Shown piece after piece: positions 1 to 64,000 of a stretch of 64,000 bases of DNA. The notes under the pieces were generated by a model, which had not been told where the DNA came from, ran no database searches, and saw nothing but the letters and a program-made list of their open reading frames with translations. Made by a program: the position numbers and the translations under genes. Position 1 is the first letter of the stretch. Each line of letters starts with the position of its first letter. Source of the stretch: Chiloscyllium plagiosum (Eukaryota); the NCBI RefSeq assembly GCF_004010195.1, contig NC_057756.1, positions 2,482,776 through 2,546,775 of the forward strand. The letters are read 5' to 3'.

Positions 1-80
<80 letters not shown>

Positions 81-287
81 CAGATAGTTAGATAGATAGA
101 TAGATAGATAGATTCATGATAATTAGATAAATAGATTGAGATAGATAGAGAGTGAGCGATAGAAAGATGGATGGATTGATTGATTCTATAGATCGGCAGA
201 CAGACAGTTAGATAGATAGAAATGGTAGACAGATAGATATTTGAGATGAGTAGACTGGTAGCTGGAGAGAAAGATAGATTGATATGT

Positions 288-352
<65 letters not shown>
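1..352. repeat. (TAGA)n microsatellite with a degenerate middle
   Basis: Long tagatagata tracts at 1-112 and about 292-352. Confidence 0.97.
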
Positions 353-353
<1 letters not shown>

Positions 354-1093
354 GTATCTATCGATCAATCGATCGATCGAGCTCAGTGAATCAATCGACA
401 TGGAATGAGCGGAAATCTGCATGATCGTGAGCAAGAGTGTCTTATATTCTAACGTGAATATTCTGATAAAGAATTTACGAAAAAATTCTCAGAACGATAA
501 CCACAATAACAGTATTCTCAAAGCCATAAAACCAACAATTCATATTTTCCACAATTAATTCATTTTAATTCACTATTGTTGTGCCCTTCCTGTCAAAACG
601 AATGCAAAAGAAATGTGCATTGTATAATTTTCATATTTGTTTGATGCTACGTAATGCAACTAAAGCAAAACTTGGCAGCGAAGTTGAACAATTTGAAATT
701 CTGAAGAAGATTCAGTGAAGTCGCAATGTCGCTCACGTCAGAAAACCTGCCATGCTTCCTATGTTTCTCATACAATTTCCTTTTTTATTTTACACGTTCA
801 ACAGTGATTGATGTTCTGGTATCAGTAAATGAGGTTTTTTGACATTTATGGTTTTAAAAGTTCAAAAACATCTAAATGATAAATATGGACTTGGTCAATA
901 TCTTATCATAAATGATCAACAATGAAAATCATGAATTAATCTGTAGAGGTAAAAGGAAATAAAAAATTTAACAATGGTACATTTCCCAAATAGTACCAGC
1001 TTGCATGGTCTGTTGTCAACATATTTTGACTCAAAGAGAGAAAATAAAAAAGGCAGATGCCACCGTTTGTTTTACGTTCATTGTTTTCATTAG

Positions 1094-1120
1094 ATTATTC
1101 AATAAATCATGATCTATTAG
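1094..1120 (+). CDS. Candidate 27-nt phase-1 micro-exon (DYSINHDLL) of the heptad-exon gene
   Basis: Acceptor cattgttttcattAG, weak donor GTTTGA, open in phase 1. The following intron is 649 nt, the same length as 52669-53317. Confidence 0.35.
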
Positions 1121-1769
1121 GTTTGACATTCTTGGGGTAGGGGCAAGAATATTAATTTACACGGTGTGTTGTTCTGCTGTTGTGGCAATATAACAATATG
1201 GCATGAACCGTTGAAAAAATGAAACCAGCAGGTTATTTCGAAGTGGAAAACATTTCACTCTGTTCATGCAGATGCAAAGGCATTCTTCCTGTTTTATTGC
1301 AATGGAACAGAATCTGCCATAGCTGCAAAATGGATCATTTCCACGTCAAATCAAACCAAACCAAAAGCGGCAGGTTCAGATTCAACGCCCATACTACATC
1401 TATGAATTTAAGAATGATCTCTCCTCTGATAGGGATCGAGAGGAGATTGGTGGGATGGGCGGGAAGTTATGGAAAAAACGGAAGAGGCACCGAGAGGGCT
1501 AGAGCAGGAGTGAGGGGGGAGGTGAGTGCGCAACAGACAGAAAGATTGTGAGGGAGAGGTGAAATCAGAGACGCAGAAATCCAGACAGTTAACGTAAATC
1601 AAACACTGCCATTTTGAATTTCGTGATGTGCAAATTCTGCAAGTCAGTAAAGATGACCTTTCCTCATACACTTGCTTACGAAATTTCTCTTGACCACCAC
1701 AGAACTTTCATAACAATAATTATGATACATAAAATATCCATAACTTTAAAATTGTATTTTGTCTTGTAG

Positions 1770-1790
1770 AATTGAAGATGACTAAACAAG
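1770..1790 (+). CDS. 21-nt heptad micro-exon (ELKMTKQ)
   Basis: ttttgtcttgtAG|aattgaagatgactaaacaag|GTctgt; phase 1 at both ends. Confidence 0.6.
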
Positions 1791-2163
1791 GTCTGTGCTG
1801 TGAAATGTGACATCAAAAGACAAAGAAGGGGGATTAGCATTTTGTCGCCAATAACCATATGATACTGGAAAATATTTATTAAAGATTGGCCAGTTACTGC
1901 ACATTTGCTCTTTATTTATCGGAGATTATTGTAAGCATTTGACAAATAAGTTGTCTCACAGGAAGCAGAGGTAATCTACCAATTCTGTTGTGCCTCTTGA
2001 TGATTGTATACATTGAAAAAAAAAGAAATAATTCGTTCTTCACTTGGTATGTCTATTACTGTGTTTGTTTATTTTTTCAATGATATTGTTGACACATGTA
2101 AACTTTTCTTCGACATCTCGATATCTCAGCCACAGTTTAATTCTAGCCTATTCTGCCCAGCAG

Positions 2164-2184
2164 CTTTTCTGCAGCAACAAGCAG
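2164..2184 (+). CDS. 21-nt heptad micro-exon (AFLQQQA); NAGNAG acceptor also allows 24 nt from 2161
   Basis: ttctgcccAGcAG|cttttctgcagcaacaagcag|GTatgg; paralogous to the other xxxxxQA exons. Confidence 0.7.
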
Positions 2185-2959
2185 GTATGGTCTGGTTCTA
2201 ATCAGTTCAATTCCTCACATGATTGTTTTCGTGTGATGATGATTTCAAGACCCTACGAAATGATCATTTCATTTCGTTTTTACGAGGACTATGGATTTTA
2301 AAAAAAAAAAACAAGATGAAGCATTCTATTCCCTAATACCTCAGGCAGCTATGTTGGTTTATTCTGCATGTCAATGAATCACAATAAAGTGTCTACGACG
2401 TTTATAACGATGCTGACTATGAAATAGATCGAGAATAGTTCTTGGAAGAAAACTTTATACGTGGCTGTAAATTAAAATAGTTATATTGAAAAGATGTTCA
2501 ATTCATTTAATAATTCAATGCAATATTATACATTTCCTAATAGTGGAAACATCGGAGTGCTTGGTGAGAGATGTGCAAGAGTGGACAACACGAGAGTGCA
2601 AGACAAGGATAGAGGTAAAGGGCGAGGGAGAGAGACGGAGGCAGAATGATAACTTAGCACAGAAAATGAGAGGCATACAGACAGAAAGACAAACAGTAGA
2701 ACGAGATGAATTCACGATCGGTTAATGCCGTACAAATGCAGTTCTGCTCGACTTATTGCTGCATCATGTGTTCGACTGAAGAATCAGCATTGTTTCATGT
2801 TGAACAACATTTGGAGGAAGTAAAGCGGTCAGCAAGGGAAGGAAAAATGTTCTCTCGTTTGAGGGCATCAACTTCCAACATCAAAGGTAGAATGGAGCAG
2901 TAGTATATATCTATCTGTTCTGGTGAGAAAGCACATAGCTGCAAGCCGGTTTCGGTGGA

Positions 2960-5355
2960 ATAGTTTGATGGAACCGTTAAGAGGGGAAGAAAGAGTGAAA
3001 TTAATAGGGTGGTTGTTATGGGGGACTTTAACTTTTCAGATATTGACTGGGAAAGCTATAGCTCGAGTTCGTTAGATGGGTTGGTTTTTGTCCAATGTGT
3101 GCAGGAGGGTTTCCTGAAACAATATGTAGACAGGCCAACAAGTAATGAGGCCATTCTGGATTTGGTTCTGGGTAACGAACCAAGCCAGGTGTTAGAATTG
3201 GAGGTAGGTGGGCACTTTGGGGACAGTGATCTCAATTCGATGACTTTTACTCTAGTGATGGAGAGGGATAAGTGTGCACTGCAAGGCAAGAGTTATAGCT
3301 GAGGGCAGGCAAATTATGATGCGGTGAGGCACGACTTAGGATGTGTGGCTTGGAAAAGTAGGCTTCAAGGGAAGGGCGCAATTGATATGTGGAGCTTGTT
3401 CAAGGAGCAACTACTGAGTGTCCTTGATACGTATGTACCTGTCAGACAGGGAGGAAAAGGTCGTGTGAGGGAGCCGTGGTTTAATAAGGAATTGGAATCC
3501 CTTGTTAAAGGGAATAGGGCAGCCTATGTAAAGATGACGCGTGAAGGTTAAATTGGGGCGCTTGAGAGTTACAAGGTAGCCAGGATGGATCTGAAGAGAG
3601 AGCTTAGAGCAGCAAGGAGGGGACATGAAAAGTCCTTAGTTGGTAGGATTAGGGAAAACCCGAAGGCTTTCTATAGGTATGTCAGGAATAAGGGTAGGAA
3701 TAGGTTCAGTCAAGGATAGTAGTGGGAAGTTGCGTGTGGAGGCTGAAGAGTTTGGGGAGACACTGAATGAATTCTTTTCATCAGTATTCACTCAGGAACA
3801 GGACATTGTTGCCGATGTGAATACTGAGTCACAATTAATTAGAATGGATGGCTTTGAGGTATGTCGGGAAGAGATGTTGGAAATTCTGGAAAGGGTGAAA
3901 ATAGATAAGTCCCCTGGGCCTGATGGCATTTATCCTACGATTCTCTGGGAAGCAAGGGAGGAGTTGCAGAGCCATTGGCCTTGATTTTTATATCCTCGTT
4001 GTCTACAGGAATAGTACCAGAAGACTGGAGGATAGCAAATGTGGTTCCCTTGTTCAAGAAGGGGAGTAGGGATAACCCTAGTAACTATAGGCCGGTGAGT
4101 CTCACTTCTGTTGTGGGCAAAGTCTTAGAGAGAATTGTAAGGGATAGGATTTATGAACATCTGGATAGGAATAATATGATCAAGGATAGTCAGCATGGTC
4201 TTGTGAAGGGCATGTCGTACCTCACAAACCTTATTGAATTCTTTGAGAACGAGGGTGGTGGACGAGGGTAAAGCGGTAGATGTCGTGTATATGGATATTA
4301 GTAAGGCGTTTGATAAGGTTCCCCATGGTAAGCTACTGCAAAAAATACGGAGGTATGGCATTGAGGGTGAGTTGGAGGTTTGGATTAGGAATTGGCTGGC
4401 TGGAAGAAGACAGATAGTAGTTGATGGCAAAGTTTCTTCATGGAGTGCCGTCACTAGCGTTGCAGATGATACGAAAGTCAGTGGAGTTGTTGACAGTGAG
4501 GAAGGATGTGGCAGGTTTCAGCGGGATCTAGATAAGCTGCATAGCTGGGCAGAGAGGTGGCAAATGGAGTTCAATGTAGGTAAGTGTTAAGTGATTCACT
4601 TTGGTAAGAGTAACAAGAAGATGGGGTACTGGGCTAATGGTCGGATCCTTGGTAGTGTGGATGAGCAGAGGGATCTTGGTGTCCATGTACACAGGTCTTT
4701 GAAAGTTGCCACCCAGGTAAATAGTGCTGTGAAGAAGCCATATGGCGTACTGGCTTTTATTGGTAGAGGAATTGAGTTCCAGAGTCTTGAGGTCATGTTG
4801 CAATTGTATAAGACTCTGGTGCGGCCGCATCTGGAGTATTGTGTGCAGTGTTGGTCGCCATACTATAGGAAGGATGTGGAGGCACTGGAACGGGTACAGT
4901 GGAGGTTTACAAGGATGTTGCCTGGTATGGTAGGAAGATCGTATGAGGAAAGGCTGAGGCACTTGGGGCTGTTTTCATTGGAGAAAAGAAGGTTTAGGGG
5001 TGACTTGATAGAGGTGTACAAGATGATTAGGGGTTTAGATAGGGTTGACCATGAGAACCTTTTTCCACATATGGAGTCAGCTATTACGAGGGGGCATAGC
5101 TTTAAATTAAGGGGTGGTAGGCATAGGACAGATATTAGGGGTAGATTATTTCCTCAGCGAGTCGTGAGTTCATGGAATGCCCTGCCAGTAGCAGTGGTGG
5201 ACTCTCCCTCTTTATGGGCATTTAAACGGGCATTGGATAGGCATATGGAGGATAGTGGGCTAATGTAGGTTAGGTGGGCTTGGATAGGCGCAATATCGAG
5301 GGCCAAAGGGCATGTACTGCGGTGTATTTTTTCTATGCTCTATTTCTATGTTCTA
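2960..5355 (+). mobile_element. 5'-truncated CR1 LINE (endonuclease end, RT, 3' UTR), frameshifted
   Basis: ORF fragments MGDFNF, ILDLVL, KSPGPDGIYP, NYRPVSLTS, KAFDKVPH, ADDTK, RPHLEYCVQ; (TCTATGT)-like tail near 5332-5355. Confidence 0.93.
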
Positions 5356-5859
5356 ATGCATGCTTCACATCATTCTTACTATTCCTCCGGCAGCAGATAC
5401 ATCTGTTGTTGGCACGATCTTTTAAGAGCAAAATTTCATAGTTCTTGTCTTTCTTTCACTTTGCGATTACCCTCCAACTTATTGTGTTGCACTACCACCA
5501 CGTGAATAAAACAAGCAACCCAAAACTGGAATTGTATGGGGCGTTGTGCAGCAACAGAAATAGAAGTCATTAAAATCTGCAAGCTCTTTCTCTGGAATCT
5601 TCCCCAAACAACCATTTCTATTAAGCGAGCCATTCAAAATTGGTTAAAGGGAGTGTTCAAAGGTACATGAAGCAGCATCACACATAACTAAAAATGAGAT
5701 TAAGATGGTGAAGTTCCCAAACAGCACGATTTGCATGCCAAACAGGATAAGCAACAACTGATACGTGGAGCAAAATAATCCCAGAACTAACTGCTTACAT
5801 ATAAATTCTGCAGCCCCTTCAAATCCACTTGTGTATTAAAGTGAACAATTATTTAACTC

Positions 5860-6200
5860 ACGGCAGGGGGAGTCTCAACAAATATACCCAACCTCAGTGA
5901 TAGAAGAGCTAAGAACTTCAATGCCAAACATCAGGTTAAAGAACTTGCAAATCAGCTAAATTGGCCAAGTGGATGATACCTCTCGGATTCGCCATTCTGC
6001 TGGCACCAGAACTACCAGTCTTCATGAAACTCATTTTGAGTTAAAGAACTGAATACTGCAAAGTCTATGGGGCATGAAAGCACGGCGGCGCATGGACTTC
6101 AGCTTTGGTCACCAGAACGTACCACTCTCTCAGCCAAGGTGTTCCAATACAGTCACAACTCTGCATTTTCGTTGAAATGTGGAAAATTACCAAGAATGTA
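5860..6200 (+). mobile_element. Old degraded LINE fragment (upstream half of an element interrupted by CR1)
   Basis: Resembles a common shark LINE ORF2 segment and appears to continue after 10530. Recognised by pattern only. Confidence 0.45.
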
Positions 6201-6229
6201 TTTAAACATGAAAAGAAGTAAACAAAGCC

Positions 6230-9200
6230 CACCACAGAATATAGAACGTTACAGCGCAGTACAGCCCTTTTGGCTTTCGATGTTGTGCTGTTCTGCGAGA
6301 CCAATCTCAAGCCCATTTTACCCTCAATTTTCCATTCACCTATCCAATGGCTATTAAATACCCGTAAATTTGGCGAGTCTACAACTGTTGCATGCAGAGC
6401 GTTCCACGCCCCTCTACTATTTGAGTAAGGAAACTACCACTAACATCTGTCCTTCATCCATCACCCTCAATTAGACGCTATGCCACCTGGTGCTAGTGAT
6501 CACCATCCTAGGAAACAGCTCTCACTGTCTACGGAACTGACAATCTGATGACCTGTTATGTTTCAGTTAAGTCACCTCTCAACCTCCTTCTCTGAAAAGG
6601 AAACAAACTCAAGTCCTAAAACCTTTCCTCGTAAAACCTTCCATCCAAAACAGACAACATCCTGGTAAACCTCCTCTGAACCCTTTCAGAACGTTTCACA
6701 GCCTTCCAAAAATGCAGTGGTCAGAACTGCATGCAATAGTCCAAGTGTTGTCGGACCAATGTTGTGTACAGCTGCAGCATGACCTCAAGGTTCCGAAGCA
6801 AGATCCCTCTACTAATAAAAGCTATGCCTTCTTAACAGCCATACCAACCTTGGTGGCAATTTTGAGGGATCTGTGTACATGAACACTGAGATCTCTCTGC
6901 TCATCTACACTGCCACGAATCTTACCAGTAGCCCAGTAATCTGCATTCATATCATTCCTTACAAATTGAATCATCTCACACATCTGCATTCAAATCCATT
7001 TGCCACCCCTCAGCTCAGCTTTGTAAATTATCTATGTCCCTCTGTAACATACAAAATCCGTTGGCACTATCCACAACTGTAATGACCTTAGTATTGTCTG
7101 CAAATTTACCAACCCATCCTTCAACTTCCTCATGTAGATTGTTTATGAAAATGACAAACAGTAGTGAAATGAAGGCAGTTCCTTGCGGTACAGCACTAAT
7201 AACTAAACTCGAAGATGAACATGTCCCATCATCAACCACCCCCTGCCTTCTTTCAGCTAGCCAGTTTCCGATCCAAACCGCTAAATCGCCTTCAATCACA
7301 TGTTTCCGCATTTGTGCAGTAATCTATCTTGGGGAAATTTATTAATGCCATATATATCAGATCACCGGCTTTACCCTCGTCCATCTGTTTGGTCAACTTC
7401 TCAATGAGCTCATTAAGTTTTGTGAAGCACTATCTACCGTCACAAAACTGCGTTCAATATCCCGAATGAACTTATTCCTATCAAGATGATTATAAATTCT
7501 ATATCTTATTATTTTTTCCATTACTTTACTCACAACTGAAGTAAGTCTCACTTGTCTATAGATACCAGGATTGTCTCTACCCCGCTTCTTGAATTAGGGA
7601 ACAGTATTTGCTGTCCTTCAATCTTCTGGCACTACTCCTGTCGCATTGTCTCAATAAAGATCAAAACGAAAGGGTTGGAAGCTTCATCGCTGGCTTTCCA
7701 GAAAATCGGTGGATAAATCCCATCCAACCAAGGGGATGTATCTATGTTCAAACCTTCCAAAGTTTCCACCAGCTCCTTCTTGAGAGCCTCAATCCTATCG
7801 AGTCTAGTAGCCTGTTTCTTACTATACTTCTAAATATCAATGTATTTTTGGAGCGTGAATACTGACGAAAAATATTTATTTAGCACCTCCCCTACCTCCT
7901 TTGACTCCACGCACTGCTTCCTACTACTGTGTTTGATTGGCCCTTATCTTACTCTCGTCATTCTTTTATCCCTTACTTACCTATAGATAGCTTTAAGGAT
8001 TTCCCTGATCCTATCAACCACAAATTTATCATATCCCTCCTCCCTCATTTTAGCTCTCTCTTTAGGTCTTTCCTGGCTACATTTTAACCTCACAATCGCC
8101 CGAACTGAGTCTTCACATCTCATCCTAACATAAGCTTTCATCTGCATCCTCACAAGAGATTCAAATTGCTTTGTAAACCACGGTCCTGTGCGTGACAGAG
8201 TCCTCCCTTTCTGACAGCTGCATACTCATCAAGGAGACACTGTATCTGGTTCTTGAATAAGCTCCACTTTTCTCTTGAGCCCACCCCTGCAGTTTCCTTC
8301 CTAATCATATTCATCCTAAATTTTGTCTAGTTTCATCGTAATTTCCTTTCCCCCAGCTACAGATCTTGACCTCAGATGTATTCTTTCCCTTTCCATTGCT
8401 AAAGTAAACATAAATGTAAACATAAACACCAAAGTGCTTACCTACTTCCAAATCTAACACCTGACCGGGTTCATTACTCAGTACCAAATCGAACGTGTCC
8501 TGGATCCTTATTTGTCTGTCCACATATTGTGTCATGAAACCCTCCTTACCAATCTAAGTTATTGACCTATCGAAGTCCCCGTCAAAAATATGGTACGGGC
8601 AAAGCGCAGCAGATCAGGCAGCATCCAAAGAACAGGCAAATCACTGTATCGAGTAAAAAGCAAAAGCCCTTCACCACTCTCTCGACTCTAAACTCCAATA
8701 TTTGTAGTCCTCACTGTCGCCTATTATATTCACAGTCAATATTTGGAAAGTTAAAGACCCCATAACAAGGACATTTTAATCTGGCTCATACTGAGAATCA
8801 TCTTTCATATCCTTTCCTGTCTCGGGAACGATTCGGAGGACTGTAGAAAGTAAACAATATCCTTTCCTGTTTCTAATTTCAGTTCAGTTGACGAGTCCTC
8901 AAACGTCCTTTCTGGAGATGCAATACTGTCCTTGGCTAACAATGCAACACCACACCACTTTCAACATCTTCTCTATCTTACTGAAACCTTTATATTCTGG
9001 AACGTATTACAACAATTCGTGACCGTTCTCTCCGCATATTTCTGAAATGGCCACAACTTCAAATTCCCAGGTAAACACCCTTGCTACAAGTCCACCCACC
9101 TTATTCTGGATGATCCTGGAGTTGAAATGGACAGCCGTTGAAACAATTTCTTGCTTGCTGGTGCCATCTTACAACCCTGAAATATTAGTTCGGGCCACAC

Positions 9201-10520
9201 TGTTGTTAGCCTCCTCCATAACCAAACGACAATTTAGGTTCACATCTCCCAGATGATTTAGTATAAACTGATCGGAGAGCATTAGCAAATCCTCCCAACA
9301 TGACCCAGTATATTGGAAACCCACTCGTTCAGGTAACCAAAATCCTGTTTGCATTGGTGCCACCTACTCAAGAAAGACACCCGATTATCCATGCATCCAA
9401 ATCCCTCCTTCCTGAAGCATACCTGTAGCCAAGTGTTCACGTCCTCTATTTCCGTAATCCTCGCCTAGCCAGCACGTGGCACAGGCAACAAATCAGTGAT
9501 AAAAACTCTGTTTGTTCTAGGTCTAAGATTCCACCCTAGCTCGCTGAATTTCTGCCTTAAATCTCCATCTCTCTTCATACATATGTCATTGCTACCTAAA
9601 TGGACCACGACTTGGAGCTGCTCCCGCTCCCCCTCTAGGATGCTGAAAACACAATCTGAGACATCACAAATCATGGCATGCGGGAGGCAACACCCCAACC
9701 ATGCGTCTGCCTCGATCTCACAGAATCTACTTTCTGTTCCCCTGATTATGGAGTTCCCAATGATGAATGTCCTGCTCCTATTCTCCCTTCTCTTCTGAGC
9801 AACAGGGACAGGCTCTGTGCCAGAGAAGTGCGCCTGATTGCTTACCCCGGGTAACGCGTCTCATCCAGCAGTACCCAAAATTGTATCCTTGCTATTGAGA
9901 GGAACTGCCACAAGGGATATCTGCACAGCGTGGCGATTCACTTTCTATCCCTTGATGATAATCCATCTACCTTCTTCTTGTAGCTGCGGTATGATTACCT
10001 CCCTGTAACTCATTTAAATCACCTCCTCCACCTCCAGAATGTTCCAACGTTCATTGAGCTCCTGCTCCATTTCACTCACATGCTTTTCTGAGGAACTGAT
10101 GTTGGTACACTTCGAGCAGATGCAGTTAGCATGGATAATGGTGGTGACACTAATCTCCCACATTCTGCAGGAGGAACATTCAACTGCCATAACCTCTATT
10201 CCCACTATTCTAAATTCCCAAAGAGCCTACTGAAAACTAAAAGAAAGAGAAAGAACAATACGAGGCACCTTGTCAATCGCAGGCACAGAAACATTATTTT
10301 TTGTTTAGTGGAAGAGGATGGGTGGGAAACTCTACCCGAGTAGTGTTTAGGTTAAAGCAAAAGATCAAATGTGAAGCCTCACTTATCCAGCCTTCCCATG
10401 TCCGCTACTGCTCAGAATACGCTCTGCCTACACACGAGGTAATTTTCAAAAATCTACTCCGATCTTCCTGTCAGGCCCCTGCTCCTCGATTTCCCTCGAC
10501 CTACTGCTACTGCCACCAAG
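6230..10520 (-). mobile_element. Near full-length degraded CR1 LINE (ORF1 Cys-finger/SGNH esterase plus ORF2)
   Basis: Minus-strand ORFs with CSSCRMWE..CICSKC (10014-10205), VVVHLGSNDI (9465-9698), DLVLSNEPGQV (8311-8535) and VPQG..FADNTK (7015-7311); 3' tail near 6235. Confidence 0.9.
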
Positions 10521-10529
10521 CTTAGCCGC

Positions 10530-11860
10530 TCTTTGCTGTTCTCCCAATCACATTTTCCTTCATATACTCTTCATCACCATTCATGTGATGGGAAGGCTCA
10601 TCAGTAGTTATTATTATCAGCAAGGACTCAGCAATAAACTGCCCATTGAAGTGGAGTATCGGTTCCAGCAGGGTCTGTCAGCTCCTCACATCATTACAGC
10701 TTCTATTCAAATATGGAGAAAAATACCTGAACTCTAGAGTTATAGGGAGTGTTACAGCGGCTAAAGATCATGTCCACATTCAGCAAAGTGTGATATCAAG
10801 CATCCTAAGCAAAACTAGAATGGTTGTGAGAGCGTAAAATTTCAGTTGGATGAAGTAACATTGGAACATTGAAAGGTGGCAATGTTTGTTGAAAGTCAGT
10901 CATCTCAGCTCCAGAGAATCATGGGAGAGTTACTCAGAATATTGTCCCCGTGCTGACAATGGTCAGTTAATACATCAGTGACGTCCCGACTATCAAAATG
11001 CCAGATCTGGAAATGTTTTTGGAATATTACATACCATTCAGCACATTTCATGACACATTAGATTCTGAAGTTATCCATATTCAAATACCACAAGATCCCA
11101 ATCACATCCAGGCATGATGTGACAAGCAGAAAGTAACATTTGCACCCCACAAATATACGGCATTTCCAATAAGAGATTATCTGACCATTGCACTTGCTTT
11201 TCAATGACATTACCATCTCTGTATATACCAATATCGAAATGTTTGGAAGCAGCATTAAGCATTAATAAGAATCTCAGACATACTCGTTACGTAAAAACAT
11301 TGGCAACATGAAGATATCAGTGTCAAAGATTTCTGCAGTGCATCACTCAGGTTCTGACTTCCCAAAACATGTCAATTATCATCAAAGCACAGTTAGGAAG
11401 TAGATAAAGTATTGCCCATTTTGCCAAGATGTTTCAGCACCAGTAACAATCAAGAAGTTTGAAACCATCCAGAGAAAAGGATATGAGTTCATTGGCACCA
11501 CGTTCACAAGCATCCATTCCGTCCACCACAGACGCTCAGTAGCAACAGTGTGTCCTCCCTACAAGACGCGTTGGTAAGATTCAGCAAATTGAGCTGCTTG
11601 TCAGCTCATGCCTGGATAATGTTGCGATCTTGTGGTATTTAAACAGGGATTGCTTCAGAATCGATCTTGTCATGAATTGTCCTGAATGATATGTGATCTA
11701 ACACAATACCTCCAGAGAGACCTCTGTCTGGACGGTTCAGGCAGCTGACAAATGGGAACATGACTAGATGGAAGTTCTGAATCAAGACACTCAACATGCA
11801 GACTTGCAAAGATATCAACATTTATTACTGTCTCTGTGTCAAAACCTGGGAATTCGCTTC
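10530..11860 (+). mobile_element. Old degraded LINE, RT and 3' part
   Basis: Heavily decayed RT-like nucleotide motifs; no long ORF. Confidence 0.5.
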
Positions 11861-12233
11861 AGTTCAATGCGGTAGGTCGACACTTCTCTGTCTATGGGAT
11901 AAAACGAATGTACATTATATACTAAGCACGCAGAGATGGCTACATCATACTTTTCAATAAAAAAAATCTGAAATGTGTCAAATCAGAGAAAAATCGAATT
12001 ATTTAATTTGGTGCATTTAAAAAAATGTTAACTGCGTATGCAAACACTTTTAATTGATCAACTTGAGCATTTTATAAACTGTGACTCAATGTTATCCTTC
12101 AATTCTCAAATCAATTTCTAATGAAATATGCATATTTTGTTGGATAATGCAACTTCAGTTGTTAAACACAAGTCTATGTCTAGCATTAGTAAATGCCAGG
12201 ACACTCAAATATGCGTTATGTTCCACCCTGCAG

Positions 12234-12254
12234 ATCTTGCGAAGATGCAAGCTG
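12234..12254 (+). CDS. 21-nt heptad micro-exon (DLAKMQA)
   Basis: ttccaccctgcAG|atcttgcgaagatgcaagctg|GTaagg. Confidence 0.75.
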
Positions 12255-12870
12255 GTAAGGTCACTTTAAGAATGTGCATATTCCAATAGGATGCCAACAC
12301 TCCGAAGATCCATTGCCGCTAAATAAACAGATATGCATTATATTTATGTGCTGGTAAACTGTGTTCTGACCAAAAAGTGCCATGACATTGTGCATAAAAT
12401 AAATCATGATGTCCCGTGAAACCTTGATCAATTCATAAATTAGGGATCTATCCATGTTTTGAGAGGAATCAATTGAGAATTCAACAAAGCCGCACGACAA
12501 TGCGACAGAAAAAAAATACAAATAATGTTGCAACATGAATACTGAAATTGAGTAATGAAGAAACATAAATAAGAACGGACGTGAAGATTAATATAAAGAG
12601 CTATCTACATCAGAGCGGGAAAGAGATAGATATAGAGGCGACAATATGGGAGAGAAACTTGAAATGAAAGATCTGGTATCATTATGCATTCTGTGTTTTG
12701 CAATTAATAACTACAATTTATGCAAATCAGATGGGATGTTTGTTCCCAAAAGGCTGTTTGAACAAATAAAATTATTGAGACTTCTTAACTTACATCACTG
12801 AAATGCTAAATTTATTGGATCTATGCTATTCATATATGGTCTTTTTTTTTCTTTTTATTTTATGCTGCAG

Positions 12871-12891
12871 ACATGAAGAAAGCCAAAGAAC
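12871..12891 (+). CDS. 21-nt heptad micro-exon (DMKKAKE)
   Basis: Long T-tract then tgctgcAG|acatgaagaaagccaaagaac|GTgaga. Confidence 0.72.
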
Positions 12892-12954
12892 GTGAGAGCT
12901 GTTAAACATATGTCACAAAAAAACTGAATCAATATCTTTTGAAGAACAGCGACA

Positions 12955-13250
12955 GGGCCAGCACTGTGGCTCTGTGGTTAGCTTTACTGCCTTCGAGCAC
13001 ATGGAGATCGGGTTTGATTCAAGACTCCTGTAACTGCCTCCGTGAAATTTGCATATTTTCCAGTGTATGCGTGGGTTTGTACCCACCATGCCAAGACGTT
13101 CAAGTCGCCTCAATAGGTTATAGGAAACTTCCCGACTGTTGAGAGATGTATAGGCAAGGTACATCAATCAGGAGAAATGTGATGGCGTGTTACTATTTGA
13201 AGGGTTGGTTTGGTCCAGTTTGCACAAATGGACTGTTCCCACATTTGAGG
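12955..13250 (+). mobile_element. HE1-like tRNA-derived SINE, degraded
   Basis: A-box-like gtggctctgtggttagc, B-box-like ggtttgattc, then tttgcatattttccagtgtatgcgtgggttt body. Confidence 0.75.
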
Positions 13251-13598
13251 ATATCGATGCTTTCTGACAGTGAAGATTGCTTCTCAATATAAGGCAATTC
13301 CTTACTTTTAAAAGAAATTTGATAAAAGTTTATTAGTGGTCATAGACACTTACATAGTTGAACTGCTTATTATGAAACGGCCGGCTATGTGTGGGAGGGG
13401 GTTACCCGTTAGCAGAGAGTACCCTTGATGCTGTTTTTCACCGGAACGGAATTGTGCGAAAATTAAGTATGAGAAGCAATACAATTAATGCACAAAGCGT
13501 TTTGCCTATTTAAAATAGTATTGAATATTCGTGTTGGATTTCCTTCCTTCTGGATTTTGCAGCGACAATGTAATTCTGTTTTTTTTTTTGCAATTCAG

Positions 13599-13619
13599 AA
13601 TTTGCAAAAGAACAGGCAG
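13599..13619 (+). CDS. 21-nt heptad micro-exon ([Q/E]FAKEQA)
   Basis: T-tract then gcaattcAG|aatttgcaaaagaacaggcag|GTacgt. Confidence 0.75.
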
Positions 13620-14599
13620 GTACGTACAACAAAAATATAATGTCAAACGAAAAGGATTATCGTGTCTTTTTGTTACTAAAGTTGCTGTTGACATTTTGCT
13701 TTATTAACTTTTTGACCATACGAGCAGAACATAGCTTTCAGAATAAAGAAGTGAATTTCATCCACTGCTGCCACAACAAAGTTGATGCCCCTTGAAGATG
13801 AACAACGATGCATTCAATGAAACGGGGAGTGTGCGTTCCTGACCTTTACTTTCTGTGTGCTAAGAGTTGCATGCAGACCAAATCGCGTAGTTTACTTCCA
13901 TAAGAACATCAGTGAAACAGATTATTTCATTCGAAAAAATCTAGAATGGATTAATGATCATACTTAGATTTATAAATCCAGATTTCTTAAATTCAAATGT
14001 CAATGCATGCAGTGGTGGGTTTTGAATATGGGTTCCTAAACATTACTTGGGACTTTGGATTAATAGTCCATTAGCAATAACCCTGGTCTGTAACCTTTCA
14101 CTGCTCCAGTTCATACACAATAATTATTGTCACTATGATCAAAAACGAAGAAAACGTAAATCAATAATATCTAAAAACTTGTTGATATGTACGAAGATTA
14201 AAAAAAAGCAAAGAAGTTGTGTAATCAACATAAATTATGCATTTGACACTGAAACGAAAAAAAAACTGTGTAAGATGGAAATCTGAAACAGAAACAGAAA
14301 CAGAAACTGCTGTAGAAAATCAACAATTTGAAGTTGTGTTTGTTCGTTCTGTGTTCATCATATGGCATTTCATTCCCATTCAAACATTATCGATTCTCAT
14401 TGATAAATTTTGGAAAGGTCAAGAACATTAACTATCATTCCTTGCCAGCCTGCTGATCTGGCAAAGGGAAATAAAACCTGCTATGTACACACTAAAAGAC
14501 ATGAAACATATATTAATGTGTAACTATTTGATATTAACGTGAAACGTTTCTTTGCTGAAAGAAAGATAGTGTGCTAGTTGTGATAGCAGATATAGTTAT

Positions 14600-15550
14600 A
14601 CAGTCAAAGAGATTTAGCATGGAAACGGACCCTTCTGTCCAATTCGTCCATACCAAACAGATATCCCAACTCAATCCAGTCCCACATGCCAGCACCCAGC
14701 CCATATCCCTCCAAACTCTTCCTATTTATATAATCATCTCGATACCCTTTAAATATTGCGATCGTACTGGCCAACACCTCTTCCTCTGGCAGATCATTCC
14801 ATACACATACCATGCTCTGCCTGAAAACGTTAAACCTTAGGTCTCTTTAATATGTTTCCCAGCTCATCCTAAACCTATACTCTATTTTTCTCTACTCGCC
14901 CACCCAGGGTTGAATTGGTCTACTTATCCTATCCATGCCCCTTATGATTTTATAAACCACTATAATGTCACCACTAAGCCTCCAACGCTCCAGGAAAAAC
15001 AGTCACAACCTATGAATCCTCACCATGTAGTCAAAACCTCCAACCCTTGCAATATTCTTGTTAATCTTTTCTTAACATTTTCAAGTTTCAAAACATCCTT
15101 CCGATCGGAAGGTGGCCAAATTTGCACGCAATGTTCCAAAAGTGGCCGATCCAATGACTTGTACAGGCGCAACATGACATCCTAAATACTGTACTCAGTG
15201 CTCTGACCAATAAAGGAAAGCATGCCAAACGCCTTCTTCACTATGTTATCTATCAGCACTTCCACTTTCAAGGAGCTATGAACCTGCACTCCATGGTCAC
15301 TTTGTTCAATAATACTCCCAGGGCATCTCCATTAATGTGTATAAGTTCTGCTACATTTGCATTCCCAAGATGCAGCACCTCACATTTATCGAAATTAATC
15401 TTCATCTGCCATTTCTCAGATCATTGGCCCATCAGATCAAGATCTCGTTGTAATCTGTTGTAATCTTTTTCGCTGTCCACTACATCTCCAATTTTGGTGC
15501 CATCTGCAATCTTACTAACTAAACCTCTTTTGCTCACATCCACGTCATGT
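14600..15550 (-). mobile_element. CR1 LINE 3' fragment, cut by the assembly gap
   Basis: Minus ORF VCVWNDLPEEEV..; similar to the reverse complement of 32480-33330. Confidence 0.88.
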
Positions 15551-16050
15551 NNNNNNNNNNNNNNNNNNNNNNNNNNNNNNNNNNNNNNNNNNNNNNNNNN
15601 NNNNNNNNNNNNNNNNNNNNNNNNNNNNNNNNNNNNNNNNNNNNNNNNNNNNNNNNNNNNNNNNNNNNNNNNNNNNNNNNNNNNNNNNNNNNNNNNNNNN
15701 NNNNNNNNNNNNNNNNNNNNNNNNNNNNNNNNNNNNNNNNNNNNNNNNNNNNNNNNNNNNNNNNNNNNNNNNNNNNNNNNNNNNNNNNNNNNNNNNNNNN
15801 NNNNNNNNNNNNNNNNNNNNNNNNNNNNNNNNNNNNNNNNNNNNNNNNNNNNNNNNNNNNNNNNNNNNNNNNNNNNNNNNNNNNNNNNNNNNNNNNNNNN
15901 NNNNNNNNNNNNNNNNNNNNNNNNNNNNNNNNNNNNNNNNNNNNNNNNNNNNNNNNNNNNNNNNNNNNNNNNNNNNNNNNNNNNNNNNNNNNNNNNNNNN
16001 NNNNNNNNNNNNNNNNNNNNNNNNNNNNNNNNNNNNNNNNNNNNNNNNNN
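15551..16050. other. Assembly gap (500 N)
   Basis: Run of n characters. Confidence 1.
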
Positions 16051-16059
16051 ATTACTTTT

Positions 16060-16240
16060 TTTACATTAAATTCCCTGCAGTGTGTAAACAGGCCATTTGC
16101 CCAACAAGTCCACACCCATCCTCTGAAAAGTACCCCATCCTGACAAATTTCATTCTGACTAATGCACTAACGCTATGGGCAAATTGGCATGGCAAATTCA
16201 CATGACTTGCACATCTTTGGATTATGGGAGGAAATCAGAT
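16060..16240 (-). mobile_element. HE1-like SINE fragment
   Basis: Reverse complement of the SINE body seen at 33600-33800 (ggcatggcaaattca...tgcacatctttggattatgggaggaaa). Confidence 0.7.
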
Positions 16241-18847
16241 CAACAGTAGGGTAAATGTTACTTTGAACAGTATGCCAACTGTAGAATAATTAAATTTCTC
16301 TCTCTCTCAATTTCAATACTTTGCCGACGTCTCTCTCAGAATCAAGCATTTCCACTCTCTTTGCAGAGATATGGCTGTGTTTAGACGTCTGAAGCGAATT
16401 AGGTCAGGAAAGCTGCATTCTTTTATTTCCAAATGTTTAACGATCAGCTGGATATTGAGCTGATTGACCACTGATTCAAAATTGTGTCTTGTCAGGTTAG
16501 CAGGACAGTAACAAAAATATGCAAAACGATGCAGTATGTCCTTATTGGATTAATATTCTCGGCTTGGACTGATAACACACCCCTCCTGCCTTATTGCTTA
16601 ACTAACCTGTTAATCTGGCAAAAGCCATCCATAAGTGACGATGCTTATGCATTCAGAAATGTAGGAATGCAGTTTCTCAATATCTAATTCGGATACAAAT
16701 TCTATGCCCAGTTATATTTCTACAAAAAGTGGCAATTTATTTTTTCTGCTTGAGGTAGAGGGATGGAAGGGAAACTGGGGGAGAGGCAGACAGTTGGACC
16801 CACTGCCAAACTATCAGTTATTATTTTGAAGTTGAAATCGTGTACTGTACATTTAAGAGAGAGTGAATGCTGTATTGAACTGAGAGTTTACAAGCACCTG
16901 TCATATGACTAGCTAGCAGTCACACAGTGGACTGGAAAATTGAAAATATGTAACATTTGGCTGTGAAACCTATTTGAATTTGTTGCTGTTTTGATAGCAA
17001 AACAATATTACAATGAATTTAAATTATGCCGCAGGCTACTGAAATCGAATCGACTTTGAACCTACAGTTTTGTCAACATCAAACCAATGAGATGATCCCA
17101 GTTTCGGTTTAATAAAAAAAAACACAGACATTGTTGCAAGTCAGGCAGAGTAGCTGCCATCGAGACAGACCCAAACAATCTCTATCAAAGATACCTTTCA
17201 ACACAAGAAATATTTTCAGTAATGTTAAGAAGACGACCCAGGCGAAAACCTCAGACAGAAGACAAGAGACACTGATCACGACAACCAATATTGTCTTGAA
17301 ATTAATTTTATGTAATTTTAATAAGTGTTTTCATTGGAGCAATGTACTGTTATCGAGGTTGATGGAGACAATAAGCAGGCAAGTGAAAGGGTAGAATCGT
17401 AAACAGTTGTTTGCCAATGTTCACTTTTATATTAACAGAATAATTTGATATTATTTGTTGTTTAAATAATGGAATTTGTGATTTCCTTGCCACTCATATT
17501 TTAACTGATTACGAAGCGAGGTGATCTACTCTGAGTCTTTATTGTTTAATAACACAGGAGTTCACCGCCATGTCGTCAGAGTAGAATAGAAAGTTAATAA
17601 ATAGTTAGCGACAGAGAGAGGCAGAGAGACAGTGACAGACAGAGACAGATGCAAAGGAAAGCAGAAAATGAAAACTCTTAGCATGGGGATAGAGAGAATA
17701 AAATAACTTCAAATGCTTGAAAAAATCACATAGATATCCGAAATTAATTGAAAAAGCAGTCAGAACTTCGGCTAACAAGGTATAGATTAACATCAGTTCA
17801 TCCAAGTTTGAGAGATGGAGTCGACATTGCTGTAAATAAGCAAGGTTTATAACCAATATAAATAATTTTGAGTGGATTAGAAAGATTGGGAAGGAAGTTT
17901 ACCTAAATATTGTTGTACTCATAGAACAAAAGAGATGCAGCAAATTTATTATTTGACCTGATAAAGTTCAATGAAAGGGGATTGATATTCTCTTGCTCCT
18001 GACCAAAACATTTATCAATTCATCTTTCTGACCAGCTCAACAAAACCATGATATATATATTTTTAAAATATTTCGTGAACAGTAATTGACAGTTATGCAA
18101 ATATCGGCATTAATATGCTCATACCAAGTATACTGAACGTTCTCCGAGAATAGGAGATGCAAAGGGAAACAACTTGAAGGTTCTTCTTGTCCTTGAGTTT
18201 AATATCTAATCAGTTAAAACAACAAAACAAGAAAAAAGAAAGCACCAGTTGGCTCACTTTGCAAGACATCCGCTCGATTCTGTTGAAAAGAAAACATGTA
18301 ATTGTCAATGCAGTTCTTTGGATAGAACAGACTACTTTCAAAGGCCATCTACATCGTTCTGCTGAACGAATAACGGGACAAACAAGTATGAATGGCAAAG
18401 TATTCAATTATACCGACGTGTAACCATCCAAGAGAAATTATCCACCCTGTCCATGGGAATAGAAATAGCTACTTCTCTTGTCATAGCATACAACGTTTTC
18501 CATGCTGACAGAGAGTACGAAATACGTGAACAAGCACCAGGAAAATTAATGTACCACAGAATATGTTATATGATACAAAATGTCTAAGATAAACCATGGA
18601 AGATCGGTGCAGAGCCTGCTAAAAACAAAGTGAATACAGTTATGTTAATTCTTAATGCTTTAGGATGATTTAAGAGCAATAGAAGACTGAGAGATTTAGG
18701 GGCAATGATCACCAGTGGCCAAGAACAGAATGGGTATAGAGTGGGTTCGGATCTTTATAATATATTTTGAATGTATTATGTCCCAAATGTTTTCGAAGGA
18801 ATACGCATGGAGGAAAGGTGAAATTTCAATGACTTTAAAAATGTCAG

Positions 18848-21300
18848 TGTGATGATGCTTTCACTTTAAAAAGAATTAGTTTGTCCTTGTGATTTTGTCA
18901 TGAGACGTCATAAAGGTCGAGAGGCAGAAGAGTATAGTTTGATTATGGAAGGGAAATGGTTATTTCTCTCGGTGCCCTTTTTTGGTACTTTGTTTTAATT
19001 ATTGCAGTCACAATATTGTGAAGCCCAGAGAAATTTCAATCTGCAGTAAATGTTTCCTCTGCTTTTCTACTGAAATCTCTATTTTTAAATGTTATTCCAT
19101 CCTGCCTGTAACAAAGTGTGTTTGAATTTATCCTCTTTTTGCCAATAGAAGTATTTATGCGACATAACTGCTTTGGAACAATTAATGAGTAATGTTTACT
19201 GTATCAGGTCAGTTAATATTTCCAGCAGTTTGCTTACTCTAAGTTCCATATTCTTTAGTTCGTCTGTCATCTGGAGTTTTTAAATACAGTCCGTATTCTT
19301 TAAAGCCGTGTCAGAATTGCAATACTCACTTCATATCGGCCTCTAAACTAACAAAAATAAGCATTTAGACTAAATTCTTTGAATGTGCATCGCCTGATGC
19401 AGAACGGATTGAAAACTGTTGTCGGGATTGATCCACTACATCCATTTTGGCTGTTGCATATTGGATGCAAAGGCGACAAGGGGTAAGTATTTGTGCCTTT
19501 TTTTCCTCGAGTATTGGAGCGGTTGGTTTAAATAGAGTATGGTGTACTCATGGCTGTTTTAATCGCTAAGAATTTTCTGGGGTTGGAAGACGTGGCTTTT
19601 CGGAGTTTTACAAAGGGCGAGCAAGGCAAGTCATTCAGAATTTCAGAGAAGCTGGAGTTGAGGTGGTCTTCCTCTGTGAGGAAAGAAAGGCTAATTACAG
19701 CGGCAAATCGAAATTTAAATGTGTTGGAACGAGCCTTCGAATATTTAGTATTAAATAGAATTTAAATGCGATTGTGGCAAATGGAGATGGAAGACAAAGG
19801 CAGGGAATGAAAAGCCATCTTGGAAATAAAGAAAGGGAGAGAACGCTCTTAGCGTAGCAAAACAAAGAAAGAGAGAGCAAACGAAAGAGGCAAGAGAAAG
19901 GGAGAAGAAAAACAGAGGTAAGAAACAGAAAGTGACAGAGATGCAAGAGAAAAAAAAGAGAGGTCAATTGAACTTCAGAAGTTGTGAATTAAGCAAAAGA
20001 TCAAGTGCAGGATCGAGTTGAAGGGATGAGGTAGGAGTGTATACAAAATGTTAAACAATTGCCAAATTTTGATTAGAAACACTCCAAAGTCTTCTTTTTT
20101 TCATTTATAAAATTGGTTCGGCGGATGTGGCCAGAGAACAAGTGGATAGTTATAGTTCAGGATAAGCAAAGGTGTGTACTGCAGATGCTGAAGATTAGAG
20201 TCCAGAATAGAGCAGTGCGGGAGAAGCACAGCGGGTCAGGCCCCATCTGAAGAGCAGGAAATTTGACGTATCAAGCCAAACCACTTCATCAGGAATGACG
20301 TTCAGTATATGCAGATACTGGGGGCGAGTGATATATTGCTAATGCTGTCAAATGAGGGTTCTCCAGATTCTCACATTTCAAATAAACTTTTTAAAACGTC
20401 TATGAATTGGTACCCGAAGCGTACAGACAGTGGTTCAGAAATATAAAGAAGGAACCAAGCGAGACTTATGTTGAATACTAAAGTATTAAACTTAGAAATT
20501 TTGAAACATGGCTCCGGTATTTAAAAATACAGAAAACATATGATGCTCTCAGAGATATTTTTCTGTGAACGGAGTTTTATTATTCACTGTCGGAGATGAT
20601 AAGAGCTTAGATGTATGAATAGAAAGTTCAAGAAACCAAAGAACGGCAGTGATGGCAGATGAACGTGCATTGTTGCATAATGTGAAACTTCGCAACCGAG
20701 AGGAATTTCCTCTCGTTAGGGATAGAAATTGGGAGAAGGAGAAATGCTTTACTAAAAATTCAAATGAAGATCACTATGGATATAGTCTGCCACAGGTGAT
20801 AAAGAAATCTGAGTGGGTGAAAAGGAGGTGAAAGCGTCAGGTATTTCGACGTGGGTATTCTGGAACATGTAATGCTGGTTATTTACCACTGATACTGGGT
20901 TGAACAGCGAAAACATCTGGTAAAAGTGGTTAGCCATTTGGATAAGTAGAATAGTAAATGAAACTCCAAGAAAAGTCGAGGAGCTGTGAGAGACCATAGC
21001 CGAGGCAGGATTTGGATATTGTGTTCCTGCCCAACCTCGATAGTGTTCATCTCTATGGGTAAATGTTACTCAGGAAAAAGGAGAAATGAAATAATTTATC
21101 ACTTTAAGAGATATGTGATCTGATTATTTTATCGCAGTAAAAGATGAAAATATTAGCAGTCTTTCTGACATGTTAGTGACGAGAGTGATAATTTGAGAAT
21201 TACATGGAGAGAAATTTAGTGTTCTCCTGTATATGCTCATTCTGAAGATCCGAATGAAGATGACGAAGTCCTGATTGTAGTGACTACAAATCTTTTAAAC
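18848..21300 (+). mobile_element. Degraded Gypsy (Gmr1-like) 5' LTR plus gag/protease relic
   Basis: LTR-like 18848-19440; gag-like start MAVLIAKNFLGLE; tatgaattggtacccgaagcgtacagacag (YELVPEAYRQ) near 20401, matching the gag at 26911-27117. Confidence 0.7.
20165..20297 (-). mobile_element. Short Penelope-derived repeat, degraded, inserted in the Gypsy relic
   Basis: ctgcagatgctg...agcaggaaatttgacg...cttcatcaggaat; same family as 57571-57702. Confidence 0.7.
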
Positions 21301-21329
21301 TCGCTAGTGATTACCAGCATCAGTTCAGT

Positions 21330-21900
21330 CAAAGACTAGGCCAGACCATTCTCAAAATATTTCATGAAGATAGCCCAGACTCTATCGTTTCGAGTTGTCC
21401 TAAGCTGGTGTAAGATAAATATTCCAGACCTGATGCAGTTGGCTCAAACGCTCAGCTTCAAACAAAACAGAATTTACTTTTTGCTTGAAAAATAGAAACC
21501 AAATTTCGCTTTACCGAAACATTTGAAAACCTAATGACTCTAACAGAAGCAAAAAATAAAGCTTATCGAAGTAATTGCAGTATCCCCAAAATCACCCCTT
21601 CGAGAAAGAAAAAGGCAAATTCAAACACGTTTCCTTACAGGAGAGATTTCAGATGGCGAAATCGAGAGGGATCAGCATGGATCTGTTTCTTTGTGTCCAT
21701 CAGCTTCTCCAAGTTGCCAGCAAAACCTGACTAGCAGCTGCAAAACAGCCAGACTGCCAAAATCAAAATAAACCAAAAAAAGACTGAGCTGTAAGAACCG
21801 GCTAATCATCTTTGACTGTACATTTGTTTACCGTAAAGAAAAAAAAAAGTTGTGAAATCTTCTTCAAGTAGATAAACCAAGGCGTACTGGAACCTATGAT
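21330..21900 (-). mobile_element. LTR of the family also seen at 28820, 37675 and 42841
   Basis: Shared motifs gactaggccaga..ctcaaaa.atttc..gaag.tagcccagac and aaacaaaacagaattta. Confidence 0.65.
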
Positions 21901-23599
21901 TTTACCACCCATCTGAAAAAAAAACTGGGTTAACATAGCTTTGTTAAAAGAGCAGCATTGTCGCATGCCAATTTTAAAAAATGAACTATCAATATCCAAA
22001 GATGTAACTATTCTGAAACCACTTATTTTCAAATTGTTAGGAAACAACAGCGCTCATGCATTTCGGAGGTTACAATCATACAAATTTAAAAACCGCACAA
22101 GAGCAGATTATGTTCCAACAGGTTCATTGCAAGTACAAGCTTTCGTTATGTTCCTCCTTCATCAGGTAGGGACAGTCGGGCAGGATCATAGAACTCAGAA
22201 TACATTATAAGAAATCAAAATTTGCGATGCATTAAGCAAGTTTTGATTCTTAGTAAGTCTTAATTCCTTCCAATTCCATCTGTTGGACTTTAAGCTGGAG
22301 ATATGCAATTTCTAACTTTGTCAACTCCAGTCCAACATTGGTAGTTCCACAATACATTCATGCAAACATGCAGTACTACATTGTGCTTAAGTACATGTAC
22401 TGCTGCCAGCAAGCACCACCGTTGCACTTTCAAGTCTGAACAATGCTTCGGCAGTCATGTTTTGTCGTCCTGTCATATGTATAATTTTCAAACTGAACGT
22501 CTGTATGAACAAGCTTCATCTGAACAGTCCGTTTTTGTTAAATCTGAATATTTCTCCAGAAATTTCAATGGGTTATTACCAATGTATGTGATTGTCCCAG
22601 ACACATCTTTGTAACATATTGAAATGAATTTATTTCACGTGCTCTGAGGCACAGTGAAAAGCTTTGTCTTTTGAGCAATATCACAGAGTTAATTAGCATA
22701 GATGAATACATAATAGGTATTAGCTGCAAAAACAAAGCACAGGAACAGGTGAAGGTTGAGATTTTCTGAGTCCATTTGAAGATGTAGATCCCAGGCGGCA
22801 CCTCTCAGTTTTGAGATCGGTCAAAAGAATCAATGGAATGCCATCTGTATAAAGCAAGGTTCGCAGTTTAGTAAAATAAGTCAGCCTGACACAATTTTGT
22901 CCAGCAATACAGAGGTTAAAGCTTTTGCATTTCGTGGCGAAATTATGCAAATACATTTGAAAATTAACCATCATTCATAAGCTTTTTACAGGGACAACAT
23001 AGCCTTAATTATAAGAAAAGAGCAATCAAATGTAATAAGTGGATATGATTGACAGAAGGTTTATCCAATGATATTTCCTGGAAAACGATTCTTGTCTTAC
23101 GTAGCTCATCATCTCATGCTAGCAGTTCAAGATTAGTTTGAGTAGTCAATTAATGTCTCATGATTCATTTTATGAACATTCCATTATTTTCTTCACCTTC
23201 TACTTCAGCTAATTCACAAAGCAGTAATGCAGGTTCACAACGTCAAATCATAATTTGACGCCATTTTGTTGTGTTATTTTGAACTGCAAAGCCACATTGG
23301 TTGACAAAAACGTACATATATTTGTTTTTCTGACTACAGCCGAAATTCAAATTTTAAATGCTCATCTCCCCTCGTTGGTCATTTTATATCCACACCACAA
23401 ATGTGAAGGCATGGATCAAATGAATCCTATTCGATGGCAGGCAGAGACTGCCTTACTTCCTCTTCCACTGAAGATGGACCAGGGGCCAGCAATGATGCTT
23501 CCTCATTGTCATCTAATTGGAGAAGTAGCATTCTATGAGTAAAATCAATGTTGTCAATAGACGTTAATATTTAAGCAAATTCAGTAGTCTAGCAACAGA

Positions 23600-24040
23600 A
23601 GTGTAGTTACTGTTTCAAAAACAGCTGGTGCCTGTTTTCAGGCTTCTGCAACTTCTCGCCAATGGCAGAAATTGTAGAGAAACGTTACCAGGTTGGGATG
23701 GATCGTTGAGAATATTGGTGGCCGTTCCCTCACAGTGGACACAGTAGATGGATCGTATAGATGGGAGGTTGACCTTTGTAAATTTCCAGGACGAGTGCAT
23801 CATTCACTGTAACTGTCTCTTATATTGAATAGTATAGTTGCCATACCAGATATTGATACTGCCAGATAGAATACTTTCAATGGCGTACCTGTAAAAGTTG
23901 GCAATGGTATTCGCCGTCATGCCAAGGATCCTCAGCTGCCTGAAGAAGAGATATTGTTCGGCTTTTGTTACCAATGCATCCATATGAAGAGTTCAAGAAC
24001 GCTTCTTGTGGAATAACATTCCCAGTAGCTTGACACTCTG
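23600..24040 (-). mobile_element. Rex1/Babar-like LINE 3' fragment
   Basis: Minus ORF ..ILNDPSQPGNVSLQFLPLARSCRSLKTGTSCF resembles the DPSHP..LPSGRRYRS C-terminus of this clade. Confidence 0.6.
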
Positions 24041-24149
24041 ATATGTAGTCATGCCAACACTAAACGCAAATTTTCTTCTAAACTGTGGAATCGTTTTGCT
24101 GATGAATGTACAAATAACTGGATAAATACCAGATAGGCATTTCCATTTT

Positions 24150-27100
24150 CTCATCGCCTTCTTGAAAAATTATAGGTTCAACACCAACATCATTCGCAGC
24201 AGTAACTCACTTCACTGGCTTTGCATAAGTAGGTTTGACTAACACCGAGGCAGTGGTTACATCACTTTTAAGCTGTCAAGTGTCTTCTGACAGTCCATTG
24301 TCTACTGAAACCTCTTGCCTTTCTTTAGCCTTTCAATGAATGCTGCAGCCAACGAATTTGTGATAAAACTCACACAATCCAAGGATTTGACATACCACTT
24401 TTTTTTCTTGATAGTATGGAAGCTCCTCAGCAGCCTTCTTTTTTTTTATTCCATGCAACATTTGGTCCTATCCAATAGCATGTCCCATGAAGGTGACTTG
24501 CCTTTTGCAACATCACTTTTTTCAATGTTTATCACGAAGCCTACCTGCTGAAGTCGATCAATCCCAATAAATCTTGCAAATGTTCCTTCCATATGTGATT
24601 GAAAATCACCAGGTCATCAATATAACGTATAAGAATTGACTAATCCGGCAATGACCTCATTGTTTAATCTCAGAAATTTGACCAGCAAATGTTAATACAT
24701 AACGGTATGACTTTAAAATGACATAGTTCCTTCGGTGTTACAAAAGCCATATCTTATTACTCGTTCACCAAACGTACCTGTTGGATTCCTCAGAGCAATT
24801 CAAACTTTAAAAAAATAGTATATTTATCCCATTTTTCAATACAGTCTTCCAAATATAGAGTTGGATAGACATCCGTCTTTGTATCTGCGTTGACTTAGTG
24901 AAAATCCATAAATAAACGGTAGTAGTGTTTGGTTTTCGCACAATACGTATTGGTGAGCTCCAAAACTGTTACTTGCTTCGATTATGTCCTCCTGGAGTAT
25001 GCATTCAATTTCCTTTCGAAGGACCGCCAACCTTCGAGGGCAATGTCTATAAGGAGGTTGTTTCATTGAAACAGTATTTACTATAGCTAAATCCTGGAGA
25101 ATTAGTTTAGTGCTTAAGAACTTTTTTCAACTACTCCCCCATACAATTGGGATAACATTTTCTTGTCTTTTCCATTTTGCTCTGGAAGGTAAATCATTAA
25201 ATTTTCAAAAGTTTAGACAACTTTCTCATTGTCCAATTTCATTTCAGGAATGTCCAATTCATTATTGTCTGAAATGCTTTCTTAACGCTGTTTGGTAACA
25301 AATATCACAACACCTAACTGTTTCTGTCGTTGTAAAACATACCTTTATTCACATGACACACCCTTTGAGATCGTTCAATGTCTGTTGATCTTGGTAGGGT
25401 TGTATCAAATTTGCTTTTAAAGGTGCACCTACGGCTGGAAATAACAAAAGCACGTTAACCTACCACACCCCCCCCCCCCCCAAAAGGTGGCGTGTTTTTG
25501 ATTTCTTGACTACGTCTAATTTCATTTTATGCTGTGATACATTTAAATGCTGCCTAGCCAACTCACGTATCTACTTAACCGTTCCCTAATATTTGTTACA
25601 AAGATGAAATATGTGGTCTCTCAATTATGACTTACCAACTTCGTTTTAATCAATGTTCGTCGTCCACTTACAGCATGCACAAAAGATTAATTCAATGGGC
25701 TAAATTTGGGAGATGTATTTGGTGAACCTGTGATGGCAAAGAATTAGAAACAGAATTTGTGCATTCCAATCATCTGGACAATTTTGAGCCCTCAACATGA
25801 CCTTTAATGTGTAATGCAAGATTTCTGGGTCTCCCTCCGATTCTGAACGAGTTGTAGTCTATTTAAATTGTTTCATCTACAAGCTGCCCATAATTTCTGT
25901 GAATAATTGTGATGTGCAGTTTTACCCTTGATCGAATCGTATGTCTGTGATTGGTTCCTATCTCGTGAAAAATGTGAGTAACTTCATTACAATGCTTTTT
26001 AGCTGTGTTGTTGCGTAATGGAATTGTATCTGAAAGTCTAAAAATCTGAAAATCTAATGGGTGCATCCATTATTGTTAACAAACACCGATTCCCACGTTT
26101 TGTTTTAGCGAAGAGTCCCACACAATCAATTCAGACTGAATTAAAAGTTTCCTTAAATATCGGATTGGGTAATAAAATGGTAGTTATTATTAATACCTGT
26201 GGTATGAAACTCACTTGACATTTATGACAAGTCTGGCAAAATTCAACTGCATCCTTGTGCATTCCAGGCCAATAAAAATGATTTTGTATTTTAGCTTGCG
26301 GTTTCCTTAGCTCAAAATGATCTCCTGCGGGTAGTACATGCGCAACGTGCAACACATTCTTTCTATGACTCACTGGAGATATGACCTGATGAACTTCTGC
26401 CCATTGCAGATGTGCCTGAAAATGTAATGGCCTCTTTTTCCTCATTGAGCCATGTTTTTTTAAAGATGGCAACACTCCGGGATGCATCTGGATTCTTCTT
26501 TCGTGCATGTCTTTTCATGTAATTGCTTTATACCTCCATCCTTCGACTGTAACTCAGTTATTTCTTTTTCTCAGGTAAACATTTCTAGTTTATCAGCTAT
26601 TTGCTACTGTTTGGTGACAAACATTTGGTCAAACAGGATATCTGGAGCTTTTTAATTTCTCTTTCAAATGTTTCCCTTTTAACCTGTGGTAAGTTATTTT
26701 TCTGATCTTCAGAGCGATATATCTTTCCCTTACCACTTGCAGATTTCTCATTCACACAATTTCTATGACTAATGAATTGAAATTGATTGTGTATATGAAA
26801 CTTTGATTGATGGATCAACTCATATTCATCAGCCATTTAGGCTGCCAATCTTGCCTTTGCACCTTTCTGTTCTTCCATATGAGTTTTCTGTGGTTTAGGA
26901 AGAGCATTTTTTAACTCCTCCAAAATATAACTTCTCTAAAAGTGTTACAGGTTTGCTCTATTTTTAATGCCCTTAACCACTTTTCTAAATTACTTTGTTT
27001 GATCCTTTCAAAGTCAATGCATGTTTGTCCAGAGCGTTTCCTTAGATTCCAGAAACGTTGCCTAAAGGCTTCTGGCACAAGCTCATGCTCACTTATGATA

Positions 27101-29398
27101 CGACGCGGGGTAAACACTTCGGCTTAATTTAAACCAGTAACATAGCAAGGCTTTATCCCGTGAAGTAATATTTAAAAATTGGAAGGCTTTGAAGTACATA
27201 AAGTACAAATTAACAACTTTGTTCATTAAAGTATAACATACAATTATTAACTAACAACTATTTGCAGCTAATTCCTTTAAACTATCTTTTAATTTCCCCT
27301 CTCATACAAGTGTGCTAAAACTCCCTGAATAAAGATTTACCAAAATTTCAAGTTTTTGAAATCAGCCAGCTGTCGAATCTTCTGTTTGAATCTTCCTGTG
27401 TTTTATTTTCTTCTTTGGAGTGATTATGCATCACAGGTCTCAGATCGATAAATGTAAGAGAACAGTTCTCTGGGCAATCTGCAGATTTTGGGAATAATTT
27501 GAACTGATTGGGTGACCTCACCTTTCCTATTCCTAACCTCAGCCCAAACTACCTCAGATGGCAAGTCCTCATCCATCGTCCTTTCCATCGTCCTTTGCTG
27601 TCTCCAGGCAAACAGCTACCCGAGCTACTGAAACACATGTACGATTATAACTTGTTCAGAACAAATGGTGCGGTCAGGTAGTTCTGTTATCTTTTACCTC
27701 TCTGAATTGTACAGTACACCCACAACTTCATAACACTTAAAATGGTTTTGATCACCTTCTCATGATGTCCAGGTACTCCCTCTGATCGTGATGCAACTAC
27801 CTTACTAGCTCTGCCTGAAATTTGCGTTTGAATAAAAAAATCCCACATGTTCACCTGCCACTGATTTCTTTAAAGACCTTTTCATATTAGATGAAAAAGG
27901 CATCTACACGATTCTCATCGAATCTTGACAACATTTGAACATACTTAAGGATATCCCACCAAGCCCTTGGCTATCATGGGTTTTGGTCATGCTCTCTCTT
28001 TCCCTCACTAATCTTATCTTCAGCATTTTTCTCCATCCTTTAAGTTGGCAATGCTATCGGAGTCGCACCTTCTGAAGATGAAATGCGTTTAATTTCTCCT
28101 TTTCTTCTCTCTCACGTACTCACTTTTTCCCTTCTGTCTGATGTGGTCTTCCTTACTTTATATTTTTGTACAGCTAAAATGATTCTCGCATTTTTTTTTC
28201 ATCATCTAACATGGCTCATCTTTTCACTACTTTATCTTGTAACTTGTGTTAATGACTTAACATTAAAGTTTTGCTAACTCCATGGCATTTTTCTGTTTCC
28301 CTGATCTAAACAACCATTTGACCAACTCCATAGCAATGTCAGATTTCCTTTCATAACTAGTATAACCTATCTCTAACTTATTTGCTATTTCGAGAATTAT
28401 ATCCTTCATCTGACTTTCTAAAATTCCTTGGCATAATTGGGTAGCAGATTCAAATCCGAGAAACTCTTGAGAACAATTAAAAAGCTGTTTCTTAATATAC
28501 GAATGGATTTTTCAGCAACTTTAAATGTTGAGCTACTTCGGTAATAATCACACTGTTTTTCAGTACTGGCTGGGTTGCCAGTTCAAACAGCTTTGTCTGC
28601 TTTGCCTTTTTCAGAACCCCCGAAATCACTTTTTTTTTCACCACCAGAAAATCTTAGTGACTGAACCAAATATTGTTATCTGGATTACTGTTAACGTTCG
28701 ACAAACAAACCTCCGGGAACAAAAGACACTAACGCTAATCACTCGTTCTTTTTGAGTCGCACAGCACTAATCACAAGGTGGAATTACTGAACAAATCTCT
28801 CAGACAGCCCCATTCCATTCTGGACTAGGCCAGGCCCCCTCAATTTTTTTCAAGAAGGTAGCACACGCCTTATTTTTAAAAAAAATTGATTTGAACAGGT
28901 GGAGGGCGAATGCTTCAGGGTTGATGCAGCTGGTCCAGTTTTAGGCAAGACAGGAGTTATTTCTCCCTGAACAAAAAGGAACAACTTAAAATGACGTAAG
29001 GTTTTTTCAAATCTAATCGAATCTGTCGCAACGTGTTGATGCTGCCCAAATACTTGCAACATCCAATAAACAGAATTTTGTAAAAGCAAACACAGGTTTT
29101 TACGGAAGAGATGCCAATAAGAGAGAGGATCAGTATAGAGCTGTTTCTTTGGAACTAACAGGTTCACTGATTCCCAACAAAAACATACCCCCCAGCTGCA
29201 AAACTGTCAGACTGCAACAAAGAAAAGCAAAACAGTGAAATGCTGAGCTGGTAGAAATGGCCACTCCCCTTGTCGTGTGAAAGTTTTTTTGAGAGCTTAA
29301 ATAAACAAATAGACAAACTCAGACTTTTATTTAACCTGCGCCTTTACGGCATCTCTGAAGAAACAACAACACTTTGTTGATGGAGTAGCATCGTCACA
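24150..29398 (-). mobile_element. Degraded Gmr1-like Gypsy LTR retrotransposon (gag-integrase-RT) with 5' LTR at about 28820-29398
   Basis: gag HELVPEAFRQRF (26911-27117); integrase Zn-finger H..H..FYWPGMHKDAVEFCQTCHKC (26131-26508); RT KQPPYR..IIEASNS (24836-25066). Confidence 0.82.
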
Positions 29399-30524
29399 GT
29401 GCCAGGAATGCAACTTGTTCTGGGCGCAGACCTGGCAGGATCCAAAGTGTGAGTGACACCCCTCGTGCTGGAGAAACCAAAGAAAAAACAGGCAACTGTT
29501 GAATGAGAAGAAAAATACCCTGCATTTGTTTTCAGTCTGTGTACTAAAGAGATGTGATTATTATAAGCTACTGCAAGAAGAAGAAAAAACAAAAGAGAAA
29601 GGCGAATGATTTGAAGTATTTAGTGCTAAAAGGCTAATGAACTTCCAGAAAGAAATGAGTTGATAAAGAAATATGTTATGATGCTTATTCAGAAAATGAA
29701 TCAAAATGTGTTCTAAGGTTATTATATTAATGACAGAATCTGAAGGCGAAAATGCAGATTATAGCAGATTAGTGAAGAAGAGAAATCATCGGAATTGCAC
29801 CGGATCTTTCTGCCAGTAGCAGACATATTATGGGTAGTACTTGGAGTACCAGTTGGAAGTAATCTACGTGTTAGGAAGAGTCAACCCGATTACAAAAGCA
29901 TTTCTATTGACCTGGACTGCATAATAATGTATTTCAATTTTGCAGCACCTATAAAATTTTCCAGACTATAGTAAAACCACCGGAGAAACCAATGATAGTT
30001 CCTTCCCCGCAGATTTTGGAATCAAATCTAAATAACATGGATTTTGATGTGCCTGAAATACGTTAAATAACGAGGAATTCCTTTGAGATGAGATAGAAAA
30101 GTTAGTTACTCTCTCAGGAGCAAAGCGGTTAAGTGGAATGTTCGATGCAGTAGAATTAGAATGTATGCAGGAATAGAATATTCTGGATTAATAGCGTTAT
30201 GCATGTGGTGGAAGTATGGAATGCTACAGCAATAAAACCAAAGCATCTATCGGCTTAATCCTTTGAAAGCTGCACAGTTCCCAAAGGACGTGGATAATGT
30301 CACTGACATACTTCAAAATGTATGGTTAAAGTGAACCGATGAACTGATGAACCTGGCTCAGGCATGAACACCGTTTTCAAAACGTCTTATTTTGGCCTAA
30401 AACAGCAACTGCGTTTAAATATTTTTGGACACATCATCTTAAAGCAGTGAACTTTGATGTAGTGACGTCATTAAATTTAAATTAAAGTGTAAGATGGTGT
30501 AGGCCAATTGGACATTGTACTCAT

Positions 30525-31590
30525 ACAGTCACAGAGATATGTAGCATGTAGAAAAAATAAACACTTCGGTCCAACTTACCATGACGACAAGATATTCTGA
30601 ACAAATCTAATCCTATTTGACATAAATTCATCCATTTCACTCTAAATATTGCATATTCATGTACTAATCCTCGATTCATGTAAATGCTCTAATGCACTAA
30701 TCTCCACTGGCATCACCATTCATTATTGGCAACACTGCCGAAAAACCTGCCCCTTTAGATCCTTTCCAATGTGTTTGTCCACTCTCACATGAAACGTATG
30801 TCCTCTCTTCTGGACTCACCCAACACATGGAAAGCATATTTTCTATTTTTCACATGCATGCTCCTCATAGATATATAAACCTCGACAAGGTCACCCCTCA
30901 GCCTCTGACACTCCAGGGAAAACAACTTCACTCTACTCAGCCTCTACCGATACCTCAAACCCTCCAACCCTGGAAACAGCCTTGTATTTTTTCTGAACTC
31001 TTTCACATTTCACGATATTCTTCTGATAGCAGGCAGGCCATAAATGAACACTGTATTCGAAATGTGGCCTAACCTGGGTCTCGTTCACCCGGAACATGAC
31101 CTAGACGACAAGAATTAGGAATATGGGATTAGCAGTTTAATTTGCTTTTACATTCTGAAGCTGAGAGACTGCACTCTTTGACTGAATTTATAATTTCTCA
31201 GAGATAGCCGTTGCTCGATGCTCTGATCAATAAAGTAAATCGTACCAAAGACCACCTTCTCTATCACATCTACGCGTGACTACAAATTCAAGCAACCAAT
31301 AAATTGCACTCGAAATTCTCTTTGTTCATCAAAACTCGCCTGGACATTACCATTAATGTCCTGGACATTACCATGTATACGTTATACCCTGATTTGCCCT
31401 CCCAAAATGCAACACCTCTTATTTGTCTCAACTTAACTCCATGTTCTACTCCTCAGATCTCTGACTGACCTGATCAAGATACGTTGTACTCTGAAGTGAC
31501 CTTCACCATCCACTGCAACTCAAGTTTTAATGTCATCTGCAAGCACGCAAACCATACATACATTCATGACATCTACATCTTTTATATAAA
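30525..31590 (-). mobile_element. Degraded CR1 3' fragment
   Basis: aggtcacccctcagcctctgacactccagggaaaa and neighbouring motifs are the reverse complement of the CR1 ORF2 C-terminus. Confidence 0.8.
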
Positions 31591-31828
31591 TGATTAAAAA
31601 CATTTTGGTCAAAGGGAATATTCTAAATAAATGTCCCAAAAATGTTTACAAATGGAGAACGAACAGGTAAGTGCGAATTTATTCAAAACGTTTTGTGGAT
31701 AACTGCGTAATTTGCTAAGAATAACAAATTTTACTGCATCAGAGAGTACAAATGGTGAATCCACAACAGGAATTACTGTAATCAATGGATGAGCTCAACT
31801 CATTAGATGCACACCATTGGTGAGACAT

Positions 31829-32308
31829 TGTGGTGAAAGGGTTAAAATTGTGTCCCAATACATGTGTGAATCTAACCGAAAATGGAAGGTGTCGCTTAGT
31901 CCCGTGTGAATCTTATTACACACCTTCCCGTGTGAATCTTCTTATCTGTATGTGACCAGAAGGGAATGTGTTTTTCAGCCTTGCTCTGCTGTTCACATGA
32001 ATGTTTCGATCTCGAAAAGAGTATATCAGCTGGAAAAGTCTCCAGTTCGGTAGAGTCTGCTCCGGGGTTGCGTTTAACCGCCGAGCGTGGGTTGTTGGCA
32101 ACCGCTCTACGAGAACTGACGGCTCCCAGTTCCGGTAACACGTAGAGTGAGTATAAACCAGACCCGTTGTAAGTACGAGACCTGGTTGTGGCGACGCTGC
32201 GGGGAATAAAACACTTATATTCTAGCAGACTCGCCTCTTGGCTGTTTGTTCTGTGTCAGACTACTTTCCTGCGAGCCTGGTCCTTGACCTTGAGAATTTT
32301 TTAAAACA
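31829..32308 (+). mobile_element. Solo LTR, 480 bp, with 5-bp TSD GACAT
   Basis: TG...CA termini; GACAT at 31824-31828 and 32309-32313; TATAAA at 32152; AATAAA at 32205; CpG-rich. Confidence 0.88.
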
Positions 32309-32479
32309 GACATGAAATATGATGGTCACCAGTGCTTCAGCCGTACTCGCTCTTACGACGTCCATTCCTTAAATTACTGCAAATTACTTGCTTCTTTATT
32401 CACCTGTTCACTATCTATTCGGCATAATTACCAAATCAGTAGTTGCAACTATCCAACAACAATAAAAAAGTCCTGATGG

Positions 32480-33330
32480 ACAACAGGATCTGGACCAGAT
32501 GGGCCAATGGGCTGAGAAGTGGCAGATGAGGTTTAATTCAGATGAATGCGAGATGCTGCATTTTGTGAAAGCAAATCTTAGCAGGAATTATACACTTAAT
32601 GTTAAGGTCCTAGGAGTGTTGCTGAACAAAGAGACCTTGGAGTGCAGGTTCATAGCTCCTTGAAAGTGGAGTCGCAGGTAGATAGGATAGTGAAGAAGGC
32701 GTTTGGTATGCTTTCCTTTATTGATTAGAGTATTGAGTACAGGAGTTGGGAGGTCATGTTGCGACTGTACAGGACATTGGTTAGGCCACTGTTGGAATAT
32801 TGCGTGCAATTCTGGTCTCATTCCTGACGGAAGGATGTGAAACTTGAAAGGGTTCAGAAAAGATTTATAAGGATGTTGCTAGGGTTGGAGGATCTGAGCT
32901 ATAGGGAGAGGCTGAACAGGCTGTGGCTGTTTTTCCTGGAGGGTCGAAGGCTGAGGGGTGACCTAATAGAGGTTTACAAAATTATGAGGGTCATGGATAG
33001 GATAAATAGACAAAGTCTTTCCCCAGGGGTAGGGGAGTCCAGAACTAGAGGGCATAGGTTTAGGGTGAGAGGGAAAAGATATGAAAGAGATCTAAGGGGC
33101 AAGTTTTTCATGCAGAGGGTGGTATGTGTATGGAATAAGCTGCCAGAGGATGTGGTGGAGGCTGGTACAATTGCAACATTCAAGAGGCATTTGGATGGGT
33201 ACATGCATTGAAATGGTTTGGAGGGATGTGTGCCGGGTCTGTCAGGTGGGACGAGATTGGGTTGGGATATCTGGTCAGCATGGACGGGTTGGACAGACCG
33301 GTCTGTTTCCATGCTGTACATCTCTATGAC
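32480..33330 (+). mobile_element. Relatively young CR1 3' fragment
   Basis: ORF LERVQKRFIRML..RGDLIEVYKIM..TRGH..WNKLP; 3' UTR ending ctgtacatctctatgac. Confidence 0.93.
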
Positions 33331-33433
33331 CCCATGACCTTTGGAAAATTCAAAGATGGAGGGTGGTTTATTTGAAGAAATTTTTAAAAATTCCCAAACA
33401 AACTTATTCATAGTCACTTGAAAATAGCAATGC

Positions 33434-33800
33434 TTAATCGAACCTGGGTCCCCGTGGCTGTGAGGCATCAGTGCGAAATACTGAGCCACCGTACCACTCA
33501 TCTGGTACGTTGGTAAGTGGCGAGCACTGTTGCCTCACAGTGAACGGGAACCGGGTTCGATTCCCACATTGGTGACTGTGTGGAATCATGTATGCTCTCC
33601 CCGTGTTTCCTCCGGGTGCCCTGGTTTCTTCCAACAATCCAAACATGTGCATGCCAGTTGAATTGGCCATGCAAACTTGTCCATAATGTTAAGTACATTG
33701 ATCAGGGATAAATGGAAGGCAATGCGTCTGGGAGTGTTACTCTTGGGCGATTCAATGTGAAATCGTTGGGGTGAAGGGTCTGTTTCCGCACTGTATGGAA
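33434..33800. mobile_element. Head-to-head HE1-like SINEs (minus-strand head 33434-33496; plus-strand copy about 33504-33800)
   Basis: Inverted tRNA-like heads: atcgaacctgggtccc..ctgtgaggca..gagccaccgtacc versus ggtacg..gcctcacag..gggttcgattccc. Confidence 0.8.
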
Positions 33801-34428
33801 TCCAATCGAAACAATGGAGAGTGAAATAATACGTGAGGGCAGTCTATTTCTTCAGCAAACCCTCAAATTGTCTGTCTTCCAGTAAGCATAGAAATTACTT
33901 AGAAGTGGCAAGTCAGTATGTATCACAAAATCCAGTAAATAATAACATCGGGACTTTTCAATGTTTGTTAGAGTTGAACACCAGATTCGTGACCAGAGGC
34001 GTGGGAATTCCGATCGTGCTCTGACTGAGGCTTTAATGACAGAACGGACGTGAAATTTGCTTTATGAAAATATTGCAAGGAAGTGAAACAATTAGATTTA
34101 CTCCTTGCTTACAAATGTCGAATTTATGTTAATCTAACAGACTCACACAGTGTATAGGACATCTGAAAGATGAAGCTAATATCAAGGATTAACATCAAAG
34201 CATAAGTGCCGTTTTATATTTATTTTGATATGACAATAACGAACGCTTTACGGTACTTTGTGTTAACTTTCCAGATGGATGTCAGAAGACGTCTTAATGA
34301 GTCAACAGGAAGAGAAGTTCAGATATGTTGTCAGGAGATATAATTTATATAATACAATATTGTTCATATTTTCACCTACATGGAGAGTTGTTACTTTGTA
34401 TGAACATGAGGTAGTGCAAGAGAAGAAG

Positions 34429-34644
<216 letters not shown>

Positions 34645-35671
34645 TGAAGGAAGGTCGACAGACAGGCAGACACAGATCGTGTGGCTGTTGGATTGCTGAA
34701 AAAAATCCAACAGAAACATTATTGTTATTGCTTTATCTTGCAACTATGAGAGTGTCACCTTATATGAAGTCTGAATCATTCAAAATCAGAAATATTTCAC
34801 TGATAATTATTAACTGGCTATGTGGCAGAAATGTCTTAATTTTCCTGTAGTCACTGATAGAACATAAAACAAAGCACAGAGGCCCATGGACCAGACCGAA
34901 AAATAAAAAACTGTTCATGAAATATGAAACTTGAGTTTGAGTTAGAGCGAGATAAAGGATAAAGATGTCTGTTGATTCCTTTCAACAAAGTAGACCAATG
35001 CCGGATCGAAGGAGAGCACAAATTCATTGAAAAAAGTTTAATAGCATAAGTTGACAGCATAAGTTTTAAACCGCATGTATCAATGAAGAAGTATATGTCT
35101 AAAGGTGAGTGGAAACCATTGTCTTTGCGTGGTTGAGTGGCATTTGTTTGAGAGAACAGAAGACGGTGAGCAAAAGAGCAAAAAGTAGGCTGAGACACAG
35201 AAGGGCAGCGAGATGGAGGGTGTCAGATCGACCAAGAGAGAGACAATGAAAGACTTTTCTGCAGAAAGGCAACCAGAAACGTAGATGTCAGTGTGAGCGA
35301 AAAACATTTGCAAGGAAATGTTTCATCACAAAGATCATGAAATCACTGATGATCATTAATATTAGAACTCAGAGAACTTCAACTTAAAGGAAAGATGAAT
35401 TATCGAATTCTGCACTGTTTCAGTTATAGTATTCATACAAAAATGCAAATAATATTATCACCATTAGGTTCTGTGGAACTGAAGAATTGCAATGAAGATA
35501 TTTGCTATGCCAATTGTAGCCATTGGGCAAACGAATATCTAATAGACTGTGACCTCAGTTTTTCCTCCACTAATCACTTCCTGGTCAATATTAATACTTC
35601 TACCTAGATTTATTTTATTGGAAAATTGAACTTTGATCAAACGATATTAATCAAGGTCGACACAATGATAC

Positions 35672-35692
35672 ATATCGAAAGAAAGAAAACTG
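35672..35692 (+). pseudogene. Degenerate 21-nt heptad pseudo-exon (DIERKKT), acceptor lost
   Basis: gatAC|atatcgaaagaaagaaaactg|GTaatt. Confidence 0.35.
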
Positions 35693-35892
35693 GTAATTGT
35701 GGTATCTGGATAAACAATGATGGCAGATGTATGCCGATTTGTTCAGTCTTTAATGTTATTGAATTCTGTACTCAATAAAGATAAACATAAAATTGATTAT
35801 TTTAAGTCACAGTTGGATTCGAAAGGTGTTCCTTACATTGCTGATATTTAGAAATTGTGGAGTGCAAAGAAAAATATTATTTTCCCTTGCTG

Positions 35893-35913
35893 ATCTGAAG
35901 AAACATCTCTCAG
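35893..35913 (+). pseudogene. Degenerate 21-nt heptad pseudo-exon (DLKKHLS), both splice sites altered
   Basis: tttcccttgcTG|atctgaagaaacatctctcag|GAaaat; resembles the 53318 exon. Confidence 0.45.
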
Positions 35914-36660
35914 GAAAATTTATTAACAAAAAAATCCAAAAACGTATTCATTCGGATGTTAGGTATAATTGTGCTAATAAGGTTGCCATGCGACTGAGTG
36001 GCTTTCAAGCACTCAGATCAAAATATGGCATTATGTTGGCTGCGAAAAGATTGTCTGATGCTCAGTAACAGTTTTATTCATGTAAGGAAACTGCTACACT
36101 TACAATGATTAAACAAGGGACAGCTTCCATGAACCAACAAACAGATACAGGCCTAACTTTTCATGTGCCATGACATTTGAAAATAACATAAAAATTGAGT
36201 TTCTATGTGAAGTTCAGTCGCAAATACCAGACACACCAGCGGCGGGATGGGAGGCCAAACGTTGAGCTGAGTTGGTGCGAGAGAAACAGTTACCTATCTG
36301 AAAGGCAGACGAGAACAGCTGTTTATTTCTCATAAAATTTCCAAAATTTGAGTTTCCTCTCTGTGAGCAATTTTTGTGTAAAGTCGAAAATCTGCACTCT
36401 TCATTCCAAATATCTGTAAGAAAAATGTTGCATTTCATACATAAAGAGTTTATCATAACAATGCACTTGGTAGAAAGCAGGGACAGATTTCCAATTCATG
36501 ATAATTCCTGATTGTTGGATTGAATGAGAAAGATCTGCGTTAGCTGGCACAGTTGCTGTTATTGATATTCCATTTCAAGGAAACCAATTGCATATTTTGA
36601 ATTTGCTATCATTTGCATATCAGTGTAAAATTTAACACTCTGCACTATTTTGTTCTGCAG

Positions 36661-36681
36661 CACTTGCAAAGGAGCAAGCAG
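36661..36681 (+). CDS. 21-nt heptad micro-exon (ALAKEQA)
   Basis: ttttgttctgcAG|cacttgcaaaggagcaagcag|GTatag; 19/21 identical to the 48731 exon, both differences synonymous. Confidence 0.78.
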
Positions 36682-37674
36682 GTATAGACAAAAAGATTAA
36701 AGATTTTTTGACGAATAAGTGTATGCCACTATGATGGTAAATGTGGTTCTGAGAAATTGATTTATGTGATATTTTGCTTAAGAATGCGATGCATTCGGGA
36801 AGAAAAGGATAGAAAATTTCATCAATTAATACTGCACAATAGGGATATCCTTTGATTGCCTATGGCAAAGAAAAAAGATATAATGCAGAAGGAGAGCATA
36901 TCCAATATTACCAATGAGTCAAACAAAATGTTGTCACTGAAATACATTTGGTAATTCTCTGGAAAGGGAAATACTGTTATGTTTGCAGAGTAAGTTGTTT
37001 ACTTAAGATGTCGAGGAACACAGATCTGTCAAAAAAAAAGTTTTTTTGTGTGTGCTCATGACAGGCGAGCATACAATTAAGTGAAAGGTGGGGGAACCGA
37101 AGTAGACAGAAAGGCAGCGACGCAGAGAGAGAGGGGGCCGAAGGTAAAGGCAAACATAGACAGAGAGAGTGAAGTCACAAGGAATTGACGAGGAAATGTT
37201 TGGACACAATTTGCCTTTTGTCACTTGATTCTGTATCATTTCACAACCTTGAGAACATGCTGTGTACGACTAAGCTCAGAAGTGATTTTGTTCAAATTAG
37301 TGATCCATTCATGCAAAGTAATGTTTTGCTTCATTTTGGCCTGGAGAGCAGAAAAAAAGTTCAAATAAGTTATTGCTTGCACTAATTTCTGTCACAGGAG
37401 AAATGCAAGTTTAGTGAATTAAGAACAAACTTCCTCCGCAACATCTGTTCAATTACTTCATGCGATAGAAATATCGAATTTCTGTCACAAAAACTAACCA
37501 AAGCCAGAAGGTGCACCTTACTATATTAGAAACGAATACTGCTGTCTGAAAAGAAGCCCAGACAGTCCAGTGTGTGGTTCTCTGTTTCTTTTTCTTTCAG
37601 GTGATTTATGACTAAGATGAAGATACATAAGTCAGAGTCCTTTTGACGAGCTATTTTAACACTGAAGTTGAGTC

Positions 37675-40600
37675 AATTATGGACCAGGCCTGCACCCCTC
37701 AAAACATTTCAAGAAAGTTGTCCTGGGCATAACTTTGATAGTTGTTTTAAGCATGTCTAACACGGATATTTCGGGGGAATGCAGTTGGTCAAAACATGCT
37801 GTTTTAAAGAGAATAGTATTTATTTATAAAAATACCGAAAGAAACACAAAATAGAGAATCGCATAATGATTAACTTTAACTATATGAAAACCTAACATAT
37901 CATCCTAACTAAGTAATATTATTTCAAATACTTGGAGAAATCCCCATAAACGCCCCTTGGAACAAAAGGTAAAATCAATCACAGGGCCTTACAGCAGAGA
38001 TGTCATAGAGATGGCCTGAAAACCTTTCCAAGCACAGTCTTTTCTGAGTTCATGGCTTTTATGATTTCCCGAAAAAAAAGGTCAGGGTCACTATAATCTT
38101 ATTCAAGAAGGAGTATTGTCACATGTGATCCATTAAAAGAAAACCATCAATGGTCCAATGACGACCTCATTTTAAAAATCCTTAATCTTCAACTGCTATG
38201 ACTGTGCAGCACACATATACATTATTTTGAAAATAATCATGCAAACATGCATTTCTACATTTTGTTTCAGTCCGTTTTACCCCTGCTACCAAACACCTCT
38301 GTTTCTCCTTCAGGTCTCGACATTGCGTTAGCTATCATATTTTGTCGTCCTTTCACATGGATAATTTGCAAACTGTGTGGCTCTAAAAACAAGCACCACC
38401 CAAACAGTCTGATTTTATTGATCTTGCATTTCTCCATGACTGGAAATGTGTTATGTTCTGTATAATTGATTGTCTCAGATAAGTTAATAATAACATCAAG
38501 CTTGATATGTTGAAAAGCCAACACGAGGCCCAAAGTCATCTTCTCAACAGTGAAATATTTCTGCTGTTGAATGTTCAATTTCGAGAAAAATACACGATAG
38601 GTCTTTCTATTTTTTCATTGTCTTCCTGCAAGAACACAGCACCAACACTCATATCACTTGCATCGAAAGTCAATTGAACTGCGCTGCACAATTAGGTATG
38701 GCTAAGACTTGGACATTGGTTAACACAGCTCTTCAGACTGTCAAATATATTCCGCCATTCCCCTGTGCACTAAAACTTAAGGTTTTCCTTAGCAAATCAG
38801 TGAGTGGAGCAGCCACACTGTCAAAATTTGTAACACTTTTATTAGAAAATCCATCAATTCTAGGAACCGTCATTTGTTCACGTACATTAATATGGTACAG
38901 AAAGGTGATTTGAACTTTTGAAATTCACTTAACTATGTTTGACACCAAGGCTGCCTTAAGAATTCGATGAGACAAGTCTGATAATTGTTGCAAATATTCC
39001 TTCTATGAATTTTTAAAATTCACAAGTTGATCGACATTCATAACACAGTTGGCTAATTCGTCAATGGTCTTGTTTCTTAGGCTCCGAAACATGGCGGGTG
39101 TATATATCATATCAAATGGCATGACTTTAAACAGATATAGAGCATTTGGCGTTCCGAAAGCTGAAATTGCCTTCACTTTTTCTGACAATGCTATCTCTGA
39201 GCAAGTCCAATTTAGAATTATAATTTGCTTCTTCCACCTTTTCAACACAGTCTTCAAAACGTGGAATCGGTAATGCATCAATCTTTGTAACTGCATTTAC
39301 TTTAGGATAGCCCACACATAAAGGAAGCATAGTATTTAGTTTTGGCAGCGTTCTTACGGATTAGCTTCCATCACTGTAACTCACTTCGATTGCATTGTCT
39401 TGGAACATGTGTTCAAACTCCTTTAGTACTTTTGAGGTAACCTTACCTAACGTTAGAGAATTATTCCTTTAAGAATGTTTCTTAATCGGAATGACATCCC
39501 CTCTATCTACATCATGTATAAGTAGATTTAAACTTCCCAATTTCATCCCACATTTTTGCCCAAGAGATAGTAATTTTGGGTCATTTTGATTTTTTTAGGA
39601 ACGTAACACTGTAATTTATCCCAATTTTTTGACAACCTCTTCATTGTCAATCTAATTTCAGGATGGCCATTTCACAATCCTCTGAAATTGTTCCATCCCT
39701 CTCTACTGTAATAAATAACACATTCTCGTCTTGCTTTCCTTCCCTGTCAAAGTATCTTCTGAGCATAATGACAGAATACACTCTGCTCGCATTCGTTCTG
39801 CCTGCATTCCTTACCAAATAATTCATCTCACTCAGTATCCTTCCAAGTTCATAAGGTTCATTAAATGATACCTTTAAAGTTTCATTACTCCTTGGAAGTA
39901 ACGGAAATACTTCATACCCGACAGTAAAGTTGTGAGTTTTTGATTTCTTGTCTGCTAAATGTTTCATTGTGTGCTGTAAATTCTGCCTATAAATTCTGCT
40001 CAAACAACTCTTCTGCTGTCTTTGAACGATCTCTAAAATTTGACACATAGTCCAAATACGTGGGCTCTGAATTGTGACTTAACATTTTCTCCTTTATAAA
40101 TTTCAGCTGTCCTTTTAGTTCATGCCCAAAAACTAATTCAGATGGGTTGAATTTTTTGAATTCATTTGGTGCTCTCTGATCACAAAAAGCACAAAGGGAA
40201 TTCTCTTATCCCAATCATCAAGGTAGCCTTGGCAATAAGCCCTCAACATTGTCTTTAAGGTCAGATGCCGCCTCTCTACCCTTCCCACGACTCTGGATGT
40301 TATGTAATAGATTTTAATTGATCTATTCCGAAGCTATCTGTAACTTATTTGAAAAATTTTGTTGTAAATTTCAATTGATGATCTGACTACGTCTCTGCTG
40401 GGAGTCTGTATCCCCTGAAATATGTGAGTATACTTTTAGTGGTGATATTGTGTAATAGGACAGCCTCTGAAATCCAAGTGGGCACATACTGATTGCCACA
40501 TTTTGTTTTACGTCACAGTCCTACGAATTCAAATAAGACTGTTATAACGTGGTCCTCAAAGGAAGGCGTGGGCTTTTTTCTACTTCCTGAGGTTTTTCAA

Positions 40601-43462
40601 TTGCCTGATATGTACGATATGTCTGGCAAAATGCCACTGCGAGGTAAAAACAATGACTGCAGATGCTGGAAACCAGAGTTTCGAATAGTGTGGTGCTGGA
40701 AAAGCACAGCAGTTCAGGCAGCATCTAAGGAGCAGTAAAATCGGCGTTTCGGGCAAAAGCCCTTCATCAGGAATACAGGCAGAGTGCCTGAAGGGTGGAG
40801 AGATAAATGAGAGGAGGGTGGGGGTGTGGAGAAAGGAGCATAGAGTACAATAGGTGATTGGGGGAGGGGAAGAAGGTGATAGGTCAGGGAGGAGCATGGA
40901 GTGGATAGGTGGAAAGGAAGATAGGCAGGTAAGACAAGTCATGGGGACAGTGCTGAGTTGGAAGTTTGGAGCTGGGGTTAGGTGGGGGAAGGGGAAATGA
41001 GGAAACTGGTGAAGTCCAAAGCTTCATTGTGCAGTGCAAGTTAGTAAAAATATTATTGCATTTCAGCTTGGGTTTTTCTCACTTCTAAATAATACCCTGC
41101 AGGTGGATTGCAAGACCTCCTTTTGATAAAACAACAGGAAAAACAATTTGATGAACTTCCAACCTTTTTCCAGCTGCCTGAGTGTGTGATGGCCCTCAGT
41201 ATCTTATTAAGACATTTTTTTAAACGTAATAACATTCGGATTATTTTAAATTTTCATCAGTCTGCTGTAACACAGGTAATTTGCCTGAAGTAAAGATCCC
41301 AGCTGTGTTATCGGTCTATTCTTGGTTTGGCTCAAGCATCTGTTCAAACAATAACTCTGCTAATTCTACCTCAACTTTCTTATCCGCAGTCTTTGATCTC
41401 ACCTGTTTGTACTGGTGACTTTGTGACCTACCTACCAAACAGTCTGGAAAAATCCAAGCTCATTTGTCTCAGAATAGTACAGTTGCTCAATTTCCACTGG
41501 CTTTTGACAATAGGAATCACTCCTGCCTGTGTTCCAGCTATGTGATTTTCAAGTACGAATTGTATTCCTGGAACTGAGGTTTTGTCCATTACGCTTACCA
41601 CAACTTCTCCACTCATCCTGCACTTTATAAAATAGACGATTGCTTTTCTCATCATGCATTCCCGTCACTAGCCCTTTTCGTGGCAATTGTGCTTCAGAAT
41701 TGCATATCTCCTCATCTTTCAAGATTGCAGATTGAGAATATCCTGTATCTATTAATATTGCAATCTCCTGAACTGTTACTCCTGGTCTAAGGGAGAAAAC
41801 TTTACCTTCGCAGGGATATGTTTCAAGAAGATCTGGCACTTCCTCCTGAAAAATCTCAGACCAGCTTCAACATTCTGATGCGAATTTCCAGCCTCTACTG
41901 TGTTTTCCATTACGACTCCAACGAAATTAACTGGTTGATCTTATTATTTCTGCAGTGCTTTTCCTAATCCACCAATACTATGATTGCATTTGGCCTACTT
42001 TATGCCAGTGAAAACACTGGAGCTTTTTAACTTCTTGGATCACTTGAAGGACTTTCTTTTTACCTTGTGATAAATTTTCCTTATGATCTTCAACAGGATC
42101 TGGATTTCCACTTCCATGCAAGCTTTCTCTTTTCCCAAATTTCTGTCCATCACGTAATTAAATTGATTTTGTTAACCAATCTTTGATTTGCGGCCAATTC
42201 ACAATCATTTGCGATGTTTGCAGCTAATCCTGCCATTTTAACATTCTGCACTACCACGAGTTCTCATTACCTCAGAATTTGAGTTTGTGGACTGCCTCAG
42301 TTCAATTTCTGAAGTTCAAATTCCCTCTATTTACTCTTTTGTTCTCTCTCTCTTTCTGTCTTGATTCTCTCTCTTCGCTTTCTTTTTCTTCACCGTTTTG
42401 CTCTACTTATATTACTATGATCTTTATTTCGGTCCTTTGTTTTTAATCGTAATCCGAACTGTTTACGATGTCTGCTGCCCTTTCCTATTCTTTTGCCTCT
42501 AACTCAAGCTGCTTTTCTGTTGAAAATGAGCCATCTCTATAGATTTATCATGACATTTCCAGCAAACTACATGCTATTTACTGTTATTATTCTTTCTTCA
42601 TGGAAGGAAGGTGCTTCAGCTTCTTTGCTAATTCTAGCATTGTGGCCGTATTCACATTTTGCAAAACCGCAATGTTACTTCTTCCATTCCCAAACCTCTT
42701 GGTGACTGATAGTCAGTCGTATCACAAACACGGCTTAAACCCACCGAACGTAACACCCAAACCCAAAACAGAAACACTTACCACTTGCTTATTCGAGTTG
42801 AATCAGTACGATAGCAGAAGTTCGTGAACGTCCATCAATATGTTATAGACAAGACATGACACCATAAAAACATTTCAAGGAAGTAGCCCAGACACTAACT
42901 TGCGAGTTGGTTCAAATAAGTATATCACAGATATTCCCGACGAGGGTGGGGGTGTGAATGAATTGGTCAAATCACACCGGTTTAAACAAAACAGAATTTA
43001 TTTAAAAGACTACTGAGTGAAACACAAAACAAAAGCGAGCAGAATATAAATAACTTTTCGGATTGAAATCCCACTAAATCATCCAAAAGTATTGATGATG
43101 TTTCAAATATTTGCAACAATCCCCATCAATACCTCTTGGCACAAAAGATAAAATGAAACATAACTTCTCACAGGAGAGAAGGTCCACGTGGACCTGTTTC
43201 CTTTGGGTTCAAAAAATTCAAACAGAATTGCTACTGCAAACCAAATCAAACCAGAGGAAACCTGAGCTGGGACAAACGGGACAGTACCCTAACTCTCTAC
43301 ACTTTCATCTTAATTTCCAAAAAAAAAGGCTTTTGATTGATGATAAAATCAGACTGGCCCTAAACCCTTCCAAACACAGACTTTTCGAAATCTGAGTGTT
43401 TTACAACCTCCTGAAAAACGTCGAGGGCACTATAAATTTGTTTACAGTGCAGATTTGTCACA
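37675..43462 (-). mobile_element. Full-span degraded Gmr1-like Gypsy element with two LTRs and 4-bp TSD AGTC
   Basis: LTRs at about 37675-38123 and 42841-43462; AGTC at 37671-37674 and 43463-43466; protease ILIDTGYSQS (41549-41839); integrase region 39650-41250; RT KVMPF (39003-39330); RNase H end HVKGRQNMIANAMSR (38267-38578). Confidence 0.87.
40640..41020 (-). mobile_element. Penelope-derived terminal-repeat fragment nested in the Gypsy element
   Basis: gtaaaaacaatgactgcagatgctggaaacc...gtttcgggcaaaagcccttcatcaggaat followed by a G/A-rich tract. Confidence 0.78.
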
Positions 43463-43541
43463 AGTCCATTTCATTTCTTGCTGATATTTGGAAATGGGAG
43501 AGTCAACTAATTCAACATTAAAAGTATATTTCACGTTGCAG

Positions 43542-43562
43542 ATATGGTGAAGGAGAAAGCTG
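43542..43562 (+). pseudogene. 21-nt heptad pseudo-exon (DMVKEKA), donor GT>AT
   Basis: cacgttgcAG|atatggtgaaggagaaagctg|ATaagc; its upstream flank shares ctgatatttggaaatggga with the 46726 copy. Confidence 0.65.
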
Positions 43563-44009
43563 ATAAGCTTACAAACACGATATAGGTATTCCAGTGAGTT
43601 CATTATCAATGGAACATTGTTAATATTATTATTACCTCAAAGCATGCCTTGCAACTCGACTTATACGTGAAATGCACAATGAACAGCATGTGACATACCT
43701 TAGCAATTCAAAACACTGCGTGATACCAATGAGACATGGTTCTTAACAATAATTATGCGCACTGCCAGAGATTAGACAATAGCAACTGATATCATATCAA
43801 AGAGGTGCGAACCATGCAAAAGAGTAACGAATGGCACGGACTCTGAATCATAAAATCTGTTAGTGAAGTTAAGAAACGATACAGGAAACATAATGTCGGC
43901 AATTAATGCAAAGCAGAACACATGTTGTTTCTAATAAACGAGATGGTATTTCGCCACCAACGAAGATAATTCTTATGGTGCCAACTTACATTTATATGTT
44001 CGTTGCATG

Positions 44010-44061
<52 letters not shown>

Positions 44062-44140
44062 CATCTATCTATCTATCTATCTGTCTGTCTATTTGTCTAT
44101 CCGTAAGTATATATCTATGTGTCTATCTATCTATTTATCT
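44010..44140. repeat. (TATC)n microsatellite
   Basis: Direct tandem repeat. Confidence 0.95.
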
Positions 44141-44440
44141 ACTTACCTCTCTCTATACTTAAAATATTGCCAGTCATCTATTTACGCTACTGAACTGAAC
44201 AATAACAAATAAAGTAAGTGTTGTTGGGTGAACAAACAGAGACATAAGATTACAAAAAAATGCAATTAAGCGACAAAACCAGAAAGTCAAGACATAAAAA
44301 GATAATGGACAAATAAATTGTTTACCCATTCCCTCATTAATAAACACATCATAAGTTGCAGTATTGATCAATGATATGTGTAATCCAGTGACATCGTGAC
44401 ATTTCATTAATAGAGTTTGATATAACACTATAACATGCTA

Positions 44441-44575
44441 ATTTCTGATGAAGGGATTTTTCCCGAAACGTCGATTTTCCTGCTGCTCGGATACTGCCGG
44501 ACTTGCTGTGCTTTTCCAGAACCACTCTAATCTAGACTCTGGTTCCCAGCATCTGCAGTCCTTGTTTTTACCTAA
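44441..44575 (+). mobile_element. Short Penelope-derived repeat with a minimal hammerhead-ribozyme motif
   Basis: CTGATGA-A-GGGA-TTTT-TCCC-GAAAC-GTC at 44445-44472, followed by the family body ..ccagcatctgcagtcc.. Confidence 0.75.
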
Positions 44576-45615
44576 ATATTAGGGGATTTATGTGCTTTCA
44601 TGGATAAGCTATTTATCTCAAAAGTGAGCTTCAAAGTAGGCAGAGACATAGTGACAATGCCACGTAAATAATAATAAATTGATTGTGTGATCTGTCACCA
44701 TCTTCTCTTGATGCACACAGTGCTATGTCTGGGTTTTTTTCAGGATATCAGTGAGCTCGTGTAGGTTTTCGGAATGTGTATGTTACTGATAAGCATTTTA
44801 ATTCTGATCGACTTTACCCTGCAGCGTGGGCAAAGGAACAGGCAGAAATAGAATATGACAAAGGCGAAACTGAGAGGCAAGACGGTCGTGATTGAACAGC
44901 AATGGCAGGTCAGGGAGCTTGCGAGGAGCAGGACAATTGACTATCCTGATCAAATATTTTTTTCCAGAAACGTCGCCTCTCCTGCTCCTCGGATTGTGCC
45001 TCACCTACTGTTGATTTTCTGTTACCACAATAATAAAATAACAGGTCAATCATATCGTCATGTTGAGTAGCCTATCTTGAGAAACTGCTTGATAATGTTA
45101 CACTTACTAACACCATTCTTAATCAATGAAAGTTGCCTTCCATCGATAAATACTTACAAAAGAAAGGCGTGAATTCATTTCTTGTGAAAATGGCCAGGTT
45201 ACTGTTTTGAAGTAGTGCACACAATTACTTGATAATAAGAGAACTGTGATATGGGAACATAACGAAATCATAATGCGTTCTGAAAATCAAGAATGTAGTT
45301 ATGATGTCGTTTGATTTAAATCATCTGAGTATCTGTAAGAAATTGAGGTGCTGCGAAATCTCTTCAAGAAGAATAAAATCATTTTATCCATGCAGGAGAG
45401 CAGGGTAGAGAGCGAGAAAGAAGGTGAGAGCAGGCGAACAAGAGAACGTGAGATCGCGTTAGAGTGAGAGAGAGGGGAGGAGAACGTTCTTTCAAGCAAT
45501 GTACATACTGACCCCTTCCATTCCTTTTTGTAAAATTGAGTACTCATGATGGCATTGCTGCCAGCTGGATGTCCATTTGACATTTCAAATATATTCTGCT
45601 TATTTTTTCTTGCAG

Positions 45616-45636
45616 TACTTGTGAAAGAACAAGCAG
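45616..45636 (+). pseudogene. Heptad micro-exon copy (VLVKEQA) missing one G at the exon/donor junction
   Basis: ttttttcttgcAG|tacttgtgaaagaacaagcag|taaag; using GTAAAG as donor gives a frameshifting 20-nt exon. Confidence 0.65.
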
Positions 45637-46290
45637 TAAAGTGAATCAATGTTGAAACGTGGAAAACTGGATCGGTCACTTCTCTTATGAAAGTACAGAT
45701 TAGTTTGAGAAACTGCTTTCTGGAATTGTTCTTGCAACAGCCAGATAAAGTTTGAAAAAGAAAAGAACGTTTCATTTCACTGACTAAAGGAACAAAACAG
45801 AGGTACCCCTTTTTTTTCCACGGCGAAGGCGTCAGATGCATTCTGAAAGAGCAGAATATGAAAAACTAACGATGAGTCGAATGGATTTTGTACACATGAA
45901 CAAATCTTTCAATGTCGTAAGGAGGGGAAAATGGGCAGTTGAAGATGATCAGTTAGCAATCGATGTGCAAATACATGTACTGAACAGAATGGAAATGTTT
46001 GTGAGTGCTTGCAGGCGGTAAGGGGTGAGCTAAGAGGAACACCAAGGTCAATATGCACAGGCAGACTGATAGACACGATGACATATACCCAATCAGAGAG
46101 AGAAAAAAAAACAACAAATGACATGTTCATGTGATCACCGCATCATTACTTCCTTATTTCTGCACCATTTTAGATTTTTGATGGAGTCAATCTACCGGAA
46201 ATGAGAAGTTAAAATTCGAAATTCATTGAGCTGAAAGTCGTTATCCAGCCATACAAAAAAAAACAAACTTGTCTTTGCTTTGTCTTACAG

Positions 46291-46311
46291 AGCATGCAAT
46301 GTACAAAGAAG
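46291..46311 (+). CDS. 21-nt heptad micro-exon (EHAMYKE)
   Basis: ctttgtcttacAG|agcatgcaatgtacaaagaag|GTatga. Confidence 0.72.
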
Positions 46312-46725
46312 GTATGAATCATACGAATTCTATCACGGAGCATGAGAAAATGTAATGAGCTGAGACGAACATTCCACGTCCACATAGCATTTTGAGGTAA
46401 TATTGCTTCAAGTTCTTTTCACCTATGTTCACAAAAATGAACAAAAAAAAAAATCAGATTCGATCAAACAAGACAATTAACGCATGCAGGTGACAGGTGA
46501 AAAAAATTCAAGAACCGTGGCGCTGTCTGGAAAAGCAGCATTTACATGACGGAGGTTAATTTTATGCTTCACATTTTTAACAGAATCTTTCCTAAACTGA
46601 AGGTAGATACACCATCTTCTTTTGATGATGGAAAGGCATTTTGTATTTGAGGCCACTTCCTATCATTACTGATATTTGGAAATGGGACAACTCACGATTA
46701 AATTAAGATGGCTTACTCACTGCAA

Positions 46726-46746
46726 ATTTGGCAAAGGAACAATTAG
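46726..46746 (+). pseudogene. 21-nt heptad pseudo-exon (DLAKEQL), acceptor CAG>CAA
   Basis: ctcactgcAA|atttggcaaaggaacaattag|GTaaca. Confidence 0.65.
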
Positions 46747-47159
46747 GTAACATTATAAAAAATATATATGTATATATGCTTATTTGATTCAGTTGCTAAC
46801 TTACGATAGTAACATTTTATTGCCTATAAGCATCAACTACTATTGCATTTATGTACATGTATGGACAATGATGCGTCAATAAATCTGTTTCGAATTACAC
46901 AAAACTTCATGATGACTGTCGAAAGACTGAATTGGAAACCATATTGGCAGCGTTACAAAGGTAGTAAATAACATGTAATATCACACATGGAATCATGAGG
47001 GAAAAAAACTCAAATGTTAAATATTTGCCGACAATAAATCTATTTTTGCAGTGAGGAAATACAGGCATACACCGACAGGAAGAGAAATAAGCACAGATGT
47101 GGAGACTTAGAAGAATTTGAGAATGAGAACGCGATAGAAACAGGAAAAGGGTGATAGAA

Positions 47160-48487
47160 TGGGAGTAGACACAACCCAGATAATTATAGACCAGTGAGCC
47201 TTACTTTGCGTGTGGGTAACGTGGTGGAAAAGGTTATAAAAGATAGGATTTATAATAATCTAGAGACGAATAAGTTGATTAGGGATAGTCAGCATGGTTT
47301 TGTGAAGAGTAGGTTGGATGTCACAAACCTTGTGAGTTCTTTGAGATGGTGAACAAACAGGCGGATGAGGGTAAGGTCGTTGATTTCTGTAAGTCGTTTG
47401 ATACGGTTTCCCACAGTAGGCTATTACAGAAAATACGGAGACATGGGAGTGAGGGTGATTTTAAAAATTGGATTCGAAATTGGCTTGCTGAAAGAAGACA
47501 GAAGGCGTTGGTTGATGGGAAATGTGGAGTTCAGCGAGGAAGTCTACCGTACTGGTCTATTTTGAAGCCACTGCTGTTTGTCATTTTTATAAATGACCTG
47601 AATGATAGCGTAAAAGTATAGGTGAGTATATTTACGGATTGCACAAAGGTCGGTGGAGTTGTGGATTGTGCTGAGGAATGTTGCAGGCTACCGAGTAACA
47701 CAGACAAGTTGCAGTTTAATAGAGAAAAGACTGAGGTCATTTCCATTGGAAGGAGCAATAGGAATGTAGAGTACTGGGCTAATGGTCAGATACTTCTTGG
47801 AGTAGATGAGCAGAGAGATCTTGGTGTCTATGAACATAGACCTCTGAAAGTTGCCACCTCAGTTGATAGGGTTGTTCAGAAGGAATACAGTATGTTGGCT
47901 TTTATTGTTAGAGGGTTTAAGTTTCAGAGCCACTAGTTCTTGCATCAAATGTACAAACATCTGTTGTGACCACACTTGGAGTATTGTGTAAAGTTCAGGT
48001 CACTGCATTATGGGAAGGATCTGGTAGCCTTGAAAAGGTTCAGATGAGATTTAACAAGATGTTTCCTACTATACAGCAAAGATCCAAATAGGAAAGCCTG
48101 AGGGACCTGAGGCTGTTTTCCTTCGACAGATGAAGTTTTATAGGTGTCTTAATTGCGGCATATAAAATAAGCATGGAGCTCGATTGGATGGGCAGTGACA
48201 ATCTCTTTCCTCGGATGCAGATGGCTAGCTCGAGGGGACATTGCTTCAACTTAAGTGGTAATAGACGTAGGATAGATATCGAGGGAACTGCTTTGGTAGC
48301 GACATGGACAACACTGCCTGCAACAACAGGAGTCTAAATAAATTTAACGGTTTTTTTAATGGTCATTGGATTAACATAAGGATGAAAACGTAACAGTGTA
48401 GGATAGATATGCTTCAGATATGTTTCAGGACAACGTAACACAGTCCGAAGGACATTTAATGTACACTTTTTTTTGTTCTACGTTCTA
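47160..48487 (+). mobile_element. Degraded CR1 RT and 3' fragment
   Basis: aattatagaccagtgagccttact; ORFs KSFDTVSH..WIRNWL and DEQRDLGV; ttctacgttcta tail. Confidence 0.88.
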
Positions 48488-48730
48488 AAAGGAGCGTTTA
48501 CATAAAACGATGTAATCAAATTCAGAAAGATAACAATTAGGTGTTAAAGATTTGCTCCTGAACGTAATGTCATAATTACTGCATTGTGTAAACAGAGAGA
48601 AAATAAAATGTTGTTCAGTTGATGGCACTAATATGACATTATCGTCATTTCAGTCAAACCATCATATTGTCTTTTCAAACCATCCAGTACCTGAGTATCC
48701 TTATTATTGTGGTCTATTTTTTCCATTTAG

Positions 48731-48751
48731 CACTTGCAAAGGAACAAGCTG
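48731..48751 (+). CDS. 21-nt heptad micro-exon (ALAKEQA)
   Basis: ttttttccatttAG|cacttgcaaaggaacaagctg|GTatgg. Confidence 0.78.
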
Positions 48752-50214
48752 GTATGGACAGTAAAATATAAATTCTTTCCACTAGCTAGTTAGATGATGC
48801 AGATAAACCGTGGTTGGGAATATTTCTTAAAAGAACTCTGCATTGCAGCGCAGAAAACCCAAACTCGAGATGTTTGCTGCTTTTATGCTATTTTAGTTAT
48901 TTATTGTGGCGTGTAAAATATTGGAAAATGGAGGGAAAAGTTTTGCTCAGTATGCCTACTCTCAGGCACCACCTTACAACAAAAAAAGACGAAAAATGAC
49001 GTAATAACGAAAACATGTTCAACTTTACCGTCCATTGGTGACGTGCTGCACGGCCTGGTTGCCAGCCACAATTCTCCTCCACTGCGCTGCCACTGCGAGA
49101 ATGAGGTTGCCTTTCTTAAGCACCATCTCGTCTCCACTATCGCGATCGCCACTATGAGACCTCGATGGACTTCGTGAATGCACACTGCAGCGATGTACCA
49201 AGGTGACAGAGTTCAGCTCAGCCACTGCAATCAGTCTGCGTCAACATACCACGACAGTGGAGCTCTGCTCATACTGCCAGGTCCGGATTTGGGCCCAAAC
49301 CCTCTACCCCTGTCCAGCCCTTTCAATCTGCACTGTACTGTCTGCACGATGCAGAAGGGATTGAAACCCCCCTCTTACGCTGCTGTCACAAGGCCATGCC
49401 ATTGGGCATATCATGCAAATAAAATACAAGCAAATAAACCAGGGAAGAGAGAACATTTTTATGGTTACTGCCCAGACGTTCAGCACATACTTTATTGATG
49501 ATGGAACAAATTGCATATATAAAGAGATGAAGAAACTTTAATGATCGCGAGAAAGTGATATTCAATTACCTCGTTAGTAGGTGTTCATGCCCATCTCAGA
49601 CGATAATGGGAGAGTTAGATTCAAATGTTGTGTTAAAGAACAAATGATCTAGCCATCGAGCGAGATCGACATAATTAGGGACAAGGATGAATAAATAGAA
49701 CAGGCAGACCTAGACATTGTTGATTGATCAGTCAGTCAATAAGTTATCTAGGATCTGTTTGGAGAGAAAAAAAAAACATGCTCATGTTCTTATTTCTGCA
49801 TAATCTTGGCATTGTGGAAATACCATCCAATTAACATTTTAATCCTTGAACTCAGCACTCATTTTATTTACTAAGATTTGTGAACTGGCCATGCCTCAAC
49901 GATGTTGATTTTCGTATTGCTTTGTACCACAGACCATAATATGCATGAAAAGTTAGGGAATGCAGCAATTCCACCTATTCATCACTTTTGAATTAGTAGA
50001 AATACACCTTATCTTCAGCTCACGTTGAATCTTTGAAAATTCCTCCTTGCATGAATTGCGACAAATATTTGTCTGCAAAGGGATAGTTAAACAGAGATAG
50101 AGAGCAAAATAGTAACGTAACTGTCCCACAAGCAGCCCATTGTATTTGGAACATTTCAGAGAATGTTACAACACTGAATGCAAACATTGGGACATGGAGC
50201 ACAGAAAGTAGAAC

Positions 50215-50660
50215 GATAAAGCACAGGAACAATGCATTTCGTTCACCATGTGTATGTCACACATGATAAAATTCTATGCTCAGCCTATTTGCCTGCACAT
50301 GACGTCCTGCTTGTCTTAAAGCTTGAGACAGTGTATGCTTCAACCAGATCCCCTGGAAGCACATTCCATACAGTTACCCATCCATACCCATCTGTAAAAA
50401 AAAAATCCCTCACTCATACTTTACTTTCCCACCTCAGATCTAACAGCTATGGTGCATAGCAATTCACATTTCATGATAAACGTTAAGTAGCCACGTTATT
50501 CCATGCCCTCATAATTTTTTACACATATTTTCTAGGTCTCTTCTTAGACTCTGTCACGCTACGGAAAACAAACTAATTTTGTCCATATTATTCAATTGCT
50601 ACTAACATCCAATCTGAAGTACATCCCGTTAAAACCCTTTTGCAGCTTCCACAAAGCCTC
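50215..50660 (-). mobile_element. Very old CR1 3' fragment
   Basis: Decayed motifs gcttcaacca..ccctggaagcacattcca and ccatgccctcataatttt. Confidence 0.5.
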
Positions 50661-51529
50661 AGCATTTTGACAAGGGCCGTGCATTGATGAAATAGAAATA
50701 GACTCCACACTTTAAATTCTGTTCCTGTAAGTACTGGTTGTGAGTTTAACTATTAACTATCTAGATTGGAAAAGAAAGGATGAAATATGAACGGGGCTTC
50801 CCCTTCTAGATTTAATAATTTTATGTTAAGGGAGGCAACGTTATTTTATTTTCTTTGAAATGGTCATGAATATATCGAGTGTGGTAAACGCCACGAAAAA
50901 AAAGAGTTTAAAGAGTAGGCAGACAGACGTTTCATTAGTAACCGATGAAATGGTTATGTGCAGCCAGCAAAGATGTGGAGTTGAGGTTTAAAAGAGATCC
51001 GATTAGTCAGTATGCACAGGTGTAATACCCTCTACAGAAATTGAGTACACATTCTCCTGTTTTTAAGGCCCAGGCTTATCCAACTAAATTATTTGCGTTT
51101 CAAAATGAAAGAACAGATAGGTCTGTATATTAGTTAGGATTACTATTACAAATTTCACCGATGACAGCTTTAAATGTCAGTGAATAGAATGCCAAGGAAG
51201 ATTTGCTTGTTTATTATTTGCATATGGAATCACATCATCTCTAGAAACAATAAAATGTCAATAGATGATAATTTGTACAATGACAAAAATAAAACATGAA
51301 TGTACAGAATTCCGACAGTACTATCTATTAATGCAACACACCAGAAGAGATAGTGATAATGATGTTTTACATTCACAAATGTCACTAATGAAGCTCATGA
51401 ATGTTTTCAATAAATGTTGGGATCTGATCTCAAACAACATTAACAAAACTTGATGTAAAACAGGATTTTGCATGAATGCTGACCTTTGCTGTTATCTACA
51501 TTGTGTCGAGAAAATCCAATGACGTTAAA

Positions 51530-52140
51530 GAATGATAGAATTTCACAGCCCAGAAGCAGACCCCTTAGTCCAACCTATGTGCGCAGACAAAAGATCCAAA
51601 ACAGATCGAGACTCATTCTCCAGTTTCTATCATCTCCCTGTAAATCTTTGCTCTTCATGTATCCATTCAATTCCATTTATACTGTTGTAATTGAGCCCGC
51701 CTACACCACCTCTCCCGGCAGATTGTTACATACACTTATTATTTGCTGCATCCAAAAGTTGCACTGCAGGTCACCTAAATAATTGCCCTCTAGCTTTGGA
51801 CTCGGCAAGTCTGGGTGCAGTACCTTGTCTTTTCAGCCGATTCATAACCCCCCCCCCCCCCCGATTTTGTAAATTACTAGACGGTTTTCCCTTAGCACCA
51901 GACCCCGCATGGGAAAATAATCCAGCCTATTCAGCCTAGTCGTATAGCTCAAACTATCCAAGACCGACACGATGTTTGCTAATATTTTTTGATCTCCTTC
52001 AAAATCAAAAAGATTTTTGTGAAAGCGGGGTACAATACCTGAATGCAGCATCCTAAATTCCTGATTTGTAAAAAATGGAAACACTCTAATGTATTCAATT
52101 TGGGCGACTTGCATTTGAATTCGTATACTCTGATTGATCT
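51530..52140 (-). mobile_element. Old CR1 3' fragment
   Basis: Decayed reverse complement of the CR1 3' end (accacctctcccggcag..; tccagcctattcagcct). Confidence 0.65.
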
Positions 52141-52647
52141 TTATCGAACATTTTTAATTCACCATGCGAAAAATATTTTGGACAGCTCGACTAATGTGTT
52201 TCTCTTTTCCCAACCAGATTTTAAGAATTGTGAAGAAGGTGAGAAAGATAATAGCATTAGATTTAACACATTGCCAACAGTAAATAATTAGGATTTTTGT
52301 AACATCGGTTATTAGGTACAAGTGAAGACTCATCATTGTTCCATTTCGAACAACTCAACCTGAAATCTCGGTTTGATGGTTAGAGACTAATTGCTTCGTA
52401 GAAACAATTGATGGAACGTTCATGCAGAGCGGGATGAGAATAAAAGTTTATTGCTATTAAAACTAAGACAAGTTATTACTGATTGACAGAAAACATCTTG
52501 AAGAGAAACAGAATAACGTATAAACCATAGTACTGTGGATCACAATACTTTCTTAGTTGATTTTGAGACTGAATACGATTTAAATGCCAATGGTATAAAA
52601 TAGTCTTCCTTTATAAGAATGCATGTCATTTTTTGCTTTCCGTGTAA

Positions 52648-52668
52648 AATTCGTTGAGGACCAAACAG
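52648..52668 (+). pseudogene. 21-nt heptad pseudo-exon (EFVEDQT), acceptor TAG>TAA
   Basis: ttttgctttccgtgtAA|aattcgttgaggaccaaacag|GTaaat. Confidence 0.55.
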
Positions 52669-53317
52669 GTAAATATAACTTAAATATAAATAAGTTATTC
52701 CTGTGTTTTACCAACAATCTAACGTGAGGAAAGCTGTTAAGAAAAGTCAAGACTTTCCTCCAGAATACAGAGATTAATAATGATCATAACGTCATTTTTT
52801 GTTTACATTGCACCAGAATCCAACATCAAGCATTGCACTTAAACGCTTCCATCTCTTTTTTGTTAAGCAGAGGCTTAATTCTTTTCCTGCTTGTGGGTGC
52901 ATCACTGGATGCGCACTTTGCCAAACTAATTCTGGAATGCAATAGACTTTAAAAAAACACACATCATGAATGATGATTAAGATATGAAATGTATTCTTCA
53001 TACTTAATTTAAAATAAAAGTAAAATGTTTTCAGAATAAATGGTTATATCGGGATCTGGCATTAATTCTCTCAAATAGAGTGAGAAATTTATATGTAAAC
53101 ATAGATAGAATTGCATTGGAATGTAACCGTGTGCTTTAATGACGCATCGTGGCCCAACTATTCGTTTTCTTCGCGTCAGATCCGCTACCTCGTGATTTGT
53201 TTAAAAAAATTGCTTCCCGTCAACTTCTCGTATTTATGCTGATAATTATTCACACATCGAAACTTATGACAAAGAATAAAAGTATAGAATGTTTAAACCT
53301 TTCTCTATTCTCTGCAG

Positions 53318-53338
53318 ATCTTAAGAAATATAAAGAGG
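53318..53338 (+). CDS. 21-nt heptad micro-exon (DLKKYKE)
   Basis: ttctctattctctgcAG|atcttaagaaatataaagagg|GTgagg. Confidence 0.75.
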
Positions 53339-53376
53339 GTGAGGCCACCAACAGAAAATAAAAACTAAAAAAAAAT

Positions 53377-54156
53377 TGTGAGAAGATTTGTAGCTCGGGT
53401 GCTCGTTGCTGTGGTTCTGTTCGCCGAGCTGGAAGTTTTTGTTGCAAACGTTTCGTCCCCTGTCCAGGTGACATCCTCAGTGCTTGGGAGCCTCCTGTGT
53501 AGCGCTTCTGTGGTGTTTCCTCCGGCATTTATAGTGGCCTGTCCCTGCCGCTTCCGGTTGTCAGTTTCAGTTGTCCGCTGTAGTGGCCGGTATATTGGGT
53601 CCAGGTCTATGTGTTTATTGATGGAGTTTGTGGATGAGTGCCAAGCTTCGAGGAATTCCCTCGCTGCTCTTTGTTTCGCTTGCCCTATAATGGTAGTGTT
53701 GCCCCAGTCAAATCTATGTTGCTTGTCATCTGCGTGTGTGGCTACTAGGGATAGCTGGTCGTGTCGTTTCGTGGCTAGTTGATGTTCGTGGATGCGGATC
53801 GTTAGCTGTGTTCGTGTTTGTCATTTATAGTGTTTTGTGCAGTCCTTGCATGGGATTTTGTACACTACGTTAGTTTTGCTCATGCTGGGTATCGGGTCCT
53901 TTGCTTTGGTGAGTTGTTGTCTGAGAGTGGCTGTTGGTCTGTGTGCTGTTATAAGTCCTAGTGGTTGCAGTAGTCTGGCTGTCATTTCAGAGATGTCTGA
54001 CAACCGGAAGCGGCAGGGACAGACCACTATAAATGCCGGAGGAAACACCACAGAAGCGCTTCACAGTAGGCTCCCAAGCACTTAGGATATCACCTAGACA
54101 GGGGACGAAACGTTTGCAACAAAAACTTCCAGCTCGGCGAACAGAACCACAGCAAC
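53377..54156 (-). mobile_element. 5'-truncated Penelope-like element (GIY-YIG endonuclease end) with inverted pseudo-LTRs
   Basis: Minus ORF KDPIPSMSKTNVVYKIPCKDCTKHY; about 160-bp inverted repeat 53405-53564 versus 53997-54156; near-duplicated flank ctaaaaaaaa(a)t. Confidence 0.9.
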
Positions 54157-54745
54157 TAAAAAAAATGTTGTACCACCATGCATCTTGAGATAGCATGGAA
54201 ACAAAATTGCCTTAACGGTTATCTATAAGTGATGTAACTTTAGTGGGTTGTCATTAATGTGATGGTATTGAGTTGTCAGAAATTATTCCTTGTTCGGAAA
54301 TATACATTGATTAACATTTAACGACAGCTGCCGAGATGGTGAGTTTTTTTTAATTACTCCTGTATTGATGAGCTGGAACATAAAGACAACATTAGCATGT
54401 CCTTCCATCATTGTGGATAGAATGATCGAAAATGAATGCATATTATGTTTTTACATACGTTTCAGGTCATCAAACAAAAATGTTGTTTTGGTCAATGGAA
54501 ATTGATTGGTATCTATTAAAAAATTATCAACACTTTGTCTTGCATAGTAGCAGAATTGGGAATGTCGTAAATGGTTTTGAAATATGGTCATAAATAAATC
54601 CACGTAACTGGATTGTGGAAAAAATAGATAATGTATCACAATTTGCATTTCTGTTGTGTTTGATTAGCTTGAAAATATCAAATTGATTCAGCTTTAAACT
54701 AGGCATGACAAATATGTCTAAATATTTTTTACTCTTCCTCTACAG

Positions 54746-54766
54746 AACTGATGAAGGATCAAGCTG
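54746..54766 (+). CDS. 21-nt heptad micro-exon (ELMKDQA)
   Basis: actcttcctctacAG|aactgatgaaggatcaagctg|GTatgg. Confidence 0.77.
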
Positions 54767-55186
54767 GTATGGAAAGATAAGACAAAACACATCCATTGTT
54801 ATTCGTACATAGTACCGTTGCTAACGAGCTCATTCGATCTTTTTGCACTACTTTACACGCTATCCCGCCACATAATAAGATGCAGGACTGCATTCATTCT
54901 AAAAAAAAAATCATTCTAAAATCTGAAATTGAAAGACTAAGTAAACTTGTAGTACTCAGCGATGTGTAGATTTTGATAATGTTTCTATAGTATATATAAT
55001 CAGTTGAAGGCTGTAGGATTAGCAGTTTTATTGTGTTGTACATGGATGTAATTTCAGCGGCCCGGAGACTTTCATTTATCATTTCAAGATAATCCTACAA
55101 ATTGGAAGTTTCGAAATCGAAAAATGTATGTATGAATTTTCCCATCTTTATGTGATTTGCTCCCATTTTGCTTTACTTTCAATCAG

Positions 55187-55233
55187 ATTGGAGAAAACTT
55201 GAAAAGACAGTAAAGTTGCATGGACAATCATGA
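55187..55233 (+). CDS. Candidate terminal coding exon of the heptad-exon gene (DWRKLEKTVKLHGQS*)
   Basis: Strong acceptor cattttgctttactttcaatcAG; the phase-1 reading keeps a hydrophobic residue at heptad position 2; TGA at 55231-55233. Confidence 0.45.
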
Positions 55234-57112
55234 GAAATCTATGAAAATGCTCGAGAAAATGAAAGACAATAGAAGTTCCATAAAGAGAAAGAAAGTTGTG
55301 ACCGCATTAATGTATTTCAAGGAAGCAAGAGGTTAAAGAAAGAAGATGGGATTTCAAAGGGTCCAGCATATACACTCAAGCTGACAGAACTTAATTGTTA
55401 AAGCCAAATGGAACAGAGACAATTCAATTCATCAATAATTAAATTTCTAAAGATTGGAGATTAAATTAAATATCCTCAGGGGAAACTGTGCAAAATCCAG
55501 TTAATCAATTCAATTGAAAAGGCCACAGTCATTGTTAGATGCTTCTGAAAGAAAATATCAGCTTGTCGTATTTGATATATATTCTATGTGATATAACGAT
55601 AGCAACTAACGGTTATTAGTTAGGCTTATTCCTAAATGTAGTTAGGCGACATTCCAATACAAATAATTAACTGGGAATTTTTTCAAAGACAAGGGAAAAA
55701 TTAAACAACTATCCATCGAACATATAATAACAAAACAGTTATGTTAACTTAGCATGTGTGGCCATAAGGAGAGCCTTTCTGATCTGTCTTTCCTCTCATT
55801 CCAATACTGAAGTGTTGGGAATAGCTGCAAACATTAGGCATTCACAATCTCGTTTCAATTTTGCAAAGGTGTGATGATTCTACACGAGCTACAGAAAAAT
55901 GAGGTGCATGCATATCCCTATTACTGTTTAATTGGGAGATCCGCAATATTCAGTAAGAAATGGTGTTGATGGAGCTATATTGTTTCAGTTTAGAATATAG
56001 TGTAATTAGCATGAGTGATAGTGGTGTACATGTTCTGACAGTCTAGTGTTGTCATGCCGCTGTTGTTCCTCATCTTTCAACATGCAAAAGTACTCGGATA
56101 TTGAATTTGCCTCTAAACCTAATTTGCCTGAAAGTAATGCTGTGAAAGAAAACCATGCTGACATGATGCATTTGTAGTGAATGCAGATAATGCTGTCGAT
56201 GGTGAATTGCATGTGAATCGGACAGGTTTATTTATACTGGAACATGGTAGCCAACGTCAGTATTTTTGATAAAAGCAAATTACTGCGGATTTTGGAATCT
56301 GAAACCAAAAGAGAAAGCATTGACAAAGGGTCAGGTATACTCGAAACGTCAGCTCTTTTGTGTCCTTACAGATGCTACCAAACCTGCTGACATTTTCCAT
56401 CATTTTCTCTTTTGATTTCAGTATTTTTGAAATGCGCACATCCATACAAATAAGAATGTGTAATGATACTGTGGCATTAAGATGACTATTCTTTCCTGTT
56501 GTTTCATGAATAAAGATTTTAAGACAGAGGTTAAGAATAATCGGGAAGAGCCACTGGGACCCTTTGTTACTTTTTTCATGAAGTTGGAACAACACAACCA
56601 GCCTGAAATCGGTACTACTGTTGCACAGAACCAGGATTTTAAGTTTGGGCTTTCGGTGGTTTATTTTGGCGTCTTGAAGGATGGAAATTATGCTTTCCGT
56701 TTCTTGGTACAAACAAAATCCTGGTGGTGTCTTTGTGCAACTAGATTTGCATGAGAGGCTATCCGTTTTCGGATTTTGCTTTTCACCAAATGTGTTTGTC
56801 GGATGTTACAGCACTGGGACAGCTAATTCGTCACAGTTCTTGTATTTATTATCTATTAACAGTCGAGTTAAATTATTCCTATTTCTTCTTACTTTCGTTG
56901 TATTTTAGCTGAATTAGATGAATAATTGCTTTGCTTTAAAATCTGCATTTAGAGTAATCGAATTGCAACTGCAATGTAACACTTCATGTTTACATTTAAA
57001 ACAAGACAAGAAGTTAGAATCTAGACTGTCTTGAGAAGATTTTGTGGGAGGTGGGATGATCTGGTCCACAACACTATGCACTATCATTATTCGAACACAA
57101 GCACCTCCAATC

Positions 57113-57138
57113 TGTGTGTGTTTGTGTGTGTGTGTGCG

Positions 57139-57196
<58 letters not shown>
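57113..57196. repeat. (TG)n microsatellite
   Basis: Direct tandem repeat. Confidence 0.97.
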
Positions 57197-57199
<3 letters not shown>

Positions 57200-57570
57200 C
57201 TGTGCTTTAAAATGATTAGACAGCTATTCGTCATCAAACGACAGCGTTCATAGCTTCACTTGTTAAAGTTGGACCTCAGTTCCATTTCAGTAGCATAACA
57301 ATTACACAATGATTTTTTTTTACACACAACTGGTTTGCTCTGGCGCGGTATTTTTGTGGATTGCTTCATCCTCACTTCTGGCAATTTCAAACAGAGGGCA
57401 ATCAAAAATACAGTTGTTGAAATACATTAAGCTTAACATACCATCATTCTGAACACCTGCATTCATGCCATTAAATGGGATAATTTAACTCAACTTCGTA
57501 AAATTTTATTCATTACTGTTGTGTATTCATTTGGCGAATGCAAGCTTATAGCAGATTAATATTTTCTATA

Positions 57571-57702
57571 AGGAGAAAGTGAGGTCTGCAGATGCTGGAG
57601 ATCAGAGCTGAAAATGTGTTGCTGGAAAAGTGCAGCAGGTCAGGCAGCATCCAGGGAGCAGGAGAATCAACGTTTCGGCCATAAGCCCTTCTTCAGGAAT
57701 GG
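57571..57702 (-). mobile_element. 132-bp Penelope-derived insertion with a 14-bp TSD and a hammerhead-like motif
   Basis: TAATATTTTCTATA at 57557-57570 and 57703-57716; the minus strand reads CTGAAGA-A-GGGC-TTAT-GGCC-GAAAC-GTT. Confidence 0.85.
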
Positions 57703-58689
57703 TAATATTTTCTATACTTTGCTACTGTTCCTTCAAGTTACATTCGAAAAAAACTGCGACTTGATTTAAAGAACATCGACCTCAGCTTAATTCTGGTCTT
57801 AATTTTGTCTTCATATATCAGTTTTGTGACAAAAACTAAAACGTGCTGAGGAGAGTCACGGACTATTAAGTAAATGCCATTGCACGGTTTTCTTTTTTTT
57901 TGGAATTTCACGTCTGTCCTGGCAATGATCCCAAACTCCCCTGGTACATGGTAGCAACGGTACTCGGATCAGGGATTACATTTTGCTTCGATTACTTACA
58001 TGTCTTCTGCCCACAGTTCACTCGTCTTGCTAGACCACAGGAAAGTTAATAAATCATAGGCAGATTTAAAAACAAAATTTAGACCAACAAAATAAAAATC
58101 AAGTAAATTTATTTCATGCCATGCATGCACATTTCTGGAAACTTTCTCAGTGAACCTTTGAAATCCGGCCCATTCAGAACACTCAAATGACAGTTTAGAT
58201 TATTTTATTTTTCTTGGAGTCCGACTTGTAAATATAAACTGCCAATATAAAGACAGTTTGAAAACATTTTAAAGGACTATTATGCTTATTCCTCCACAGC
58301 ACATGAAACTCGAATTTTTCAAACTATCTTAGGTTTTTTTCCCCAAGTCGAACTTCATTTTATGTGCTGTCGAAAACAAAGCATAACAATTTCCTCTACA
58401 GCTTTTCAGAAACGTACTACGTCTGGACAGAGTAGATCATGGGAATATAATAGCACATGTAGAACCATTGCTATCAATAATGCAATATATTAAATAATAT
58501 TTAAAATAATTAAATAAGCAATTATCACAAGCTGTTAGTAGAGGAGAATGCATACCTGATAGAATTTTAAATTTAGGTACACCGTTCATTTTATTTATGG
58601 AGAGGAGAACACAAATTAATGGCCAAGTGAAATCATTGTAATTAGTGACAGTGTGCATGTGAACACAGCAGGCTTAGTTGGTAATTTTG

Positions 58690-59605
58690 CAGCAGACATC
58701 GATGTTGGAGGCATAGTTGACAGCTAAGAAGGTTATCTCTGATTACAACGTGATCTTGGTCTGATGGGCCAATGGACTGAGTTGCAGATGGAGTTAAATT
58801 TCCGTAAATGTGAAGTTCTTCATTTTGGAAAAGCAAACCATAGCAGGACCTATATATACGCACTTAATGGTAAGGTTTTAGGGAGTGTTCCCGAATAAAG
58901 CAAACTTCGAGTGCAGGTTCATCGCTACTGGAAAGTAGAGTTGAAAGTAGATAGTATAGGGATAAAGGCGTTTGATAGGCTTTCCTTTATTGGTTAGAGT
59001 ACTGAGTATAGGATTTGGGAGCTCATGTTGCGGCTGTACAGGACATTCGTTCGGCCACTTTCGGAATATTGAATGCAATTCAGGTCTCCTTCCAATCGGA
59101 AGGATGCTGTGGAAATTGAAAAGGGCTCAGAAAAGATTTCCAAGAATGTTACCAGGGTTGGAGGATTTGAGCTATAGGGAAAGTCTAAATAGGCTAGGGC
59201 TGTTTTTCCTGGTGAGTCACAGGCTGAGGGGAGACCATATAGAGGTTTATCGAATCATGACGGGCATGGACAGGGTAAATAAACAATGCATTTTCCCTGG
59301 GGTGATGTAGCCCAGAACCAGAGGGCGTCGTTTAAGGAAGGGAGGGGAAAAGTGTAACAGGGATCAAAGGAGCAACGTTTTCATGCATAAAGGTGGTAAG
59401 TGTGGGGATGAGCTGCCAGGGTAAGTTATGGAGGCTGGTACAATTACAAAATTTAAAAGACGCTTGGATTATTATATGAACAGGAAAAGTGTAGTTGAAT
59501 ATGGGCCAAGTGCTGCCAAATGAGACGAAATTAGACTGGGATATCTGTTTGGCACGGACGAGTTGGATGGAAGGGTCTGTTTCTGAGCTGTATATCTCCG
59601 TGACT
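58690..59605 (+). mobile_element. CR1 3' fragment
   Basis: ORF ..QKRFPRMLPGLEDLSYRESLNRLGLF..RGDHIEVYRIM; same 3' UTR as 33330. Confidence 0.9.
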
Positions 59606-60939
59606 AACTGTATGCTGAAGAATCATTGTACTGAAATCCGTCCTTTTGAAGAGGAATAATTATGTGCCTTTGTGAATAGGTTAGAGCATAGCAGAAGAGT
59701 AGATGCACCCCTTAATAACATGCTGAAACTGAGCCACAGCCGCCAAGAAAAAAAAGGTATATGCCTGTCTGCTTATTGAGCAAACAATTAAACACAATGG
59801 GAGATGTGCGTAAAGCAGTTTGATCCACCCATTAATGCACAATCGCACAAAGACCAGTCATCCTGATGAGGATTATGTTCATGGCTGTAAGGAGAACTAA
59901 GGACGGTATGACGCATATAAAAGAACCATAATGCTAAAGATTGCAGGAAAGAAAAAAAAAATCAGTGCAGACGTGGCAAACGTTCCACCCATAAAGAAGA
60001 ACGTGAATGGTTTGCAATGGGAAAATATGATCTTTGACCAAAACATAATCTCTGGAGTTCTGGAATGGTCTCGAGTTTAGCAACAGAGCAAAGACGAAAT
60101 GTAGGTAAGTGTAATTAACTGAGTGATTTCCCACACATTTCTGATTTGAGCGGCCTCTCATGACAGCGTATCAAACACGAAGATCATAATAAAGAACAGA
60201 TGAAAATGTTTAACTGTTCCCCAAATAAACCAACAGAAAGGAATTCCTTTTTTTTTATCCCCCAATGCCAATGCATGAAGCATGAGTGTGGTATCATTGG
60301 TCAACAATCCCACGGCAATTAATTAATGAATAGCAACATTTCCTAATGTATTCTATTTCATTTATGAGTTATTCTTATGCTGTAACAGTATTGTTATCAC
60401 TTAAAGCGACTGCAAAGACGCATAATTAATTGCGGCAAATCTACTCGTGGATAACAATGCAGAAGTTTGGAATTAGAAAGCACATGCAAAATTCATTTGA
60501 TTTTTTTTTTGCCACAAACAACAAAAATGCAGGCGTTATTATATCACCATTTAACTGATACATAAAAAAAATTATCTTGCGTGTTGTACCAGTGTGTAGT
60601 TTCAGTTACGACTGCAAAACCAACTTCAGCAACAGTACGGCAACACTGATGAAAGTATTGATAGAACTAACGTTAATATGTGAAAGAAAGAAAGAGGAAG
60701 ATTCTGAGAATCTGAAGCTGTTTCCCTGACCGAAAGAAGAGCTGACCTTGAAATTTATGAAGTGCCATTCAATCTAACAAGTGATATTTGCAACACGAAA
60801 ACTGGTGCCCCCTAACGAAAATAAACGACTACGTTCTCAGAAGGTACTGTGGAAGTTTTGGCCTGAATAAATGAAAAAATAATAAACATAGATATTGCAC
60901 GATAAAGGATGAATGTTTTTGAACCAAAGTGCCATTCAG

Positions 60940-61365
60940 TTTGAAAGTATGGAAGGAGATATTTCAATAAAACTAATCCACGCCAATATGTGATGTAAAT
61001 CTATTCATTCTTATTTGATATCATTTGGTCAACCTCCCTCGAAACCCATTTATTCAAGTTACGGTCCAGATGTCTTTTGAATGTCATTCTACCAGCCTCT
61101 ATCAATACCTGTGGCAGTTGTTCCCATTTATGCACAATGCTCTGCGTGGACACATTGTCCCTCAGGTCTGTTTTAAATTTTTCTCCAAGCAATGGAAATC
61201 TATTCCCTCTATGTATGGACCTCCTTACCCTCGGAAAAAGACCTCCGCTACTGCACTTATCCATGGCCCTCATGATTTTATTTTCAGATCTCTATAAAAC
61301 CAGCCATCAGCCTCCACACTCCAGATGGAGAAATAAGAGCCTAATCATGATCTCCCTATAGTTCA
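60940..61365 (-). mobile_element. Old CR1 3' fragment
   Basis: Minus ORF ..LFPRV..HRGNRF..WEQLP..FKRHLDR. Confidence 0.8.
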
Positions 61366-62139
61366 AACAGAAAACATAGAACTGCCAATTTTCGGAATCT
61401 GACACAAAACCAAAATAAAACTGTGGAGAAATTCAACAAGACTTTCTACGTTTGGGTAGAGCAAGACATGTTTAAGATTAAGCATTCTTCACCTTGCGTT
61501 TGAGAACATATCAAGTCACCAGAATCCTAAATTCTGTGGACTCTCTTAAGAATCTGCCAGACTTCATTGTATGTCCCATCTATGCAATACACAGTTACAT
61601 AATGTGTACGTATATAAATGCAATGAAGGCAACGGTGTCAAAGTAACAACAATGTTCATTTTACGGGAGCATTCCATTTTCAATTTTCATGCATAATCAT
61701 ACAGCAGATGTCGGGAACATTCTCAGGATGCAGTGTGTGTCACAAAAAGGACCAGAGGAGAGCTTGAGCAAGTGGTTGTTGACATGTAAGGCAGTACAAT
61801 GTTAGTCTGAAGCACCTGTACAGATTCGTTAAAGTCTGATGAAAATGAATGTAAGAACTTGCATACAGTCTGATATAACGCCAATGTAGTAACTTCAGTC
61901 ATTTGATATCTACAGAAAATGAGGCATCAAGTTGATGAGATGATTAAATTCAACTTCATAGATGAATGGAAATCTGTTCATTCTCCGTTAGTTAACATGA
62001 CAGCTGGCACTTCATGCTTGATCTTCATCTGCACAGACCTGATCATGAACCGTCTCCAATGCTGAAGTCTAATGGACTTCAAAATGTCATATATCTGTTA
62101 ATAATGTTTTTAAAACGCATTGTCTGAATAATCAAAGTT

Positions 62140-62870
62140 ATAGAGTCACAGAGCAATAACGGGTACTTAAATTCAACTGCTCTATGGCAACCATGTATCC
62201 TCAGATAATTTAGTCCCATTTGCAAGCATTTGGCCCATATAATGTTAAATGCATCCAATGCATTTGGTCGCCCAGACGACACTTAAATGTTGCAATTGTA
62301 CCTGTCTCTAACACATCCTCTGGCAGGTCGCTGCACACAGACACCACACTTCGAGTCAAAAAGTTAATCCTTACTTCCTTGTAAATATTGCCCCTCTCAC
62401 ATTAAACCTACTCTCTCTAGTTTTAGAATCCCCCTTCCTATGATTAAGGCCAAGGCTACTCACTGAATCCATATCTCTCATGATATGATACATCCCTATA
62501 AGATCACCTGTCAGCATCTCATACTCCAGGGAACATAGCATTAGCCTATTCAAACACTCCAGTTCGCTCAAACCCTCCAATGCAGGGAACATCATTGCAA
62601 ATCTTTCCTGAAACATTTCCAGGTTCACAACATCCTTCCTGTAGCAAGATGACCAAACTTGAATGCAAAATTCCAAACGTGGCATTACAATGTCCTTTAC
62701 AGTCACAAATACGATGTCCTAACTCCGGATATTCAGCGCACTGACAAGTAAAGACAAGTCTCTTAAAAACTTTCTTCACTTTGCCATATAACTTGGAATC
62801 CACTTTCAAGGCATTATGAAATTGTACTCCAAGGTCTCTTTGTTTATTAACACTTAGCACGATCTTGCAA
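62140..62870 (-). mobile_element. CR1 3' fragment
   Basis: Minus ORFs KQRDLGV, PRLEFCIQVWS and GDLIGMYHIMR. Confidence 0.85.
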
Positions 62871-63099
62871 ATAAGTCCCAGTAATTCTTTGTGCTAGGTG
62901 AAGTCAGATCCACGTATCACTGCTGAAAAAAATCAAGATATCATGCACAGGCCATATTCTTACAAGATAGTGCTTACACTGAGACGCAGAGAGTGGGAAA
63001 GACGACTGTAGGGTATGAGCAAAATTGAATGTGGAGCGTATTAAAGTACGACCAACTTGAAGAAACATGTAAGGAATTTGTTGAGTTCAGGATTCGTGG

Positions 63100-64000
63100 T
63101 TTATCAAGGAAGTAAAATTTATTGACAAGCGGCAGAAGAATTCTTCTATTCGGTTGAAATGTGATGGCTCCTAGAGGGCGATTGAGAGTTACAGCTTAGC
63201 CAAGAAAGGCCGTTAGAGAGAGCTAAGAAGAGCCAGGTATGGACATGAGAAGTCATTGGATGTTAGGATCAAGGAAAGACCATATGTAGGTATATCAGGA
63301 GTAAAAAGATTGACAAGGATATCTGTGATGAGTTATGTATGGAGTCCGATTAGATAGTGGAAGTGTTAAATGAATATTTTTCGTCAGTATTCACACGCGC
63401 AAAGTATGATGTTATCGAGGAGAGTATTGAGATAGAGGATAATACAGTAGATAGGCCTGAAAGTTTAAAAATATATAAGTACCGTGGATAGGACGGTACC
63501 AGGGAAGAGATTGCTGAGGATATGTTGTTGATGTTGACTTCATCATTTTCTCCAGGAATAGTACCAGAATACTTCAGGTTAGCAAGTGTTGTTCCTTTGG
63601 AGTAGGGAGTAGAGACAAAACTGAAATTATAGACCTGTGAGCCCTTCATCGGTTGTGGGTAAAGTGTTGTAAGAGATAGGATTTATAGTCATCCAGAAAG
63701 TAGTACTTTGATTGGGGTAGTCAACACAGTTTAGTGAACGGCAGTTCGTGCCTTACAAATCACATTGAGTTCTTTGAGACGTGACGAAACAGGTGGATGT
63801 GGGTGAAGGGGTGGATGTGGTGGGTCTGGATTTCACTAAGACGTTCAATAAGGCTGCGCAAGCTTGGCTTTTGCACAAAATACAGAGCCATGAGATTGAG
63901 AGTGATTTAGCGGCTTGGATCAGAAATTGGCTAGATTAAAAATAGAGAGTGTTGGTTGATGGAAAATATCAATTCTGAAGTTCCATTCCGAGTGGTGTAC
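63100..64000 (+). mobile_element. Degraded CR1 ORF2 fragment running off the window
   Basis: Similar to 3580-4450 (ggacatgagaagtc, ggaatagtaccagaa, aattatagacctgtgag, tggatcagaaattggct). Confidence 0.85.

Follow-up and report, generated by a model that had tools for sequence, protein, structure and literature searches.

The cytoplasmic tail of the chicken BG proteins is encoded by 27-37 exons of 21 nt per gene, and its length varies through exon number and alternative splicing, according to the available portions of two accounts (PMC4046983; PMC5938342). In the latter account, each exon starts with a codon split 1+2 (phase 1) and specifies one heptad of a presumed α-helical coiled coil. The genes are compact, opening with a signal exon followed by single IgV and TM exons and closing with a 3'UTR exon (PMC4046983; PMC5938342). 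Most lie in or near the MHC, with BG0 as an exception. Butyrophilins (BTN/BTNL) have a few cytoplasmic heptads between TM and B30.2, in numbers that vary with species (available text of PMC4046983 and PMC12841164), and in several cartilaginous fishes they lie on the MHC class I chromosome, as far as the available text of PMC12841164 goes. Apart from the BG/butyrophilin tail, no precedent for the 21-nt heptad exon format has been described. Schistosome micro-exon genes consist almost entirely of very short symmetric exons whose skipping varies the protein and keeps the frame; these exons are 6-36 nt long and encode flatworm secreted proteins with no heptad or coiled-coil character. Short symmetric exons are common to these genes and the array described below, with no relation by descent.

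We have analyzed a window of 64,000 nt from the shark Chiloscyllium plagiosum (GCF_004010195.1, contig NC_057756.1, here C47, positions 2,482,776-2,546,775, + strand). Like the chicken BG tail, it carries many 21-nt exons in phase 1/1, one heptad each. Unlike the compact chicken genes, the shark array distributes at least 50 exons across about 435 kb, its introns reaching 31 kb or more, no signal, IgV, TM or 3'UTR exon was found at the array in the sequence scanned, and the locus lies off the contig bearing MHC class I. This separation also distinguishes it from the cartilaginous-fish butyrophilins in the available text of PMC12841164. Butyrophilins have few heptads, always accompanied by IgV, IgC and TM and usually by B30.2, and none of these was found near the shark array. 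We consider it likely that the window is the middle of a very large + strand locus in which the only recognizable coding elements are 21-nt exons, which would be spliced to encode a single rod.

An array of 21-nt exons on one strand

An earlier note on this DNA had reported ten exons, and all ten are present on the + strand at the starts claimed, each exactly 21 nt, with a pyrimidine-rich tract and AG before and GT after. Their peptides were reproduced, with six full codons read from the third base and the first residue supplied by a split codon made up of the last base of the previous exon and two bases of the exon itself. Nine of the ten have a hydrophobic residue at position 2, and all ten have K or Q at position 6. 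Between the ALAKEQA copies at 36661 and 48731 there are only two base differences, GAG/GAA and GCA/GCT, neither of which changes the amino acid. The inventory of ten was sound but incomplete: one intact exon, 52218-52238, had been overlooked, as had the decayed copies. The window holds eleven intact exons and six or seven decayed copies, the seventh being a weak one at 1180. An array of more than 53 kb is likewise confirmed, but it had been taken to end at 55233 when the final exon in the window already ends at 54766, and the true array is larger, extending far outside the window. The elements are as follows, in window coordinates, with bit scores from a profile scan over 324 kb.

1770..1790, + strand: 21-nt phase-1/1 exon, (E)LKMTKQ, weak donor GTCTGT, 28.1 bits
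2164..2184, + strand: 21-nt exon, (A)FLQQQA, 37.2 bits, separated from exon 1770 by an intron of 373 nt
12234..12254, + strand: 21-nt exon, (D)LAKMQA, 41.5 bits
12871..12891, + strand: 21-nt exon, (D)MKKAKE, 35.6 bits
13599..13619, + strand: 21-nt exon, (Q)FAKEQA, 37.4 bits
15551..16050, no strand: assembly gap of 500 N within intron 13599-36661, possibly with missing sequence or exons
35893..35913, + strand: decayed copy LKKHLS, acceptor CTG, donor GA, 13.7 bits
36661..36681, + strand: 21-nt exon, (A)LAKEQA, 41.8 bits
43542..43562, + strand: decayed copy MVKEKA, AT in place of the donor GT, 26.6 bits
44193..44213, + strand: decayed copy lacking an acceptor, with in-frame stop, 18.8 bits
44825..44845, + strand: decayed copy WAKEQA, donor lost (AA), 15.6 bits
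45616..45636, + strand: decayed copy LVKEQA, no GT immediately past the 21st base, 27.9 bits
46291..46311, + strand: 21-nt exon, (E)HAMYKE, 36.4 bits
46726..46746, + strand: decayed copy LAKEQL, AA in place of the acceptor AG, 14.3 bits, 414 nt past exon 46291
48731..48751, + strand: 21-nt exon, (A)LAKEQA, 38.6 bits
52218..52238, + strand: additional 21-nt exon, (D)FKNCEE, acceptor CAG and donor GTGAGA intact, 35.8 bits
53318..53338, + strand: 21-nt exon, (D)LKKYKE, 38.9 bits
54746..54766, + strand: 21-nt exon, (E)LMKDQA, the final one in the window, 38.2 bits

Sites of the form AG-21 nt-GT are found 232 times on the + strand of the window and 195 times on the − strand. A strict filter (pyrimidines at least 13/20, donor at least 3/5, open frame) passes ten on the + strand and none on the − strand, the ten being eight of the claimed exons, the new exon 52218 and a chance site at 3796 within a LINE. 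A profile built from the ten claimed exons finds four extra + strand copies in the window at 20-30 bits (43542, 44825, 45616 and 52218), against a top − strand score of 6.2. Over the 324 kb examined there are 56 matches of at least 10 bits on the + strand and none on the − strand; 43 are intact, with AG, GT and an open frame, and the other 13 lack a splice site or contain a stop. These absolute counts are partly circular because the profiles were trained on the array's own exons, but the contrasts of strand, length and genome-wide distribution are unaffected. When splice-site profiles were applied to the 324 kb with any exon length of 6-300 nt in multiples of 3, only 21 was enriched (35 on the + strand versus 2 on the − strand), all other lengths giving 0-2 on either strand. 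The array spans at least C47:2,298,844-2,733,513 on the + strand. We conclude that it is a real coding array of at least 50 micro-exons of 21 nt on one strand. Many of its introns are 2-31 kb, an unusual setting for exons of this size.

Within the 3.56-Gb genome these exon types are all but confined to this locus. Allowing up to two mismatches genome-wide, six of seven matches to a 'LAKEQA'-type pattern and 12 of 13 to a 'LKKxKE'-type pattern fall on the + strand of C47. A generic degenerate pattern, required to match exactly, gives 37 matches, of which 18 are on the + strand of C47 (17 within 2,384,703-2,725,815) and 19 are scattered singles off C47.

The heptads and the predicted rod

Every exon is symmetric, with an intron after the first codon base on both sides (phase 1/1), and the consensus heptad is (D/E/A)-(L/F/M)-(K/A/R)-K-(C/Y/E)-(K/Q)-(E/A). 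Two exon types, 'LKK(C/Y)KE' and 'LAKEQA', tend to alternate and are often paired about 400 nt apart; such a pair appears to be the ancestral unit of duplication. Of the 43 intact exons, 40 have a hydrophobic residue at position 2 and 30 have K at codon 4; codon 5 is C in 11, Y in 6 and E in 11, and codon 7 is E in 23 and A in 13.

Joining 38 consecutive intact exons in order gives 265 codons without a stop, which is weak evidence as most exons end in G. The product is rich in K (24.5%), E (15%) and A (11%), with no Pro, a single Gly and no N-x-S/T. Its hydrophobicity power is 130.8 at a period of 3.5 (mean 9.0 and maximum 43.1 in 500 shuffles) and 194.5 at a period of 7 (shuffle mean 9.5, maximum 50.4), and all ten Cys and six of seven Tyr occupy heptad position 5. 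The periodicity and the near absence of Pro and Gly agree with the earlier proposal of a modular coiled coil with one heptad per exon. So does the proposed capacity for frame-preserving exon skipping: since all exons are one heptad in the same phase, any subset retains reading frame and heptad register, and skipping or duplication alters only the length of the rod.

The composition and periodicity thus support the view that the exons would jointly specify a long uninterrupted helical, coiled-coil-like rod. Spliced consecutively into one mRNA segment, they would encode a Lys/Glu-rich α-helical rod of roughly 350-450 residues, which would probably pair as a coiled coil through a hydrophobic seam made up of Leu, Phe or Met at codon 2 and, in alternate heptads, Cys or Tyr at codon 5. 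Since polar residues fill half of the 'd' positions (position 5 is E in 11/43), a classical two-stranded coiled coil is uncertain; a single stable helix is a possible alternative. We assume that the array exons belong to one gene, as the sequence scanned around the array yielded neither a first nor a last exon and no exon for another domain. A search of RNA runs gave none that contains this stretch. Reads over positions 36001-56000 of the window, from two poly(A) runs of single cells and a third run that may be RNA, matched interspersed repeats only and showed no joints between micro-exons, in a comparison that is blind to 21-nt-exon mRNA and so no test of splicing, because such a mature mRNA shares no long word with the genome.

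Relationship to BG and butyrophilin genes

Possibly, and we hold this tentatively, the array is a lineage-specific coiled-coil gene unrelated to butyrophilins, whether cytoskeletal, secreted or a membrane stalk, that arose by tandem duplication of a two-exon unit of 14 residues. This is consistent with exons that are exclusively 21 nt across 324 kb, with a register unlike that of BG, and with the confinement of Cys to one core position. A Cys recurring at a core position resembles, by analogy, disulfide-locked extracellular stalks. It also accords with a locus that is unique in the genome and without MHC linkage, and with a tandem segmental duplication of about 10 kb, at +105 to +164 kb relative to the window, that is still enlarging the array. 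Against it, such a gene has no described precedent in the full-text literature searched, and neither a start nor an end exon was found in the sequence scanned. A C-type lectin with a coiled-coil neck was rejected, as scoring all 133 Lectin_C candidates gave 43 matches, none of them on C47.

Slightly less likely, though more so than decay, is a receptor of BG/butyrophilin type, in which the array would encode the cytoplasmic tail of a type I protein of the Ig superfamily, with signal, IgV and TM exons upstream and B30.2 downstream or absent. Phase 1 is the typical phase of Ig-superfamily exons, and counts for this assignment. The exons match the format of chicken BG tails in the available text of PMC5938342 and PMC4046983: 21 nt, a codon split 1+2, one heptad each, and many in succession. 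C47 carries at least 11 of at least 67 CD80-like C2-set exons genome-wide, at 5.69-10.21 Mb (among the best 150 of 302 candidates), a V-set exon at 10,206,275 (among the best 150 of 1319) and its sole SPRY exon at 4,577,660 (among the best 150 of 293), so genes of B7/butyrophilin type are present on the chromosome. A second small cluster at C47:3,796,661-3,799,014, with two strong and two weak 21-nt heptad exons, recalls the butyrophilin layout of few heptads.

The domains themselves are missing from the sequence scanned. No V-set, C-set, PRY or SPRY match was found in 301 + strand ORFs of at least 75 aa over 264 kb, in 181 − strand ORFs of at least 88 aa, in 188 ORFs from either strand in the 60 kb at and past the two ends of the array, or in 72 ORFs around the second cluster. 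The earlier note had placed the Ig and TM exons just upstream of the window, where instead the array itself continues for about 184 kb. Neither the array nor the 18.7 kb before its first exon gave a V-set or TM-like exon, in a scan that began at 2,280,163 and passed over two stretches of the array, about 100-142 kb in all; a search for a TM-like phase-1 exon gave two weak candidates on the + strand versus eight on the − strand. No SPRY or PRY match was found within 12 kb past the last exon, nor across the 334 kb scanned. The nearest Ig or SPRY match scored on C47 is more than 1.8 Mb away, and since only the best 150 candidates per domain were scored (of 1319 V-set, 293 SPRY and 302 C2-set_2), nearer weak matches may exist. 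All 50 MHC class I matches (67/67 candidates scored) map to contig C37 or to unplaced small contigs and none to C47, and the B30.2-rich C37 carries none of the exact heptad-pattern matches in the genome-wide search. Finally, the shark exons place the hydrophobic seam at codons 2 and 5, whereas BG exons place it at codons 4 and 7, as given in the available text of PMC5938342. Of the proposed BG/butyrophilin-like coiled-coil tail, the 21-nt phase-1 heptad format therefore stands, while Ig, TM and B30.2 exons were not found over about 334 kb, the register differs, and the locus is not linked to the MHC.

Selection and decay of the copies

Copies in the core array resemble each other only over 24-59 nt around the exon, the introns being unalignable, and information content reaches background past about −20 and +36 nt of the exon. 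Only exon and splice sites are still similar between old copies, which indicates purifying selection. Using a profile of the exon body alone, which leaves the splice dinucleotides unscored, 32 of 37 + strand matches of at least 14 bits keep AG and GT at the exact borders and an open frame, compared with none of four on the − strand. In the younger downstream duplicates the exons are identical at 18-20 of 21 positions versus 71-82% identity in the flanks. Taken at the sequence level, this points to selective maintenance of the array exons. The 13 non-intact copies provide a picture of relaxed copies for comparison.

A former tail or rod that has decayed and is now spliced into no mRNA is improbable. 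Such a relic would account for the 13 of 56 candidates with a lost splice site or a stop, five of which form a compact dead run at 43542-46726 of the window, for huge introns full of retroelements, and for the lack of RNA support in a comparison blind to 21-nt-exon mRNA. Against this, 43 exons retain both splice sites and an open frame despite introns diverged past alignment, the young duplicates are more alike in their exons than in their flanks, and, more weakly, no stop arises at the junction codons of 38 exons. A chance origin of the AG...GT sites, or their derivation from a repeat family, might draw on an AT-rich region with many A/G-rich words and on the 19 of 37 exact pattern matches off C47. 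Both are refuted by the contrasts of strand, length and locus, with matches clustered in one 435-kb locus of the genome and exon flanks that are not repeated.

We therefore return to the reading that we prefer, a very large + strand locus of 21-nt exons encoding a rod. In a stronger form, which we regard as possible but unlikely, it is a stand-alone giant gene or tandem pair whose coding sequence is essentially 21-nt exons only and which arose independently of the BG/butyrophilin tail. About 50-65 exons over more than 430 kb would then encode a Lys-rich rod of 350-450 residues, with its length and surface tuned combinatorially through exon skipping. If that is true, a vertebrate spliceosome joins dozens of successive 21-nt exons over introns of 5-30 kb.

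Micro-exons in the window and beyond

The run of one-heptad exons described in the earlier note is confirmed, and it extends well beyond the window. All ten 21-nt exons lie on the + strand at the expected starts (1770, 2164, 12234, 12871, 13599, 36661, 46291, 48731, 53318 and 54746), each preceded by a pyrimidine-rich tract and AG and followed by GT, and the peptides read from them match those given in the note. The exons are indeed phase 1 on both sides, because the first codon is split: the exon before supplies one base of it and the exon itself the other two. Codon position 2 is hydrophobic in nine of the ten, while every one has K or Q at position 6. The two LAKEQA copies (36661 and 48731) differ by two bases, both synonymous.

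The window contains 232 sites of the form AG-21 nt-GT on the + strand and 195 on the − strand, and a strict filter leaves ten and none, respectively. The ten comprise eight of the claimed exons, a new exon at 52218 and a chance site at 3796 within a LINE. Scoring with a profile of the original ten exons picked out further + strand copies at 45616, 43542, 44825 and 52218, with scores of 20–30 bits; the top score on the − strand of the window was 6.2. When splice-site profiles alone were used across the 324 kb described below, with exon lengths of 6–300 nt allowed if divisible by 3, 21 nt was the sole length enriched, with 35 on the + strand versus 2 on the −, and other lengths gave 0–2 per strand. 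In the window, the region 43542–46726 is a compact run in which a single live exon stands among five dead copies.

The earlier note had the exons spread over more than 53 kb. This stands for those in the window, but the true extent is far larger, at least ~435 kb of contig NC_057756.1 (C47:2,298,844–2,733,513), of which the window is C47:2,482,776–2,546,775. We read 324 kb of sequence, made up of the window and 100 kb on each side, with a separate 40 kb upstream (from C47:2,280,163) and a separate 20 kb downstream (to C47:2,745,815). A 37-exon profile gave 56 matches of at least 10 bits on the + strand of this region and none on the −; AG, GT and an open frame are present in 43 of the 56 and not in the remaining 13. 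The first candidate of the array is at C47:2,298,844 (weak, 15.4 bits) and the next at 2,301,254, the profile finding no exon candidate in the 18.7 kb upstream of the first; the last is at C47:2,733,493. Pattern searches added seven exon-like sites in two stretches inside the array, between the pieces that make up the 324 kb, two of them with GC instead of GT as donor, making a total of ~50 intact-looking exons.

Further exon-like sites from the pattern searches
C47:2,320,162
C47:2,320,557
C47:2,358,652
C47:2,678,813
C47:2,690,710
C47:2,715,442
C47:2,725,788

There are two exon types that tend to alternate, [D/E]-L-K-K-(C/Y)-K-E and [A/D]-L-A-K-E-Q-A, often paired 370–750 nt apart with 2–31 kb separating the pairs. 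Downstream of window +84.8 kb the exons are all of the first type or of an FRKCQE variant, and they sit in ~10 kb tandem segments that are 64–73% identical. Between window +105,000 and +164,000 (the downstream flank pieces L023–L028) each ~10 kb tandem segmental duplication carries an FRKCQE and an MKKCKE exon. The 3′ part of the array therefore grew by a younger, larger unit than the core.

Repeats in the window
40003–41336, 44005–44671, 47340–48006 and 53343–54676: very high-copy interspersed repeats
2964–5268, + strand: retroelement remains
47313–47936, + strand: retroelement remains
26134–26514, − strand: retroelement remains
38270–38614, − strand: retroelement remains
1–488 and 34302–34850: long simple-sequence tracts, with translations poly-(SIYL) and (ERKK)n

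Among the retroelement remains, which lie in introns, are pieces of LINE endonuclease and reverse transcriptase, a zinc-binding domain of an integrase and part of an RNase H. The high-copy repeats have a summed contig depth of 10^4 to 10^6 in the DNA run, and are the sole places within positions 36001–56000 of the window with reads from the RNA runs.

The exon types of the array form one locus in the genome, as found by pattern searches covering the 3.56-Gb assembly.

Pattern searches of the assembly
LAKEQA-type pattern, up to two mismatches: 7 matches, 6 on C47, + strand
LKKxKE-type pattern, up to two mismatches: 13 matches, 12 on C47, + strand
Degenerate pattern, exact: 18 matches, 11 on C47, + strand
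Looser degenerate pattern, exact: 37 matches, 18 on C47, + strand

Seventeen of the 18 C47 matches to the looser pattern fall within 2,384,703–2,725,815, and the remaining one is at 3,798,333; read backwards, the same pattern gives 5 matches. The match at 3,798,333 belongs to another, small cluster of 21-nt phase-1 heptad exons, on the strand of the array and 1.06 Mb downstream of it (L035:3327–5680, corresponding to C47:3,796,661–3,799,014). This second cluster has two strong exons, LAKCQD and LKKRNE (33.8 and 28.5 bits, 637 nt apart), and two weak exons. Up to 5 kb either side of it there was no Pfam domain exon, and at the DNA level it has no paralogue.

The conceptual product and the search for other exons

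The 264-kb block (the window plus 100 kb either side) has 38 intact exons, which joined in order give 265 codons with no stop; the absence of stops at the junction codons adds little, because most exons end in G. The product is 24.5% K, 15.1% E, 11.3% A, 8.7% L and 8.3% Q, with a net charge of +14. It contains no Pro, no Trp, a single Gly and no N-glycosylation sequon. Its hydrophobicity has a power of 130.8 at 3.5 residues (shuffle mean 9.0, maximum 43.1 in 500 shuffles) and 194.5 at 7 residues (shuffle mean 9.5, maximum 50.4). Of 43 exons, 40 have a hydrophobic residue at position 2 and 30 have K at position 4, and position 5 is C in 11, E in 11 and Y in 6; all ten Cys of the 265-residue product are at position 5. 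The predicted product is thus a lengthy helical sequence of heptads without a break. Since half of the seam is polar, it would likely, though not certainly, form a coiled coil of the classical dimeric kind.

We scanned a total of 742 stop-to-stop ORFs against Pfam.

ORFs scanned
264-kb block, + strand, at least 75 aa: 301
264-kb block, − strand, at least 88 aa: 181
60 kb at and past both array ends, both strands, at least 60–70 aa: 188
Around the second cluster, both strands, at least 45 aa: 72

These gave retroelement domains alone (RVT_1, RNase H, integrase and endonuclease), with no Ig or B30.2 domain. A scan for TM-like phase-1 exons returned 2 weak matches on the + strand versus 8 on the −. 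A CpG-island scan of the array locus gave nothing usable; islands do not stand out because the background CpG o/e is ~0.6.

No RNA run was listed as containing the stretch. Reads were mapped to positions 36001–56000 of the window from poly(A) single-cell runs (n = 2; ~2 and 6 in 100 reads of each), a run guessed to be RNA and a DNA run. Those of the first single-cell run and of the run guessed to be RNA fell on the high-copy interspersed repeats only (40.0–41.3, 44.0–44.7, 47.3–48.0 and 53.3–54.7 kb), the second single-cell run gave no coverage, and no joint between micro-exons was seen. This says nothing either way, because a 21-nt exon cannot seed an alignment and the central part of a giant gene is seldom covered by 3′-biased single-cell data.

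The earlier note took the exons to encode the cytoplasmic tail of a BG/butyrophilin-like receptor. As described, BG genes begin with one exon each for the signal peptide, IgV and TM, continue with 27–37 exons that are 21 nt long except for a few of 18 or 24 nt, and end with a 3′UTR exon (PMC5938342; PMC4046983). The first codon of the BG tail exons is split into one base and two, and in each exon hydrophobic residues occupy codon four and the last codon (PMC5938342). In butyrophilins B30.2 comes after just a few heptads (PMC4046983), and several cartilaginous fishes carry their butyrophilins on the chromosome of MHC class I (PMC12841164). Set against these descriptions, the exon format of the array is identical to that of chicken BG, and this part of the proposal holds. 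The seam register differs, however, lying at codons 2 and 5 here rather than at the fourth and last. The scale is also different, the heptad exons of BG and butyrophilin, as described, being close together in compact genes, whereas those of the array cross ~435 kb of repeat-filled sequence. So is the chromosomal context, and the ORF and TM-exon scans have so far shown no Ig, TM or B30.2 exon. An unrelated coiled-coil gene that has converged on the same exon format is a tentative alternative, in keeping with the differences of register and context. Membership of a BG/butyrophilin-like receptor, for which the shared format speaks, we regard as rather doubtful.

Linkage of the array to the MHC was rejected, MHC class I being on contig C37 and small unplaced contigs only (67 of 67 candidates scored). 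C37 also has a massive SPRY/B30.2 expansion, with most of the 150 scored matches, many within 27.5–34.4 Mb. Among the matches listed one SPRY is on C47, at 4,577,660 (150 of 293 candidates scored). The neck of a C-type lectin was likewise rejected, Lectin_C being absent from C47 (133 of 133 candidates scored). C47 has more than its share of CD80-like C2-set exons, with at least 11 of 67 matches, at 5.69–10.21 Mb (150 of 302 candidates scored), and one C2-set match is 1.5 kb past a V-set exon at 10,206,275. There is therefore a B7/butyrophilin/nectin-type cluster on the chromosome of the array, megabases away. A V exon may yet lie near the locus, as the search for V-set domains reached saturation with 150 of 1319 candidates scored.

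Probable maintenance of the array, and its meaning

In the core array the similarity between copies is restricted to 24–59 nt around the exon; two longer matches are off the exon and repeat-like in appearance. Information content is high across the exon and splice sites, and reaches background past about −20 and +36 nt. Using a profile of the exon body alone, 32 of 37 + strand matches of at least 14 bits have AG and GT at the exact borders and an open frame, compared with none of four on the − strand. In young duplicates the exons are identical at 18–20 of 21 positions versus 71–82% for the flanks (aligned columns), though the pairs are not mutually independent. The existence of 13 broken copies shows that unprotected copies do decay. 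It is improbable, given this constraint on exon bodies and borders, that the array is by now a relic.

A GAYGA or ACGAR motif, often after AATGT, is found +20 to +70 nt past donors of the 21-nt exons. It is downstream of 19 of the 43 intact exons versus one of the 13 decayed copies and 13% of random windows, a comparison made post hoc. The motif may act as an enhancer of splicing from within the intron, or it may be a remnant of the ancestral intron. An SRRM4-type UGC motif at the acceptor was dropped, as TGCAG in 11 of 43 exons is not striking.

We consider it probable that selection maintains these micro-exons, each of one heptad, as an array that encodes a long helical rod rich in Lys and Glu. 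Runs of 21-nt heptad exons have so far been described from chicken BG only, plus small numbers in butyrophilins, and full-text searches, supplements aside, turned up no report of such an array outside these two families. If transcripts confirm the gene, it would put micro-exon recognition to an extreme test in nature, dozens of successive 21-nt exons being separated by introns of many kb. ORF finders and word-based RNA mapping would hardly see it, since none of its exons has the length needed to seed an alignment, and similar genes may therefore be missing from the annotations of large genomes. Transcripts would also mean either that the BG-type tail dates back to cartilaginous fish, or that there has been clean convergence on a length-adjustable coiled coil built as one exon, one heptad.
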